This document shows, piece after piece, positions 1 through 64,000 of a stretch of DNA of 64,000 nt. The translations under genes were made by a program, and so were the position numbers. The notes below the pieces were generated by a model that did no database searches, was not told where the DNA came from, and saw only the letters and a program-made list of their open reading frames with translations. Within the stretch, counting starts at the first letter, position 1. Each line of letters starts with the position of its first letter. Source of the stretch: Psammoneis japonica (Eukaryota). The stretch spans positions 372,001 to 436,000 of the forward strand of contig QPGO01000045.1 of the NCBI GenBank assembly GCA_008632985.1, given 5' to 3'.

Positions 1-389
1 TGAAAAAATCTCTCACCCTGCACTGGGCCACCCTCAAATCAATCGGCGGTGTTTCCTCTGAGTCTCTGAGTTTGACAAAACAACCAATGGAGCCATTAAC
101 ACCATTGTTCAAAGTCTTTGGTGCAGACAAATGGCAAAGCCCAAGAACTTTGTGCGCATCCTTCTCTCTCTGAGAATGACAAATGTGACAGTGTCAATCG
201 CATTGAAAATTCAAATTTTTATCTCAGCTCCATGTCACACAGACAACGAGACACGCAGCCGTCCAGCGAAGCGTCCAATCTGGGATCTGCATCAAGCACC
301 CAGCCCATGAAAAACAAAGATTGCAGATTGGAGATTGCAGCACGGCATACCGGTACAATTGGCAGTAGACTAACTCGATCGTCACCGTG

Positions 390-1700
390 GATTGTCGTCT
401 TCTTCTTGGGTACTTCACATGCTTAGTGTCTCTTCTGATCGCCCTTGTGCGGAGGGAATAAAGTCTCGGGTACAGTTCGATTGACGGGAGCAAGCTCGGA
501 CGTGGTGCTGACAAAGTTTGCGTTAGGGCCCTACAGTAGGACCTTTTGCGAGGGGCAAATTACAAGTTGACCTTTGGTCCAAAGAAATATATGAGGATGA
601 ATCTCCGCTGAAGGCACACTTGTTTATAGACATTAATTGGAAACGACAAGAAATGGAGAGCTCGTGTCAACGGACCCATGTGGCAACAACGGGAAGAGCG
701 GGAGCACTATTGGTATGTTGTGATTGATGACTGTTCATTGGAGCAGCGGTTCCATGACAATGCAATACCTGTATGGAATTATGACGTGGATATATGAAGA
801 CGCTTCAGACGATTACACTAGTGATTTCATTGCTACTGACAGGGTTGTTGGGAATGCGTGTTAGTATTTGGTATTGTGCTGACTGAAAGCTCCACGGTTC
901 ACGTTGCCTTGTTCACCGTAATGGCGGCGACCGGCTGTGACGCTGTCGCGTCCCTTTGTGAATTGGTTCACTTGAACATTTACGAAAGCAACGGATATGG
1001 CTCTTACACCAAAGACGGCATGTCTTTTCTTCATCTTGAGGCGGTGTGTGATTCACTCGTTGCGCTTCTGATATTGTCGATTGCGGCTGGGTGTACCTTG
1101 CCCTCGGATGCGGTAAACTTATCGTCGACAGCGTTCGGTGGTAAACTTCAGTCATTGCTTCAAGGCTTGCGTTCACCAGTGGGACCATTGGTAAATCACA
1201 ATGCGGTAGGATTGCTAGCACTGTCGATTATTATTGTTCATGTGGCTCTAGCGCAATGGGGACGAACATACAATGACGACTTTGATTCCCATCACGCGTT
1301 GGAACATCGACCAGGACGGCTTCTCATGATTTTCCGTACATTGTTGGGAGTTCTCCTTGTTGTATCTTGCGTTCAGACAGCAAAAATCATGCCCTAACGT
1401 TGGACTGGAACGTTTCTACGGTAAACTTGACGCTTTGGTTTCAAAGTTTGCCACTGATTACTTGGTTCTGCGGATGGGCCCTTCCATATTATCAACGCCA
1501 TCCAGCCGTACCGTGGGGTACCGCACTGTTTCAAACTTCATCGCTGGTTGCTCTTGCGTGGTTGGTTACTGCGCATGCAAACTCGAGCTCGTACCATAAA
1601 CTCAGTCGACTTGGTCAGGAACGAGAAGGAAATTTGACGGATCATGTAATTTTTGAAGCCAACGCGGCGGAGGAGACCAAAGAAGAGGCCCAACCGATGC
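390..1700 (+). pseudogene. GPR180/TMEM145 (intimal-thickness-related receptor)-like membrane protein, frameshifted
   Basis: Luminal-domain-like REHYWYVVIDDCSLEQRFHD (~700-760), TM region ELVHLNIYESNGYG...LSIAAGCTL...WGRTYNDDFDSHHALEHRPG (ORF 858-1397) and LWFQSLPLI...YYQRHPAV...SSSYHKLSRL (ORF 1367-1855) lie in different frames, with stops between them. Confidence 0.65.
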
Positions 1701-1879
1701 GGATAGAGAGGAGTTTGTGGATTCGTCACTTTATTGGAATGCATTCCTATGCAGCAAATCGGTCAGATGGCGAACAAGAAGCAACGCGTTTTCCACAAGA
1801 GAATTCCGAAGTTCAATTTGCAGGCGAAGACCTTTCGAGAAGCTCATGTGTCTAATGGCGCTTCTTTGCAAATGCCTTG

Positions 1880-4400
1880 CTGTGAGCCACGACATTTGCC
1901 CTTGAGACTGTCTCCGCAAACCAGAGTCTCGTTTGTTTACGAAATGGCACGTGTGGCCTTTTGCTTAGATGCGTATCCCACGCTTATATCCCTCTTTGGA
2001 GATGATGACGGGGCTTACTGTGCTTTGGATCGGCTACCACGCGTGGCAGAAAGATTCTTTCAGGCTCTGGTACAACCCAATGAAAAGCAAACCACGGGGC
2101 GACCTGGACGCCGCGACGGTCGTTGCCGTTTACCCGTGCGATACAGGCAAACACGAAATCAGTGTGCTTGTGAGGGACTACAGAGTTGTTGATGTAGACA
2201 GCGCTCGTCATTTATCCAAGCAAGTCGCACATTTGGCCATGACGGATGTAGAGACGGAAATTTGCTTCGCGCGGCTTCTTGGCGAGTCCCTACATCTTCG
2301 TCTTCGTTGAACGACTTGCTAGAAACAGGGCGTGTTGCCTTGGGGTTGTTGCCTTTTCAGGGAAGACCTTGCATAGTTGTGGCTACCGACTGCAGGTCCG
2401 TTTCCTGTGGCAGTGTACTCGACCGAATGACTGAGAATGAACATGACAATCCACTTGTTGTATTGGACCTATCAAGCGCAAATTCCCATGTACAAGCTGA
2501 ACTTCATCGGTCACATAACAAGAACGATGAAGAGTACGCTACATCAAAACCAAACCCTTTTTGGCGTGGGGTGCGGTCAGGCCCGGGTCATTCCCTCTCC
2601 ATTTATCGGATGACAGTGAAGTAAGTACTATTGATAACTGTTATGTCGTCATGCTGTATCCCCTGCATGGTAATCACACTACTCATTCCTGTAGTCTCTT
2701 TTTGACCTCTGCACTGCTTCTGGGGGTTGCTTCCTGGATGAGTCTTGTTAGACGAAACGTTGGAGATCACCGTTGGTCATGTACCGACCTCCTCGGCCCT
2801 ACACTCCGACCATTTCCTCTCGTTTCGAACCAAATGCATTACAGTGAGTATCTGACTATCCTTTTATTTTTCTTCTGGAAGGCTGTTTTTTTTTTCATCT
2901 CGGCGCTCTCTCCATTTTTCAACCTTGGGTCGGGGAGACTTGCAGCCCATCGATATATCCGCCTTCGGAAAGAAATGTCTCAAAGGAAACATGGCACTAC
3001 CGTGCCTAGCACTAGGAGGGGAAAACTAGCAAACCAAGGTCCTCTCGCGAAGAGAACGCAGCCGAATCGAGTTGTCTTCTCTTCTTACGATCTCTCCCCA
3101 GTTCGCGTAATGGGACTGGTGTTGATGAGAGTTAAAGAAGGGTGCGGTGCCCGTCAATATGGTCAAAACACTCAGGAACCGGACCGAGTGTCTGTTCAGT
3201 TCACATATCCAATCGATGAACGTGGAATTGTGCTGCGCACTACGCACTGTCCTACAACGCCGCCAGAAGTAGTCTCATGGTTGACGCCGCCCACGTCAGA
3301 ATCGATCTTTCGGGGGGTAACTCTTTCATTCAGAGGGCAAAGGACGATTTTCGCTTGCGTGATCTAGCCATCCGATCAAAGACGATACCCAGACATGCGT
3401 CAGCCAAATTTTGTATGATTCTGAGGTGGTACAGAGAAGAAGATAGTCTACAGTCCGATTATGCTCAATGGAATGGTCGCAGAATTCTCCATGGTTTTCA
3501 TTGATAGATTATTCTCTCAGTTCCATGCAGTGGCGCTGTCACTTTCAAATCGACGAAGTCGATGTGCTGTGGGTGGGGCAGATACCGATATGCCCTGACG
3601 AAGGGCTTCTGAGTGAGGTCATTGAATGCGAAATGGCGAAAAGGAGTTGTTTGAGGCTCTGTCGCACTGGGTCAACCAACATGATTGTTGACCGGAAGCG
3701 CTACTACAAACCAGTCAGGTCTACTCAAAATGGTTTGCCTTCCTACTGCATTGTTTGTGTTGTCCCTCCCGCCTCTGCATCGAGGTTTTCCACCTTCAGA
3801 CTCGCATCATTCGGAGGAATCTGCGGAATGGAGAGTTTGTCGATGATCTCTCTCTCTCTGGAGAACGCAATCTTCGGCAAGGAGAACGTTATTGTCCCAC
3901 CTGTGCTGATGGACGAGTATCTTGCGGCATACGGACATGAATCGATCCTGACTTGTAGCAGTCACGGAAGCAAAGGTGTCTGAAAAACCACTATCATCAC
4001 GACAAATGGGAGCTGCCAGTCGTTCATGACGCGGAGTTCCTGCCGCTGCTCACAGATTTAATGACCGAGATCCGAAGATATTGGCTGCTTGACTATTCGA
4101 GCACACGAGCGTTCTTCGTGGTGTTTGTTCGAAGCGAGAACGCTGTCGACGTGTCATCGTTCTTCGGACCCTAATCTTGTTTAGTATCAGGTTGAAAATC
4201 TCACTTACACAGTGTTCATCAGTTTCTCTATGCGCAGAAGTGCATCCGGCATTGTTCCAAACTCAGGTGGAAAAAGTGAGAAGCGAAGATAAGGAGTGCT
4301 GCCTTGCCGTAGCGAGCCGAAGAAATTTGCTCCGCGCAATTGGCAGGCCTCGTTCTCACGCGAGGTCCGTCGATGCAACCTTTCCACCTGAATTCCATGA
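1880..4400 (+). pseudogene. Degraded large protein-coding gene, possibly SZT2 (KICSTOR)-like N-terminal part
   Basis: Chain of same-strand, protein-like ORF fragments (1969-2310, 2262-2624, 2561-3367, 3277-3504, 3468-3983) broken by frameshifts. LVLMRVKEG, ILRWYREED and WRCHFQIDEVDVL are reminiscent of SZT2, recalled from memory only. Confidence 0.3.
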
Positions 4401-4445
4401 GGCACTATCTGACAAAGACAAGGATTGCCCACAGAACGGACTAGA

Positions 4446-4940
4446 CTATGGAGCGAGGAGTTGAGATCCTAGCTTAGCAGCCGCCATACAACACATTTTT
4501 TTTTCTATTCCAGTGCGTTTTCGAGTTCGTGTACAGACGTGATACATTTGCGATTCATCCTCAGTCGAAAACAATTCTGCACCAGTCTCCTTACTTGCCA
4601 AACCATCATATTGAAGAAGAGTGTATACATCGAAATGGTACTCCTTGATGACGTATATTGTTGTTTTGCACAAATCCAACGTCGTGTGTGTACTACCGAT
4701 AAGACTATGGTGCATCGAGTCGAAGGTTGCCTGCGTTAAAATACCATGTGGATCTTGTGTGCATTGGGATGCTTTACTTGGCAATCTCGTGAACAATATC
4801 GAGTAACCCTGCAACGTGAACACTGTTGTAGCGCTCGACCTGTGGGCGTTTGGTTGCTGCTTTTTCGATACCTGCAACAAAACGATGTGCTTGCTCTTGA
4901 GAAATCATGCAACGAAATGCCTGTTGTTGCATCCGGCATG
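4446..4940 (-). pseudogene. MYND zinc-finger protein remnant
   Basis: LQQCSRCRVTRYCSRDCQVKHPNAHK in ORF 4736-4939(-) is the second half of a MYND finger. The downstream sequence continues in another frame (4446-4880). Confidence 0.55.
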
Positions 4941-5199
4941 GCGATGTATCATAGTGCACATGTCAGGGCCGTTGCAATAAAGTAAGCCTGCGATTGGTTG
5001 TTGTTCCGGTAGATGCTGCTGTCCCCTCTAACAAAAACGGTATTATCGTCGTCAAGCACCGTCGTCCGTCAATAGCCACGCGACGCGCGTAGCTGATAGG
5101 TGATGTACTTTTTGCCATTTATTCAGTCGTGCGGCATGCATGGATGCGTTGTTCATCATCAACAACCGCTGGACGCAATGCCAACCAATCATAGCCTTC

Positions 5200-6039
5200 C
5201 CTGCCTTCGGCTCTTCAACTTGAACGTCACAACTTCAATGCCCTCCACTAATTTCAATTTTCGTGACCGATGATGACTGAACCTTGGCGTCGTGAGCGTC
5301 ATTCTGAACTCTGGCATGGACATGAAAATTGTGGACGCGTGCGATGACGACGGTTGGGTGCAATCACCACAGCCACAACATCTTGACTCTTTGAGCACAC
5401 TGACACGTTCTTCGTGAAGTTTGTTCAAAGCAAGAGTGTCGACGCGCTCCTCATCTTGTTGTTCAATGCCACAGGTGGAAATTCTTGTTGCTTCTCTTTG
5501 GACGCTTTTCAAGATGACTTCTTTCTGTTTGAGCCAGGTGCATCAGAATTCTGTGCGAAAGTGCACCAGCATTGTTCCAAACCCAGGTGCTTCAGGGGTG
5601 AGGAGAAGCAAACAAGACAAGGCGCATCATGCTGTCTCTTGCTTGGAGAAGCCAAAGAAATTTGCTTTGCACAGCTGGCAGGCCTTGTTCTCACATGAGG
5701 CCAGCACAGTCACTCCACTTCTTGTGTGTTTTTCTCACCAAACAAAATGGCTGTGGTGCACTTCTTGCTTCCAGGGGTGACAGTGGCTCAGTGAACAATG
5801 CGCGCCAATGGAGCAGACCACGAAGCTCCTGGCACAACATGGAGTTGGTTGTTCAGCCCCCCAAAAGTGCAGCATTGCAGGCTGGCAGCAGGTGCGGTTG
5901 AGGAGGACCATCCTCATGATCTGCTCACACAGCAGCAGCTGTGCAGACAGGGAGTTTTTAACAGGTGCATGCTCTTCAGAGCACAGGCGCACTGTGACAG
6001 GAGAGAGTGCGTTCAGCACTGGAGCACATTGCAAATTTT

Positions 6040-6099
<60 letters not shown>

Positions 6100-8690
6100 G
6101 CTCAGCACAGCTGGAGCAATTGCAAAATTCATTTGAGGAAAAAAAAAAAAAAAAAACAAAAAAACAGCAGCACAAAAGTGTCAGCACATGAGCCCAAATC
6201 ATTTGCCACCTTGGCATCAAAATTTCCAGGTGATGCAGCAAGGTGGCGATGTGTGTCTTTTAAGAATTGTCCAGACAAAGCATGCGCAGCATTGGCGGGT
6301 TTGGGACAAAGGTTTCTGTGCCTTCTTGTGGTGCTGAAACAACTGTTTGCTCCTCTTTCTGCAGTTTCTCACAGCAGGCACCACATCAAAGCTGTTCTCC
6401 TGCACATTGGCCACGGGCTTCTCACCCAACTCTTCCAAGCCCCAGCCTCAGCTCAGCAATGGCAACCTCAAGAGAATCTGGCAAGGCAATCACAAGCACA
6501 GTCAAATGGCTTGACAAGAAGTGCCCATCCAGAAACATCTGCCAATGGTTTCTTGAGGACATCACAGAACCACTCACAATCTTGTGAATGCTGGGTTCCC
6601 ATCAGCTGAGTGGTGGCAACAAGGTCATTGTCAATGGCAGAGGTGTGCAGTGCCCACACCCAGCATGGTTTTGCACAACCACCTTGTGCTCCCTGGTGAG
6701 GTGGGTGTTTCAAAGGAACTTCCATTGCAGCACTGCAATGATGCTTGGTCCATGGAAGCTCTCAATGGATTGGCCAGTTGCGTCAGTGCTTGAGTTCCAC
6801 AGCACTCTTCAAATCTTCATCTGCTGTCAACATTGTCTGTGAAGGTGGCAGGCATTGGAGCTTGATTGCAATGGGTCCATTTTGGGCCGTCGAAGGTGGC
6901 TGATTCCCCTCTAGAGCTGACAGAGCTGTGACAGCTGACTTTGTCTTTCCTGATCTCCATGGTGTCAAGGACACAACTGTTGCCAAAAACTGATGTCAAC
7001 AGTCCGTGGCAACCTGCTGGCTCATTGTCCTGCCAACATCAGGAACTCATGCTGAGCAAAGTCCACATGACAGGGATCCATGTCTTGGCTGAGAACATGT
7101 GGAAAATCTGTCACTGTTTGATGTGTGTGATCACTTGGGTCATGCATCAGGCACATCTCTTGACCACCACAATGACAAGTTGTTGATTGTGTGTGGGCTT
7201 CATGTGGAAAGACTCTTGCCGGCTGCACAAATGCAAGTGGAGGCACAAAGGTGCCATGCCTTGAGGGCTTGGATTCCACACAACTGATGCTGTGAACTCC
7301 CTGATTGAAAAGCAGTTTGTCATTTCCATCAGCAAGTTCCTGGCCCAGCGGGTCTCTGCACATGGCTTTTGGGAGGTGTGCGGCTTCTCTCGTCATGCAC
7401 CATGTCAGTGTCACCAGAGAATTTGGCACATTGAGTGCAGTTGACACAAACATGTGAGAGGCAGCTGGAAGCACCAACATGCAGGATGCCAGGCACCCTG
7501 CAAAGATCTCAGAGTCACTTTTGGATGACTGGTCCGAGATCATGTCATTCAACTTTTGGGATCAAAATCCAGAGACAGCTTGAGCAACACCCGGGATGCT
7601 GCACATGCCAAACCTGTGAGCAGGAACAACACACTTGTTGTTGCACCCAATGTCCAAGCATCCAGCAGTGCAGTGGATCATTGGCTCCATGGGCGAAACA
7701 GCAGTCAAGCCTGACAATCGCTCGACAGTCGCTCGACATGCTTGATGACCAGCAAACCTGTGCTCATGTTGTGTGGGACCCTCATTCATGTCACTTGGGA
7801 CACTCTGGAAGCTTTGGGTTGTGCGCTCTTTCCTGTGCTGAGAACAAACCAAAATTGCAGCGCAAGCATGAGAAACACATGAGAACAGCAGTGACAACAC
7901 AGAGTGCAGTTGCTTGCCATTCTTCCATTGTTGCTCACCTCTCTTTTCATGCATGCATGCATGCATGCAACGCAGCAACTTGCAATGTGTTCTCCACTGA
8001 TGCTGTTGTCAGGCAGAGCATGTCTGTGCAAGAATGGGTTCCAACACTTGCTGTTGTCATGGTTGATTTTTTGTTTGCTTGCTGTAGAAAGAACAAACAG
8101 GCATCAGACACCAGTTTCCCAGTGTTTTGCTGGCAAAACAATTGTGTGAGAATTGTGCACAATTTCAAAAAAGAGATGAGATTGAATCAAAAATGCAACA
8201 GAGATGCACAAAAATGCAGCACAACACGACAAGCGGAGTCCTGCCCAGGGCTGGAACGCGTCAAGCCCAAGGCTTTCCATTTTTGACATTTGTGGGAATG
8301 AAAATGCATTGGGCATGTTCTTCAATGTCTGCAGAACACTCTCGGGCAAACTGTTGGTGGAGATGCGCTCCAGCCCTGGGCGGGACTTTTTGTGACATTT
8401 GCCCCACAACATTCCATGTGCGAGCTCTGCAGTTTGTGCTCTGGTCAATGGATGCATTTGTCTTCAACATGAAATGAACAAAGCATTGGATGCCGCACAA
8501 AAAGCACGGGGACGACGGAAATCGACTTTTCTGTTGCACTTGTCTGTCTGTCACCCGTTTGTCTCGCAGAATCTGAGAGAAAGCTCCCACACTGCTCACC
8601 TGTTTGATCTGCATGCGCGCAGCTTGGTGCTTCGCCGAAAACATGAACACAGACAATGCACGCACCGCCAACGGCGAAAAGCTTTTTCGC
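5200..8690. other. TpA/CpG-depleted, TpG/CpA-saturated tract A
   Basis: Only a handful of TA dinucleotides. Tyr-free, Cys/His/Gln-rich ORFs overlap in all frames (e.g. 7435-8286, 283 aa, no Tyr). CpG is retained at the edges (~5200-5560, ~8500-8690). Confidence 0.9.
6042..6097 (+). repeat. Poly(T)56 homopolymer, followed by an A18 run at 6139-6156
   Basis: Directly visible. It is flanked by two imperfect copies of TGCGyTCAGCAC..CTGGAGCA..TTGCAAA.TT (6008-6040 and 6097-6133). Confidence 0.95.
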
Positions 8691-8714
8691 CTGCTATTCA
8701 GATACGAAGGACAC

Positions 8715-9230
8715 ATGCAGCGAGCTCCGAACTCCAAGAATTCCTTCCCTCCGCCAAACACACCGCACGCTTCGCGCTCGCCGCGCGCCCCCAATCGCTC
8801 CAACAACGCAAAACACAAAACGAATATAAACTTAAGGAACATCGCAACGATGATGTCAATGCTTCCAAGAGCAGAAGAAGCAATACGGTATATTTGAACC
8901 ACAAGCGAACACACTATACACCAACAATGAGATAACTCGAGTGCTCATGCTGCAGCATTCAGAAGCGGCAGCATTGACGACGAAGCCACCCTCTTTGACC
9001 TGACTTCTCGACTCGAATAGTCGACTCCGCTTGTTCTCGTGGTGGCTGTGGCATGACAGTGGACCCAAATGCAAGTTTCTCCTTGACGATTTGCTCTTGC
9101 TCGAAAAAGACTACAGCAGTGGTTCTGCTCCGTTAAGCCCCAAATTTTGATTGCATATGCTGACACTTGTTGCGAAATGGCAGATTTGGCAATCGAATTG
9201 TGCTTGAAAGAAATATCAAATTTACACGCA
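8715..9230 (+). repeat. Diverged copy 1 of a ~450-500 bp coding-like segment (copy 2 inverted at 24490-24925)
   Basis: Shared blocks CGAGCTCCGAACTCCAAGA, TTCCAAGAGCAGAAGAAGCAATACGG..ACACACTATACACCAACA..GATAACTCGAGTGCT, TTGCTCGAAAAAGACTAC and GGCAATCGAATTG are collinear with the reverse complement of 24490-24925. Confidence 0.85.
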
Positions 9231-9449
9231 CTCTGGTGGCGGCGACGCCGCAACTCAGCAATCGCAACAACATCACATCCCAGCAAACGATGTCGCCAAG
9301 ACCTAAAGCTTAATCTATCCAAGGAACACCCATAAACAAGAGGCGTTCTTCTTCCAGCTTATTTGCGTGACAAGAAAAGCAAGAAAGTACCAAGTCTGCA
9401 TCCTGCAACAACAACACGCCGAGTGAATGATGCAAAATCTCGTCGAGTT

Positions 9450-10075
9450 GTTTGCTTGGTTCCGACCTCAATCGTATGATTCGGTTCTGTATCAATTTGC
9501 AGGATAAGCAATGGAAGAAGCCATACATGCTTTACTGGGAGGTTGTGCCCAAGTATCAGGAACCAACATCCGATCAAGTGTTGGCGGCTGCTCTGCAGGA
9601 GGTCCACCGGTTCAGAGTAAGATGCTTCCTGAAATGGTCTTAGTGTGTAACGCACTTATGAAAGATCTGAATCGCCCGAATGAATACATACAATGCAGCA
9701 TGCTTCGCTTTCTTTGCAAAGTGAAGGATTAGGAGATTCTCGATCTACTCATCCCTTCCATCAAGGCTTGTCTCGAACACCGTCATCAATATGTCCGTAA
9801 GCACGCGGCACCCACCGTATTTCATGCTCACAAGCTGTTTGGAGAGCACTTGATTCTAATGCACCAGAGCTCATGTACGAATTCCTCCAAGCCGAATCAG
9901 ACGTGCCTCCGAGGAGAAACGCTTTTCTCATGCTTTTCAATCAGTCGGAGGAATTGGCCATTCAGTTCTTGGCCCAAAACACGGATGACGTGGGAAAGTA
10001 CAGAGATGGATTCGCCTTGCTTGTTCTGGCACTAGCTCGTAAGGTGTATCGTCGTGATCCTACCCAGAAGACACG
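9450..10075 (+). pseudogene. COPB1: Coatomer subunit beta (COPB1/Sec26) N-terminal fragment
   Basis: [27 protein letters not shown] / [62 protein letters not shown] / RRNAFLMLFNQSEELAIQFL. It has two frameshifts and an in-frame TAG (9730), and is truncated after RRDPTQK. Confidence 0.9.
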
Positions 10076-11078
10076 AGCAGCAGCAGGATACTGGCATGAT
10101 GGTGACTCTTGGTGGACATAGTGACGACGAGGTATCTTCTAGTAGTAGCAGCAGCAGCAGCGACGAAGAGAGCGATTCAGAATCGTCGTCGTCGTCGTCA
10201 TCAAGTAGCGATGACCAGGATACTGGCGGCAGCATTGACATCAAGGTGCAAGAAGACATGGCTCTGGCCATGATTCGAAAATGCTTGTAGCTACCGTGTT
10301 GGACCTAATATGAGAACACGGAAAAACGTCTGATTTCCTTCGTGTAGTAATTTTTTCATGGCAACATAGAAATACTTCGTACGCAAGCTTTACACAATAT
10401 CTGACGACACAGGACGGGAATACAAAATTAAAGTACCACTACACAGTTAAACCCCGGTCCTACTCATATTACTAGACGCCACGGAATACGTAGCAACAAT
10501 GGAGCCGCTATCCTTTGACGTCCGATTCCGTTTTGTCACAATACTACCGTAAATTAATTCATATTTCTCCGCATCCGACATTCAAAGTTATAGGGGGTTG
10601 GTCCATTGACCTCCACGGGTCTCGAGCAGATACGAACAGAGTATTCTTTATGTTGAAAGACCAATCATGCCTGGTACACATTTTGTTTGAAAAAACGTAA
10701 GTTGCGGGGCGGGACCCACGGTTACTTGAACCTTAGTAGTTCAACAAGGACTGTCTGTCGTATCGTTTCAAGTCGGGTGGTCGAACCGGGTAAAGGGCAT
10801 ATTTCTATGTTGTGAAATGAAAACGAAAAACAAGGTCAGTAAACAAGTCTCGCATGAAAAGGGAAAGGAGGCACGAAATTGACTTACATTGGGGGTGCAA
10901 TCGAATGTAACGTGACACAACGAGTGCACCCCATGGTATTATGAATTGCACGACAAAGTCGTGCAATGTTGGCGAGTCTATGATGCGCATAAAAGCTGCA
11001 TTGTACCGTAAAATGGAATCGAGAGATGCCCCCGTGCATGCTCGATTTCCAAGGGTACAAAAGAAGCAGTTAATGAAT

Positions 11079-12928
11079 CTAGCGGCGACTCATGATCCTT
11101 GCGGATCTACGCACGACACGCCCGGTATTCGACGAAAGAAAGACACTGCCAGCGGCTTGACGGAGCCTAGGCGAGCGTCTCAATTGGCCAGTGTGGGCTT
11201 GCTTTTCCTTGTTTCTCACAAGTACAGCATCAGGAACAGCATCCTCCTCTGCCACTGGATTGTTGTCGGCAGCCATATCGTGAACGTCGAAAGTATCGTC
11301 AGGCTCTTCGGCTACAGCTCCAAGAACAACTTCCTCGTCGTGTACAGCAATCACGGGATCGTCCGTAGCGTCAGCAACAGCAGGTTCCTCAACGTCAGCA
11401 ACGGGAACGCCCACCTCCGCATCAACTGGAGCATCGTCAATAGCCACAGCAGGATGGCCCACGGCTTCAACAACAGGTTCCTCTACTGCAGCAACAAGAA
11501 CGCCCACCTCCGCATCGTCTGGTGCGTCGTCAACAGTAGGCTCATTCAAGGCTTCCCAAGGCTCTTCAACAACATCAGGAACTGCTTCCTCCACAGCATT
11601 TAGATTGTTGTCCGTATCCTCAGCCGGTTCCATATCCAAAATTTCCGAGGCATCGTCAGCAATGGGGTTGTTGTCCGTAGCATCAGCGGGTCCAATGGCA
11701 GCAAGAGTCCGAACCCAGCCACGCCAGTGATCACACGAAAGATCAGAGTCCCAGCAATGAATGCTTTCTTCTTGACCCGCATCAAATTCAAGCATCGCCA
11801 CAGCCAACTGCTCATCATTCAATACGGGTATCACACGGGTGTAACGTGCGCGTCGAAGAACTCGTTTGGCAGGCACACGGGTTGGGACTGGAGGAATGTC
11901 ACCAACGTGAAAGTCTTGAGTCATCACTCGGTCGGGTTTCCACCTGACACGCGTTTCTACTGGATCAGCAAGAGCCTCGGCCGGTTCCATGACCGCTGGA
12001 GTCCGCACCCAGCCACGCCAGTGATCATACCTTGGATCCGTACGATACTCACGAATGTATCGGTCTTGCTTCCAGTCAAACTCAAGCAGCGCAGCAGCCA
12101 ATTGCTGATCATTCAGGACGGGAATGACACGGGTGTATCGAGGGATCCGAAGACATCGTGGAGCGGTCACGCCGGTAGGGACTGGAGGAGCATCAGCAAT
12201 GGGTTCGTCAACCGCTGCAACAACCTTGGCCGTTTCAATTGCTGCTGGAGTCCGTACCCAGCCACGCCAGTGATCATACCTTGGATCCGTACGATACTCT
12301 CGAATATATCGGTCTTGTTTCCAGCCGAACTCAAGCAGCGCAGCAGCCAATTGCTGATCATTCAGAGGGGAATGACACGGGTGTATCGAGGTATCCGAAG
12401 ACTTCGTGGAGCGGCCACGCCGGTTGGAACGGGGGGAGCGTCACCAACGTATCGGTTCTTCAGCAACATTCGTTCCGGTTTCCATCTGATGCGCCCACGA
12501 CCAACTAGTTTGCGCTTCAACAGGAGCAACCACGGGAACAGAAACCGCAAGGGAATGTAGATGAAGTAGGAGAACCAATACACGGTCCATACAATCAATG
12601 CAACCGCGAGAGTAACCGCAACAGCATCGCAAGCTCGATCCCAAAGAAGAGAGGTAAGGTTGTCGATTTCCATAATCCGGTAGTACAAGAAATAGACCTT
12701 AGCACCAATCAACTTCAACGAGGAGTGTATGAATATCCCAGCATACAAGGAGAGGAGAGCTTTCCAGATCGCAACGACAACGGGCACGAGAGCGTGAATC
12801 GTGTAGCGAATCGTGTCCCACGCTCCCGAAAGGAAACCGCCAACGATTCGGCCGTGGTTCTGCTTACCGTGAAATAGGCGTAGCAGGAGATTCATAAATT
12901 GAAAGAGTAGTGCAATGTATGCAATCAT
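11079..12928 (-). CDS. ~615-aa protein of unknown function: hydrophobic N-terminus, three ~83-98 aa repeats, acidic region, RRSPRL/RRSAR tail; one -1 frameshift at ~12366
   Basis: ORFs 12362-12928(-) and 11079-12350(-) join if one base is restored: repeat copy 2 reads TTCAGGACGGGAATG where the 12361 copy reads TTCAGAGGGGAATG. Confidence 0.6.
11700..12450 (-). repeat. Three intragenic direct repeats (periods ~249 and ~294 bp)
   Basis: CCAGCCACGCCAGTGATCA recurs at ~11715, ~12009 and ~12258. The encoded unit is RYTRVIPVLNDxQLAxAxLEFD...DHWRGWVRT. Confidence 0.9.
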
Positions 12929-15799
12929 AATGGGGGTAGTAGTATCAATAAAGATAGATTGGTATCAGATATCAGAGTGTTTCAATGCAAGCTAAACTTG
13001 AAATTGTGTGGTGAGCGAGACGGTCGCTCGTTGTTGCGGTTGGCCCATTCGTGAATGCGTAGAAAATGTACTGGAAAGCCCGTAGAAAATCCGACGCAGT
13101 CCCTCACGATTTTCGAATTTCGCGGGATGTTGGCACGTTTGCATTCGGTTAGTCGCAGGCTTCTTGGTAGGAACAATCAGAGACCGAGACTGATGTTGGT
13201 TTTCATTCGTAATGAACATTATCTAGTTATCGCCATTCTGCAATGCTCCGGATCAAGATGTCCTACGTGACGTGGGAGCAACAATGAACAAGACGCGCCA
13301 CGAGGAAAAGCACTGAAAACACACTTCAAGACGCCACCCATGATGACTCGCACCCACTTTCAGTCAACCTCGACTTCCTGAGCTAACTCAATGAGCACTC
13401 CTCCAGTCGATTGTGCCACAGAAGAATGTGCTTGCACCGGTTGAGAAAGAGAGACATTGTGAGCATTTGGGTCGAGCCCAAAACTCGAGTTGACCTCCAG
13501 AGTCAAGCAGGCACCTCCTGGAGCTCCCATCAGACGATCCGCCTCGATTTCCAATGTTAGAGAATGACAAAGTTGGCGCAGTTCTCGGTGGTGCAAGGAC
13601 TTGCTTTTGTCTTTTGTGGCCATTGCAGATGTTTGTCAGATCGGCTCGTGCACAGACACGAGCCATCTTGCTTGATTGTCTCAGAGGGACGGCAAAGCCA
13701 TGCCAAGACACAGCACACAGCATTGGCAGCAATGCTGCAAAGTGTGTCAAATCGGTGCACACGCCTCCACATTGACTGCAGAAGATTTGTTGCATGGCGC
13801 CATCATCTAACCCCCACGACACAGAGTGACACAAGAACACATCCAGCACAACTTGGTCACACCGGACAGAAGATTCAGGTGCTGTTCCCGCAAGTCCAAG
13901 CACGTGATGCTTGCCCACAGCCTGACTGGTTGATGTTGTTGCAATGGCAGGTAAAAGCATTTCTGCCGGGCATGCAACTGAGATGGCAAACAAGTCGATT
14001 GACACCAACATTCGGCGTAAATTGCACAACATGAGGACTCCATCTTTGTCCTGGCTGGTTTCATTTTGCACTGGGCAAAGAAGCTTTCTCTTTGGCAAGG
14101 AGGTGCTTGGCCCCATGCTTGTTGCTTGGAGGCCAAGGCAGAGCAAATTCTGTGTCCCCTGTCATTGCTTGTTTGGGCTCAACTGCAAACATGCAACAAT
14201 GCCGTGCGCACACTGTTCTCCACTTTGCAGCACATGCCTGGTTTTGATGATGACACCTCAGGCAAATGAGCTGGAGAGAAGCTCTTGTCTCACTTGTTGC
14301 TTGGCCACACCTTGAAGAGACAGCTCCGAAAAATCCCAATCATGCAGATGAAACAAGTGTTGGTCATTGACTCCTGTGGATCACATGACAAATGACAGCA
14401 CTTCAAAAGCCATTGGTGCCAAGGCGATTGTGGCTCTGGAGTCAGCTGAGTTGCAGCCACTTGAAAAAGGCAGCCATGCTGCTTTGCCATGCTGTTTCTT
14501 GTGCACTGAAGGGAGGAGCACACAACAAGAAAGAGAATTCCACCCAAGTTGTCACCATGCAGCAACCATGACATCCAGAAGAAATGGACAACAAATTGCT
14601 CTCAGTCCTTGCAACAATTGTTGCACAAAATGCAGTCTTTGCTCTTGTCCCTGACACTCCTTAAGAGATCTGGCACCACTCTCTGGGAAACTTCCACCAT
14701 GCATGCAACCCACTCCTGTTGGCAGCTTTTCTTCCCTGGCAGATGTGTTGGAACAGCACAAAGCCACAAATGGTTTGCAACTGACTTTGCAGATTTGTGC
14801 TGCTGTTGATGAACTGACACCAAACAGATGCTTGGCAAGAGGAAGGAAGTGGCTTGGGGCAACTTTGTTTCCCACCCAATTGTTTGGGCCATTGCTGAAT
14901 TGTTCATTTAGAGGCTGTTGTCAGCCAAGCAGTGGCCAGGATCAAATCATTCTGCTGTCAAGCCTGGTGCAAGTCCACCCACTGCCACTTCATCAGATTG
15001 AAAAAATTTGGGATTTTGTCTTGGATGGTCTTTTTTGGAAGGTGTCATTGCAGCAGGCACCTTGGAGAAGATGCAATGACAAAACCTTCTTTTGTTGCCT
15101 TGCATTTTGGGATGCTTTCAGAATTCTCAATGGCAGCTGCAAACAACAAGGCTGCATGCTTTCATCTCATTGATGTTGTGGTGCATTGCTGGATCCAGGC
15201 AACTCAACACCACCTCCACTTCATTGGCCAGAAAGTCTCAGGGCTTGTGTGCAAGTCAAAAAGCAGTGTTCAGACAACTGTGCCATGTGGGGCTGCTTTT
15301 GATGATGCCATGACTGCATGGTGCAGCAATGGATCTGCCATCACCAGAGAGATCTGGTTGACTCAGTGTCTCCTCTTTTGACAGGTGTTGAGATGCCACC
15401 CGGCCATTTGGTTGCAAGAACAACCATTCTTGTGCCTGCCTTCAAGAACTCCCACATGGCAAAGGCCCCTCCAACAATTGCAATTTGGCGAGGCAATGCA
15501 TTCACAAAACTTTTGCATGACTTGTTCAGCTTGCAAGACATGGCAACGGGGCTCAGATCAATGATGGGCTCAACTTCTGGGACAACCTGATTGCAGCAGT
15601 GCAACAGCTCCATTGATTGCAACACCTGACATGCGTTGAAACCTCATGCTCCAATGGCGCGACTTTGCACCCAAGTCATTCTCCATGGCTGTGACTCTGC
15701 AGCATCATTCCAATCACCCAAGCATGCTCAAGGTTGGCGGTGGCAAAACAAGTGCAAAAAGAATGTCTGAAGGCACCATCAAATGAGTGCTCATTGACA

Positions 15800-18700
15800 A
15801 GATGAAATCAGAGATCAGAGCTGTTGCATGGCATGAGCAGGCTTGGGTTTGTTGAGTCACTGGCTGAGAGATGCAAGCAAACACACATGCCATGAAGGCA
15901 AAAATGTGGTGGTGAGGACATGTTGATTTTGCTCACAACTTGGTTGCAAAAGCATTTTGACTTTGACAACAAGCAGTTGGTGGAAATGCAAGTGCTGCCC
16001 CTTGCCCATTTGTTGGAAGCAACAACACTGCAAATGGACCCCAACATTCCTCAATGTGCTGTCACCACAAAATTTGATGAATGGTGGTCTGTCCTTGTTT
16101 GGGAACCATTCAATCAAAATTGAAAATGTTGCTCTAATTGAGAATGCAGGAGGTTTTGTTGGTCAGTGCTCGGCAATGAATGAGTTTGGACAGATGTTGC
16201 CATTCTGACTTGTCACAGGGACAACCCTGCTGGAAGTGAAGGACAGCCCACATGGCCTTAACTGATGGCACCAAATGCATGGTTTTCAAGGCCCAATCAT
16301 TTTCTTGACTGACAGATGCTTTGGTGAGTGCTTGTTCCATGAAGGCAACAAAAACAATGGCAAGGAGCCCATTTTCTGTTCCCTCATTCCAGAGACAAAA
16401 AAATGGACAGTGGTTGCTTGGGTGGTGTGGCATCTGCTGACAAGGAGCAAGGTGAAATTGGCTCCAACAACAAGCCTCAATTGGGTTTCAAGTTTGTTGA
16501 ACATCTTGACACCTCCAAGCGGCTGATCACATTCTCTGTCAAACAAGCTGCAAATGCCGCCACCAAGGAAATCTCCTTGCCAAATGTGCTGAGAACAATT
16601 GGGGTGCACTGTTGGTTGCGATGCAGAGTGGACTGTCGGGGCCAAGGGTGCCCCCCAAACTGTTCAAGTTGCCACACCAGATTTGGAAAACTGCGCTTTT
16701 GTGTTGCCATTCCCTGATGGACTCAAGGCTTTGCTGGGAGTCTGCAGCCACAATGAAAACAGCTTCCAGGATTGGCACAGACAAAAGGAAGCTGGCTCAA
16801 ATTGGAGTTTTGAGTGTTGTTGACCAATGCAACAAACCTTCAGCACATGGCAAAAGGAGCAAGCAGCAACTGGTCTTTTCATGATGCAGCCACAGTTCTT
16901 TTTTGGATGGGAGTGAGCACAAAGGCAACTGACTGTGACTGCTTGATTGGAAGCAAGCTGTGGTTGATGATGAGTGCTGTTGCCATGCTGTGGTTGATTC
17001 ATGCATTCAAATGATGTCATGCTTGAGCATGGTTGCCGTGCATTTTGTGGATCCAAGAGCCATTCTCCGCCACCAGATGTGAAGGAGCTAAAGGAAAATG
17101 ACTCATCATTGCTGTGCACAACCAACAAATTTGTGACAGTTGCAGAAGCCACTTTTCTGGGTGCAGCAGAGTTGGCAACTGCTTGTGACATTTTCTGATC
17201 ATGCTGTTGTCAAAGTTTGCATGGACACAGCTGAGCAACCTGCAGCAGTTGTGACAAAAATGTCAAACCAAAGCACCATTGAGGACATCATTGCAGGTGG
17301 TGCAAAAGATGTCATGTGGGAAGTCAGAAACTTGTGTGTCACACCTGAAAAGCAGCAAGCACTGGCAGAGTTCAACACACACACACACACACACACACAC
17401 AAAGAGGAGAGTGTCAGATCAAGACAACAGCAATGGCAATGAAGATGTCCCACTTGCTGCAGTCCCACATGCCTGACACTGAAAATGAAAACAAAGGAGA
17501 TGATGAGAATGAGTGTGATGCAAATGCCAGAGATGAGCCCACACAACTGCAGAACAGACTCTGCAACATGAAACAAGACATCATTGAACACGTGCTCACT
17601 CAGCTCAGGAAGGTTCTGTCAAAAAACCTTGGTGCACCTGGAGTGTTCATGGCTCAATTGTCTGAAGCTTTCTTTGTCCCACCAGAATGACATTGAGTTT
17701 GTCAAGGATGAAGCACTGCATGCAAAAGAGCAACCGCAGCAAAGATGAGGCCAACACATTGCACTGGAAGCTCACGTGAAAGTGGGTCCATCATGCTGCA
17801 CCAGGCCCAAAAGAGCTGGAGAGAGAACTCACAAAGCCAGCAAATCTTCTTGCAAATGTGCTTGGCACAAAGACCAAGAAGCTGCTGTTTCAACAAAGAG
17901 CATGGAACCTGCTGCACAAGGCAATGCTTTGTCATGTGCAAAAGGGGTGCCTTGGTGACAGCCCTTCAATGTCGCACTTCATTCAGGCCAGCACTGACTT
18001 GTGTGAGCCCCTCTTTTTAAGCGCTTTTGTGGCACTGGCACACTTGAACAAGGACATCATCAAAGAAGTGAGACAGCTGCTCTGGACCTTCAGCTGTTCT
18101 CCAAGGATTGTTGTTGCTTTGTCACATGATTTCATTCACTGTTGGAGCCAGTGCAACATCATCAGTGTTTGTGTTCTTGGGCTGCCCACAAAACATGCCA
18201 ACTGCTGTGATGGCTGGGAAGTTAGAGCAAGAAATGAAGTTCACTGCATCACAAGAAGAGCTGCTTGAACTGCCACATTCAAAGTGGAAGCAAGATGACT
18301 GTGTGGATTTCAGAAATGCTGTTGGGGAGTGGTTTGGCTTCAAAGACACCATCCAAGAGAGAAATCCAGAAGACAAAGCAATGGAGACAGTTGACGCACA
18401 CAAAGAAGATGGGAGTTTGGATGCAATGTTGATGGTGCCAAGTCTGGGTGTCCAAGTGCCAAGAGTTGCCTGCACCAGCCTCCTGGACTGCAAAGAAACA
18501 AAATTGGAAAAGAGGTGTCAAACCAGCAGAGTCACCCACAGAAGCAAATTTTTTCCATCACAGCTGCGCCATCTGTCAAAGCAACCAACAAGCAGAAGCA
18601 GACAACAGTGGCCCATGCACTCAGTTGGGTGAGATGTCAATTTTTTGGAGTCAAGTTGTCAAGGATGATGAGTGTGATGACAAGAGACCAAAAGCTGATG

Positions 18701-19360
18701 TGATGCACAAAAATGCACTCCATCTCATGGCATGTTGGAAGAAGGAGTTCAAGAAAAAAAAGGGAATGTTGCTGCAACCACATTGCCGGCAAAAGAAGCA
18801 AACAAAGCTTTGCTTGAGAAAAGAATCAAGAGAGGCTTGATTCAACAGACAGAGGTTGCTCACCTGGATGGCAGCGGTGAACTGGCACTGACAAATGAGG
18901 GCAATCTGGAATTGGAGTTGACAGAAGGTGCTCCAAAACCACAGTGTTGATTCTTCAATGTGTGACAGCACATTTCCAACCAGCAACGAGTTTCACGGCT
19001 TTGATGATGGCGGCTCAATGCCAGCTGGAGGAGATGCTCCCAACACAGACAGCACAAACAATGCAAAGTTGCCACCCCAAGAGCCAATTGCACCCCCATC
19101 TTTTGCAACCTTGACCCCAACCTGTCCAAAATGTGCTGGTGTCTCCCAGAGCAAGAAGAAAGAACAAGAACAAGCAAGCATCAAAAGGTGAGAGAAAGAT
19201 GTCAAAAATGCAGCATGGGAAAATCTTTGGGTGTGCACGCTGAATGTCACCAAGGGACCAGATTCAACAAGCGGCAGTGGAAGTTCATTCACATGAATGA
19301 TGTCTGCACAACACACCAGCAGACGAACGCTTGGGTGGTTTTCCCATTGCCAGCGGGTTG
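15800..19360 (+). mobile_element. Decayed MULE/ISL3-like DDE transposase (DUF6729-type family) with an inserted WRN-like DEDDy 3'-5' exonuclease domain
   Basis: Collinear motifs across frames: GNHSIK...AMNEFGQM...GFQGPIIFLTDRC (16100-16330); VGCDAEWTVG...VQVATP...LKALL|ESAATMKTASRIGTDKRKL (16600-16800); KQDIIEH...LSKNLGAPGVFMAQLSEAFF (17570-17680); HVQKGCLGD and FCGTGTLEQGHHQ (17930-18065); C-terminal RCQKC..H..C. The family assignment is from recalled motifs. Confidence 0.6.
17375..17400 (+). repeat. (AC)13 microsatellite
   Basis: Directly visible. Confidence 0.95.
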
Positions 19361-22300
19361 CGTGCATTGCATGTGGGCAAATGACAACAAAGTGGAGCTC
19401 ACTTTCCCCACCCATCCACTCCAGAGTGAGTGCACTCCACATCAACCTGTGTGAAATGTCGCAAACCCTAGAAATGATGCTGCAAGTGGAAAAATTGGTG
19501 CTGGAAATGGGGTTGAATGGTGCCAAGAATTTGTGGTGCACAAGTTTTTTGACAGGTGCCAAAAAGTGCTCCTGTTCCACCCACTTGCGGTAGCGCGGTC
19601 GCACTTGTTCCCGGCACTTGCCAGCAATGCTGCTCTTCCCAAAAGTGGCATGTTAGATTGATGACTCTTAGACTCCTCAACAAGGCCATGCCATGCCATG
19701 CCATGCCACACCGGTACACCGCAGCAACGCACGCTGTCCGCCGCCCCGTCCGTCGTGCGCAGAGTTTGTCGCAACACAAAAAGAAAAAACACCGCACCAT
19801 GGCGTGTGAAACTCGGAGACCTACCACTCTGTAACTTATTCTGCAAGGATTTGTCAAGCGACACCGCGTCTAAGAATTGTTTCATAACTTCAAGTTTTGA
19901 TTTACGACGGAATATCGTTGTGAACAGTGCCGTCAAAGTGTCGGAGGATAGGATTTGCTTCCCTTCATAAATCATTATGAGACACCGCAATCACCACCAT
20001 GATGACACGAGCCGATAACACGACAGAATTGTTCCAAATGGCAGTCTTTGTTGGTGTTTGTATAGTGACGTTATGGGGTCGGTGTTTGGATGAAAGGACG
20101 GCATGAGAACGACAGGAGAATCAGAAGTGCTGAAAAAGGCGTCCATCTCGGCATCAAGAGCAAGTACATTTTGCAGGATACAACTCGATCGGCAAGCCTG
20201 TTTGGTCGGTTTGGTGGCTTGTTTGGTGGATGTCATTTTGTAAGTTCTATGTGAATGAATCATCCTCGTTTGCATTACAAACATACTGATGCGCCTTTCC
20301 TCTTATTCAAAATACAATCTGTCGCATTCCATACAATTTTTCTTTGGAATACTGTAGCTCAAACATGGATTGCGTGTTACGATGGCCCCGGGCATTGCAG
20401 CCGAGATTGGTTTACAGTAGCCAGATTGGCGCCCATGGGGATAATGATGTCTCGGCCGGCGCTTCGTCCATCCTTACCCTACGGTTGTATGCTCATTACT
20501 GTGGATGCAGGTAAGTTGTATCCTTCAAAAAAGTTTGGAGATTCGCAACCCGAAAGCATCCTCTCTTTTTGGTTTCCACCTGGTACGGAGTTTCATTTCT
20601 AATCACATTCTTTATTCCGTTGCTTGTCATACCCAATCACAGCCAGCATCTTTATGCGAGAAATGGACAAGTAGTAGTGCAGCTGTAGAGAGGTTGGATC
20701 CATAAGTCACTTATGTTTGTTCCAAAATTGCGCTATACACAAGGGAATGACGAGGTTTGGTTGTTTTTCCTACGTGAAAGGTGTTTGGATTGTCTTATGT
20801 AGACGCCGCAGCTGTTGGTAGGGAAGTTATCGGTGCATTCACGATATTCATTTCGGGTAATTGCTGTCATGGCTGTTGCTTTCGGTCATCCAGGCCCGCT
20901 GTTCCGCCGTTCGTCGTTCCTTCTCCCTTCGCCGCCTAAGACAATGGGGTCATTTCCAAGAATTTTCCTTGTTGTAAGCATCGTGCAAGTGACTGTTGTA
21001 TCAACTTGCTGTCAATACGAATCAGCGCTCATCGGAGCGGTACTTTTCACCTCAACGTAGCAAACGTCGAGGTTCTGAATGGTAAATCAGTCGATACATT
21101 TATCGAACGAGCAGCAAGACTGACTCCATTTTGGCCAGCCTTTGAGCTGTCTTGTTCCATAGAGAGCTATCGATACAAATGAGTTTACTGTGTGACTTGA
21201 AGGAACTGCGCCTTTGGCTGGAATACTTGAAAAGGCATTTGTTCAAGCTGGTTTGGACGGTTTAGCTGTTGTTAACGGCACGCAGCATGATTCGTCTTCC
21301 TTGTTTTCCATTAAAGTCAATACGTCCGTAAAGCGAAGTGCGTCTCTGGAATAGAAACAATTGCTTGGATCCTGAAACCAATAAGATTGTTAGTGGAGAA
21401 GAAGGGGGGTTACCTGTCCGATGGAGAGAATAGTATATTACCCATAGAACTCATAGGCCTGCAAGATGAAGAGCTTCTCTGGAGACCGTTCCAGATAACG
21501 GTCCGACAAGCTGCGGTGCAAGCCAATTTTGAGTTAGAGGGTTCGGGAGGATCTCCCTACTGTTGAGCCCAACCTCGTTGAGGTAGAATCGTTTCTTGAT
21601 GTACCGGTAGTCGGCGACCTTGGCTTGTCGCTTGGTTTGGATGAGTTGGTGCCTTTCAACGTCTGGCTCGTTGAACTTGCTTCCCTTTTTCAAGGAGAAC
21701 CAGCAGAGCAAGTCGATGTATTTCTTGATGTCTCGTCGACTTTCGATCCTGTACGAAGGGTCAATGGCACTGTTATCCATCGGTGAAAAATCGACGTGGT
21801 AGATCCCCAAGGAAACCTGCGGAAATGCTTTCACCGACGAAGTGGAAGAAAATCTCCCGATATCGAAACCTACGAGTAATATGGAGACTGAAACATCAAC
21901 GAAAGGCTACGAGATCGAGGCATTGAATCCTCTGACGTCAAAAGAGGCACCAGCTCAAGGCGGACGCGGAGCTCAACTTGGAACGAGATCCGCAGAAACG
22001 CAAGGCAACCTAGAGAATCGGAATTCAGACACGGAGCTCGAAATGACGCGGTGACACGGTCGAGGAATTGAATTCCAAGACAGAAGCAATACTCGATGAT
22101 GAAGAAGAAGAGCCAGTGGCTAAGTCGTTTGAGGAGAAAAAGATCAGGCGCCGCGGTTGCGACGTTGAGTCTCAATACAGAGGCAGCAGTAGCCCAACCC
22201 GAGAATAAGGAGGCTGCCGCGGTGATCGACCATGTTGTCGAAGATAATGCGCATTTGTCTCTTTTGAAGGAAAGGATCCCCCGGAAGTCGTTGGGAAGCT

Positions 22301-23720
22301 TATAGGCAGATTGCTATTATCACGGTAACTGAGACATATTCCTCTCTTGCAGGAAGAAGAGGGGTATGTGCGACCATGTGGTTGGTAGCCTGTTGCACTC
22401 GAGATTCTGATCCTAAATGTAGTGCAAGGATGACGAGTGATAGTAAGCCGATCCCCAACGTGCTTTAGAAGGACGAGTTAGAGAATTCTCCACATTTTCC
22501 TGGATGCAACGGAGCAGAACCTCCGGCCTACATGTTTTGCGTGGGGCGTGTCGATGACATGAAAAGAAAAAAAATATTTTAGCTCGAAATTTACATCTAC
22601 GGAGAGTACACCAGCTCAAGATTCGGTTTCATCGTTCCACCCACTAAAATGCTACACTCTGATAAACATGACTACTGACTGAGCCAGTTTCAAGTTGGCA
22701 AACCGCCCGAAACAAATTACAACCATACAACTAATCAACGATGCTGAATTTCGGTTGCAGAATCCTTGATGGGGGTGAGTCGAGCAGTTTTATTCCGCGC
22801 AAGCCGTGGCGGCTCATACCGTGGAGCGAGGGTATCTCTTCCGAGACAGCAGACAGAAACACCGAAAAACGTCTGAGGAAGTATAATGGCGGTATCCGAC
22901 CCTCCTTCAATTCGTTGCCGACGTTCCCGATTCCCGAAACAATGTAGGAAACTAGTAAGACGAGACCGACGACAAGACGAGCTCCAGCAAAGTACCGGTA
23001 CATCATCGACCGTTTTCGCCGTGAAGAAGCCAACTTTCACCAGGCTTAAGGTAGAACTTTTCTTGGTAGCTTGTAGTGCCATGGGGAATGCGTGGCGTCC
23101 GAGTATAATACGGTATAGCAAAATGAGAGTTGCATTTGGTACTCTACAATGCCTTTCGTTTCTGTTCCACCTTGAGTAGAGACTAGTAGAAGTGCTTGTA
23201 AAGGAGACAGGAGTGTCAGCGCTGTGAGACAACTGCTCAGATGAAGTCCTGTCCAAGAGTCTCCCACAGTTCAGAGACGGCCCCCGACGGACTCAACACG
23301 AGCGATCATTCACTTGTCACTGTCTAAAATCCATGGATCAACCAAAGGTTGTTGGACGGCGAATAGGTACGCCTCATATTTGTTGTTTCTCTTGTCGCTC
23401 GAGATGACGTTGTTCGCGCTCCATGTGATCGCAAAATCTTCTCCGTGAAAGTTCAATGCTTCTTTCATTTCTTTATTGGTTGACGGATGACAAGCTGATA
23501 TGAATTTACCCATGTGAAATCTACTAGATATCCACTTGAGATCATGCTTCGGCGGAACCTCCACTACAACATCATATCACATACGCAGCTGTAGATGCAT
23601 CCGCATTCATTCATGCCAGCCGCAACGCATTCTAGAAGCGCAGTTTCAAGGAGTGTGTCGCTCTCTGTCTCGTTCAAAATTCCACAATGTTGAAAGTTGT
23701 CTCGCATCCAGCTCAATTTT

Positions 23721-24470
23721 CTACTTTCTTGCCGTAACCTCGGCACCCACCACAAATTATTTGGTCCCCGACAACCACTGCTTGATGACCTCTCTACTCT
23801 CGTCCTTGAGTTTTACCTCCACCTCACGAAATCCCGCATCCACCGAGTATTCTTACACGGACGCCATTTGTGGCGCCGCGGCAACTCAGCAATAGCCATC
23901 GCCTCGGCCGGCTTGAGGCGATGGGGTATCGGGTATAATCATTTCGGGGCAAATCACGACGTCAGACACGGTAATGCGACCACCCGGTTTGAGAATGCGG
24001 TGTGTTGCTTGAAACACCTGCAGCTTGTCAGGACTGAGATCAATGACGCAGTGGCTCATAACACAATCCACCGTGCCGTCGACTACGAGAAAGTGTTCAA
24101 TCTCACCCAAATGGAATTCGACATTGGTCGTCTTCTTCTTGTTGGCATGAGTTCGTGCCTTGTAAATCATATAGGGTGTCATGTCGACACTGCAATGATC
24201 GTCTCATTCTCAAGTAGGCTGGCAACCCTCATGGGATTGCCACAACCCAGTCCCAAATTGGAATCCGTGCCCGCCTTGATGATTTGTTCCGGCATGTAGC
24301 CCATTGATGTACCATTCGTTGCAGATCCGAGGGGTTGGTTGTAGCGGAATTGGGGCCCAATGAACCGTCAGGATAGCACACGGAAGGTAAAGTTTCGTGG
24401 TGTTGCTGGTACTAAAAGTGTGGGTAATAGGGGGACAGCAGCCTCCTCCATTACTGGCACTGACAGTTCC
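23721..24470 (-). pseudogene. arsM: Arsenite S-adenosylmethionine methyltransferase (ArsM/AS3MT-like), disabled
   Basis: MGYMPEQIIKAGTDSNLGLGCGNP; VDMTPYMIYKAR...NVEFHLGEIEHFLVVDGTVDCVMSHCVIDLSPDKLQVFQATHRILKPGGRITVSDVV; DAGFREVEVKLKDESREVIKQW...VTARK*. The SAM-binding DLGSG segment is deleted, and stops and frameshifts are present. Confidence 0.85.
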
Positions 24471-24489
24471 TGTGGAAATCTCTTGAAGA

Positions 24490-24925
24490 TTGGTGCGAAT
24501 GAGACACGGTATCTCGTACAAGCCCAATTCGATTGCCAGGTCCTCCAGCTCGTCACAAATGCCGGAATGTAAAGCAGAACCACAGCAAGTAGAACCATTG
24601 TCGTAGTCTTTTTCGAGCAAAGGCAAATCGATAAGGAGAGACTTGCATCTGGGTCCACCAAAGGATATCACAGCCACCACGAGAGCAAGGTGGCTTCATC
24701 GTTAATTGCATCGACAAAGGGCACAGTCATGCTGCCACTTTAGAATGCTGCAGTGTCAGCACTCGAGTTATCGCTCTGTTGGTGTATAGTGTGTTTGCTG
24801 TTGGTTCAAACACACCGTATTGCTTCTTCTGCTCTTGGAAGCGACGGCAGATTTGAGATTGTTGCGTCGTTTTTTGTTTCGCGGATCGGAGGGAAGGAAA
24901 TCTTGGAGTTCGGAGCTCGTCCTGT
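24490..24925 (-). repeat. Diverged copy 2 (inverted) of segment 8715-9230
   Basis: See copy 1. The translations share LLEKDY and DLAIELxLxEI. Confidence 0.85.
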
Positions 24926-26154
24926 GATGACTCGGGCTGACGTCATCGTGGTTCGCATACAAGATCGTTTTTTACACAAAATATGATAGTAAAAGAAGCC
25001 GTTGGCTTTCCCGCCACATTTTCGAAAATTTTGAAACAGCAACATGAAACCCGAATCACTTTGCTCATTGTTGCACGAAGCACACAAAAATCGCCATTCG
25101 ACCTTTTGAAACACATCGTTTGTCTGTATTACCATGGTTGCATCATGTCTCTGCTAAAGGTGAGTCGATCGTCTCGTTCTCGTTGCGAATTAGATCTGCT
25201 GGAGTTAAGTCATTGAATGTCGTCCGCACACGATTACCATGTAGACCTGAAGGCTTGGGTCCTTGACGGTTTTCCTCTGTGCGTTTGATTGCGTATATCT
25301 TTGGAAGTCATTTCGAGGCGAAATGACGATTGCCTGTCAAAGCAGTCCGTGGTTCCGACGGAGATACACCACGATTGCCAGCAAACTCGCTTCTGGCGTG
25401 TGCGCTGAATGCTTGTAAACGTCCAATACGGCAGTAACCCGGTGCCAACCAACGCACTTTCTAGTGCAACGGTTGTTTAAGCAGGAACCATATGAGGGCC
25501 AGCCTCTGCTTTCTTTTTTTGAATGCACGCTGAACGCCTGTAGACGTCGTGGACTAAGACGGTGTGCTTGATAACCCCGAAGGGCAGCCTTTTTCGTGAA
25601 GGTTGTAAGGTGGTTCAGACCGCTTGAGTTGCTCATTGAGCATCTCATATCTGATCCCCCGTAGGTTTAACACTCCCATGGGTCGCCGGCCCGTTATATC
25701 AGCTACATTCTCCACGTCCCACAGCGTTTGAAGATCTGTTTGTTTCGTTTGCGATTGTGACCGTCTCGCTGAGTTATGCTTTATAACTCACACTCTTTTT
25801 TCAGATTTTGATTTCTATTTGGACAGACGATATGAATGGAGATATGCAAGAAGGAGGAGCTACACATTGTTTACAAGGTCATCAATTGCTGGTCCATGTT
25901 GACGATCGTACGGCTGCAGTGTTGTCATGGCTCTCTCTAGAGTCCTACCCGAACGAAGAAAGCGTGCTATCTCCGTCTCTCGAGCGATTCCTTCCAGAAG
26001 CATGAGCAGAACTCAAAGCTGTCACATGTATCGAGAAGGATATCCAAATATCCTCGTTGTAGCAACATGCCGGCTGAAGTGCTCCGTCAAGCGCCATCCG
26101 AATATCAATTGTGTCTACCTTCAAGCTTCATATCGAGTCCAACAACCGAATCAC

Positions 26155-26610
26155 AAGATGTGTCAAGTCGAAAGAGTCGAAGAATGATGCTTGCTCTTCT
26201 TCGGAAGCACTTTGTTGAAGGTAGCACTAGTCATGTACTCCATATGGCTACGCTGCTGCTCCCAGCGAGTCTGTCGCAGGTTCATGCCGTGCTTCAAATA
26301 AGGATGCATCGTAAGATGAATAAGGAAAGAAAGAGAGAATCGACGAAAGCTGCACTTCGATGGGATATACCATTGCTAGGAGCCACTCGGACCGAACCTC
26401 TTCTTCCCTTGTCATGTTGCGACATCTGTTCTCGCAAGGTATTTTTCCAACTACCGTAAGATGTGTCAAGTCGAAAGACTTGAAGAATGACGCTTGCCTT
26501 CCTTCTGAAGCATTTCGTCGAAGAGCACAAGTCATTTCCTCGATATGGCGACGCTGCTGCTTTCAGCGAGTTTGTCGCTCTTTCATGTCGTGCTTCAAAT
26601 AAGCTATGTG
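26155..26610. repeat. Direct repeat of ~155 bp (period ~302 bp) inside a degraded coiled-coil-like minus-strand gene
   Basis: AAGATGTGTCAAGTCGAAAGA...ACGCTGCTGCT..CAGCGAGT..GTGCTTCAAATAAG occurs at ~26155 and ~26458. Confidence 0.85.
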
Positions 26611-29600
26611 CTCGCCGGTGTCATGAATATCCTTCATTTTTGCTTCCAAGGCTTTCTGAGCATACCTGTACTTCTGATGCACTTCAACAAATCCAAGCAT
26701 GAGACGATGATATAATGATACAGGCGTCTCTGACCCGCGGCAGTAGTTGCGCTTGACATATTTCCCGAGAAACATCGCTCTCACGATACTCCGACAAACG
26801 AGGCAACTCTCTGAGCCTTGAAAGTTGTTCTAGCGAGTAGTTGAAACAGTCCCTCGATTGTCACATGCGAATGACATCCATTTGCCCCGTCGCGATTCGT
26901 GTAGCAGTGATTCTACGTTGCACATAGTCGACCCGAGTGCGCTCTCCAAGACAGAGCATTTGCTTTTATCACTTTCAAGCGCTCGCATTCTCACCTTGTG
27001 TGCCCTTCAAGTGATGGAGAAACCAAGATTCCTAACGTCGAGAACATTTTTCAATGCCAAAGCAAGAGAGGACACTGAGTGCAATTTGCCTCATATACTT
27101 TCCTCGTCTGTAGCGTGATCGGTTTGCATTCGTATTAATGCTCGAGTTTGAAACAAGAACCTGCGTTGGTCCTACCAGAGTCTATCTGATACACCAGGGT
27201 CCAACACACTACGAAGGCGTGACCGTCGTTGCCTCTCAACATGCAATAATTGTCCACAATTATGTGTTTTGCTTTGGCCGTCAATCTTCAATCTTTATTT
27301 CATGCGCTTCAAGCAAATGCATCAGCGATGATGCTCAGTTTGAGAGCCTACCAGAAACCGGATTCCGATATCCGTAGATGCGACGCTGCTTGTCTCGCCC
27401 TCGAGAACCCGAGCAAAGCAGCCATAATTTTGCAGCAACAGTAATAACAACACGAGCCAATCAGAAACTCGAAGACGAACCCACAGTCGAAGCTTGCCAT
27501 TCTCGCAAAGGCATTCCCAAGATTCAGAGGCAAACATTTCAAGCCAAGTATAATAGTTGTGTATCGTTTCAACCCCGTACACGAGTCACGTTGGTCGTGC
27601 TTCCTCCTGAATGGGACACGCCAAGTTTCCAACTGCAAGCTAAGTTGAGTTATGCCGGGGAAAGTAGCCATTTTCTTGCATCAACCTTGCTGCAAAGCGA
27701 TCGATAGATTCTACAACGGCCAAGCTCTGTCGTCGGCAACGCATCGTTGGCGACTCACTCAGTCACTGCGTAGACATCAATAACAATGCTTTTTCAGGAG
27801 CTTCTTTGCAGTCACTTGTAAAGGGTTGAATGTCACCAACTGAATGTTCTTGTAGAGAGTCGCCGAGTGACTGCTCAGCCCAAACCACGCGGTAGCATAA
27901 TCACATATCACATTGATTTGCGCCTCATCTCTCCGTCTCGGGAAGACGTTTCCCATGCAGTTTCTGAGATGTTGTACGCACTGGCAGACTGGCTGCCAGT
28001 CTGATTTTCAAATTTTTGATTCCTCTTCTTTCTCCTCGCACTTGTATACATAAATGACAGATTAATTTTGTATGGATTTGAATATTTTGTTTTGATCTCA
28101 ACGGATCCGTTGAGGAATGATCGTCATACGGAAATAAGAAAAGATAATTAATGAGGAAATCGCGACATGACGTTGTCCTTTTGTTGTTTCCCCACACTCC
28201 TTGCAGTGCAGTTCACACAGTCGCATTCTCAAGCCAGATGTCAAAGACATGGTCAGTGAATTTTTAGCAAAAAAAAGAGGTTGGTGCCTTTCTCCTCCAG
28301 AAGAATGGCTTCGTGAAGCATGCAGTGCCACAGAGTGATGCACAAGGGTGCTCGAGGGAGGAGTTTGGAGGTGTGTGCACCATGTCCTCCAGAGAGCTCC
28401 AGAAAGAGGGCAGTTGGCTTCAGGTGACCTTTGCAACTTGTCTTTTCTGCCCAGACACCCAGTCACATAACGGCTCTGCCTCTTGTGGACCCTTGGATCT
28501 CACCAAGCTTGTGGCTGGCAACGGTGATTCTTGACAGAAGCTCTTGCCTGCACGTGCGAACAAACAGCAGAAAGCTCCTGCAAGCGTTGCTCAAGTTGCT
28601 TTTTGTCTTGATTGTGCAAATTGTGCCAACATGTGCTCATCATCACAGATTTGCCAAGTTCAACAAAATGAGTGACTTGGACATGAGAGGCAACTTTGAA
28701 GGTCAGACAATCATTTGCTTTTGCAGCTCCATGTGCAACACCTGACCGCAATTGTGTGTGTTTTGTTTTGGCATCAGTTTTTGCAATGATGATGTGCTCC
28801 AAGCAAACACAAGAGCAATGACGTCAGCTTGAGATCCTGACAGAAAGTGGGTTCCCAAATCTGCCATCCCACCCTCTCAAGAACAGGCATTGTGCCAAAG
28901 CCAAATGTGAAGCCTGACGTGAGCCAACCAGAAACTCAAAAATGGGGCGCAGCTGAAGCTGGCCAATTGCGTGCTTGCAGCACCAATTTCAAAGATGCAG
29001 AGACAGACATTCCAAGCCATGCAAGAGCTGCACATTCTTTCAAGTCCATGCACAAGTCATGGGTGCACTTCGCAAGCTTTCAATCAAACTGGGCAGCCCA
29101 AGAAGAGATCCCACTGCCATGAAAGCTGAGCCAATCTTGCTGCAATCAGTCTGGCAAAATGCATCATGCAGCCTCCAAGCACCCCTTTTGTCAAAGAAGT
29201 CAAGCTGGCAACCCCCATCCAGGCACCCCCTCTCTTGATGCACAACTCAGCAACAAGCCCAACTTTGTGGCCACTTCTCCAGAACCAAAGATGCTTTGTT
29301 GACTCCCATGAGCAGCAGACAGCAAGCAGTTGTTTTGCTTCCAGTGTGGCTGTTCTGTGCCCCAGTTGTGATCATGTCAAGCAAAAATTGCTGGTGTTTT
29401 CAACTCCTGTCTGTGCCATCACATTGATGATTGGGCAAGTTTGCACACACAGCAATCTGGGCACAGATGAAAAAACAATTGGCTTTAAATTCTGCTGCAC
29501 CTTTGCTCAGCATTGCCAGCACTGGCTGACCCACCGCACTTCCAGCGCAGCACCAAGTGTGTGTCAGAAAAAGGGTCTGGCCAGAAGAGGTGCCACCCTG

Positions 29601-30297
29601 AGATGGCACCCAAAATGAGTGCAGCTGGCAATGGCGCAGGCACCCCAAAGCATGAGCACGTTGCCACTTTTGGGCTCTTGCACTCAATGATGGACAAACT
29701 GCTGCAACCCAGTTCTTGATCTGGGTTGTTGAGTGTGTCTTGCACTTCTCTGCCCAATCCAAAGCAGTGAGCACAAGTCAGCTGGTCTTTGGTCAGGCAC
29801 TCCTGCCATTTGTTGCATGTGGACTGGCAATGAACTCTGCCTTGGCCAGGCAATGTTGAGCTGACTTGTGCAGCTCCACATTGCACCTGTGTTGCATGGT
29901 TGTTGTGAGCTTCCACAATTCCTGCCAGCAAGGAGGTCTCTCTTGTTTTCTGACTGGCGCTGTCTCAGCCAGGCCAAGTCACACAACAGTTGAGCCAAGA
30001 TTTGGGGTGACAAGCTGTTGCCAGCCAACCTCAGTGTGCACATTCCAAAGGGCTCAATGGCGACACTCTGCCTCATCCCAAAAAAAACTTCATCAGCCCT
30101 CTGTTTGAGCCAAGTGAGTGCGTGAGTGTCTCAACATTCCAGTGTCCAAGTTGCCAAGAGATCATTGAGGATCCAGACCAGCAGCACTGTCTGCAACATG
30201 TTTCCATGCTTGACAAAAGTGCAACTTGTCAATGATTGAAGTTTGTCACTTGCGTGCTGATTGCATGCAAACAAATGAATCATTTTTGCTCATTTTA

Positions 30298-32170
30298 AGC
30301 CACCTGTGTGGCCCATTCTGTCCACATTTTAAACACTTGTCAAGAACAGTTTCATTTGTTTTTTCCCTTCCACATTTGTCAGATCTCTGCCTTTCTTTAA
30401 GTTGCCTGTGTGGCTCACACAAGTGTTTTCTCTGTGTGCCACAGTTTGCTGGTTCAATCTGTTGTGGCAAAGGCAAGTGAGCTTGGCAACATGTTTCTGA
30501 AAGGCACTTGAGTGATGTGTTTCCCATCACAAAAACATCAAACCAACCATGAAGATTGCAGAGGCCACAACACTTCTCATCACTTCCGGCTGGCTTGCAA
30601 GGTGTGTGGATGGATCCTCACCTCACACACAAGGTGCTGCAGCATGGTGGCTTTTCTGGGACTTCACAAGTCCAGAATCTCATCCAGCCTCTGAGGTGCC
30701 TCCAATTAAAAAAAAATTGTTTCAGCCCCACAAGCAGACAACTGCTGCAAGGGATGTGGGAAGTGCTGCTGCGCTGTTGCTTGGTCGGGTGAAGAAATCC
30801 AGCACAGCTGCTGTGAAGCACATGAGTCCAAAGTGTTTGCTTTTGAGCATGCAATGATTTCCAGAGCATTTCCATTCGGCACTCAATGATGATCAGAAAC
30901 AGCCAATCCGAGAAAATGCAATGCAATGGGCATGTTGGGCATTTTGCCACACGGGAGTTGCTCAAGCAGCAACAACCTTTTAAGACATCATCGCAATGCT
31001 TTGCAGAGCATTTCTTTTAGAAGGAACCTGGAATCAAGAGCTGCAGAACAAAAACCCAGATCATTCCAGAGCTGTGGCAAATGCTCTGTCATGCCAACAA
31101 AAAACAGCAGGGCTTCTAGTTGCAGCGCAGTTGCCCCAGCTCTGGTCATTTTTGTGCTGCTCCTTGCCCTTGTTGTTCTCTGGTGAGCAGGCATTGCAAA
31201 TGTCCCAAAAGGATTTTTGGTTTCTGTCACCTCTCCAATCCACAAAAGACACCGTTTGTGGTTCTTTTTGCATTCAAAACTTCTCTGTTGGCAAAGGGAC
31301 AGCCAAGGGCATTCCATGTCTCCCACTTGTGCCTCTTCCTCCATTTCTTTCATCATTCAGGTGTCCTTGGTGGAGGTGTTTGTTGTGTTGCTGCTCAGCA
31401 GTGGCAACACATTTGAGACGCACAATTGTTGTCACAACAAAAATCCTTCTGCTGTTGATCCTTGTTTTGATCAAACCTCACCCACAGAATCAAAACAAAT
31501 GATTCACAGGAAAGGATTGACAACAGGACAGCTGCAATGACCAAATGAACAATGTTTGTGAGATGAGAGACATTGGTGCAACACAACAAAGAACACCAAT
31601 GTTTTGCAACTTGCTGGCACTGAAGCTCTGGTTTTCTTCTGTGCCAGCACCGCGCATTGTGTGGTGCCAGAATTGCACACTTCCTTTTGTTGACTTTTTC
31701 TTTGATTTGGCTGGGATTGGACAAGTTTTGTGCATGTTGCCTGGTGATGGAGACATTGCAACACACAGTCATCATCACAAAAACACTTTCTGCTGGCAAT
31801 CACTTTGACCAAACCTCACCAAGGGGAGTGGAATGAACAATTTGTTGAAGACAATTGCCAGCAGGACAGCCACAACAAGGTTGGCATGCAACAGACTGAA
31901 ATGGAAATCATCATGGTGACAGCACAAGAAGGGTTGCATTTCACTCGCAAAAAATGCTCCATCGGATGGTCATGCAGACTTGCAGGGGGGGTCCCATTGA
32001 GTCACCTGTGTGGCTCATTTTGTTCTCATTTTGAGCTCTTGTTGAGAACAGCTTGCTTGTGCTTTTTCTTCATTTGTCAGATCTCTGCCTTTGTTTTAGT
32101 TGCCTGTGTGGCTCATTTTGTTCTCATTTTAAACCTCTCAAGAACAGCTTCATTCATTTCCTTTTCTTTC
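30298..32170. repeat. Dispersed/tandem ~100-bp repeat (copies at ~30298, ~32000, ~32098)
   Basis: CCTGTGTGGCyCATT...AGAACAG...CATTTGTCAGATCTCTGCCTTT..TT.GTTGCCTGTGTGGCTCA recurs. Confidence 0.8.
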
Positions 32171-33644
32171 CATTTCGTTGGCTCTCTGCCTTTGCTTTGT
32201 GCTCTGTCTCTGCTGCACCTGTCCTTTTTTCCTGCTGGACACTGCACAGATCATCCTCTGATCCATGACATCCACCAACAACAATGACACACCCCTGTCA
32301 CAATCCACTTTGTTGTCCTGGTTGGATGTGTGACAATGACAACAACAACAACAAGCATGCTCTCCAAAGACATTTTCAAAGGCATCGCCAGCATTTTTCC
32401 TTTTTCATTTTAGCCTCAACCCTGACAATGACTTTGGGAAGCACACCCCCAGCTGTCGAATCAAAAAATTTGTGACATTGCCAAATTTGCAACAAGTTCC
32501 AAATTCCCACACAATTGCCGTGCAGCGAGTTGAGAAATGACCCTTGTCACACCCTCCAAGATCATCTTTGCAATGCAGGCAACATCCTCTGGTGCAATTT
32601 AAGGTGCAGGTGTTCTTTCTGCTTCAACTGAGAAAAGACATGATGCACAAGAAATGACAAGAAATCCTCATTTTCAAAGGAAATTGCCTTCTTGTGACAG
32701 CAACTCATGCTGATGCATTGAAAGATTTCAACAAAAATGACCTTTTTGGACAATTGCATCACCTTTCCTCACAAACAAAATGTCGCACAGCTCTTCACAA
32801 TGACAACAATCCAGTTGGTTTGTTGTTTGATGTCACTTGCAGACCTGCCATTGTTGAAACAGCAGTGTTTGCTCATTTGAAGCAAAAAATGAAGCACACA
32901 GACCAGCGACCTCGTGCGTGCTTTCATTGTAAAAAAATTTGAGCCATTTGTCTTTGCAGATTAATTTGCAACTCACAAATTTTGCATTTCAGCAGCCAGC
33001 GCCACAGGAAAAGAAGCGCTGAGAACAGCAGGAAGAGCAGCTCAGATTTAAACTTGCCAAGGGGGGCATGGTCTTTGCATCTCATGAAGCGATCAATGGC
33101 TCCACTGCTTGGAAAGCCACTGCCAGATGACAGAGACTGGGAAAATTGTTTCATCTTCTTCCCTGTCACCTTCACTGCAAATGAAGACAATGGCCAGAGT
33201 TTGTCAGCTCCAAGGGGTCATTCTTGTGTTGAGTTTGATGGCATGTCTTGGTGTCTCCAATTTGAGCAACAGGCTCTCCGGGCAGAAAAGGTGCATGACG
33301 CACAAGCCAAAGCCAATTGAGAAGCTAAAATGGAGCATGTGGTGGTGTCTTCATGTCCCAGCAAACATTTGCCAAACACCAAGCCATGTCATCATCATCA
33401 TCGCCACAAATGCACATTGGTTTGAGTTCCTGCCTGCAAGACATGGACCCCAAATGCACTCAGTCTGCATTTGTTGAGTGGGTTGGCCCAATTGTGGTGT
33501 CTTTGCACTCTTGATTTGGGAAGCTGCAAGCCTTGTCTTGGGCAGCAGCAGCCCCATTGCGTGATTCCTCCACAAACAAGAAGATGCCCAGCTGCACAAA
33601 TGAGTTGTGGAAGCACGAGGCCCACATGTGTGGCAAAAGAGATG

Positions 33645-34670
33645 TGCAGTTGTCTTGGGATGGCACTGGAGGGCTCCGGCAGGTTGCCAGGGACATGCTT
33701 GCAACCATGGTTGGGGAGCAAATGCTTTGTCTTGTGTCAATGCAGCACCTTGTCTCTCTGACATGACTGGCTTTGGCGCCCAGCCTGCCAACAAGCAGAG
33801 ACAAGAAAACCATCTGTGTGATGGTGCAAGTGCTTTGTTGTTTCAAGATGGCATTGGATGAGTGGACTCCATTGGGTCCCAGAGGATGCAATGACAACAA
33901 AGGTTGTGAAGCAAAGGCCATGTCTTGTGTCAACACAGCACCCTGTCTCTTTGACATGACTGGGTTCTTTGGCCCAGCCACCCCACCTGCAAGGACAAGA
34001 AAGCCATCTGTGTGACAGCACAAATGCTTTGTTTTGTCTTCTTGGGATGGCTTTTGGCAACTCCATTGGATCCCAGAGGAGCCAACAACAACCATGGTTG
34101 GGGAGCAAATGCCTGCTTGTCTTGTGTCAATGCAGCACCTTGTGTCTCTGTCATGTGACTGGCTTTGGCCCAGCCACCCCACCCACAGAGACAAGAAAAC
34201 CATCTTTGCAACAGCGCAAGTGTGCTCAGTTGTCTTGGGATGGCTTTTGAAGCCTCCATTGGATCCCACAGAAGCCAACAACAACCATGGTTGGGGAGCA
34301 AATGCCTTGTCTTGTGTCAATGCAGCCAGCACCTTGTGTCTCTGACATGTGACTGGCTTTGGCCCAGCCACCCCACCCACAGAGACAAAAAAACCATCTG
34401 TGCAACAGTGCAAGTGTTCAGTTGTCTTGGGACAACTTCTGGTGACTCTGTTGCATCATCCCAGAGGAGCCAACAACAATGGCAGTTGGGGAGCAAATGC
34501 CTTGTCTTGTGTCAATGCAGCACCTTGTCTCTCTGACATGACTGGGTTTGGCCCAGCCACCAACAACCAATTTGCAAGCAAGAAAGACAAGGGAGCCATC
34601 TGTGTTGCAGCACAAGCACTCAGTTGTCTTGGGATGGGCACAAGAGACTTCATTGGGTCCCTGAGGAGGC
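33645..34670. repeat. Tandem array of 5-6 diverged ~190-200 bp units
   Basis: Unit starts (CAGTTGTCTTGGGATGG-like) at ~33648, 33836, 34033, 34228, 34419 and 34621. The shared core is GGGGAGCAAATGC..TGTCTTGTGTCAATGCAGCACCTTGT..TGACTGG.TTTGGCCCAGCC. Confidence 0.92.
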
Positions 34671-37600
34671 AAGAGAATGTGAACTCTGAACAAGAGCAAA
34701 TGCATTTTCCAGATGACATTTGTGCACAACATTTGCTCAGGTCTGACAAGGCCAGCTGTCTCTGGAAAGAAGAAAGATGCCACAGACTTGACTTGCTGTT
34801 GCAGCTCCACTCCAGATGTGGCGCCAGCTGCCCAAGCTTCAGCCCCATTGAATCCCGCACTGCTCAGACAGTTTTGCAATCTGACGCTCAAGCATTTTTG
34901 CTGCTTGGTCTGTTGCACCAAAAAGGTGGGGTTCCAAGCTTTCTTGACACCTTTTGCTTTCAAAGCACTGGTCATGCATGGTGAGCCTGTGCTCTGAAGG
35001 TGCCCATTGCTTCAGCATCAGATTGTTCATGCCTCTGGGACATTGAATTGACAAATTTTCCTCAATGCTCAGTCAACATCTGTGATCTGCTGGAAACTTT
35101 GACCACTCAAAACACTCCGCCAACTGCCTTTCACTCAAGGCACTCTGTGTTCCTGAGAGCATGAGCTGTGTGCTAAAATGTGCCCATGATTGTGCAGCTC
35201 CATGACATCAGCAATTCAGTGACAAGCACAGGAGGTTGTCTTGAAAGTTGTGTGCTCATGGCATGCCTTGTGCACTCTGTTCATTGGATGGCCAAGCCTT
35301 TCTCATGGGGTCAGATTGTGGCTCACCCTTCACAAAGAGACAACTCACTCTAAACCACTTCTTGAAGGAGCACTCCAAAGCTCCCCAATCAGAAAGTGAC
35401 ATGCTTGCCTCAACAACTGCACTTGCTTCTTTGTGTCAGCACTGTGACTGCAGTGTCATTCTAAAAATGCCTGAGATTGAAAGCATGCTGGGTGTCAAAA
35501 TGTCTTTGAGGTGCACTTTCATTGCTTTTCTGCAAGAAAAGCAAACATGCCTCTGAAAGATTTTCTCATCCACAAAAAATTCAAACTTGTTGTTTCTCCC
35601 CCCCCTGCAATCTGTCCACAAGTTGCATCTGCTGACCCATCATGCAATGCCTGGGCAGCTGCAAAATGCTGCACCATGAGCCATGGAAAGACTGGCAAGT
35701 GAGATCTGCACATTGCTGTCAGAGCTCTGTTTTTGCATCATGACCATGATTGCACCTCAAATGTTGGTGACAAGCATGGAGCAAGTTGCCACCCTTGCAT
35801 TGCCAGTGAGCAGCAGAGAAGAACACTTGCACAAAACAGAGCATGAGCTCTGAGCAGGGGTGCTCTCCTCCTTCTGTGTTGGCCCCAGATTTCAATGCAG
35901 AGAAGCTGAAAAATGCCATCAACTCACAGAGCTGCTGCTTGCTCTGCAAGGTTCCACAACAACATGACAGAAATTGATGGACACACGACCATCAAGTTCT
36001 TTTTTCACTTCTCTCAGAATTGTGGTCTGACCAAGTGCCACTCCTTGAAGAACACACAGGGGAGCAGCTTTTAATTTTGCTGCTTCTGTTGCCCCAGCAT
36101 TGTGGCTGCTTTCAATTTCCCCACTGCTCCACCAGGCAGTCAATGTCAACAGGCACCAAGACGACTTGGGGTCCATGGAGCAATCTCATGCTTGCAGAGG
36201 TTGTCTCAGGTCCTTGGCACGCCAAAACAAGGAGTGCACTGTGGCACAAAAACATGCTCAAGCCACTCCACTGCAGAAGAAATTCTTCTCACTTGTCACC
36301 AAGTGCCAAAAATGCACAAAAAAGGTGAAAAAAAACAAGATCAGGAGAGGAACAAGACTTGCTTTGCAAGAAGAATGCCAGGACACTGACATCATGCTCA
36401 CTTCTGAAACAGTCAGAACACAAGCAGCTTGTGGCACACCTTGCAGCACAAGATTGTTTGGCTCAACTTTGTCCACAAGGTCTCATGTTGGACAGAGCTG
36501 CAACACAGCAGTCAGCGCACAAGGCTTGGAGTGCAAAAAGTCATTGTCAAAAATGAACATGAACAGATGGGTGACAAATGTTGGCATGAGACAGATCTGA
36601 CAAATGCAGTGTGTTGTTTGTTTTTACATGCAAAAATCCAAAACAAATGGTCAACAAAAACAACATTGATTGGCACAAATCATGTGAAGAAAATTGAACA
36701 CCACTGTGTTGTGGCCTCTGATGGCCTCATGCTTTTCACTTGATGTGTTGTCACAACAATCTCTGGTTTTTCACCTGAGCTGCTGCCTGTTCTCCATCAT
36801 TTTGCTTTGTGCCTTTTCACACACACTGCAGTGTCACAAGGTGTGCCAGAGCAGGTGATCATTCACACAAAAGATGGCATGATGTGCGCATGACAAGGTG
36901 CGCCACCATGTGCTTCGTGAGGTGCACAAACAGGTTCTGAGAGCTGCGTGCCACCTGCTCACCACACGAGGAGAGAGAAAGGGAGGAGAGAGGAAGGGGT
37001 TGTGAGGGCAGCGAGCTTGAGCTCTAGGTAGACTAAAATGCAGAAGTGGTTTGAACAGCGATCCTCAATTCTTTCTTCTTTCCACCCTGTGTGTCAGATC
37101 TCCGGGTGCTCTCATGTTGAAGTAATTTGGTGTGTTGAATGCCGATGAGACATTGTGGTGTTGAAGTATTTCTAGTATTACTTTTACGTAACATTCTACG
37201 TACTTCAGATGTTTCCCTCCGACACAACACAAAAAAATCGACCATGACAGCTGCACAGAGCCGGCAGTCGACATTGTCGCCGTCACTTATGCTGCTGCTG
37301 TGCCAACAAAGCACGCATTACAGTAGAACTCTCTCTAAAAATGAATATACGAAAAGAGAGGTAAGAAAAACGCAAAAAATGGATAAGAAATGCCTTGCTA
37401 CTTTTTCCATCTTTAGAATTCGTCACTCACCTCTTGAGCTGCAATTTCTATTCGTTCTTGACAGATTGAATCGGCGGGTGAGATTTGTCGTTACTAATGT
37501 ACGCCTCTTTGTGTAGCATGCTTGCAACCTGCGTCAGCCACTGTACTGTACCACCAGGATTTCCATCTCCGGATACCTGAACTGGGTTCTATCATGACCG

Positions 37601-38034
37601 TGATCAAGGCGACCGTATCAAAATGGGCATCCTGGCTTACCCTCCTACTTACATTGTGATATCTCCCATGTCGTTAAAGACCATTTTATAGAGTATACTG
37701 CTGTTTGTGGAATGCTCTGATGCCTATATCTTACAACCGGTACACAAATCCTGGCTATATAGCAAGCATTTAACAGGGATGATCGTCTCGGCAATTGGTT
37801 CAGGGGCAAGATTATCAAGCCGTGCAGTAGCATTCGGTGCGCCGAGTTTAAGCAGGGCCGAATTGGGACCACTGGTTTTGAGTATGCCTTGACCTTATTG
37901 TATGGGAGAGAATATGCCATGCCATTACTGGCTGTGGTGGTGCTTTTCTTCCCTATAAACGGGGACGACTCCGCCCTCCCTGGCAAAGGTCTATCCCGTA
38001 CTATGTTGACGTCGTTCGCGGGGGGCGCGTTGTA

Positions 38035-38340
38035 GGCCTAGAAGATATGCGAAAGAACGAGGTTCGTGCAGGAGATCCCATGGCTGCATATGCTAGAAGA
38101 AGCAACAGAAGCGTCTACAAGCAGGACAGGAGGAGGTGGGGGGCAAGCGGCACCCATGAAACCGAGATACAAGGGACCTCCACCGAAGCCACACCGATTT
38201 GGTATCCCACTAGGCCCTAGGATATCGTTGGGACGGCGTAGATCGTGGGAAAGTGTTTGAAGACAAGGTATTGCTGGATAGGAAATACTGTCGAGAGGAA
38301 GAAGGAAGACACTAATAGGCTCAGTGCAGCCGACATGTAA
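38035..38340 (+). pseudogene. BUD13: BUD13/CWC26 (RES complex) C-terminal fragment
   Basis: RKNEVRAGDPMAAYA / PRYKGPPPKPHRFGI / PGYRWDGVDRGKVFEDK...SAADM* match the conserved BUD13 C-terminus, split by frameshifts. No N-terminal part is visible. Confidence 0.8.
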
Positions 38341-38799
38341 GATTCTCAAAAAGCTTTCTCTAGAATTTAACAACTACTTGGCAGTCTCGCTCTGATTGAT
38401 CTGCGTGAATCACAACCTATACTGAAATGATACATCCAAGGCATGTTGGTGAAGGTACTTCGCGTTGACCAGGAGTGTTGGCCACGACATCCTAGTTATC
38501 GACCTTTCGATCAATAGGAACACCTTGACAGTCACGGAAACAGAGCTGTCGTCTTGACGTGGGCGACATAAAAAGATGGTCCCTTGCTATGCCAGTCATT
38601 CTTCAGAGCCAGATTGACACTGGATGCCATTGATTCGAAGGAATTCACCTCAGATCCCCAGGAAAAGTGTAAATCGCTACCCACGTATTGAGGCATGTTG
38701 AGCAGTCTCATGCGGCTCGAACATACATCATCTCCATGGCGAGCGCGTCAAGAAGCTTGCTCCCACCAGTGTGCTGTGTAGTGGGATCAATTTTTGTCT

Positions 38800-41700
38800 A
38801 AAATCCAAGTGCATGTCCCAACCCGTCTCTGGCGGTGGATGCAGGGAAGACAAAGGAGTCTGCATGATTTTTGGCACACAATGTGGCTGTTCGATGATGA
38901 AAGCACCGCGTCCATGCACCCATGCCTGAAGCAACACAGATGCAAATGCGCTTCCTCTTGTTCGGTAAAGGCCAAGGCTCGTTGGCAGCACATGAATGAG
39001 GCATGCTCCCAAAGAAGCTTGCAACATCATTGTAATCTAGCTCAGAGACATCAAACAATTCAATGAGACTGCCGTGAACTTCATCATCAAATGTCAAGTC
39101 GCAACGGTCCGCACACCACAATCTCAGGAGAGACAACTTTTCCTTGTTGTTGGCACCATGCAGGTCTAGCAGGATGGCTTTGGCGCCCGTCATGGGATGG
39201 ATTTTGCTCAGAATGTCTTGGGGCACAGCGGCAACCTTGGTCAAGTCATCTGATGGGAGGAACATGCTGCACGTCATGGCTGCACCACTTTGGGGTGTGG
39301 CCCAGTTGTTGTTTAGAGCTGCCCCACAAAGAACTGCTTCAATGCTTGTCACTGAATTTCCAAGCACATGAAAGGACTGGAGCTTGAAGAAAAGATCTTC
39401 AGCCACAGAGCTGGAAGATCATCTTTGCAGCTTTGGCACAGAGCTCCCAGCACAATGCTTTGGTGGAGAAGCACCAAGATCACAAGCAAGAGCAGCAGCA
39501 GCAGCAGCAGCAGGCAGAAAGCAGCTCTGTGCATTGGAGCAGCATGCAGCCACAGCAACAACAAAAAGAAAAGATGAAAAAAGCAGAAGTTCAGCACAGG
39601 TGCACAGCATCTGAGGCAGCCAGAAATGATCTCCAGCATGCACCACCACAAGGTGGGTGGCAGCAGCAGAAGGAGGGTGACACCTGACAAGTGAATGTGT
39701 GCTTTCACTGATCTTGCCAACCTTCTTTTCACCTCACTCTTTGAAGTGAATCATCTGGTTTACATGAGCCACATTGTGGTTTCAGTGGGTGCCTGCCATG
39801 TTGCAAGAACACAGTCATTGAGAGCTTCAAGGCAAACCACAGCCACCAAAGAAACACCAGGACAAGCACGGCAAGCAGCAAAGGAAACCTCAGAGAACTC
39901 CCTTTTGGTGACACCAACTTGCCAGCTCAACATTCACTCCAAAGAGTGAGACAAAAAAGACAAACGCACATTGTTTGCTGGACAAGTGTCACACCAAATC
40001 TGCCATGTTGGGGTTTGAAGCATCTTCTCTTCAAGACATTTGCTTCTGGGTTTCTTGTGTGCATTCCTGCTCCTCACTCCAAGTGCCAGAAAATAAAGGC
40101 TTGCTTTTGTGAGAGAAAACAAAGGCTTGCTTTTTGTGAGAATGGCATGAACAAAGTCAAGAAGCACACAGAGAGAATTGAGCCAGCGCTTTGTGCAGCC
40201 TTGGCTCCAGGTGGTGCAGCTCAAGAGTGCACATCATCACACGCAGGTGCTGCTTGTGAGGCACCAAAAGAGCAGCAGCTGTGCTGGCCAGCTCCCAGCT
40301 GCAAGAGCTTGGCCTCTTGCACTGCCAACTCAGACCACAGTTGAAAAGCAAAATGCTTTGATCAACATGTGTGGTGTGGTGGCAGGAAGGAAGTGGGCAA
40401 GACAAGCTTGAAGTGGCCCCATGCTGCAAAAGAAGAAATGACACAACAGAGACACAAGAAACAAGCAATGGCTGACAATGTCAACTCTTTCTGCTTGGAA
40501 TGCCTTCACATTTTCTGTGTTCACTGTCCTCATTGCTTGCACCAGACTGGCGACATTTGTGCCACAAGAAGATCTGTCATCTCCTGCTTGCATGCTGCAC
40601 AGCGGCTGTTGCAAGCTGTGTTTGACCATCAATTGAGCAATGTGCTCATCTTTCTTGTGTGTGTTGCAACCTTGTCATGTCCTCCACCTCCACCATGTGT
40701 GCCGCTTGAAATTTGTGCCACACATGAGGAGCAATTGCTTGAAGGATGACCTTCCACATCAGCACTGTTGCCATGTGCAGCATCCCACTCTGTTTGATGA
40801 CATGCCCATTGGAGGAGTTCACGGGAACTTCCTAAAAAATTGATGAATTCCCTGCAATGGGCACGTGGAACTGTTTTTTAGAAGAGCTCAAAACTGCTGA
40901 AAAATTGGGATTGCCAGCATGGCAGGTTTAAAATTCACTCTGCTTTGTGCAAAGACAATTTGTCGTGAATGCACACAAAAAGTCACACTGAAAAAAATGT
41001 CAAACAATGAGTGAGTTTGTGTGGCATGCCCCATTTTGGCAGCAAATTGGACAAAAAAGAGTGTGCGCGCACCTTGCTGCAGCCCCAAAAATGGCATGAG
41101 CCATCAAATGCAATGGTCATCTGTGTCACCAGTGGCCCCGCTGCCCTGCCACTGCTGCACTGTCATTGGCCACTCAGTGGTTGGTGATTGCGCAGACTTT
41201 TTTTGTGATTGGCAGTCAGGCGTGTTGTTGGGTTGCAGCCGTTTGAAAGTGAATCCCATGCATTTTCAAATGGCATGGCATGGGCTCCTGTTCAGTGCAA
41301 ATGAATTGCTTGAATTCTAAGAATGGCCATTGAGGACATGAGATTTAATGGGGACTTCCTAAAAAATCAACAAATTCCCTGCAAAAAGCACGTGGAGCTG
41401 TTTTTCAGAAGAGCTTGAAACTGCTGAAATGTTGGGATTGCCGGCATGGCATGTTTGAAATTCACCCAGCTTTGCACAAAGATGATTTGTTGTGAGTTGC
41501 ACATGAAACAGTTGCATTGGAAAAAACATTGAACAACAAGTGAGTTTGTGCAATGCACTGTTTTGGTGGCAAATTGGACAAAAAAGAGTGTCCATCCATG
41601 CACCTCCTTGCTGCAGCCCCCAAAATGGGGCATGAGCCATCAAATGTGACAGTCATCTGTGTCACTGGCAGCCCTGACACCCTGCCGCTGCCACACTGTT

Positions 41701-43535
41701 GCTGCACTGCCCCCCCCCCTGCCTTGCAAGAGACGGGGCACACATTTGTTGGATTTGGTCAAGGAACATCTTGATCATTCAATGCATTGTCTTTGCAGTT
41801 GGCTGGCCATGGTTAAACCCATGTTCAAGTTGAGCATCAGAGAAGCAAAGCGTTTTGCTGCCAGAAGTGCAAGAGCCATTGCAAGCTTTTTTGGTGTGGC
41901 ATCACACTTGGGTGATGCTGATCTTGGCCAATTGCCACATGCTCTTGCTGCACTGCCAGTGTGCTGGGGGTGTGGGTTAGCTTGTTGCTGGAGTTGCAGA
42001 GCGGAAGCACAGCAGCACTTTAAAAAACAGATTTTGGGTTTTGTTCAATCACTGTGCTGCCCCAATGGCAGGGCCCTGCATGTGCATGCACTGTGTGATG
42101 GCAACAACCAATGCAGGCACCACACACAATGGCACACACCCACACCCACAAATTAACACAAGTGGTCAATGCTCCCCACAGGCCTGGTTTTGTGTCCGGC
42201 AGTCGGGCAGGTTGTTGGGATGTCGCCATTTGAAAGTGTGTCCCTTGCATTTTTGAGCCACATGGGCTGTTTGGTGCATGTGAATCACTCAAATTCTGAG
42301 AATGATCATTGAGAGCATTTGAGTTCATGGGGAATTCCAAAAAAATGACAAACTCCCTGCAACAGGCATGCAGGGCTGTTTTTCAGAAGAGCTCAAAACT
42401 GCTGAAAATTGGGATTGCCAATGGTGGCATGTTCAAACATTCACTCAGCTTTGCACAAAGACAATTTGTTGTGAGCTGCACATGAAACACTCACACTGGA
42501 AAAAACATGTTGAACAATGAGTGAGTTTGTGCAGTGCACTTTTTGGCAGCAAACCAGACAAAAAAGTGTTCGTGCATCTTGCTGCAGCCGCACAAAAAAA
42601 TGGCATGAGCCATCAAACACAACGCGGTTGTCCACATCGCTGGTGGCCCCGCCACCCCACACACTGCTGGCTGCCAGCACACTGCAGAATTGCCATGCAG
42701 CCCCAGTGACAGGGCCTTGTGCACGCATGCACTGTTTGACAGCAACAACCAATGCAGGCACTGTGGTGCAACAGCACACAAACATGACAACAAAAACAGA
42801 CAAGTGGTCAATGCTCCCCGCAGGCCTGGTTCATGCACACAAAAGATGTCAATTCTGTCCTGCATTCACCAACCTCCCTGACACATGCATTGACAGACTC
42901 TTCCACACAAATTCTGCACAAGATTTTTCAGCCAGCAGCTGGCTGGAGATGACTTCCCCCAGGTGCCATGCCGGCCAACATCTGTCGCAGCATTGCGCAT
43001 CATGCAGCAATCTCTTCATTCTCCTTCTGTCTCAGATCTGCTGAGGACATTGAGAAAAATGTCTTTTTCAGCATGTTGCACCACTTCTCACATGCATCGA
43101 AAGGCATGGGGGGGTCTTGCCCCGCTGCTGACTTCTTTGATTCCCGCTCCCAAATCGAGCGACATGTGACGTTGTTGGGCATCTCTGGAGGATGGACCCA
43201 GGTTGGAGGGGCAGTGGAACAATCCCTTTTGAAGTCAGAAACAAGATTCAGAGATTTGCGTTTGTCAATTGCATTGATGCTTGCTTCAAAAGTTGACATC
43301 TGCCGTGGCATTGCAGCTTCAAACTTGACACGTGAGGATGTCTGGGCACCAGCAGCACACTCCCTGGACATTGAACTTGACTGGTGCGAGACTTCAGTGA
43401 TTGGTGTGACAGGAAACACTCTTTGTCTGTCACTCTGGCATTTGAAGCTTGTCGTTGAAAGGGAGCGAGCACCTTTTGTTGCATCATTGAACACAACAGG
43501 AGGATGTCCTTTCGGCAGGGCATGGACAGGCAGGT
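38800..43535. other. TpA/CpG-depleted tract D
   Basis: No TA seen from ~42160 to ~43534, then an abrupt switch to TA-rich sequence (CGTATATATTTTAATGTTATACG) from ~43570. Confidence 0.9.
40815..42850. repeat. Three diverged direct copies of a ~330-530 bp unit (starts ~40815, ~41345, ~42322), with extra shared segments at ~42070 and ~42710
   Basis: GAAGAGCT..AAACTGCTGAAA..TTGGGATTGCC, GTGAGTTTGTG, GACAAAAAAG and GGCATGAGCCATCAAA occur in all three copies. Confidence 0.9.
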
Positions 43536-44207
43536 AAAGGATGTGATGTTTTTCGTGCGCCCGTCGTCTCCTAATTACCGTATATATTTTAATGTTATAC
43601 GAATTAATTATATACTACTACTACTAGACGTTAAGTGGAAGCCAGAGTATGTAGCATGTACTGTACAGCATACTGTAACATACTTTTAATGTGTCACGGC
43701 GCTACTCCAACAGATATGCTCCTCTTATTTTATAAGCTCAGAATTCTGTATACCCGAATAATATTTTCTTTTAAGAAAGAGACGTTGAATCAATTATGCC
43801 GCCCGGCGCGTCAATCCCAACCGCCACTTCTTTTTCTTTTTTTGAAAAAATGAGATGCAACGGGAAGAAAATCGATCCAAACATACCGTACCGTACCAAC
43901 ATACCGCTGATCAAAAAGCACCGCAAGCGCAAAGAGACGCCATTTTCATTGACAGCGAATACCGGTAGGGGACCTACTCTAAAAGAGACGATCGCCTTCA
44001 AGAATCATGCGATTTTCAACGTGGCTGCTCGTCATGGCGGGATGCATAAGTGAAGTGAACAGTTCAAAAGCAAGCATGAGCAGATCAACGTTGGCTGGAA
44101 GGAGCCAAATGGATTTTCACCGGGCTCGATCGCTGCAGACCTTCAGTAGTTTTAGTATTTCAAGATCGTGAGTAATCTAAACTGCAGCTTTTGCATTCTG
44201 AAGAAAC

Positions 44208-47152
44208 ATGTCATCCCTCACCACGGACATTTCGCATGTTCCTCTCCCGCTCGATTCTCTCTTACGAAGCGCGAGTCTTACTGACATCAGATTCGCGGAT
44301 AAAGATACTCCGACACCCTCGTCTAGCCCAGTTGAGACAGAGCCTGATACAACCTCCAACCCCACAAAGAAACCATGCAACCCACAACCGACGGTTTCGC
44401 CAGCAACTTCGCCAACACCCGCAGGTACTCCGGCAGTCCCATCTACTCCCGTTGTGACAGAGTTTGACGAAACCTTTGAACCTTCTACGATATCGTCGAA
44501 GCCACCCTCTATTTCTACGCCTTCTTCTCCTCCGTCAGTCTCATCTACTCCCGTTGTGACAGAGTTTGACGGTACCTCAGAGCCTACTACGACACCGTCG
44601 AAGCAGCCATCTGTTGCCACAACCTCTTCGACGACTCCGACAAGTCCAGCAAACCCATCATCAGTGCCAACACCCACGGATACCCCGATTGCCTCATCTA
44701 CTCCAATTGTGACAGAGTCTGAGGCAACCTTTGAACCTACTACGACACCATCGAAGCTGCCATCTGCTTCCACGCCATCTTCTCTGATTCCTACAAGTCC
44801 AACCAATCCACCAACAGCTCCAACACCCAACGACCGGGATCCTTCCATCCTAACTCCTACTCCTACAGACTGTAACAGTGAACGATGTAATGATCCGGGA
44901 GACGGGGACACAGATGACTTGGTCGTGAATTGTGTCGAAACTGTTGAAACAGCACACCTTATCACAAAGACGTTGATGTTCAAATATACCGTAGACTTCG
45001 ACTTGGTACACCAGTTGCACTTGCTTGCTTTCATTGCCTCTGTTAAAGCAATGGTACTACGCCATCTCAAAGATTCCGATCTTTGTGTGGGTTCCAATGG
45101 GATACCGCAGATTGTGTCTCTTTTGGGCTCCCCACCCGATATGCCAATAGGAGGTAAGTGCCTGAGTATCTGTGTGTACTGTAAGAAAAGGTTCTTCTTC
45201 ATTGTAGTAAAGCTAATATCTCCGTTGGCCTATTTATGGAACTGCGTGAAGAATGCGGTGAAAGGTGCCATGAGATACAAGGAGCCATGACAGTGACATC
45301 CTTCGATGGAGCTGCATTTGATGCGCTTCTATGCAGAATTTTGGAAATCATTCAAGAGGATTTTCGTGAATTTAATGGAATCACGTATCTCTATGCAGAT
45401 ATGAATTGTAATCAAGGTGACACGGACCTTACAGAACCACCTTCGACGGCAACTCCTACCTATTTAACTTTGGGAGGTGGACAAACGGCTCCTCCTTCAC
45501 CACACCCAACTCTGGAAACAAGGACGCTACCACCATACTATCTAACTCCCTCTGATGTTAGAACAATGAACCCAACCCAACAAAGTGAAAAGAGTTCTAC
45601 AACAACGGAACCGACAAGTGCCCAGAGCTCGTTGTCTCCGGAGGCACACTCCTCTACAGCTGCTCCAACCGTTCAACCTACTGAGAAACCGGTTGATAGA
45701 TTTTCTTCCGCTCCAATAGCAGCAAGGACTCTGGCTCCAACTAAACTGGGATCCCCTTCAACAACTACGCCAAATACCCCTACGATTAGTCCTACAGGCT
45801 CATCCAGTGCGCATGACGAGGCAATTTTCCCGTCCACGTCGGTTCCGTCTGGTTCACCTGGACCTACCACACACTATTTCACTCCATCCTTAACCCCGGC
45901 TGAAACTGTGTCGCCTGATCCTTCAACTCCCTCACCAACGTCACTGAATGGCTCAGATGGCGATTTTTACACCGATGGGGTTACCTCCGAAATCACTTGC
46001 CTCAATGCTCTTGTCAACGAGACAGAGTCCGTGCCATTGAACTTTACTTACAATCTTATGGTAGACATGAGCAACGAGCATGATGTGTACGTGGCTTTGC
46101 TCGTCATTGATTTAGCAATAATGGAGAATCTCAACAAGATTGGAATATGTTCAAGCAGAAGACAACTTAATTCCGTCACGAAGTATCATCGAAAGAACCG
46201 ACGTTTGATGGATGGTTTGGTCAAGGTATCGTCGATGCCCCTAGACGAAATTTCAGGCGGTAAGTTGAAAATTGCAAGAGATATGATTAGGAAGTGTTGT
46301 ACCGCATTTCAATTTATTGCTGTAGTTCTCACCTTGTCTTTGTCAACATTAGACTGTGGGTCCAACTGTACGTTGATTGACGGCAGTATGACCTTAATAA
46401 AGTTGAAGGGTGCAACTGAAATGGAGTTAACAAAATGCAAAGTACTGGACGCGATTATTTTTACCATGGATGAGATGCCGAATGCCAACTTGATATCTTC
46501 GGAAATAGAGTGCAACAAACACCAGACAGAAAGTAACGGTGTCGACGGCGTGACTGAAAGCGAAGACAAAAGCAGTGATCGCTTCCCTGTATCTGCTTTT
46601 GTTGGAATTACTGTTGGTAGCGCACTTGTCTTGGTACTTGCCGTCTTTGCGGCGGCGCGTAGAAGGAACCGTCGTGATTTTGATAGTCTTTCTGACATCG
46701 GAAGCGGCTCTTGTGACTCGCAACAAGACGAATCTGTTGGTCAATCCTCATATTCAACCTTCAAGTCTCCGGGTAGTAGTGTTACGCCATTCTCTGTTGA
46801 TAGTGATGGAGCATGTGTTGCCAGGCCTGGCGACGAACAGAGTAGTTTGTCATTGCCAGAGGATTACGTCGGTAGCCCGGGATCCCGCGACGACGATTGG
46901 AAAAATCTATTATTTTCGCCAAACGGCTTGAAAATGTCACGATCCCTGTTTTCGCCGCGATCGCAGAAAGAAGAGCGTCCCCAAATTGAATGCTCTGATG
47001 CCGAACTAGTAGACTTCTTCCCATCGCAACCAAAGGACCCAGTCGAGCTCATGCAAACAATTCATGAAGATACAATACTGGGTGGCTCTGTCTCTGGACA
47101 GTCACACAATAGCGATGATCTAGTCGGTGAGAGGATTGGTGAAGCCGCGTAA
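44208..47152 (+). CDS. Type I membrane, Ser/Thr/Pro-rich (mucin-like) protein with two related Cys-containing domains; introns ~45154-45251 and 46260-46352; true start uncertain
   Basis: Long clean ORFs 44208-45290 and 45236-47152. Phase-1 GTAAGT donors at 45154 and 46260 with CTAAT/CTCAC branch sites; splicing gives PIG|ECGERC and ISG|DCGSNC. TM helix AFVGITVGSALVLVLAVFAAA is followed by RRRNRR. Three internal STPxVTExxxTxEPxT repeats. Confidence 0.8.
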
Positions 47153-47889
47153 CAAGGCAAACAGCAGCCTACCTTGAGACGGTGACAGAACAATTAATAA
47201 ATCTAGAGGTATCCGTTAAAATATTACCGGTACTGAAGTAATATCTCATGTCGTCATGCCCCCCGCTCGTCGACCCCTCTCTACTCTACGGTGCACTCTA
47301 GCTCGAGGACACGAAGCGTTCAAAGTGCCGTACTCGATTTCCGATGTCTTGATCTAACCTGCAACTTTGATCAGAGGTAAAAATAAATAATGCTCAATAC
47401 TGTGATGCCTTCACTTTCAGATTACTACCCCCTCCTCCATTGGCGGTTTTGAATGCTCTGGGAGACAGGCTGCTGCTCACGACACTTGCTGCGCTGGACT
47501 GAAAGCCATCACCAAGCCTGCAAATTCCGGCGGCAATCACCAGTCAGTTTATGGATTAGTACTTGATGGAGACTGTAGTCTGAGTTCCCACCGTCATGCT
47601 CAAAATAGATGCAGAAAGCGCTTGAAGCTTCTGGATGAAACCGAATTGCGAGTGTAGTAATGAGGAGAATTCTAATTGGAGACTGCTGCGGGACGAGTTA
47701 TAGGGATGGTCATCAAAGGATGCAAAAGCTTGAGCTATGGAAGCTCTCTCGAAGGGCGTCTGTTGTACGGTAGTATTTATCGAGTTTTGTTCCATGTCCA
47801 CATACGTGACCGAAATAGATTGTGAAGAGGGCTGGAGACGGCACCAGCGCTCATGGTGGCGATGATGGCATAGAAAAGGCTGTGAAGTT

Positions 47890-48780
47890 GGCACTGTAGT
47901 GAGAGAGTGAACTTGCCCCCATGATTATTCCATCATGCTGTGGCAATTGAGAGTCAGTTAAACCCTCGGTTTCAATGGCTGCTTGTATAAGTTCCAATGC
48001 CTGAAATGCTCCGGTTGTTGATACCGATCGCGATATCGTTTTGCCCAGAAGCTCGAATCGGCGAAACGAGTGCTGAGTCCAACGTCTTTTTCATTGTAAG
48101 TACTGGTAGAGTACTTTCCACTAAGCATGCCTCCCGCCAATGGATTGTAGGCATAAAAGTGAATATTACATTTTCTCAGAGCCGGAAAGAGGTCCTTCTC
48201 GACTTGTCGTGTAATGGCGTTGTACATTCCTTGATAGTCTAGACTGTCGGCACAATGTATCCATCTCGAGACGACATGTAGAAATGAATATAGACTGTTC
48301 CCCGCGTGGTAGAGTTGGAAAGACCAAGCGACGGAATTTCCCTTCGGCACTTATGGATTGTACTTGTTCCAACGTTTCTTCAATCGGGTGGTTCACATCA
48401 GGCGCGTGCAAATAAAACAAGTCGACACTCTCTCTCTTGAAGAGAGGCCAGGGATGATTCCAGCTGTAATCGAACACCGGTACGAGATAAACTCTTGTCG
48501 GGAATAAAGGGGGTTGCCTTTGTAGCAACCAAACACTTCGAGAGCGACTTGTTTTCTTTCAGAACGTTGAACGTGTCCCAAGGTTTCTCCTGTCTTTCCT
48601 CCCTGATAGACTACTGCACATGATTGCTGTATCCTACAATTAGAGACATGGTGTCGCCGTGAGAAAACAGTCAAATGCTATAAATAAAACACGATTGTTC
48701 TTACCAGCATGGGACTAGATCCAACGGCGCTCGACCACTGAGTGTTGTTGCAGAAATCGTCCATCATCATGCGTGTCTCC
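47890..48780 (-). pseudogene. Aldo-keto reductase, AKR7 (aflatoxin B1 aldehyde reductase)-like, frameshifted
   Basis: DTAIM, YQGGKTGETLG, SVDLFYLHAPDVNHPIEETL, YQGMYNAITRQVEKDLFPALRKCNIHFYAYNPLAGGMLSGKY, YRDRY and DGIIMGASSL are spread over several frames. A GTAAGA...TAG intron (~48705-48634) appears to be retained. Confidence 0.85.
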
Positions 48781-48877
48781 CGTCTTGGAGGAGTCTATGG
48801 ATCTCGTGTCTTCGGTCTCAGTATGTTTTGTTGTGTTGTCGTCGGTGTTATCCACCAAAAGTGGAACGGTTGCTTCT

Positions 48878-48975
48878 CTACTCTCTACTCTACTGTACTC
48901 TCTCTAGGTAGAGCTTCGCTACTAGAGCTACTCTACTACTTCTACTAGAGCTACTGTAGAGTAGTAGTAGAGAGT
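48878..48975. repeat. CTA/TAG-rich low-complexity tract
   Basis: CTACTCTCTACTCTACTGTACT...ACTAGAGCTACTCTACTACTTCTACTAGAGCTACTGTAGAGTAGTAGTAG. Confidence 0.8.
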
Positions 48976-49099
48976 ATTATTGGTGTTCCACGAAAAAGTG
49001 CAAGTTGCACACACATGAAGTCAACAAATCCTTTTATCTCCCGGCATTGACGTTCATTCGAGGCAATCCGCAGGTTTCCAATAACTGCATTTGGATCCT

Positions 49100-49890
49100 T
49101 GTCATTTCAGACACAGGGTCTTTTAGAAGCGTCCTGTGGCTGAGAAGTAAACAGAACATGCCAATTGGTATCTTTACGACTAGATTCAACATCGCAACGA
49201 CGCAAAACGTACCTCGACATTACTCGGCACAAGTGTCTGGAATGGCGAACCGCTAGTTTGTTGTACGAGATCCAGAGTTTGAAACCATGGGCTCTACTTA
49301 TATTTTCTCGCCTTTTCAGTGACTCCGCCACCTCCCACGGGTGTCAAAAAGTAAAAATAATAGCAGGAGTACCCTCGAGTACCTTGAGCAAATTGGGAAG
49401 AGTAAAACAAAGCCGCGGATCCTTTAAAACCCAAGGTCTGTTTCGTGCCATGTTGTAAGTAATGGAAAAGGGCTTTATTCAAGTGCTGTCGTGTTTCCAA
49501 GGGACAAGCTTGTGGTGGAAGACATGATTTATTTTGTCACGTCGAAGGCGTCTGGGGAACTATGGTATCCCATGAAACGTGCTGTTGTTGTAGCCACGCG
49601 TCATTTTGCACGACAACGTTGATATTCTCAAAATACCCACGGGGGTTGGAAGCATCCCGCTCAAGTTGGGATCCTGGACATTTAAAGGACATGCCCTTGA
49701 CCACAAACCAGCCAAGAGAGACGATCCAGTACGGTGCATGCTCAAAACAACCACGCCGGGGACCATGTCGTGTTTGGGTACTGACTTTGTATTGTTGTAG
49801 GACGTGAATTCAAAGGCGTCTGACAATTTCTTCTCACCCTGAACAACTCTGGATGATGTAGAAGCCATATTATTCGTGATAGACTTCATC
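49100..49890 (-). pseudogene. Sulfotransferase-family (P-loop-like) protein, frameshifted
   Basis: VVVLSMHRTGSSLLAGL, NPRGYFENINVV..ND, PWVLKDPRLCFTLP and HPWEVAESLKRRE...KLWISYN lie in different frames, with a stop. Confidence 0.7.
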
Positions 49891-50382
49891 GAAGGTACTG
49901 TTTGTTCCTTTTGTAATTACAAGTGATGAGATGTAAGGAATGAGGCGACAGAATCATCTCTCGTTCAACGACATGGTAAACTTCATGAAAAGAAAAGAGA
50001 GTATACACTCACCTTAATGAATCTCGGTACAATCCAAATCAAAGCAAGGTAATTACCAAGGGCAACACTCCAGAGAAACAGAATCAAAACTACGCCGATC
50101 CAACACTTCTTACTTGCTGGTTTGGTCGACGTCGAAGTCGGTCTATTCTTTCACGTTGTCTCATGGTGTGACGTTAGTGTTCTGGAACATGGCAACAACG
50201 GTTCAAGTAAGGGCATTGCGTTGCCTTAGACGAGCTAGAGATGTACTCCGCTTTCTGTGGATAAGGACGAGCGGCCGACTTGGACTCGTCATGGCAGAGG
50301 GATAGTGATTGCTAAAAAGACGATAACGATGACGACGAGCGTCCGTCCTTCTCCTGCATCATGACGTCATTGGACCAATACC

Positions 50383-50433
50383 AGGAACCCGGATCCAACA
50401 TTTTTTTCAAAAAAATGTTGGATCCGGGTTCCT
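50383..50433. repeat. Perfect inverted repeat, 25-bp arms and 1-nt spacer
   Basis: AGGAACCCGGATCCAACATTTTTTT-C-AAAAAAATGTTGGATCCGGGTTCCT. Confidence 0.97.
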
Positions 50434-50788
50434 TATGAGTTCCTTAATCATAACTAGAATTGTATATTTTTTATACTTGATTCTTAGATAAAGTTGGGTA
50501 TGCATGACCGAGCGCGCGCGAAGAGTCATGCTTTTTTCGTCTGCCCGTGTGTCTTCGCTTTTACCCCCCGCCCCGCCCACGCGGCGCTACTACTGTAAAA
50601 TGGCTAAGGTTTATGGGTGGGGACGCCATAAATCACGTAGAGACAAATTTTCTTGGATCGAAACGAGAGTTACCTTAGTCGATAGAGGGAGTTACGGCGG
50701 TCTTAAAATGGGGGGTAACTTTTTCATTTGCCTTGTATTCGTCGATAACGAGATCGATGAAGTGACCGCCATTTTCCTGTGCTTTGCC

Positions 50789-51131
50789 GCGTAATCACGA
50801 CTGAAAATATTTCGATTTTTCGAAAATCCTACCGTTACTCGTTTGTAGTTTTGGAATGTTACTGCAACTTTTATCATGCAAATACTGGCCAATATCAAAA
50901 GTAGAGGCTCTCACGTCTCTAATAATATATCTACCAAGTCACCTGACTCCGTAGTTGGAAAGAACGTGAAATAGCACTTTTGTCGCTTTTGCCGTACTTC
51001 ACCGTGTAGTCACGACTGAAAATCCTCGATGACTCGTTTGTAGTTTTGGAATGTTATTGCGACTATTATGACACCAAAAGTGACCGACATCAATTGTAGA
51101 GTCTCTCACGTCTCTAACAATGTGTCTACCA
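50789..51131. repeat. Imperfect direct repeat of ~130-145 bp
   Basis: TCACGACTGAAAAT...ACTCGTTTGTAGTTTTGGAATGTTA...CTCTCACGTCTCTAA occurs at ~50790 and ~51005. Confidence 0.85.
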
Positions 51132-51399
51132 CTGCATTGTCGCTCCAGTTGCAGAGAACGATTAACAGTATCTTTCTTGGTTTTCCCGCACTTCACCGTG
51201 TAAATATCTGCCGAGTGGCAATGCACGCCCTTTTCGCGATGAAACTATGCTCTCATTTCAAAGTACAATGAGCTCTACCTTCTTATTCTTTCTACTTGTC
51301 TATTCAGGACATCATTCTTTGTAGCTTCTGACACTGGTACCGGTAGAGGCGATTCGATGGCAGGTTTGGAGATCACTTTGTCACAAGAGAATGCAAGGC

Positions 51400-52085
51400 G
51401 TGGCTTGTTTGCAGGTTTGCCACGGGGCTTCCGAGGCAGAGGCAAGCCCTTCTTTCTTGCGTCGATGCATGCTCTTTCATATGCTGTTCACTTCAGCATC
51501 TCGTCTGTCTCATCCTCGGACTTATAGAATACGAGGTTCTCGCATGGCACCCTCGTGTCGTCGTCTAATTCATAGATAGCAAGCATTTCCTTCGCATTCA
51601 TGATACCGAAATCCATTCCGGGCTCAAGGATTGAGTGAAATTTTGTTACTCCTCGGAATCCAAACGAAAGATTCGAAATACCACCGCTAACCTTTACGTA
51701 CGGACACTGTTCCTTGATGGTCTTTGTTGCGTTAGCAAAGTCGACCCTTACAGTAGTTGGCGTGTTCCTCCGTGCCGGTGCCAATTGTCAATACATTCGG
51801 ATCAAACACAATATCATCTGGAGGGTAACCCTTTTCATTTACAAGAGTGTCGTACGAGCGCTTGCATATCCAAACCTTGTCCTCCTCGGTCGCTGCTTGT
51901 CCTTTTTCGTCAAACGCCATGACTACTACTGCAGCACCGTGTTTCTTCAACAATATTGCTTGTTCCTTGAACAACTCTTCTCTGACATTGAGAGAGATGG
52001 AGTTCACAATACACTTGCCCTGGCACCACTTTAGTCCAGCCAAAACAATTTCGAATTTGGACGAATCCAACACAAATGGAACTTT
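51400..52085 (-). pseudogene. METH: Cobalamin-dependent methionine synthase, pterin-binding-domain fragment
   Basis: [32 protein letters not shown]...[18 protein letters not shown]...[21 protein letters not shown] | VDFANAT...VSGGISNLSFGFRG...GMDFGIMNA. It has a frameshift, an internal deletion after GFRGVTK and a stop, and both ends are missing. Confidence 0.92.
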
Positions 52086-52639
52086 CCACGATGAGTCACC
52101 GCTGGATTTGGTTCGTTGTCGATACGAATAACTGCTGACTTGACTCTTGGGACTGGCTTGACCATCCTCGACGTAGGACAGATTGGAGGGTCGAGCCGAA
52201 CTGGGTGGTGCTTGTCGTCGTTGTGGCTTGTTGGACTTTTTCAGTGGAGTCCAAAAGGAACTATCCAAATTCCTATTCTTGAAAGCAGCAGCATTCGACG
52301 ACGAACCCATGGATGTATTGACGGCAAGAGACGTGTTGGGACCCGTGCTTTTGAAATAGTTTCGTGGTCGAGTTGTCATTCTGGCATAACGATATTCAAC
52401 GGCAAAGAGGCAACACACAATCACGGTACCCTTGACAATGGCAATAATAACTCCCGTTGATAGCCACTGCTCGAGGAAGAAGAATTGTCACCATTGTTTT
52501 CAATATTGTTTGTTCGTCTTGTGTCACAACGGAAATGACGGTGGAAAAGTTATCATTGCCCGATTGCTGTAAGAGCGAAATAGAGGCTGGACTTTGCACG
52601 GAAAATACATTTCGTAGAGACTACTGTAATACAAACCCT

Positions 52640-53990
52640 CGGATGTTACTCAAGTAAGGATGAATATGGTCCTTGGAATACTCGATATAGTCCCTCAACA
52701 GTTCTTGTGTGAGCGGAGGCCGTACGACCGAAGGAGTTTCGTAGTACAATCCAACAAGGTGCCGAGCCAAACGCCGGTCATGTTCCACGTTGGGAGAATC
52801 CATGACCAAGTGCTATAAATCAAATCAAGCGTGGACAGCAGCGTTGGCGGTAGTTGAATGTTATCCACCACAGGGATTGTACCTGGACGAGGTAGGGTTG
52901 GTTCTCCGACGCCAAAATAGAAGTCCTTGCGTGGAGCGTGGCAATAATACCAGCTTTGGCAATGCTGACGGTCTGTTGCTCCATGGCTTCATGAAGTACG
53001 TACCGAGCTTGTCGAATCCGACATTTTTTGTCAAACTCATCAATACAGCAGACACCAAAATCGCTAAGAACTAGAGCGCCGCTTTCCAAGACTAAATCCC
53101 TCGTCTTGACATCACGCATGACAGAAGCTGCCAAACCCACGGCGGAGGGGCCTTTACCAGACGTATAAATCCCTTGAGGTAAAATCTTGTGGACAAAGCC
53201 AAGCAACTGCGACACCACAGAGCAACATATTAGGTCCTAATGTCGCCACGCTTGACTAGAGAGCCGTATTGATCTTGGACGTCTTCTGGTTATCATCGTC
53301 GCTGCAAATGACTTGGCCCTGCTTTTACTTTACTCGTACGTGGTTACCACCAAAGAGTATGCAAAGAATACCACGCTTTGGGTCAAGAAGTTGTCAATCA
53401 AAAATGTCCGGCTCTTGCGACAATTTCGTGAGCTCTTCAACACGTTCTGGAGTGAAGCGAGACGCACGCTACGGTAGGCCACCACTGTGCGTCTCGTCGT
53501 TGGCATTTACACGCCTGAAATGAATCACCTCGATATTGTATTGTATACAGAATCGACCTTGCTAATCTTGGGGTTTACTCGTCGTGGTTGGGCTTGTAGC
53601 ACCCCTGTGATTACAATACGGCCGCCCGGCTGAACCTGATTGACCAAATCGTCAAAGAGAAAGGAGAGAATCGAAGCCGGTGTTTGTCCAGCTGGCACTT
53701 GATTGGGTGTCTCTTGAATACGAAGAGCTTGCTTATCAGAAAGACGCACCGATTGCGTACAAGAGCAAAGGAGTTACGGCAGCTACAGACACGGCAAAGC
53801 GCTCAACATTGCCACAAACGCTGCATCCAAAGTGCGCCACCTTGAAATAATGGATGATCGGCGAGCTTCTTACCAAGAAACCTTGAATACTTAGAGGCGA
53901 GTCCAGTTGATGGGGTGGGTACAGTCTTCTCAGATGCGACAACTCCTTGAGATGAAACGGACGGACTTGAATGTTAAAAGATAGCAAGGT
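52640..53990 (-). pseudogene. MCM4: DNA replication licensing factor MCM4 (central part), heavily disrupted
   Basis: [50 protein letters not shown]...[41 protein letters not shown] and DRRLARHLVGLY. Many frameshifts; truncated at both ends. Confidence 0.92.
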
Positions 53991-54138
53991 CTACTCTCCT
54001 TCTTCTTCGCCGTCGTCACTATCTTGAGCACGTGCTTGACGCTCTGGCTCACGCTGCTGCTACCTGCTACAGTATTTTCCTCTCCAAAATAGCGACAGCG
54101 TGGATTGATTTGCAACGTCATGATCAGTGCCATGATCC

Positions 54139-55600
54139 ATGATGAATGATACCAATGACAATACCGTAGTACTAGTCCATGTAAAGGCGATGAGTGAACG
54201 TTTGGAGGAGAAAAAGGATCCACATAAGGAGGGTGTTGTCGACGATGTGCTTTTTGCTTGTAACTTCGTTGTGAAAGTTGCAGTGACGTTCTTATGCTCT
54301 TGTAGTTCTTGCTTTTCCGCTAACAACAGCTATATCAATCGCTTTACACCAGATGAAACGCAGATGTGGTTCAAACACAGTACGATTGTCAAACAGATGG
54401 AACTCAAGACACGAAGCATTGCTACGGCAGTTGACAATGTTGACGCGGTGGATGAATGTGATGATTCTTCTGATGACCATCCAGCGAGCGACGTAGAAAT
54501 CTACGAAAGTTTTGTACTAGCGAAACGCAAATAATTGGCTTTTTTCTCGCAAGCGATCTGTTCGGCAGGTGCCGTTGCGGAAGTGATGCATGGTCGGGAT
54601 GCCATCACAGAAGAGGAGCAGGAAGCACAACGGATTCTTGAGGTGTGCACACTCATTGTGAAGCAAGGGTTGCTTTTCCACACGGGAAGTTCCTTCTTCC
54701 ATGCCAGGCAACTGGGGTGCCATGTTTGCGCAGCACTCCTTCTGCCTGACAATTTGTCAAAATGACTTTGGTCCAAGATCAAATCAGTGGAGATCTTTTG
54801 CCTTTGCTGGCAATGGATGACAGCAGTGGCAATTCAAGCACAGAACCTGACCAGGCCACTTCAAACTGGATGGATGCGCTGGCACGACTGATTGAGCAAG
54901 TTGAGCATTCCCAGTTTTGTTGCTCCGGCTCACATGAGTGCTTTCAAGGGCGCGTTCCAGGGCAGAAGACATCATGCAATCTCGTTGTTCTTTTGAAAAA
55001 GCATGCAATGTCTCTTAAAAGTTGACACACTCAAACCAGGGGGTGGCTGACAATTGGGCTGACAACTGCACTGAACTTGTCAGAAGATTTCATGGGCACA
55101 TTTGTGCAAAAGCTTGGCGCGGACCACAAGTCCTCGTGAGTCTCAATTGGCAGCTGCAAAAGCAACTCCAACATGGTCACTCAATGAAGAAATCCCACTC
55201 ACTCCTCAAACCAGAGGATCAAATGCATTGAAAGTTGTGACATTGGCTGATTCTCAAAGAGTGCAATTTCAGATGGTTTGTTCACTCTCCGACAATGTCG
55301 CGCACAATGCTCTGTCACAAGAGCAAAGACACATGTGCAACGCTGGTTGTTTGTTGGCTGCAAGTTGATCATCAAGCCAACAATGCAAGAGCACCTGTCA
55401 CTTTGGACCTGTGGCAGCCCACCTGCAGCTGGCGGTGCTGTTCATTGCTGTCAATGACAGCCCTTGTTCACAAAGCAGTGAATCCCACTGACCCACTTTT
55501 TGAATCTGGCAGAAAAGAAAGCACATGTGTGGAACAATGTCTGCTTGGTCACCAAATGGGAGGAAAGAAAGGTGTCTGCAAGGTCATGTGGAGATGAGAG
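54139..55600 (+). pseudogene. Unidentified degraded gene that runs from normal sequence into tract E
   Basis: ORFs 54139-54534 and 54535-54765 are in the same frame, separated by one TAA, and continue into 54762-55025. TA dinucleotides vanish after ~54535. Confidence 0.4.
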
Positions 55601-58600
55601 TCTCACTCTGGGGGCATGGCATTTGGAAAATCTGTGCAGGCCAGTTTGATGGGCCCTTCAGAAATCTTTGCATTTTGGTGCAAAAACGCACACAATGAAG
55701 AGATTTGGGCTAAAAATGAAGACAGCAGCCAGCAAAATTGACTTGCACAAATCTTGCAAACAAGAGTTCTTGGTGCTGCCACTCTTTGTGGCGGTGCTGT
55801 GGGGGGACTCCACCATGAAAAGCATTGTTTCTTGCCAGCCCCATCTTTCTTTCATTTGCAGATGGTGATTGTTCTCTGGGTTGTTTGCTGTGGTCTGACT
55901 CTGTGGTCTGCACATTGCTGCTGAAGAAGGGAAGAGCCTTCAGCGGGTGAGAGAATCCACTTGGGTTGTGGCCAATGTGCCTCCTCTTCCTGTGGATCCC
56001 AGTGTGCCAGCACAGCTTGTCTGTGCACGAGACAAGTGCACAGGATGCAAGGACATGTGTGATGCTGTGACTTTAATTTTTCTTTGTGTGTGCAGCACTT
56101 TGCTGTGTGACTGAGTTGCCTTTGAGCATGCTTTTGTGAGAAAAAACTGGTGTGAGGCAGGTGGAGTGTGCTGGATGTTAAAAGGCTGCCCCACGGTCCT
56201 GATTGTGCACTCATCTCCTTGCTCTTCCCAGTGTCAATGAATCTGGCCTTTTTTCTCTTTGTTGCCAGAGAAGAAGCAACTGTCTTTTGAAAAATGAAAG
56301 CAGCACACTGTTGAGAAGAAAGATTCCCTGGTGCTGGTTGCAGCACATGAGGACGATTTGCACACGTTGTGTTGGCTGAGCAAATTCTGTGTCCCTCAGC
56401 AATGCCTTTCTCTTTGCTGAGACCAAGCCTTGTTGGGCCCTTTGTCTGAGTGAGTTGATCAAGTTGCCATTTTGTGAGCATGTGGGTGTGACATCCCCCT
56501 GGCCCTCTTTGTTGAGAACAAGACTGACATGTTGGCTCTCTTTGACTTCCTTTGACTTGTTGAATGTCAAAAATTCAAACGAGGTCTCAAGCAAAGCAGT
56601 TGATGACATTTGTGCCACAGCTGCATCCACATTGAGCACCTTGGTGAAACAAAGGTTGCTTGCAGAAGCTGTGATCACCTCAATGTCTGTCCTGCATGGT
56701 TGCAGTGCTGGCTGCAGCTTGCCTTGCTGAAGATGGGCAGGGCTCTGTGGCAATGCACAAGGACAAGGATGATGACAAACCCTCAACACATCAGCAAGAG
56801 TGCCAAGCACCAGGTTTGCACAATGCATGGTTGAGTCAAATGCAGCTGTGAATTCAAAAGAAGATGTGACCTTGAAAGCAACGCACCTGGCTCCACACAA
56901 GGCAAAAAAAATGCTCACATTGTCTTGCTTCATGGGAAGAATCAAGCTTGAACAACACAAAATGGAAGACAATGAGCTTGTTGCAGGTGCACCCAATGTG
57001 AAAATGCTCTGTGCTGCAGCCCAGCTTGACATGGTTTTGAAGATGCCACACTCTTGTTTGGGTGGCTCCAATGCTCTGAGCCAGACAGCTGTCAAAGGTG
57101 AACTTCAAGCCATTTTGTTGATGCAGAATGCTTGCAAAAATGACCCCGTGGAGGTGCTCAAGTTTGCTGGACACTTGAGTGCCAAATGGCGTGTTTGGGG
57201 AAGAACAGGAACATGGTTGTTGGCCCTCATTGGAAGCAGATGTCCTCTGCATTGAAGAAGAGGTGGCATTTGCACGGGGTCAACAAAGTGCAAGAAGAGA
57301 GCTGTTGCAGCCACAGAAAAAAGTGGCCATTGCATTGTGTGTGCCTTCAAAACAATCTTGGTTTTGTGTGGCCAATGCGGGTGTTGGCGCTGCTGCCAAT
57401 GAGGAAACTGTTGATGTTCCTGAAACTGCCAATGCAGGAGACAAGAACATGTGGATGAAAAAGCTTCCAAAATTGACAACAATGTGCCTGAGAAAGAGAA
57501 AGCAAAAGCCCTGACCAGCTTGCAAAGAAGCAAGCCTGAAAAGCAAAGGCAGTTCCTTGACGATCACAGTCTGGAGACAGCTGTGTGCATGTTCCTTTCA
57601 CAGCCACTTTTGTTCTCCAAAAAGTGCCACAAAACCACTCTCAAAGATCATTCTGCCCCTTGTGGGGGCAACTGATGCTGTGGTGTTGCTGTCTGCCTCT
57701 CCCAAATTGCAACAAGGCTGTGGTGGTGGTGTTTCTCACCAAGGTTGTGCCATTTGTGATGACTTGAGCCCTCTGGCTTTGATGGCACCATCTTGCCAGC
57801 AGAACTTGCAAAGTTTTGCATTCTGTTTTGAAGGGGTTCTCAACACCCAGAGGTGCCCTCACGGTGTGAACAAGTTGCCAAAATCCACGGGATTGGCCAA
57901 CAACCATTTTGACAGCACTGTCATTTTGGGAATCAAAGATGTTTCTGACAGCGGCTGGAGCAGGTCCAATTGGCTCTGCCTCAGGGTGTCCATTCTTAGC
58001 TTGCAAAAGATGATCAGCAATTTTGTGGTGGTTGAAGTGTGGCACCCCAGTGTGATCAAAGCAATGGCGGTCTTTTTACCTGCAACTTGTTTCCCCTCAT
58101 TTTTCTCACCTGCACAAAGGACTTGGCCCATGATGTCCCATTGCACTGAACTCAGGAATTGGCCATCATGCCCTTGGCTCACCTTGTTCAGCAGCACAAC
58201 TTTGATCACAAGCTCTGCTTGCAGGAAAAGACTGGTGCTTGTTTGAACGCTGTTGCCACAAGCACAGTTTTCATTTCTTGTCATTTGTGATCTGAAACAA
58301 AGACCCATTGGCAAGGGCTGGTGCTCATCTGCAAGACTTTGTTGGGGCTTCAGTCATGGTGTCAAGGCCTGGGGAAAGGCTCCAAGAAAAGTGACTGGCT
58401 TTGTTTCCACCCCCAGATGGGCTGAGAAAGAAGGTGGGGCCAGGCAAATCAAGAAGAGAATCAGCTTGCTGGAGTGAAACCCATTGACTCCCCAGAGCAC
58501 ATGAAAGCCAGAGGCAGAAGCAGACATGCTTTAGAGCCAGCACTTTGACTTGTGTGTCAGTGCTGAATCTCTTGTTCTTCACAGAAAGGTTTCTCAGGCA

Positions 58601-61600
58601 TGTCAAACTCACCTTTTGGAAGCACAAACCACCGGTGGCTTTGTCATTGACATTCTTCTGTTGCTTTGCCATTTCAGTGGAACACTTGTTGCATGGCACT
58701 CCCCAACCAACAACAAGCAAACACAAAAAATTTACAAAAGAAGAGTGTGCAGGCAATCAGCACCTGTTCAGTCCAGCACATGTCAAAAAATGTCAAGCAC
58801 TGGTGTGCATCACAGCAAGTGCCTCATCTTGTGCAAAACCACAGCCAACTGCATCAAAACAGCAATGACATTGCATGGCAAGCACTGCAGCTGCCATCAC
58901 AGTCCTCCACTGACATGTGCACAAAATGAGTTGCACGCAAGCAAAGATTGCTGTGCTGCACTTTCAGACTTTCTGCATCTGTTGGGAAAAGTTTCAACAA
59001 GTCAAAAAATGCAGTTGAAATGACGGTTGCTCAGATGGTGCAATGTTGCCTCAAAAGCACCATGAAAAGACAGCCCTCAAGCTTTTGTGCATTTTCAGAG
59101 TGAAAAATGTCATTAAAAATGCAAGGGTGAGGACTGCAGAGACACAACAAGAAAACTTGCAAGTCAGTTGCACGCTTGATCAGTGCTCCCTGCAAGTGAT
59201 GACTTGCTGCACCACTTCACTCGTGCAGCAGAAGAAACCCCAAACCCTGCATTCCACCACCAGCAGGATCTGCTTGACAAGCTTTTGCTGCTTCACAGAC
59301 AAACAATGCTGTCTGCTTTTCAACAGCTGTGGCCTGATGGGTCAAGCAAACAGGCAACTTCCCACAGTCAAAGACACAGGAGTGACATGGACTCCAGGCA
59401 AGAGACATGTGCTTGGTTTGCCCCGACCTCCAGACTCAACTGGCAACACCTGCATTGCACATTTCAACAATGCAAAAGCATCAAAGCAATGAGAGACAAC
59501 ACTTTGTGCTCCAGCAAAATGAGTTGTAGAACACCAAACAAGAGCAAACAATTGGGGCTGTGGGAAGGGTGAGCCATGCACCCTTGGGTGCCAAGGCATT
59601 CCAGCTTGGTGAACAACAACATCATGCCAGACAACAAGTTGTTTTTGACAAGATTTTGCTTGAGTCATGACCGTTGCTAAATTTCTCAATCACTGTCATT
59701 TTTGTGCACCTTCACAGAATTGGCACCATGGTTTTGCATGTGGAACATTCTTTGGAACTTGGCACCCAAAGTCATTGCCAATTGCTGTGCAAGCTTTACA
59801 ACAACCATCAAACTGCACAAACCATGCAGGTTGGCTTTGATGGTTCCTTCCTGGCACGGCTGCTCTAGATTTGAGTGGCAAGTGCTCACTCCAGTGAGTT
59901 GCACTCCTTCAAAACCAAAGAAAGCGATACGTTTTGAGTCATTTGTTGTTCCGACACCTGGTTTCGGCTTGACAGCTCCTCTCCACAATCCAGTCCACTC
60001 TTGTTTGAGCATTCCACAATTTTGTCCACAACTTGTGGCAATGAGCTGGGTGCATTTGGATGGGTGCTCTTGGCCAATCGTTTTCGTTTCTCACCATTGA
60101 GACTGGCAACATGCTCTGCATTCTTTTCCATGTGTGCATTGCGGCACAATTCTACGCAAGCGCCCGTGGGATTGTCCTGTGTGAGAGTGTGGTGGTGTGC
60201 CAACCTCCTCGGGCACTTTGGGATGTCAGGCAGTTGCGCCAATGACAGAGAAACCAAAAGGCATCGGAGGGGATGCTCTGTTGTGTCCACGTCCGGGGGA
60301 GCGGCGCCGCCATGGTGTCACATCTCTTTGCATTTCTTTCCCGATGTCAGCATGTTTTCTGCGTTAAATTCTGCACGATGCAGCAATTTTCAAGTCAGTC
60401 ATTTCAGTGCAAGTTTCGCGCACAATTCCACGCGTTTGGCCAGAATTTCAAGTCGACGACCGTGCAAGGTTTGTCCTCTTGTTCTTCTCACCAACATGCT
60501 TCCTTTGAGTTTTCTTTCCAACACACTGCAACATGTGATGGACATTCTACGGTGTTCCAAAGTGGGTTGTCACAAGTCTTCCAAGTGGTTCGCAGTTCCA
60601 AGTCTTGGTGTTGCTTCTTCATGCTCTTCGATGTTGCAACTTCAGCACACAATTTCTGTGCAATTCTACGCATGACGGAAATTTCATCTGACAACTCCGA
60701 TCATCATTTCCTTTTCCTTCGTTGGGGTCCGTGTTGGACTTTCTTGGGTGTTTTTCATCCCAGGAATCCCTCTCACATCTCTTCAAGCATGTCATCTTCG
60801 GAGACAGACACGAGTTTAGTTTTTCTGCAGTGTTCATTTTGGTGTCTCCCAAGTGGTGTGGCTGGGCTTGTCCATTCTTCGAGGCACAGCAACTGTGGTT
60901 GCCGTGTGACAAGCATCCGGTTGGTTGCCATTCTGACTTAAAACAAACAGCCTCTTTCTGATGATGTGTTGACGGCATTGCCTTCGGACAATGTGTCAAT
61001 GGCATTGTCTTTCTGACAACATTTGACGGTGTTCAAATTGTCCCTGCCGCCCTTTGTGGGTGCTGGGGAACGTGGGTCTGCTGTGGTCGGTGTTGGTGTG
61101 GGCGGCAGCGAGGCAGCGGCAAAACAGATTTCGAGTTTTTTTTTCATGTGCGCATCGCAACAGCCGTCAAAGCCCACATGCGGTGCATCTGTTTCAACCA
61201 TGAGTCTGTCCAGTGGTGTCAGCCCCTCTGCCAGGCAAGCCTGCACCTCGGCGCAATTGTCGCTGGACTCTCTGCAAACAAATCCAGAAATTGAGACAAA
61301 GTGCCCCCACTTGATGCGCTCACGACATTCCTCTCTCGCATTCCAGCAAAACAATGGATCAATGCTGGAACCTGCGCAGAAGCCAAGCACTCTGTTGTTT
61401 CATCAAATGCAAGCCTTTCATGAACAAACAGCAGGAGATTCAATTCAGATGCTAACTCAACTTGGGCTCGAAACCAAGGCAGTTGATTCTCAAGTGGTGG
61501 AAAGCCTTTACTTGCATCCAGACCACATTCGCCCACAGCTGCCATGGTCTCCTTGTTTTCTTGTGGCAATCTCCTTGCAATTTCCAACTTTTCATTTGCA

Positions 61601-64000
61601 GGCAGTCCCTCATCGTCCACATGACAAGGATGCACACCGACCGTTGTCTTTGTGGGAATCATGGCATTTGTTCAGGAGAGTTTTTCCAAGCCGACTTGGG
61701 CCTCGGCTGGAGTGGAAGACGGCAAGAGCACAGCCACAATGTTGGATTCTTTTACAGCGTCTTGTTGTAAAATGTCAAAAGTGGATTTTTTGTCATCTTG
61801 CGGTTCTGACTGAAAAGAAATGAGATCTTCATGCCACAAGTTGCAGTCCACGTCAATCAACCGGGGTGATGGGGATGGCTGGATTGCTGACATGATGGTG
61901 TGAGCATGAACAATTCTGCCAATGCGGTGTCTCATTGCAGTGCTTGACATCAGCCTTGTGGAGCCAGCTGCTGCAGTCAATGTTGGCACAAAGGAGAGTC
62001 TCATTGGCAAGAAGCGAATTGCCAGCAGCGCAACAACAGCTTGGCTCTGTGCCCCCCTTTAAAAGCAGATCAGTGAACAGCAGATGCCGCTCAGCGCATT
62101 GAAGATGACAAGGAGAGCATCATGGCAGACACCATGACAGCTGACAGCACACAGCATGGCCTCAGAGGCCGCAGCATTCTGCACCAAAGGCGACAGCCAG
62201 GCAGCGACCGTCGGACCCGCGGTGGACTTGTTTGAAAAAGAAGCTCAGACCTCCAAGAAGAGAAAAACAAGCTTTGCAAAACTTGCTTGTGCTGTGTTTG
62301 CACTTGTGCAAACACTGCATTGGGCTGCATGCTGTGGATTCAGGCACAGCAGATCAGTTTGAAGCAAGAGCTTGGTCTGGCTGGCCACCCACATCCTTGA
62401 GAGGTGAGCATCCCTGGCAAAAATGTTGGTGTGGTGCTGGCCCAAGCAACTTTTGCCAGAGGCTGCTGACACAGGAAAACAAGATCAGTGCCATGTGTTT
62501 TTGTTCTCAAACTGGCAGCACCCCCACATGGCTGCAAACTTGTTCATTTTTCAACCCAGCAGGGGCAGTGGTGCACATTCTTGAGCAACCATGACTTTGT
62601 GGCAGCAAGTCGTGGTTTGACATTCTCTCTGAACCCACCAGCAATTTGCCCCGACAAGCTCTTGAAATGTTGCTGCCCTTGTTGTGTGCTTTCATGTGTC
62701 AACAACAAAGTCAGAGAAGAGGCTTCAGTGGTGAGCACAGCCCCAGCAACTGCCGGGCAGCATCAACTCACACAACATGGAAAGGGGTGGGTTCCAGTCC
62801 CAGGTGGGATGATGTTTTGTGACATTTGCCCCGCAGAATTCTGCGTGCATCCCCATTGCTGAGGCAGCCCACACTTGCTCCACAATGTCCCACCACAACA
62901 TTGCATGCTAGCGCTGCGCAAGCTTGATCCTCATCTCTGTGAGAAAGCTGCTGGCTGTCAAACTTGTTGAGCTTTTGCTTGTTTTGCTCTGCACTTTTAA
63001 GACTGACAAAACACTGGATTCATGCTGATGCAAAAGTGGCTGGCTGCAGCTTTGCTTGTTGTGAGAAAAGACATGTTGGTTGTCGCCAATGACAAAAGAT
63101 CAGATCTGCAAAAGTGTGGGCCAAGGCTGTGGTTCAATGGAAAAAACAGAAACAACAAGCCCTCCACACAGCAACAAAACATGTGTCTGTGAGGCCAAAC
63201 AATGCCACAAAAAGAAAACTTGACTTTGGGCGGGGGTTGAAAAAGCTTTTTCTGTGACCTCTGCACCACCAAAGAGACCTGCCAGAGAAACAGGGAGTCC
63301 CAAGCAGCATGGCCATGAAACACCAAATGTCCACAATTGTGTGTCTTTTGCGCAGCTTGCAGCTTGTCTTCAATGGAGCGCACCAGCCCCACAGACACAT
63401 GAAAGCAGTTTTTCTTCTCTGGTCTCAGCTCCTGCGCCAGGTGCTTTGGTCATGCAACATGTGCATGAAGAAGAGCTTTAAAAGGACCTCAAGCTTGCCA
63501 CCAAAAGTCAATCTGTTGGTTCAGTGCCCCTCAGAAGAATGGCTCCAATGACACCCACAACAAAGCAGTGCATGTCAGCTGCTCACTGAGTGGAGGAAAG
63601 CACCAAGGAGAGACTGGCTCCTGTTTGTGCCAGCCATTGCCATGCAAGTGTGGAGCAAGCTGGGATTTTGTCTAAAAAACCAACTGTTGTCCCTTTTCTC
63701 CCCACAACTTCTTTTGTTTCAAAATGGCAGTGGAAGCCAAAAAGCCATCAGAGAAGCCAAGTGGCCACAGACACTCTGTGAAAATGCCTGCACTTTTCTC
63801 CTGTCTGCTGCCTCACTCTGGGGTTGGGAAGGAGCATTTCACAGCTTTGGTGAATCTGCATCTCCACTCCAGATGCTCTCATGATCTGCTTTGCTGGCAC
63901 CAAATTTCTCTTGGCCCAGGAGCAGCACAATTTTGGTGGTCTCCAGTGCATGATGTGGCGTGGCATGATCGGGCCATCACTGCTGTCTGCCTGTCTGGCA
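54540..64000. other. TpA-depleted tract E (CpG largely retained in ~59900-62230)
   Basis: Tyr-free ORFs (e.g. 56211-57095, 294 aa). Residual TA is mostly TTAA/CTAA/TTAG/CTAG. Confidence 0.9.
61120..61890 (-). pseudogene. tatD: TatD-family DNase, hypermutated and frameshifted
   Basis: LIDVDCNL, TTVGVHPCHV, AAVGECGLDASKGFPPLENQLPWFRAQVELA, LFVHERLAF, LIHCFAG, GHFVSISGFVC and PLDRLMVETDAPHVGF are spread over three frames. Confidence 0.88.

Follow-up and report, generated by a model that had tools for sequence, protein, structure and literature searches.

The window, as we call the whole 64-kb stretch of diatom DNA that was analysed here, raises the question of what has removed the dinucleotides TA and CG from some of its parts and left both of them at normal levels in the DNA next to these parts. 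Here we mapped the affected blocks, followed the fate of the lost dinucleotides in repeats and gene remnants, and compared the pattern with the known hypermutation systems. We consider it probable that sharply bounded domains of the diatom nuclear genome have undergone TpA-targeted adenine deamination which is superimposed on the decay of 5-methyl-CpG.

The first-pass annotation of this DNA knew of no description of such a process in algae, and in this it has been overtaken by a preprint on TpA hypermutation of integrated giant-virus/virophage DNA in Bigelowiella natans (Mettrop et al., bioRxiv 10.64898/2026.01.13.699255). According to the main text of the preprint, in two viral hypermutable regions of the mutation-accumulation lines 230 of 231 mutations were A-to-G or T-to-C, all on TpA, with a rate of about 1000 times background, and ADAT2 was proposed as a candidate. 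For diatoms, our literature search found no report of TpA loss or RIP-like mutation.

Distribution and edges of the blocks

Window-wide dinucleotide analysis gave five blocks, without strand, of about 32 kb in total, which is about half of the window. Their coordinates were taken from a base-pair map of TA and CG positions. Block 1 (5250-8694) is TA-less, with weaker CG loss near its margins (5250-5600 and 8200-8694). In block 2 (13385-19653) TA and CG are almost absent, CG persisting at 13385-13900. Block 3 (28150-37024) is the largest of those lying wholly within the window and contains the longest TA-free run, 1848 bp at 33326-35174; at the TA rate found outside, the chance of even one TA-free kilobase is 1.3e-19. 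Block 4 (38800-43534) has its left edge inside a pseudogene and block 5 (54533-64000) continues past the end of the window.

For the pooled comparison, 32,200 bp of block DNA was set against the 31,800 bp outside in the same window. The observed/expected ratio (o/e) of TpA is about 0.04 in the blocks vs 0.63 in the flanks and that of CpG about 0.2 vs 0.99, with CpA/TpG at about 1.8 in the blocks, and the mononucleotide composition is equal inside and outside. The respective counts, blocks vs outside, are 87 vs 1383 for TA, 393 vs 1761 for CG, 3715 vs 2300 for CA and 3600 vs 2349 for TG. Sliding-window values of TpA, CpG and TpG/CpA within the window carry the same contrast: the 1-kb windows of the blocks range over 0.00-0.10 for TpA, 0.04-0.25 for CpG and about 1.7-2.2 for TG/CA, and those of the neighbouring DNA over 0.45-0.84 for TpA and about 0.8-1.3 for CpG. 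When the thresholds of the B. natans preprint are applied, 32 of the 64 1-kb windows pass.

The block edges are sharp to 200 bp or less, as judged from TA and CG counts per 200 bp. The first-pass annotation had described five tracts covering about half of the window, and our mapped edges fall close to its limits. Its statement that the tracts are both TA-less and CG-poor is correct for the blocks overall and fails for 60001-62000, a sub-region of block 5 where TA o/e is 0.08 and half of the CG is kept (o/e 0.59). CG is also still present a few hundred bp inside the block margins, where TA is already absent. No segment of the window combines strong CG loss with retained TA, and CpG loss is always nested within TpA loss. 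The loss of TA and the loss of CG are separable processes, as the region of 60-62 kb and the margins lose TA and keep CG.

Survival of TA depends on the flanking bases. Counting of 4-mers gave a single RTAY inside the blocks vs 445 outside, 22 vs 744 for RTAR/YTAY and 64 vs 193 for YTAR, so that the surviving TA are enriched at YTAR with an odds ratio of 17 (p 6e-33). The best survivors are Y-T-A-R sites, TTAA above all, and the R-T-A-Y sites are gone.

Conversion of TA and CG into TG and CA

TA and CG together lose 2664 steps in the blocks, TG and CA together gain 2666, and pyrimidine-purine steps as a whole stay level, at 7795 in the blocks vs 7793 in the DNA outside. The loss of TA and CG is a conversion to TG and CA, and the base composition stays flat while both of them vanish because they share these two products. 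AA shows no depletion, its o/e being 1.26 inside the blocks vs 1.10 outside, and the A:T-to-G:C change is restricted to TpA as judged from end states rather than from observed new mutations. Runs tests on the order of TG and CA in blocks 1 to 5 (z = +0.78, +0.46, -0.56, +1.56 and -0.29) detected no clustering. The A-to-G change strikes both strands about equally, as the first-pass annotation had proposed for TpA. TA/(TG+CA) in the blocks is 87/7315; if the blocks are at or before equilibrium, the forward rate would exceed the back rate by a factor of about 80 or more.

The conversion can be followed directly in repeats that have one copy in normal DNA and the other in a block, all located on the plus strand by BLAST with purine/pyrimidine (RY) recoding. 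Repeat 1, of about 330 bp, has its normal-composition copy at 4088-4390 and its converted copy at 5382-5721, at the start of block 1; the pair aligns with a score of 243 vs a maximum of 73 in 20 shuffles. Repeat 2 has its normal-composition copy at 27239-27590 and its converted copy inside block 3 at 28731-29061; this pair carries BLAST E-values on a two-letter alphabet, which are uncalibrated and stand without a shuffle control. Over the two pairs, 0 of 20 TA are kept (8 became TG, 6 CA and 6 other) and 5 of 37 CG are kept (15 became CA, 13 TG and 4 other). In 7 of 41 TG and 4 of 53 CA of the normal copy the converted copy has the other product, which means either that the ‘normal’ copy departs from the ancestral sequence or that the alignment contains errors. 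The possibility that the pairs belong to larger tandem duplications was rejected, since extended alignments score within the shuffle range and both pairs are hence short dispersed repeats.

A 194-bp tandem array of five copies lies inside block 3 (33702-34672, plus strand). Among its 28 YR-conserved steps 6 are mixtures of TG and CA between the copies and 1 more mixes CA, CG and TG, with the analogous double mix in 0 of 26 RY steps; the copies changed in place and independently after duplication. The dispersed internal repeats of block 4 (40815-42685, plus strand; self-BLAST and RY-recoded BLAST) are 77-78% identical in four letters and 90-94% after purine/pyrimidine recoding, so their copies differ mostly by transitions. 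Plain self-BLAST of the window revealed no similarity between different blocks.

Gene remnants and gene content

Two remnants of host-type genes are recognisable in the blocks. A pseudogene of a TatD-type DNase (59931-61902, minus strand; Pfam TatD_DNase, E 8.1e-20; best hits in diatoms) survives as three pieces, each in a frame of its own. It is broken by an in-frame TGA (61674-61672) and by one frameshift close to 61340, and some 1 kb separates pieces two and three. The pieces were detected by hmmsearch with a profile of 58 diatom homologues at E 5.5e-79, 2.9e-27 and 1.3e-18. From these homologues 53 of 189 conserved columns differ, and one TA/CG-to-TG/CA step explains 23 of the 53 changes, as compared with 9, 10 and 12 for control dinucleotide models. 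The eight entries with a Tyr consensus (seven distinct columns) are read as His in five cases and as Cys, Arg and Phe in one each, with no Tyr left, and five codon changes are CG-to-TG. As to which flank matters on the deaminated strand, the evidence is divided: changes of TAY to CAY prevail in the TatD pseudogene (5 His vs 1 Cys), stable-flank counts lean weakly the opposite way, and the paralogue events are too few to weigh on either side.

The second remnant is the C-terminal part of a melibiase/glycosidase-like gene (38363-39301, minus strand), mapped by tblastn and hmmsearch, which continues in collinear order from block 4 over its edge into normal DNA. The block contains profile positions 36-157 (39283-38909); positions 251-293 and 310-358 (38699-38363), with two in-frame stops, fall in the normal DNA. 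Its library search gave 26 matches at E <= 0.001 (best E 1.0e-21), and 7 of the 8 matches that were scanned contain Pfam Melibiase. A block edge thus crosses one single pseudogene, and the process is regional, as had been claimed. The repeat pair, the TatD pseudogene, the tandem array and the glycosidase-like pseudogene are four in-window tests, and by them the changes are transitions made in situ. The first-pass reading that TpA and CpG were both turned into TpG/CpA by transitions agrees with the constant pyrimidine-purine total, the paralogues, the pseudogenes and the array; the alignments to paralogues and homologues which it suggested display TA-to-TG/CA directly in the repeat pairs and the TatD pseudogene.

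All 270 block ORFs of at least 70 aa (148 + 122) were scanned with Pfam. The TatD remnant alone was returned, plus sub-threshold noise, and no transposase, reverse transcriptase, viral or mobile-element domain was found; the transposase that the first-pass annotation had placed in the tracts has no such domain among these ORFs. A coding-like purine/pyrimidine period-3 signal is restricted in the blocks to 38.4-39.9 kb and 61.2-62.4 kb. The greater part of the block DNA defies identification, and some of it may be of foreign origin. The normal-composition DNA holds dead gene pieces as well (MCM, MetH, aldo-keto reductase and methyltransferase), and so junk status is not what selects a block; for this DNA the Pfam scan covered 129 of 175 ORFs of at least 70 aa, the 46 others being mostly the shortest, and that of the MCM region 42 of 49 ORFs of at least 30 aa. 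An ORF of 638 aa (45236-47149) gave no homologue beyond a weak atlas lead to diatoms. No tRNA genes or Rfam families were found in the 64-kb window, an exact 24-mer of the high-copy repeat matched 0 environmental loci, and the repeat protein P0245 had no relative among 405 pattern matches.

Read support

Contigs from the public sequencing run X1 (longest 315 kb, single-copy depth about 50-56) cover all 30 bins of 4001-24000 and carry block sequence at about 99% identity. One contig of 1026 bp lies on 6176-7036 with 6 other letters and 2 gaps. The summed contig depth is 5658 in the bin 8003-8669 of block 1, 150-260 in block 2, which has contigs in every bin, and about 1300-1800 over the high-copy repeat in normal DNA (10.7-13.3 kb). 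Among the 40 of 1993 X1 differences that were listed, position 5249, where the window has its final TA ahead of block 1, shows TA-to-CA and position 6913 shows TA-to-TG. Three runs are available, from one sample of one study, and the X1 sample may be that of the assembly itself.

Proposed mechanism and alternatives

The pattern is best accounted for by two transition processes which have run in place almost to completion. One is a TpA-specific A:T-to-G:C change, in which every TA site goes to TG or CA on its own, whichever strand is struck, and it bears the signature that was measured directly in the mutation-accumulation lines of B. natans. Its likeliest chemistry is an enzymatic deamination of adenine to hypoxanthine in DNA, read as G, by a candidate enzyme that would require T before A and would work better where a purine precedes the T and a pyrimidine follows the A. 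The other would be the ordinary decay of methylated CpG to TpG/CpA, slower and over a slightly smaller area, with 5mC as the presumed cause of the CpG loss. Targeting would be by position, probably through a chromatin-like domain, and not by the identity of an inserted element. More tentatively, and with a little over a third of our belief, we suggest that diatoms may possess a DNA adenine deaminase system which is guided by chromatin, prefers R-T-A-Y and, acting alongside methyl-CpG decay, irreversibly erases silenced DNA. It would then be an old, SAR-wide genome-editing defence and a natural A-to-G editor of chromosomal dsDNA, an extension proposed in view of B. natans, a rhizarian in which this TpA signature is at work. 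Candidates for such an enzyme would include deaminase-SAM-Tudor proteins (compare PMC3239186, 2011); Tudor domains are known to read methylated histones or arginines.

The pattern could also reflect age instead of targeting, if a historical burst of the same chemistry converted a much larger region and the normal segments are younger DNA (insertions, duplications or mosaics of gene fragments) that arrived once the process had ended. The normal segments do hold the high-copy repeat (10.7-13.3 kb) and patchworks of gene fragments, and most block DNA is without period-3 signal or recognisable domains, as expected of old DNA. We nevertheless hold this unlikely, as a single collinear pseudogene spans the edge of block 4, TA stops abruptly and CG recovers gradually over a few hundred bp at several edges, resembling the margin of a domain and not an insertion junction, and the X1 contigs differ at 5249 and 6913, among the differences listed. 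The damaged base may instead be thymine: a TET/JBP-type oxidase would make 5-hydroxymethyl- or 5-formyl-uracil at TpA in silenced DNA, which pairs with G and gives T-to-C. Every count fits this equally well, because T-to-C and A-to-G are indistinguishable at a palindromic TA; 5hmU prefers TpA in dinoflagellates and 5-formyluracil mispairs with G. The sole experimental precedent proposes adenine deamination, a proposal itself unproven in the preprint's main text, and we regard thymine oxidation as improbable.

Another mechanism offered by the first-pass annotation follows the model of somatic hypermutation: T:G mismatches left by deaminated 5mC would set off error-prone repair of the Pol eta type (WA-to-WG). 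It would suit the coincidence of TA and CG loss across most of the blocks. Pol eta prefers WA, but AA, the other WA motif, is undepleted, the TA loss is more complete and reaches past the CG loss (margins and 60-62 kb), and TpA mutations are reported in B. natans by a preprint whose main text leaves CpG unmentioned, so this reading fits poorly and is very improbable. We give slightly less credit still to a base-calling or assembly artefact, in which T and G are miscalls of heavily modified bases (5mC, 6mA or the like). Here the supporting run may be the assembly's own data, yet its k-mer contigs carry the block sequence, strand-specific miscalls would presumably not strip a consensus of TA and CG alike, a frameshift, an in-frame stop and a 1-kb interruption mark the TatD remnant as truly dead and, as the preprint reports, Illumina reads of B. 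natans yielded the same mutations. Least probable is RNA editing before integration, that is, A-to-I changes of the ADAR/ADAT type on retroelement transcripts which were then copied to DNA. ADAR/ADAT enzymes usually favour an A that follows U (cited in bioRxiv 10.64898/2026.01.13.699255), but the runs tests on the five blocks gave no strand bias or clustering of TG vs CA, the array copies were hit independently after duplication, host-type pseudogenes are affected and a block edge passes through one of them, the Pfam scan of the 270 block ORFs returned no reverse transcriptase, and AA is untouched.

Comparison with known systems

The deamination reading has its closest likeness in B. natans, where the change is likewise a regional, sharply local A:T-to-G:C at TpA giving TpG or CpA according to strand, the 1-kb windows poor in TpA and rich in CpA+TpG are clustered, and many affected sequences are unannotatable, in the preprint's own account. 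The differences are also considerable. B. natans is a chlorarachniophyte (Rhizaria) and the present host a diatom (stramenopile); the long-term trace reported there is mild, with a Rho TpA of 0.45 in the viral region, against near saturation at about 0.04 here. The targets described there are viral, whereas those of the diatom are pseudogenes of host type and repeats, and the 270 block ORFs gave no viral or mobile-element domain. The rate was measured directly in B. natans and the diatom blocks are known from end-state sequence. The terms CpG, diatom, flanking and trinucleotide are absent from the preprint's main text, and its supplementary tables may hold flank data.

Fungal RIP resembles the present case as an irreversible in-place transition hypermutation with a dinucleotide rule and sharp local extent. 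RIP is however a C-to-T change, mostly at CpA, and raises TpA; here the direction is opposite, TpA being destroyed (o/e about 0.04) and CpA/TpG being the product (about 1.8). RIP is triggered by duplication and mutates both duplicates, while in our two pairs, whose copies are just about 330 bp long, conversion has affected one member and spared its partner, and pseudogene DNA present in a single copy has been struck as well. The CpG half of the pattern is like the decay of methylated CpG to TpG/CpA in vertebrate repeats and diatom transposable elements (CG 393 vs 1761; 28 of 37 paralogue CG to TG/CA), and the CpG o/e of about 0.15-0.25 in the blocks resembles that of methylated vertebrate DNA; this decay leaves TpA untouched. 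ADAR hyper-editing of dsRNA shares the A-to-G change and the preferred U before the edited A. ADAR is metazoan, acts on RNA, edits also after A and should erode AA. In the present blocks AA is intact, and the change took place in situ and struck each of the two DNA strands independently.

ADAT2/ADAT3 and TadA are tRNA A34 deaminases whose target A follows U (U33-A34), and to our knowledge no genomic, domain-restricted and near-saturating activity has been described for them. Deamination of both A and C in DNA by a single enzyme has been reported, and this would fit the dual TA and CG signature. Trypanosoma and amphioxus ADAT2 can act on DNA, as cited in the B. natans preprint (bioRxiv 10.64898/2026.01.13.699255; amphioxus, PMC10354150).

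Value of the data

The provided analysis makes the diatom a further instance of a very recently described TpA hypermutation, so far measured in one unrelated alga. The window gives an end state without precedent in the sole experimental study, with near saturation, a flank rule, nested CpG decay and edges running through pre-existing sequence.

TpA o/e below 0.1 with CpA/TpG near 2 can be used as a genome-wide marker for such domains. The conversion of TA and CG explains the failed annotation in half of such regions, and gene finding is affected since TAA/TAG stops and Tyr codons are gone and long spurious ORFs arise.

If diatoms and a chlorarachniophyte both have a dedicated process that clears TpA from selected chromosome domains, targeted A-to-G hypermutation of DNA would be a recurring eukaryotic mechanism beside RIP and the APOBEC-type C-to-T systems. 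Discovery of the candidate enzyme would provide a natural editor of adenine in chromosomal DNA.

Distribution and limits of the blocks

Over the whole window the observed/expected (o/e) ratio was 0.34 for TpA, 0.59 for CpG and about 1.5 for TG/CA, and these values are the mean of two distinct states. When calculated in 1-kb windows, five blocks gave 0.00–0.10 for TpA, 0.04–0.25 for CpG and 1.7–2.2 for TG/CA, whereas the normal DNA between them gave 0.45–0.84 for TpA and near 1 for CpG, which confirms the TA- and CG-poor tracts described in the first-pass annotation. The base-pair map placed the TA-less blocks at ~5250–8694 (block 1), ~13385–19653 (block 2), ~28150–37024 (block 3), ~38800–43534 (block 4) and ~54533–64000 (block 5, which continues past the window end). 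Counts per 200 bp showed that the state switches at the block edges within one or two bins. The longest run without TA was 1848 bp, and a TA-free kilobase has a probability of 1.3e-19 at the TA rate found outside the blocks. The thresholds that define such windows in Bigelowiella natans select 32 of the 64 1-kb windows. G+C content and skews were the same in blocks and normal DNA.

The blocks have lost TAA and TAG on both strands and TGA is the sole remaining stop; stop-to-stop frames of at least 70 aa number 270 in blocks vs 175 in normal DNA, the longest being 331 aa. Gene finders will over-call open reading frames (ORFs) in such blocks, and genuine coding remnants there are without Tyr. A 62-base T run was also noted inside block 1 (6036–6097), where reads are apparently cut at 6028–6175.

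Conversion of TA and CG

Dinucleotide counts were pooled for 32,200 bp of blocks and 31,800 bp of normal DNA. TA fell to 87 in blocks vs 1383 in normal DNA and CG to 393 vs 1761, while CA rose to 3715 vs 2300 and TG to 3600 vs 2349; all pyrimidine-purine steps together numbered 7795 vs 7793. The loss of TA and CG (−2664) is balanced by the gain of TG and CA (+2666), and as transitions leave the purine/pyrimidine pattern unchanged, this balance matches the prediction of pure transitions at TA and CG steps. The loss is conversion and not avoidance. The base composition stays flat because the G+C gained in one conversion is offset by that lost in the other. Changes of TAY to TGY and of RTA to RCA bring smaller shifts with them (GC o/e 0.99 in normal DNA and 1.33 in blocks, AT 0.94 and 0.78). 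In blocks TA/(TG+CA) was 0.012 and CG/(TG+CA) 0.054; these step counts suggest a forward/back rate ratio of at least about 80 for TA and about 19 for CG, the latter being a value typical of methylated CpG.

Recoding of the window into purines and pyrimidines, which is invariant under transitions, revealed two short repeats, each pairing a normal-DNA copy with a block copy, namely 4088–4390 vs 5382–5721 and 27239–27590 vs 28731–29061. The first pair scored 243 against a maximum of 73 among 20 shuffles, this control being for that pair only. Over both pairs, none of the 20 TA of the normal copies was kept in the converted copies (8 TG, 6 CA, 6 other) and 5 of 37 CG were kept (15 CA, 13 TG, 4 other). 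Normal-copy TG and CA appeared as the opposite product in 7 of 41 and 4 of 53 cases respectively, which means either that the normal copies represent the ancestor imperfectly or that the alignment contains errors. In a tandem array of five 194-bp copies (33702–34672), 6 of 28 conserved pyrimidine-purine steps varied between TG and CA from copy to copy, and a further step was CA/CG/TG; no analogous double change was found at the 26 conserved purine-pyrimidine steps of the array. These mixtures imply that the copies were hit independently, after the array was formed. Repeats within blocks had a four-letter identity of 77–79%, which became 85–94% after recoding. The first-pass annotation's proposal that TA and CG were both converted to TG/CA, by transitions affecting either strand, is backed by four independent tests within the window, namely the repeat pairs, the tandem array and the two pseudogenes described below.

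Runs tests did not distinguish the succession of TG and CA in blocks 1–5 from a random one (z +0.78, +0.46, −0.56, +1.56 and −0.29), with no sign of one-strand bursts in any of the five. The flanks of the surviving TA were far from random: RTAY numbered 1 in blocks and 445 in normal DNA, RTAR or YTAY 22 and 744, and YTAR 64 and 193, giving survival of about 0.2%, 3% and 33%. YTAR thus makes up 64 of 87 survivors vs 193 of 1383 TA in normal DNA (odds ratio 17, p 6e-33), the surviving sites being TTAA (30), CTAA (14), TTAG (13) and CTAG (7). The gradient would fit two flanks acting additively on each strand. For the flank on the deaminated strand, the TatD pseudogene (described below) favours TAY to CAY and stable-flank counts lean weakly the opposite way, the paralogue events being few. 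Surviving CG were enriched in GCGC (61 in blocks vs 74 outside).

Read support

Contigs assembled from X1, a public sequencing run of one sample, covered 30 of 30 bins of 4001–24000, blocks included, and one of 1026 bp differed from 6176–7036 by 6 differences and 2 gaps. The 1384 contigs at ≥80% identity (225 at ≥99%, 297 at 95–99%, 403 at 90–95% and 459 below 90%) are spread in a way that points to diverged paralogues of the region elsewhere in the genome. Differences from the window were mostly transitions (344, 330, 304 and 319 per kind vs 70–91 per transversion). Among the 40 differences listed were TA to CA at 5249 and TA to TG at 6913; 8197, 8205 and 16777 are CA/TG in the window and CG in contigs, and 16760 is CA in the window and TA in contigs. 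X1, which may be the assembly's own sample, lends support, short of independent proof, to the reality of the block sequence. Metagenome contigs were scanned twice, with an exact 24-mer of the high-copy repeat (0 loci) and with the repeat's protein (405 pattern matches, none related), and neither scan turned up a further copy.

The highest summed X1 depth of any bin (5658) was at 8003–8669, inside the margin of block 1, where TA is lost and CG kept; at 8197 and 8205, the CA or TG of the window is replaced by CG in contigs with at least half of the aligned depth. Should all members of the repeat family prove TA-poor, amplification may have followed the conversion of one copy.

Pseudogenes and content of the two states

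A TatD-type DNase remnant was the sole real Pfam match among the 270 block ORFs. A profile of 58 diatom homologues aligned to it piecewise, in three segments that lie in three frames; the remnant contains an in-frame TGA, a frameshift and an interruption of ~1 kb. At its conserved columns 136 of 189 entries were identical; of the 53 mismatches, one TG/CA-to-TA/CG step reverses 23, three control dinucleotide models reverse 9, 10 and 12, and any single transition accounts for 32. At the eight entries with a Tyr consensus (from seven columns, one of them represented twice) the residue is His in five and Cys, Arg or Phe in one each, and never Tyr. Its named matches (up to 57% identity) are all diatoms save one, a transcriptome record under another organism's name. 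A methionine-synthase fragment was 83–86% identical to diatoms, 74–77% to Aureococcus and 60–68% to green algae and dinoflagellates. Judged by sequence, the DNA comes from a diatom or else from a very close relative.

A large melibiase/glycosidase-like gene has left its C-terminal remnant at the second coding-like spot in the blocks (38.4–39.9 kb), with 26 library matches at E ≤0.001 (best 1.0e-21) and a Melibiase domain in 7 of 8 matches scanned. The remnant runs collinearly on the minus strand (39283–38363) across the edge of block 4 (~38800): profile positions 36–157 lie inside the block, and positions 251–293 and 310–358, with two in-frame stops, lie in normal DNA. The edge thus cuts one ancestral sequence, which favours targeting by position and argues against an element-borne property.

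The transposase that the first-pass annotation placed in the tracts was not found: Pfam detected no transposase, reverse transcriptase or viral domain among the 270 block ORFs. Over most of the block length, even the purine/pyrimidine-recoded sequence lacks a period-3 signal. Dead pieces of MCM, methionine synthase, aldo-keto reductase and methyltransferase genes also lie in normal DNA, as does a high-copy repeat, so junk or repeat status does not decide the conversion state.

Within normal-composition DNA, a minus-strand mosaic at 47961–54000 holds aldo-keto reductase pieces (47961–48558), residues ~417–640 only of methionine synthase with a frame change (51446–52085), and MCM OB and P-loop pieces (52823–53990), the rest of that gene being absent; its appearance is that of gene pieces captured or in decay and not of working genes. 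The high-copy segment (10671–13338; summed X1 depth about 1300–1800 vs ~50–56 for single-copy contigs) has the window's strongest purine/pyrimidine period-3 signal. Its minus-strand 453-aa ORF (11082–12440) has three ~45-residue motif copies and an acidic tail; it matches no Pfam family, and metagenome contigs yielded no relative. An intact plus-strand 638-aa ORF (45236–47149) encodes a Ser/Thr/Pro-rich protein which by eye looks like a single-pass membrane protein; a search of 5.8 billion proteins gave no sequence homologue, and a language model gave a weak lead to a diatom cluster. A plus-strand GPR180/TMEM145-type transmembrane domain (840–1394, E 1.1e-08) heads a run of overlapping plus-strand ORFs in different frames to ~4000, which could represent either the exons of one gene or one more decayed gene.

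Mechanism and comparison with known systems

At 5250–5600, 8200–8694 and 13385–13900 TA ends abruptly and CG thins over a few hundred bp, and the 60–62 kb segment, in which the TatD remnant can still be recognised, has TpA o/e 0.08 and CpG 0.59; strong CG loss with normal TA occurs nowhere in the window. The TpA process is thus faster or wider than CpG decay, and is independent of it. Error-prone repair by Pol eta is disfavoured by the reach of TA loss beyond CG loss and by AA, the other WA motif, which is not depleted (o/e 1.26 in blocks vs 1.10 outside). Fungal RIP runs in the opposite direction, as TpA is lost here, and fails two defining tests including that of the repeat pairs; ADAR-type editing of retro-copies fails on the strand order in the runs tests and on the independently hit array copies. 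Most probably, adenine at TpA is deaminated in the DNA of targeted domains, with methyl-CpG decay acting alongside; our statements on the chemistry, on the signal for targeting, on activity at the present day and on a role in defence are inferences.

A process of this kind has already been described, in a 2026 preprint on B. natans (Mettrop et al., bioRxiv 10.64898/2026.01.13.699255). In its mutation-accumulation lines, 231 of 302 nuclear single-nucleotide mutations fell in integrated giant-virus and virophage regions, 230 of the 231 being A-to-G or T-to-C and stated to be all on TpA, at about 1000 times the background rate in some lines only. Across that genome, windows poor in TpA and rich in CpA/TpG form 124 clusters, and an ADAT2-type DNA adenine deaminase is the authors' proposal; Iyer et al. 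(2011, PMC3239186) offer a lead for the candidate enzyme. The words CpG, diatom, flanking and trinucleotide are absent from the main text of the preprint. The core TpA signature is common to both, but the lineages differ, and the TpA ratio is 0.04 here, near saturation, against 0.45 in B. natans. Set against that main text, host-type remnants and repeats as targets, CpG decay, the flank rule and an edge through a pseudogene belong to the window. The literature search found no diatom report of such mutation. What is new here is the process in diatoms, with features hitherto unreported.

Follow-up and report, generated by a model that had tools for sequence, protein, structure and literature searches.

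The window, a stretch of 64,000 nucleotides from Psammoneis japonica, most probably contains a duplicated and now defunct diatom gene for a TATDN1-like TatD hydrolase, lying in a block of regional, transition-only hypermutation; the probability of this reading is put at about 0.8. The changes have a definite direction and a sequence context, they affect both strands, their regional limits are sharp, and they are fast relative to the background divergence. With the ancestry of the gene known, the direction can be read codon by codon: TpA is removed by A:T→G:C changes under a trinucleotide rule, in a diatom. To our knowledge, context-specific hypermutation of unwanted DNA has been held to be a fungal speciality, and always C→T. 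The process found here appears to be a relative, not described so far, of repeat-induced point mutation (RIP) in fungi.

Identity of the TatD gene copy

The gene copy, which is TATDN1-like, lies on the minus strand in two parts, read from 61893 to 61145 and then from 60128 to 59889, and carries three lesions. Its features are as follows:

61145..61893, minus strand: 5′ part of the TatD pseudogene, from the start codon to the repeat insertion (PF01026, tblastn of diatom orthologs, alignments)
61672..61674, minus strand: in-frame TGA stop (CGA, Arg, in the sister copy; A>G at plus-strand position 61674)
61331..61332, minus strand: 2-nt insertion in a gagag run, shifting the frame (the two letters are absent from the sister copy in run X2)
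60129..61144, no strand assigned: 1016-nt high-copy repeat inside the copy (a contig joint from 60128 to 61145 skips the 1016 nt)
59889..60128, minus strand: 3′ part of the TatD pseudogene, about 80 codons, with a stop at 59888-59886 (tblastn E = 5.8e-15)

The Pfam profile TatD_DNase (PF01026) matched the two frames of the copy with E values of 8.3e-20 and 5.5e-06, the match in the second frame (26.4 bits) being slightly below the 27-bit cut-off. The similarity to the profile and to the orthologs is significant across the full length: tblastn covered residues 4-303 of a 314-aa diatom ortholog in three pieces, and residues 4-186 and 184 to about 255 of diatom orthologs align in the 5′ part. TatD proteins of diatoms come closest (E = 1.9e-54, 56% identity), and 101 of 298 candidate proteins were related at E ≤ 0.001. 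A dinoflagellate origin, suggested by the abundance of TG/CA, was discarded, as both TatD and a MetH pseudogene fragment have their relatives among diatom proteins. An earlier note on this DNA held that an ordinary host gene copy, and not only a TE, had been hit. The interval given there for the pseudogene, 61120..61890, is a real TatD stretch but a partial one, as the last 80 codons or so lie at 60128-59889, past the 1016-nt insertion. The four motifs named in that note all fall within the 5′ part.

The copy retains the metal-ligand motifs of the TATDN1/TatD_DNase family (IDVDCNLWH, GECGLD, VHER, IHCF and ETDAP), as in the diatom clade with the N-terminal IDVDCNLWH. It differs from the family in being broken at three places and in having no tyrosine left, which makes it a relic and not a working family member.

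Lesions and the 1016-nt repeat

The assignment of the copy as a pseudogene was confirmed by the three lesions: a sister copy from this sample has none of them, and window-type contigs at a depth of about 50 span each. The intact reading frame needed by a working TatD is interrupted by the TGA stop (61674-61672), the 2-nt insertion (61331-61332) and the 1016-nt insertion (60129-61144). The stop, spanned by a window-type contig with 0 differences, stands against CGA in the sister, which indicates a CpG→TpG change; at 61331-61332 the sister remains in frame with the orthologs.

The insertion-free joint between 60128 and 61145 occurs in one contig of sequencing run X1 and one contig of run X2. The summed depth of the repeat is 518-5336 as against about 100-340 in the flanks. 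The repeat is bordered by an imperfect direct duplication of about 18 nt (60129-60146 and 61145-61162), carries nine T in a row (T9) where its coordinates are highest, and shows a TA o/e of 0.10 and a CG o/e of 0.73. BLASTP found no TatD similarity in it. An intron was rejected, as no GT..AG is possible in the 5-nt slack of the joint and the joined form occurs in an X1 contig alongside the window form. A TIR transposon was rejected, as no terminal inverted repeats were found in the insert, and a poly-A retroposon, as target-primed reverse transcription would place the A/T run at the opposite end. The stretch 61144-60941 was also considered, and rejected, as a degenerate second TatD C-terminus; BLASTP gave no alignment there, and the alignment ends at 61106-61130 in three of five orthologs. 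A small number of TAC-readable TA sites survive, three of them in TCTACG words inside the insert and two more at 61509 and 61753.

Loss of tyrosine and the codon record

None of the 329 codons of the copy encodes tyrosine, while 27 diatom orthologs carry 6-11 tyrosines each (mean 8.6). At the columns conserved among these 27 orthologs, the residue is kept in 0 of 7 tyrosine columns vs 127 of 173 others (Fisher p = 1.4e-4); the seven tyrosines are replaced by His (four), Cys, Arg and Phe (one each). The minus strand of 61120-61890 spells the four motifs exactly as they had been read before, and the ancestral residues proposed for all four agree with the consensus of the 27 orthologs. The ancestral states at these motifs were taken from this consensus; the sister differences listed (40 of 113) lie elsewhere. 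The motifs are:

61624..61626, minus strand: TGT (Cys) of GVHP-C-H (cct tgt); Tyr 0.93 in orthologs, probably TAT→TGT
61301..61309, minus strand: TGG GGG CAC of W-G-H-FVS; R-G-Y in orthologs (Arg 0.89, Tyr 0.81), probably CGG→TGG and TAC→CAC
61175..61180, minus strand: CAT GTG of ETDAP-H-V-G (ccg cat gtg at 61183-61175); Y-M in orthologs (Tyr 0.96, Met 0.96), probably TAT ATG→CAT GTG, both changes at TpA
61148..61159, minus strand: TGC (61159-61157) and GCG CAC (61153-61148) of GC-C-DA-H; GC-R-x-x-Y in orthologs (Arg 0.96, Tyr 0.93), probably CGC→TGC and TAC→CAC

Classified by context, the 39 single-step replacements at conserved columns comprise 17 TA>CA/TG, 4 CG>TG, 7 other transitions, 10 transversions and 1 ambiguous case; 11 multi-step cases and 3 artefacts of frameshift handling were left out of this set. 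The letters of the sister back 7 of the 21 context-type assignments and contradict none. CpG→TpG/CpA loss accounts for the Arg→Trp/Cys changes, as had been suggested, and for the TGA stop. The proposed corollary that His arises after a purine and Cys after a pyrimidine is broken once, by the His at 60062-60060 in the 3′ part, which is Tyr in the sister and in the orthologs and is preceded by C. Not every A:T>G:C change is at TA: exceptions occur at 61263 and 59998 and among the replacements N>D, K>R and I>V.

The sister copy: direction and speed

The sister copy, found in contigs of the same sample, is about 93% identical to the window copy, the two forms differing by 7.3%; over about 1059 nt in X2, 71 transitions and 6 transversions separate them. 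Of 113 differences, 40 are listed, and X2 supports 35 of these. Among the 35 listed differences, TA in the sister stands against TG/CA in the window 17 times and the reverse 0 times (p = 1.5e-5). Nine have CG in the sister and TG/CA/TA in the window, three have CG in the window and TG/CA in the sister, and the rest are 2 other transitions and 4 transversions. The 17:0 polarity among the listed differences indicates that, of the 20 or more TA sites in the sister, 17 or more were lost at about 1% background divergence. TA is retained in the sister and lost in the window even at the synonymous sites 61480, 61259, 61244 and 60075. On the coding strand the 17 listed losses comprise 10 A>G and 7 T>C; 12 of the 17 are readable as TAY, which is not significant alone (p = 0.07).

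The sister is not pristine, as an invariant tyrosine column at 61318 reads TGC in it and CGC in the window. It may represent an allele or a homeologue, or come from another organism. Run X2 contains the sister form only, and the window itself may have been assembled from the run that contains the window form. The likeness between window and sister is confined to about the length of the gene (approximately 59898-62020).

Blocks devoid of TA and CG

Five sharply bounded blocks of the window have a TA o/e of 0.04 and a CG o/e of 0.19, the values for normal DNA being 0.64 and 0.98. TpG/CpA rises to an o/e of 1.83 in the hypermutated blocks, and their GC content is 0.48 vs 0.47 in normal DNA. The hypermutated cores (29.9 kb) contain 328 CpG sites and the normal cores (30.5 kb) 1678. 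The TatD copy lies in the following block:

54533..64000, no strand assigned: hypermutated block holding the TatD copy; TA ends abruptly after 54532, and the block continues past the end of the window

At 54532 the spacing of TA changes from about 20 nt to hundreds of nucleotides. Within this block TA o/e is 0.04-0.10, whereas the values for CG are 0.15-0.18 (flanks) and 0.47-0.51 (TatD); in the copy itself TA o/e is 0.06-0.08, as against about 0.5 for CG. No TE protein domains were found by Pfam in the hypermutated blocks, where three weak matches lay below the cut-off. The scan covered 150 of 156 stop-to-stop ORFs of at least 110 aa (four overlapping TatD and two at 63000-63881 were omitted) and all 120 ORFs of 75-109 aa within the blocks. 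The tRNA and Rfam scans of the window gave no matches.

These blocks might be old neutral DNA at the equilibrium of a genome-wide bias, with no targeted mutator, the normal blocks being constrained or young. The normal blocks too show an excess of TG/CA and a moderate depletion of TA (o/e 0.64), and CpG loss is graded by apparent age, from 0.15-0.18 in the flanks through about 0.5 in TatD to 0.73 in the insert. Drift of this kind is nevertheless unlikely in view of the 17:0 TA split among the listed differences at about 1% background divergence, synonymous sites included, and of block borders that are sharp within tens of bases. A fragment of a MetH pseudogene, located in one of the normal blocks and related to diatom proteins, also has its tyrosines and TA intact.

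It is slightly less likely still that two genomes are being compared, the sister belonging to another strain, subgenome or organism and the window copy to a different regime, in which case the comparison would say nothing of a local mutator. The 7.3% difference between the forms and the presence of the sister form alone in X2 would fit this. Normal and hypermutated blocks, however, alternate along one contig, and both forms have comparable word depth in X1 (about 50-58 vs 57-114). Moreover, CA/TG is the most frequent double-transition pair between the copies of a 194-nt tandem array in one block (14 vs 6, 3, 2, 1 and 1). This alternation indicates mutation in situ, later than the local duplication.

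Context rule and strand symmetry

The TAY→TGY rule put forward in the earlier note proved valid across the window when the survival of TA was compared with the number of TAY readings. Without a TAY reading on either strand, 59 TA survive vs 185 in normal DNA (32%); with one reading, 18 vs 734 (2.5%); with two readings, 1 vs 440 (0.2%). The pattern recurs in all five blocks (Fisher p = 2.6e-32). The loss is graded by the 3′ neighbour in the order TAT>TAC>TAG>>TAA, equally on both strands, so TAG is affected too. CpG loss shows an apparent 5′-neighbour preference T~A>C>>G, which is confounded because double changes RTAY→RCGY would refill the RCGY class. A window-wide enrichment of TAC/GTA among surviving TA was an artefact of pooling block types and was reversed once these were separated.

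Both TG and CA, and RTGY and RCAY, are about equally frequent in six of seven hypermutated sub-blocks (p = 0.03 in the remaining one). This bears on the idea that TatD is a processed retrocopy of a hyper-edited (A-to-I) transcript and that the blocks are retroelements edited during transposition, suggested by the limits of the likeness to the sister at about gene length (59898-62020) and by the 5′ T/U preference of A→G, which resembles that of RNA adenosine deaminases. RNA editing is quite improbable, since the strands are affected about equally (10 A>G vs 7 T>C, and blocks free of TG/CA skew), the loss of TA runs continuously through the flanks of the copy, and neither a poly-A tail nor a reverse-transcriptase remnant was found in the window. 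A sequencing or assembly artefact, with modified bases (5mC, modified A or T) of heterochromatin miscalled as TG/CA, is scarcely credible: some long-read chemistries do miscall methylated motifs, and the window CpGs at 61318, 61337 and 61375 differ from an otherwise window-type X1 contig, but 31-mer contigs at a depth of about 50 agree with the window form to within 0-5 differences per 150-313 nt, also across the stop, across the frameshift and at the two insertion junctions, and indels and the 1-kb insertion also separate the two forms.

Proposed mechanism and its significance

Two kinds of change prevail: replacement of A by G within T-A-(T>C>G>>A) on either strand converts TpA to TpG or CpA, and C→T at CpG likewise yields TpG or CpA. 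In coding DNA, Tyr (TAY) then becomes Cys or His, Met and Ile after T become Val, xTA codons become xCA, and CGN Arg becomes Trp, Cys or a stop; the changes in the TatD copy match these expectations. Should the pattern extend across the genome, gene relics in such blocks would escape annotators, since codons for Tyr, Arg, Ile and Met are consistently altered there. As for the chemistry, the preferred reading would have an enzyme deaminate adenine in TAY of silenced DNA, giving hypoxanthine, with 5-methylcytosine at CpG being deaminated as well; the alternative would be T→C at RTA by way of oxidised thymine. With the sister spared, duplication alone would be insufficient, and the block is presumably targeted by location or chromatin state.

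A further reading is tentative and carries distinctly less than even odds. It holds that diatoms, or this diatom at any rate, possess an RIP-like defence with a new chemistry, in which an enzyme deaminates TAY adenine in either strand of nuclear DNA that is silenced and cytosine at CpG is deaminated too, TA being erased within about 1% neutral divergence, gene copies that land there being killed, and GC remaining unchanged. This would be the first natural eukaryotic DNA A→G hypermutation system described. The unaltered GC content would account for composition scans overlooking such a system. The literature searched, from which most subscription journals were absent, contained no account of hypermutation directed at TA, be it in diatoms or in other organisms. 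If true genome-wide, the pattern would represent a novel mutational signature, and probably also a novel enzyme activity, of interest for base editing; TA- and CG-free blocks would become a simple GC-neutral marker of silenced diatom DNA, and a role of the diatom RID-related DNMT4 or deaminase genes in genome defence would become testable.

Comparison with known systems

RIP of ascomycete fungi such as Neurospora changes C:G to T:A, mostly at CpA, creating TpA and lowering GC. The window resembles it in its regional, context-specific, transition-only hypermutation of non-functional or duplicated DNA under a dinucleotide rule, in sharp blocks and with gene copies killed. In contrast to RIP, which makes TpA from CpA, the window loses TpA by A:T→G:C (TA o/e 0.04) with no drop in GC (0.48 vs 0.47), and its host is a diatom. 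RIP also mutates both duplicates, whereas here the sister kept TA 17:0 among the listed differences (40 of 113); selection on a working copy could be a cause of its cleanness.

The enzymes TadA and ADAT2-3 edit tRNA at U33-A34 and ADAR acts on dsRNA, all their substrates being RNA. The A→G outcome and the T/U 5′ of the edited A are similar, and the TadA target UAC(G) resembles TAY; TA>TG/CA makes up 17 of the 35 listed differences and 17 of the 39 single-step replacements. Unlike an RNA-derived record, which would be strand-specific, the record here is in genomic DNA, strand-symmetric (no skew in blocks; 10 A>G vs 7 T>C) and confined to blocks.

In repeats of Pucciniomycotina, one report describes RIP-like TpCpG hypermutation with C→T at CpG (PMC3318451). 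A 5′-neighbour preference at CpG is common to both systems. As described there, the fungal system is without an A→G component, while the context here is WCG and not strictly TCG, and is confounded by TA→CG double changes (PMC3318451).

Diatom TEs are CpG-methylated and diatoms have RID-related DNMT4, according to PMC9998398. CpG decay of methylated TEs would explain the Arg→Trp/Cys changes, the TGA stop and the CG o/e of 0.19, and CpG→TpG/CpA loss is indeed confined to the hypermutated, presumably silenced DNA (328 vs 1678 CpG sites; 9 listed sister CG sites). Such decay leaves the loss of TA unexplained, which is both faster and more complete than that of CpG.

The TatD copy and its lesions

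The four altered motifs that the earlier note had read at 61120-61890 are all present as written, on the minus strand. Its coordinates take in the front part of the TATDN1-like gene but miss a third piece; a tblastn search with five orthologs resolved the window copy into three pieces.

Layout, motifs and stop codon of the window TatD copy
61893 to ~61333, minus: TatD piece 1, one frame (tblastn)
61674-61672, minus: in-frame stop TGA, a lesion of the window copy
61626-61624, minus: TGT of the GVHP-C-H motif (sequence reading)
~61330 to 61145, minus: TatD piece 2, another frame (tblastn)
61309-61301, minus: TGG GGG CAC of the W-G-H-FVS motif (sequence reading)
61180-61175, minus: CAT GTG of the ETDAP-H-V-G motif (sequence reading)
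61159-61157 and 61150-61148, minus: TGC and CAC of the GC-C-DA-H motif (sequence reading)
60128 to 59889, minus: TatD piece 3, about 1 kb further (tblastn)

The Pfam domain TatD_DNase matches both frames (E 8.3e-20 and 5.5e-06), the second match, at 26.4 bits, being slightly below the 27-bit cut-off. Of 298 candidates from a search of a large protein collection with the first 185 codons, 101 proteins match at E<=0.001. The best have 56% identity (E 1.9e-54), and the named matches belong to diatoms (Nitzschia, Cylindrotheca, Fragilariopsis, Bacillariaceae and Epithemia). Together with a fragment of methionine synthase (MetH) that shares 83-86% identity with diatom proteins, this identifies a diatom, or a nucleus derived from one, as the source of the window.

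The alignment of contigs from three runs of one sample to 59800-62100 revealed two TatD forms, the window type and a sister form. Window-type contigs, whose word depth is ~50-58 and which show 0-5 differences per 150-313 nt, cross the stop, the frameshift and both junctions of a 1016-nt insertion. None of these three lesions is present in the sister, which carries G at 61674 and so reads CGA in place of TGA, is without two letters at 61331, restoring the ortholog frame, and joins 60128 directly to 61145. The lesions prove the pseudogene status assigned previously: the window copy is a true pseudogene, and its other copy appears intact wherever visible. At 61318, 61337 and 61375 the CpG of the window is replaced by TpG/CpA in a contig of run X1 that is otherwise of the window type; this could represent CpG polymorphism or assembly-level differences.

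The summed depth of the insert (518-5336) is above that of its flanks (~100-340), and it is thus a high-copy repeat. An imperfect ~18-nt direct duplication lies on both sides, and checks of the insert for terminal inverted repeats, TatD similarity and usable splice ends found none. Three of its six surviving TAs (60153, 60548, 60667) share one short motif, TTCTACGC, which belongs to a ~21-nt internal direct repeat with spacings of 276 and 238 nt; these TAs survive despite the preference for TAC, and the repeat family may have conserved the motif.

Codon reconstruction against orthologs

For comparison with 27 full-length orthologs, the window copy was translated with X in place of the stop and aligned. 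At a threshold of >=70%, 180 of the 306 aligned columns are conserved and the window retains 127 of them. None of the seven conserved Tyr columns is retained (His in four, Cys, Arg and Phe in one each), against 127 of 173 other conserved columns (Fisher p 1.4e-4), and the entire copy contains no Tyr, while each ortholog has 6-11. The ancestral residues proposed for the four motifs agree with the ortholog consensus: Tyr at GVHP-Y (0.93), Tyr-Met at ETDAP-Y-M (0.96 and 0.96), Arg and Tyr at R-G-Y (0.89 and 0.81) and Arg and Tyr at GC-R-x-x-Y (0.96 and 0.93); here the ancestral state comes from orthologs alone, the sister letters lying outside the listed differences.

After exclusion of three frameshift-handling artefacts and 11 multi-step cases, which include TAC>CGC, a double hit within one TA, 39 of the 53 replaced conserved residues could be classified as single-step changes: 17 TA>CA or TA>TG, four CG>TG, seven other transitions, ten transversions and one ambiguous. 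The share at TA (44%) is a large excess, since by our own estimate TA sites give only a few per cent of possible single-base changes.

Polarity from the sister copy

In run X2, which holds the sister only, 77 places differ from the window in ~1059 nt (71 transitions, six transversions). The context classes rest on 35 X2-supported differences among 40 listed of 113. Among these 35, the sister has TA and the window TG/CA at 17 places and the reverse at none (p=1.5e-5); sister CG faces window TG/CA at nine, including one CG/TA double counted as two places, and window CG faces sister TG/CA at three, the others being two transitions and four transversions. Where the listed differences change an amino acid in a conserved column, the ortholog state is carried by the sister.

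Amino-acid differences at conserved columns, among the listed differences
61731: sister Met (ortholog state)
61724: sister Ser (ortholog state)
61279 and 61218: sister Ile (ortholog state)
60062: sister Tyr, window His
60052: sister Val, window Ala
60007: sister Leu, window Ser

Seven of the 21 context-type codon inferences were borne out by sister letters among the listed differences and none was contradicted. Four of the TAs kept by the sister (61480, 61259, 61244 and 60075) are synonymous, and therefore protein-level selection does not explain the asymmetry. Over the compared stretch only four TAs are left in the window, one of them new; of 20 or more TA sites in the sister, conversion has therefore affected at least 17. 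The context-free divergence of the two forms is about 1%, and a rough calculation puts the TA-directed rate some two orders of magnitude above background. The sister itself is not pristine, as it has TGC at the invariant Tyr column 61318.

At 61509-61510 the window has TA and the sister CG, a double transition that made a new TAC-readable TA. This site has not been mutated again, a hint at an episodic rather than a continuous TA process.

Block structure of the window

The window-wide TA o/e (observed/expected) of 0.34 masks a bimodal structure, with five hypermutated blocks.

Hypermutated blocks and the tandem array within them
~5.3-8.6 kb: hypermutated block
13.5-19.6 kb: hypermutated block
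28.3-36.9 kb: hypermutated block
33702-34566: 194-nt tandem array, 4.5 copies, 79% matches
39.0-43.3 kb: hypermutated block
54.5-64.0 kb: hypermutated block containing the TatD copy

In these blocks o/e is 0.04 for TA, 0.19 for CG and 1.83 for TG/CA, against 0.64, 0.98 and 1.16 in the remainder, and the GC content is alike (0.48 and 0.47). At 54532 the distance between TAs, about 20 nt up to that point, leaps to hundreds of nt. Within the last block, CG o/e grades from 0.15-0.18 in the flanks through 0.47-0.51 in TatD to 0.73 in the repeat insert, whereas TA is almost gone in all three alike (0.04-0.10). This suggests a fast TA process with slower CpG decay, and arrival in the order flanks, TatD, insert. 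A run of 62 T lies at 6036-6097 in a hypermutated block.

Neutral drift under a genome-wide mutation bias is improbable, given the sharp block borders and the 17:0 asymmetry, found at synonymous sites too. Among the differences between copies of the 194-nt array, the double transition CA/TG is the most common (14, against 6, 3, 2, 1 and 1 for other pairs), a pattern expected if they resolved ancestral TA or CG independently, in place, after duplication. This in-place signature and the alternation of block types along a single contig make the presence of two genomes in one sample less plausible still.

Features of the normal-composition blocks
840-1394, plus: GPR180/TMEM145-like membrane domain
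44202-47149, plus: long open frames of 362 and 655 aa
47961-48558, minus: two aldo/keto-reductase pieces in different frames
51449-52085, minus: MetH fragment, residues ~417-640 of ~1245
52823-53236, minus: MCM P-loop domain fragment (Pfam E 3.6e-42), directly adjoining the MetH fragment

The MetH fragment has a frameshift near 51745-51753, and its first part shares 83% identity with diatom MetH. The MCM fragment, a gene piece or exon, has a Walker-A region that is apparently disrupted or truncated at an exon edge. Neither long open frame has a Pfam match; tandem repeats of 102 and 153 nt at 44428-44829 within them would encode Ser/Thr/Pro-rich repeats.

Sequence context and strand

The original state of the hypermutated cores (29.9 kb) was approximated by the normal cores (30.5 kb). 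On this basis, TA sites that do not read T-A-(T/C) on either strand survive at 32% (59 vs 185), those with one such reading at 2.5% (18 vs 734) and those with two at 0.2% (1 vs 440), a ranking that recurs in all five blocks (Fisher p=2.6e-32). Fitting a two-reading Poisson model gave 4.2 hits per reading for TAT, 2.7 for TAC, 1.2 for TAG and 0.18 for TAA, and TTAA survival is 64%. The TAY->TGY rule of the earlier note thus holds in substance, with TAT and TAC strongest, but its strict form gives way to a graded preference. Its corollary, that Tyr->His occurs only after a purine, fits four of five changes and fails at 60062, preceded by C, where the fitted TAG rate permits His. Apparent CpG loss by 5' neighbour (T 1.3, A 1.1, C 0.7, G 0.19) was not relied on, because RTAY->RCGY double hits would refill the apparently protected class.

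A strand bias was sought in the hypermutated sub-blocks and none was found, TG being about equal to CA and RTGY to RCAY in six of seven. On the coding strand the 17 TA losses divide into ten A>G and seven T>C. This symmetry, and TA loss that continues into the flanks, make it unlikely that an RNA or cDNA intermediate was edited. A base-calling artefact is scarcely credible, the window form being present in k-mer contigs at a depth of ~50, though the run in question may be the one used for the assembly itself.

Mechanism and comparison with known systems

The domain around the TatD relic undergoes regional, strand-symmetric, transition-only hypermutation, and the relic is a passenger in it. Since the sister was spared and Tyr is retained in the MetH pseudogene fragment, which lies in a normal block, targeting seems to be by location or chromatin state, not by duplication or loss of function as such. 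Adenine deamination at TAY to hypoxanthine, which pairs with C, alongside 5mC deamination at CpG, would together fit the products and the 5'-T requirement; alternatively, oxidised thymine at RTA might mispair with G. The tRNA adenosine deaminases act in a U-A context, which resembles the 5'-T requirement here.

No report of TA-directed DNA hypermutation was found in the full-text articles covered, which include only a minority of subscription journals. RID-related DNMT4 genes of unknown function are present in diatoms (PMC9998398). In its CpG arm the process is similar both to ordinary decay driven by methylation and to the hypermutation at TpCpG known from Pucciniomycotina (PMC3318451). The TatD relic is ordinary in itself, and its value lies in codon-level polarity for RIP-like hypermutation. 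The mode of working is similar to that of fungal RIP, but the defining chemistry of RIP is absent: RIP creates TpA and lowers GC, whereas the process described here removes TpA and leaves GC unchanged. It appears to be a novel form of hypermutation of the RIP-like kind.
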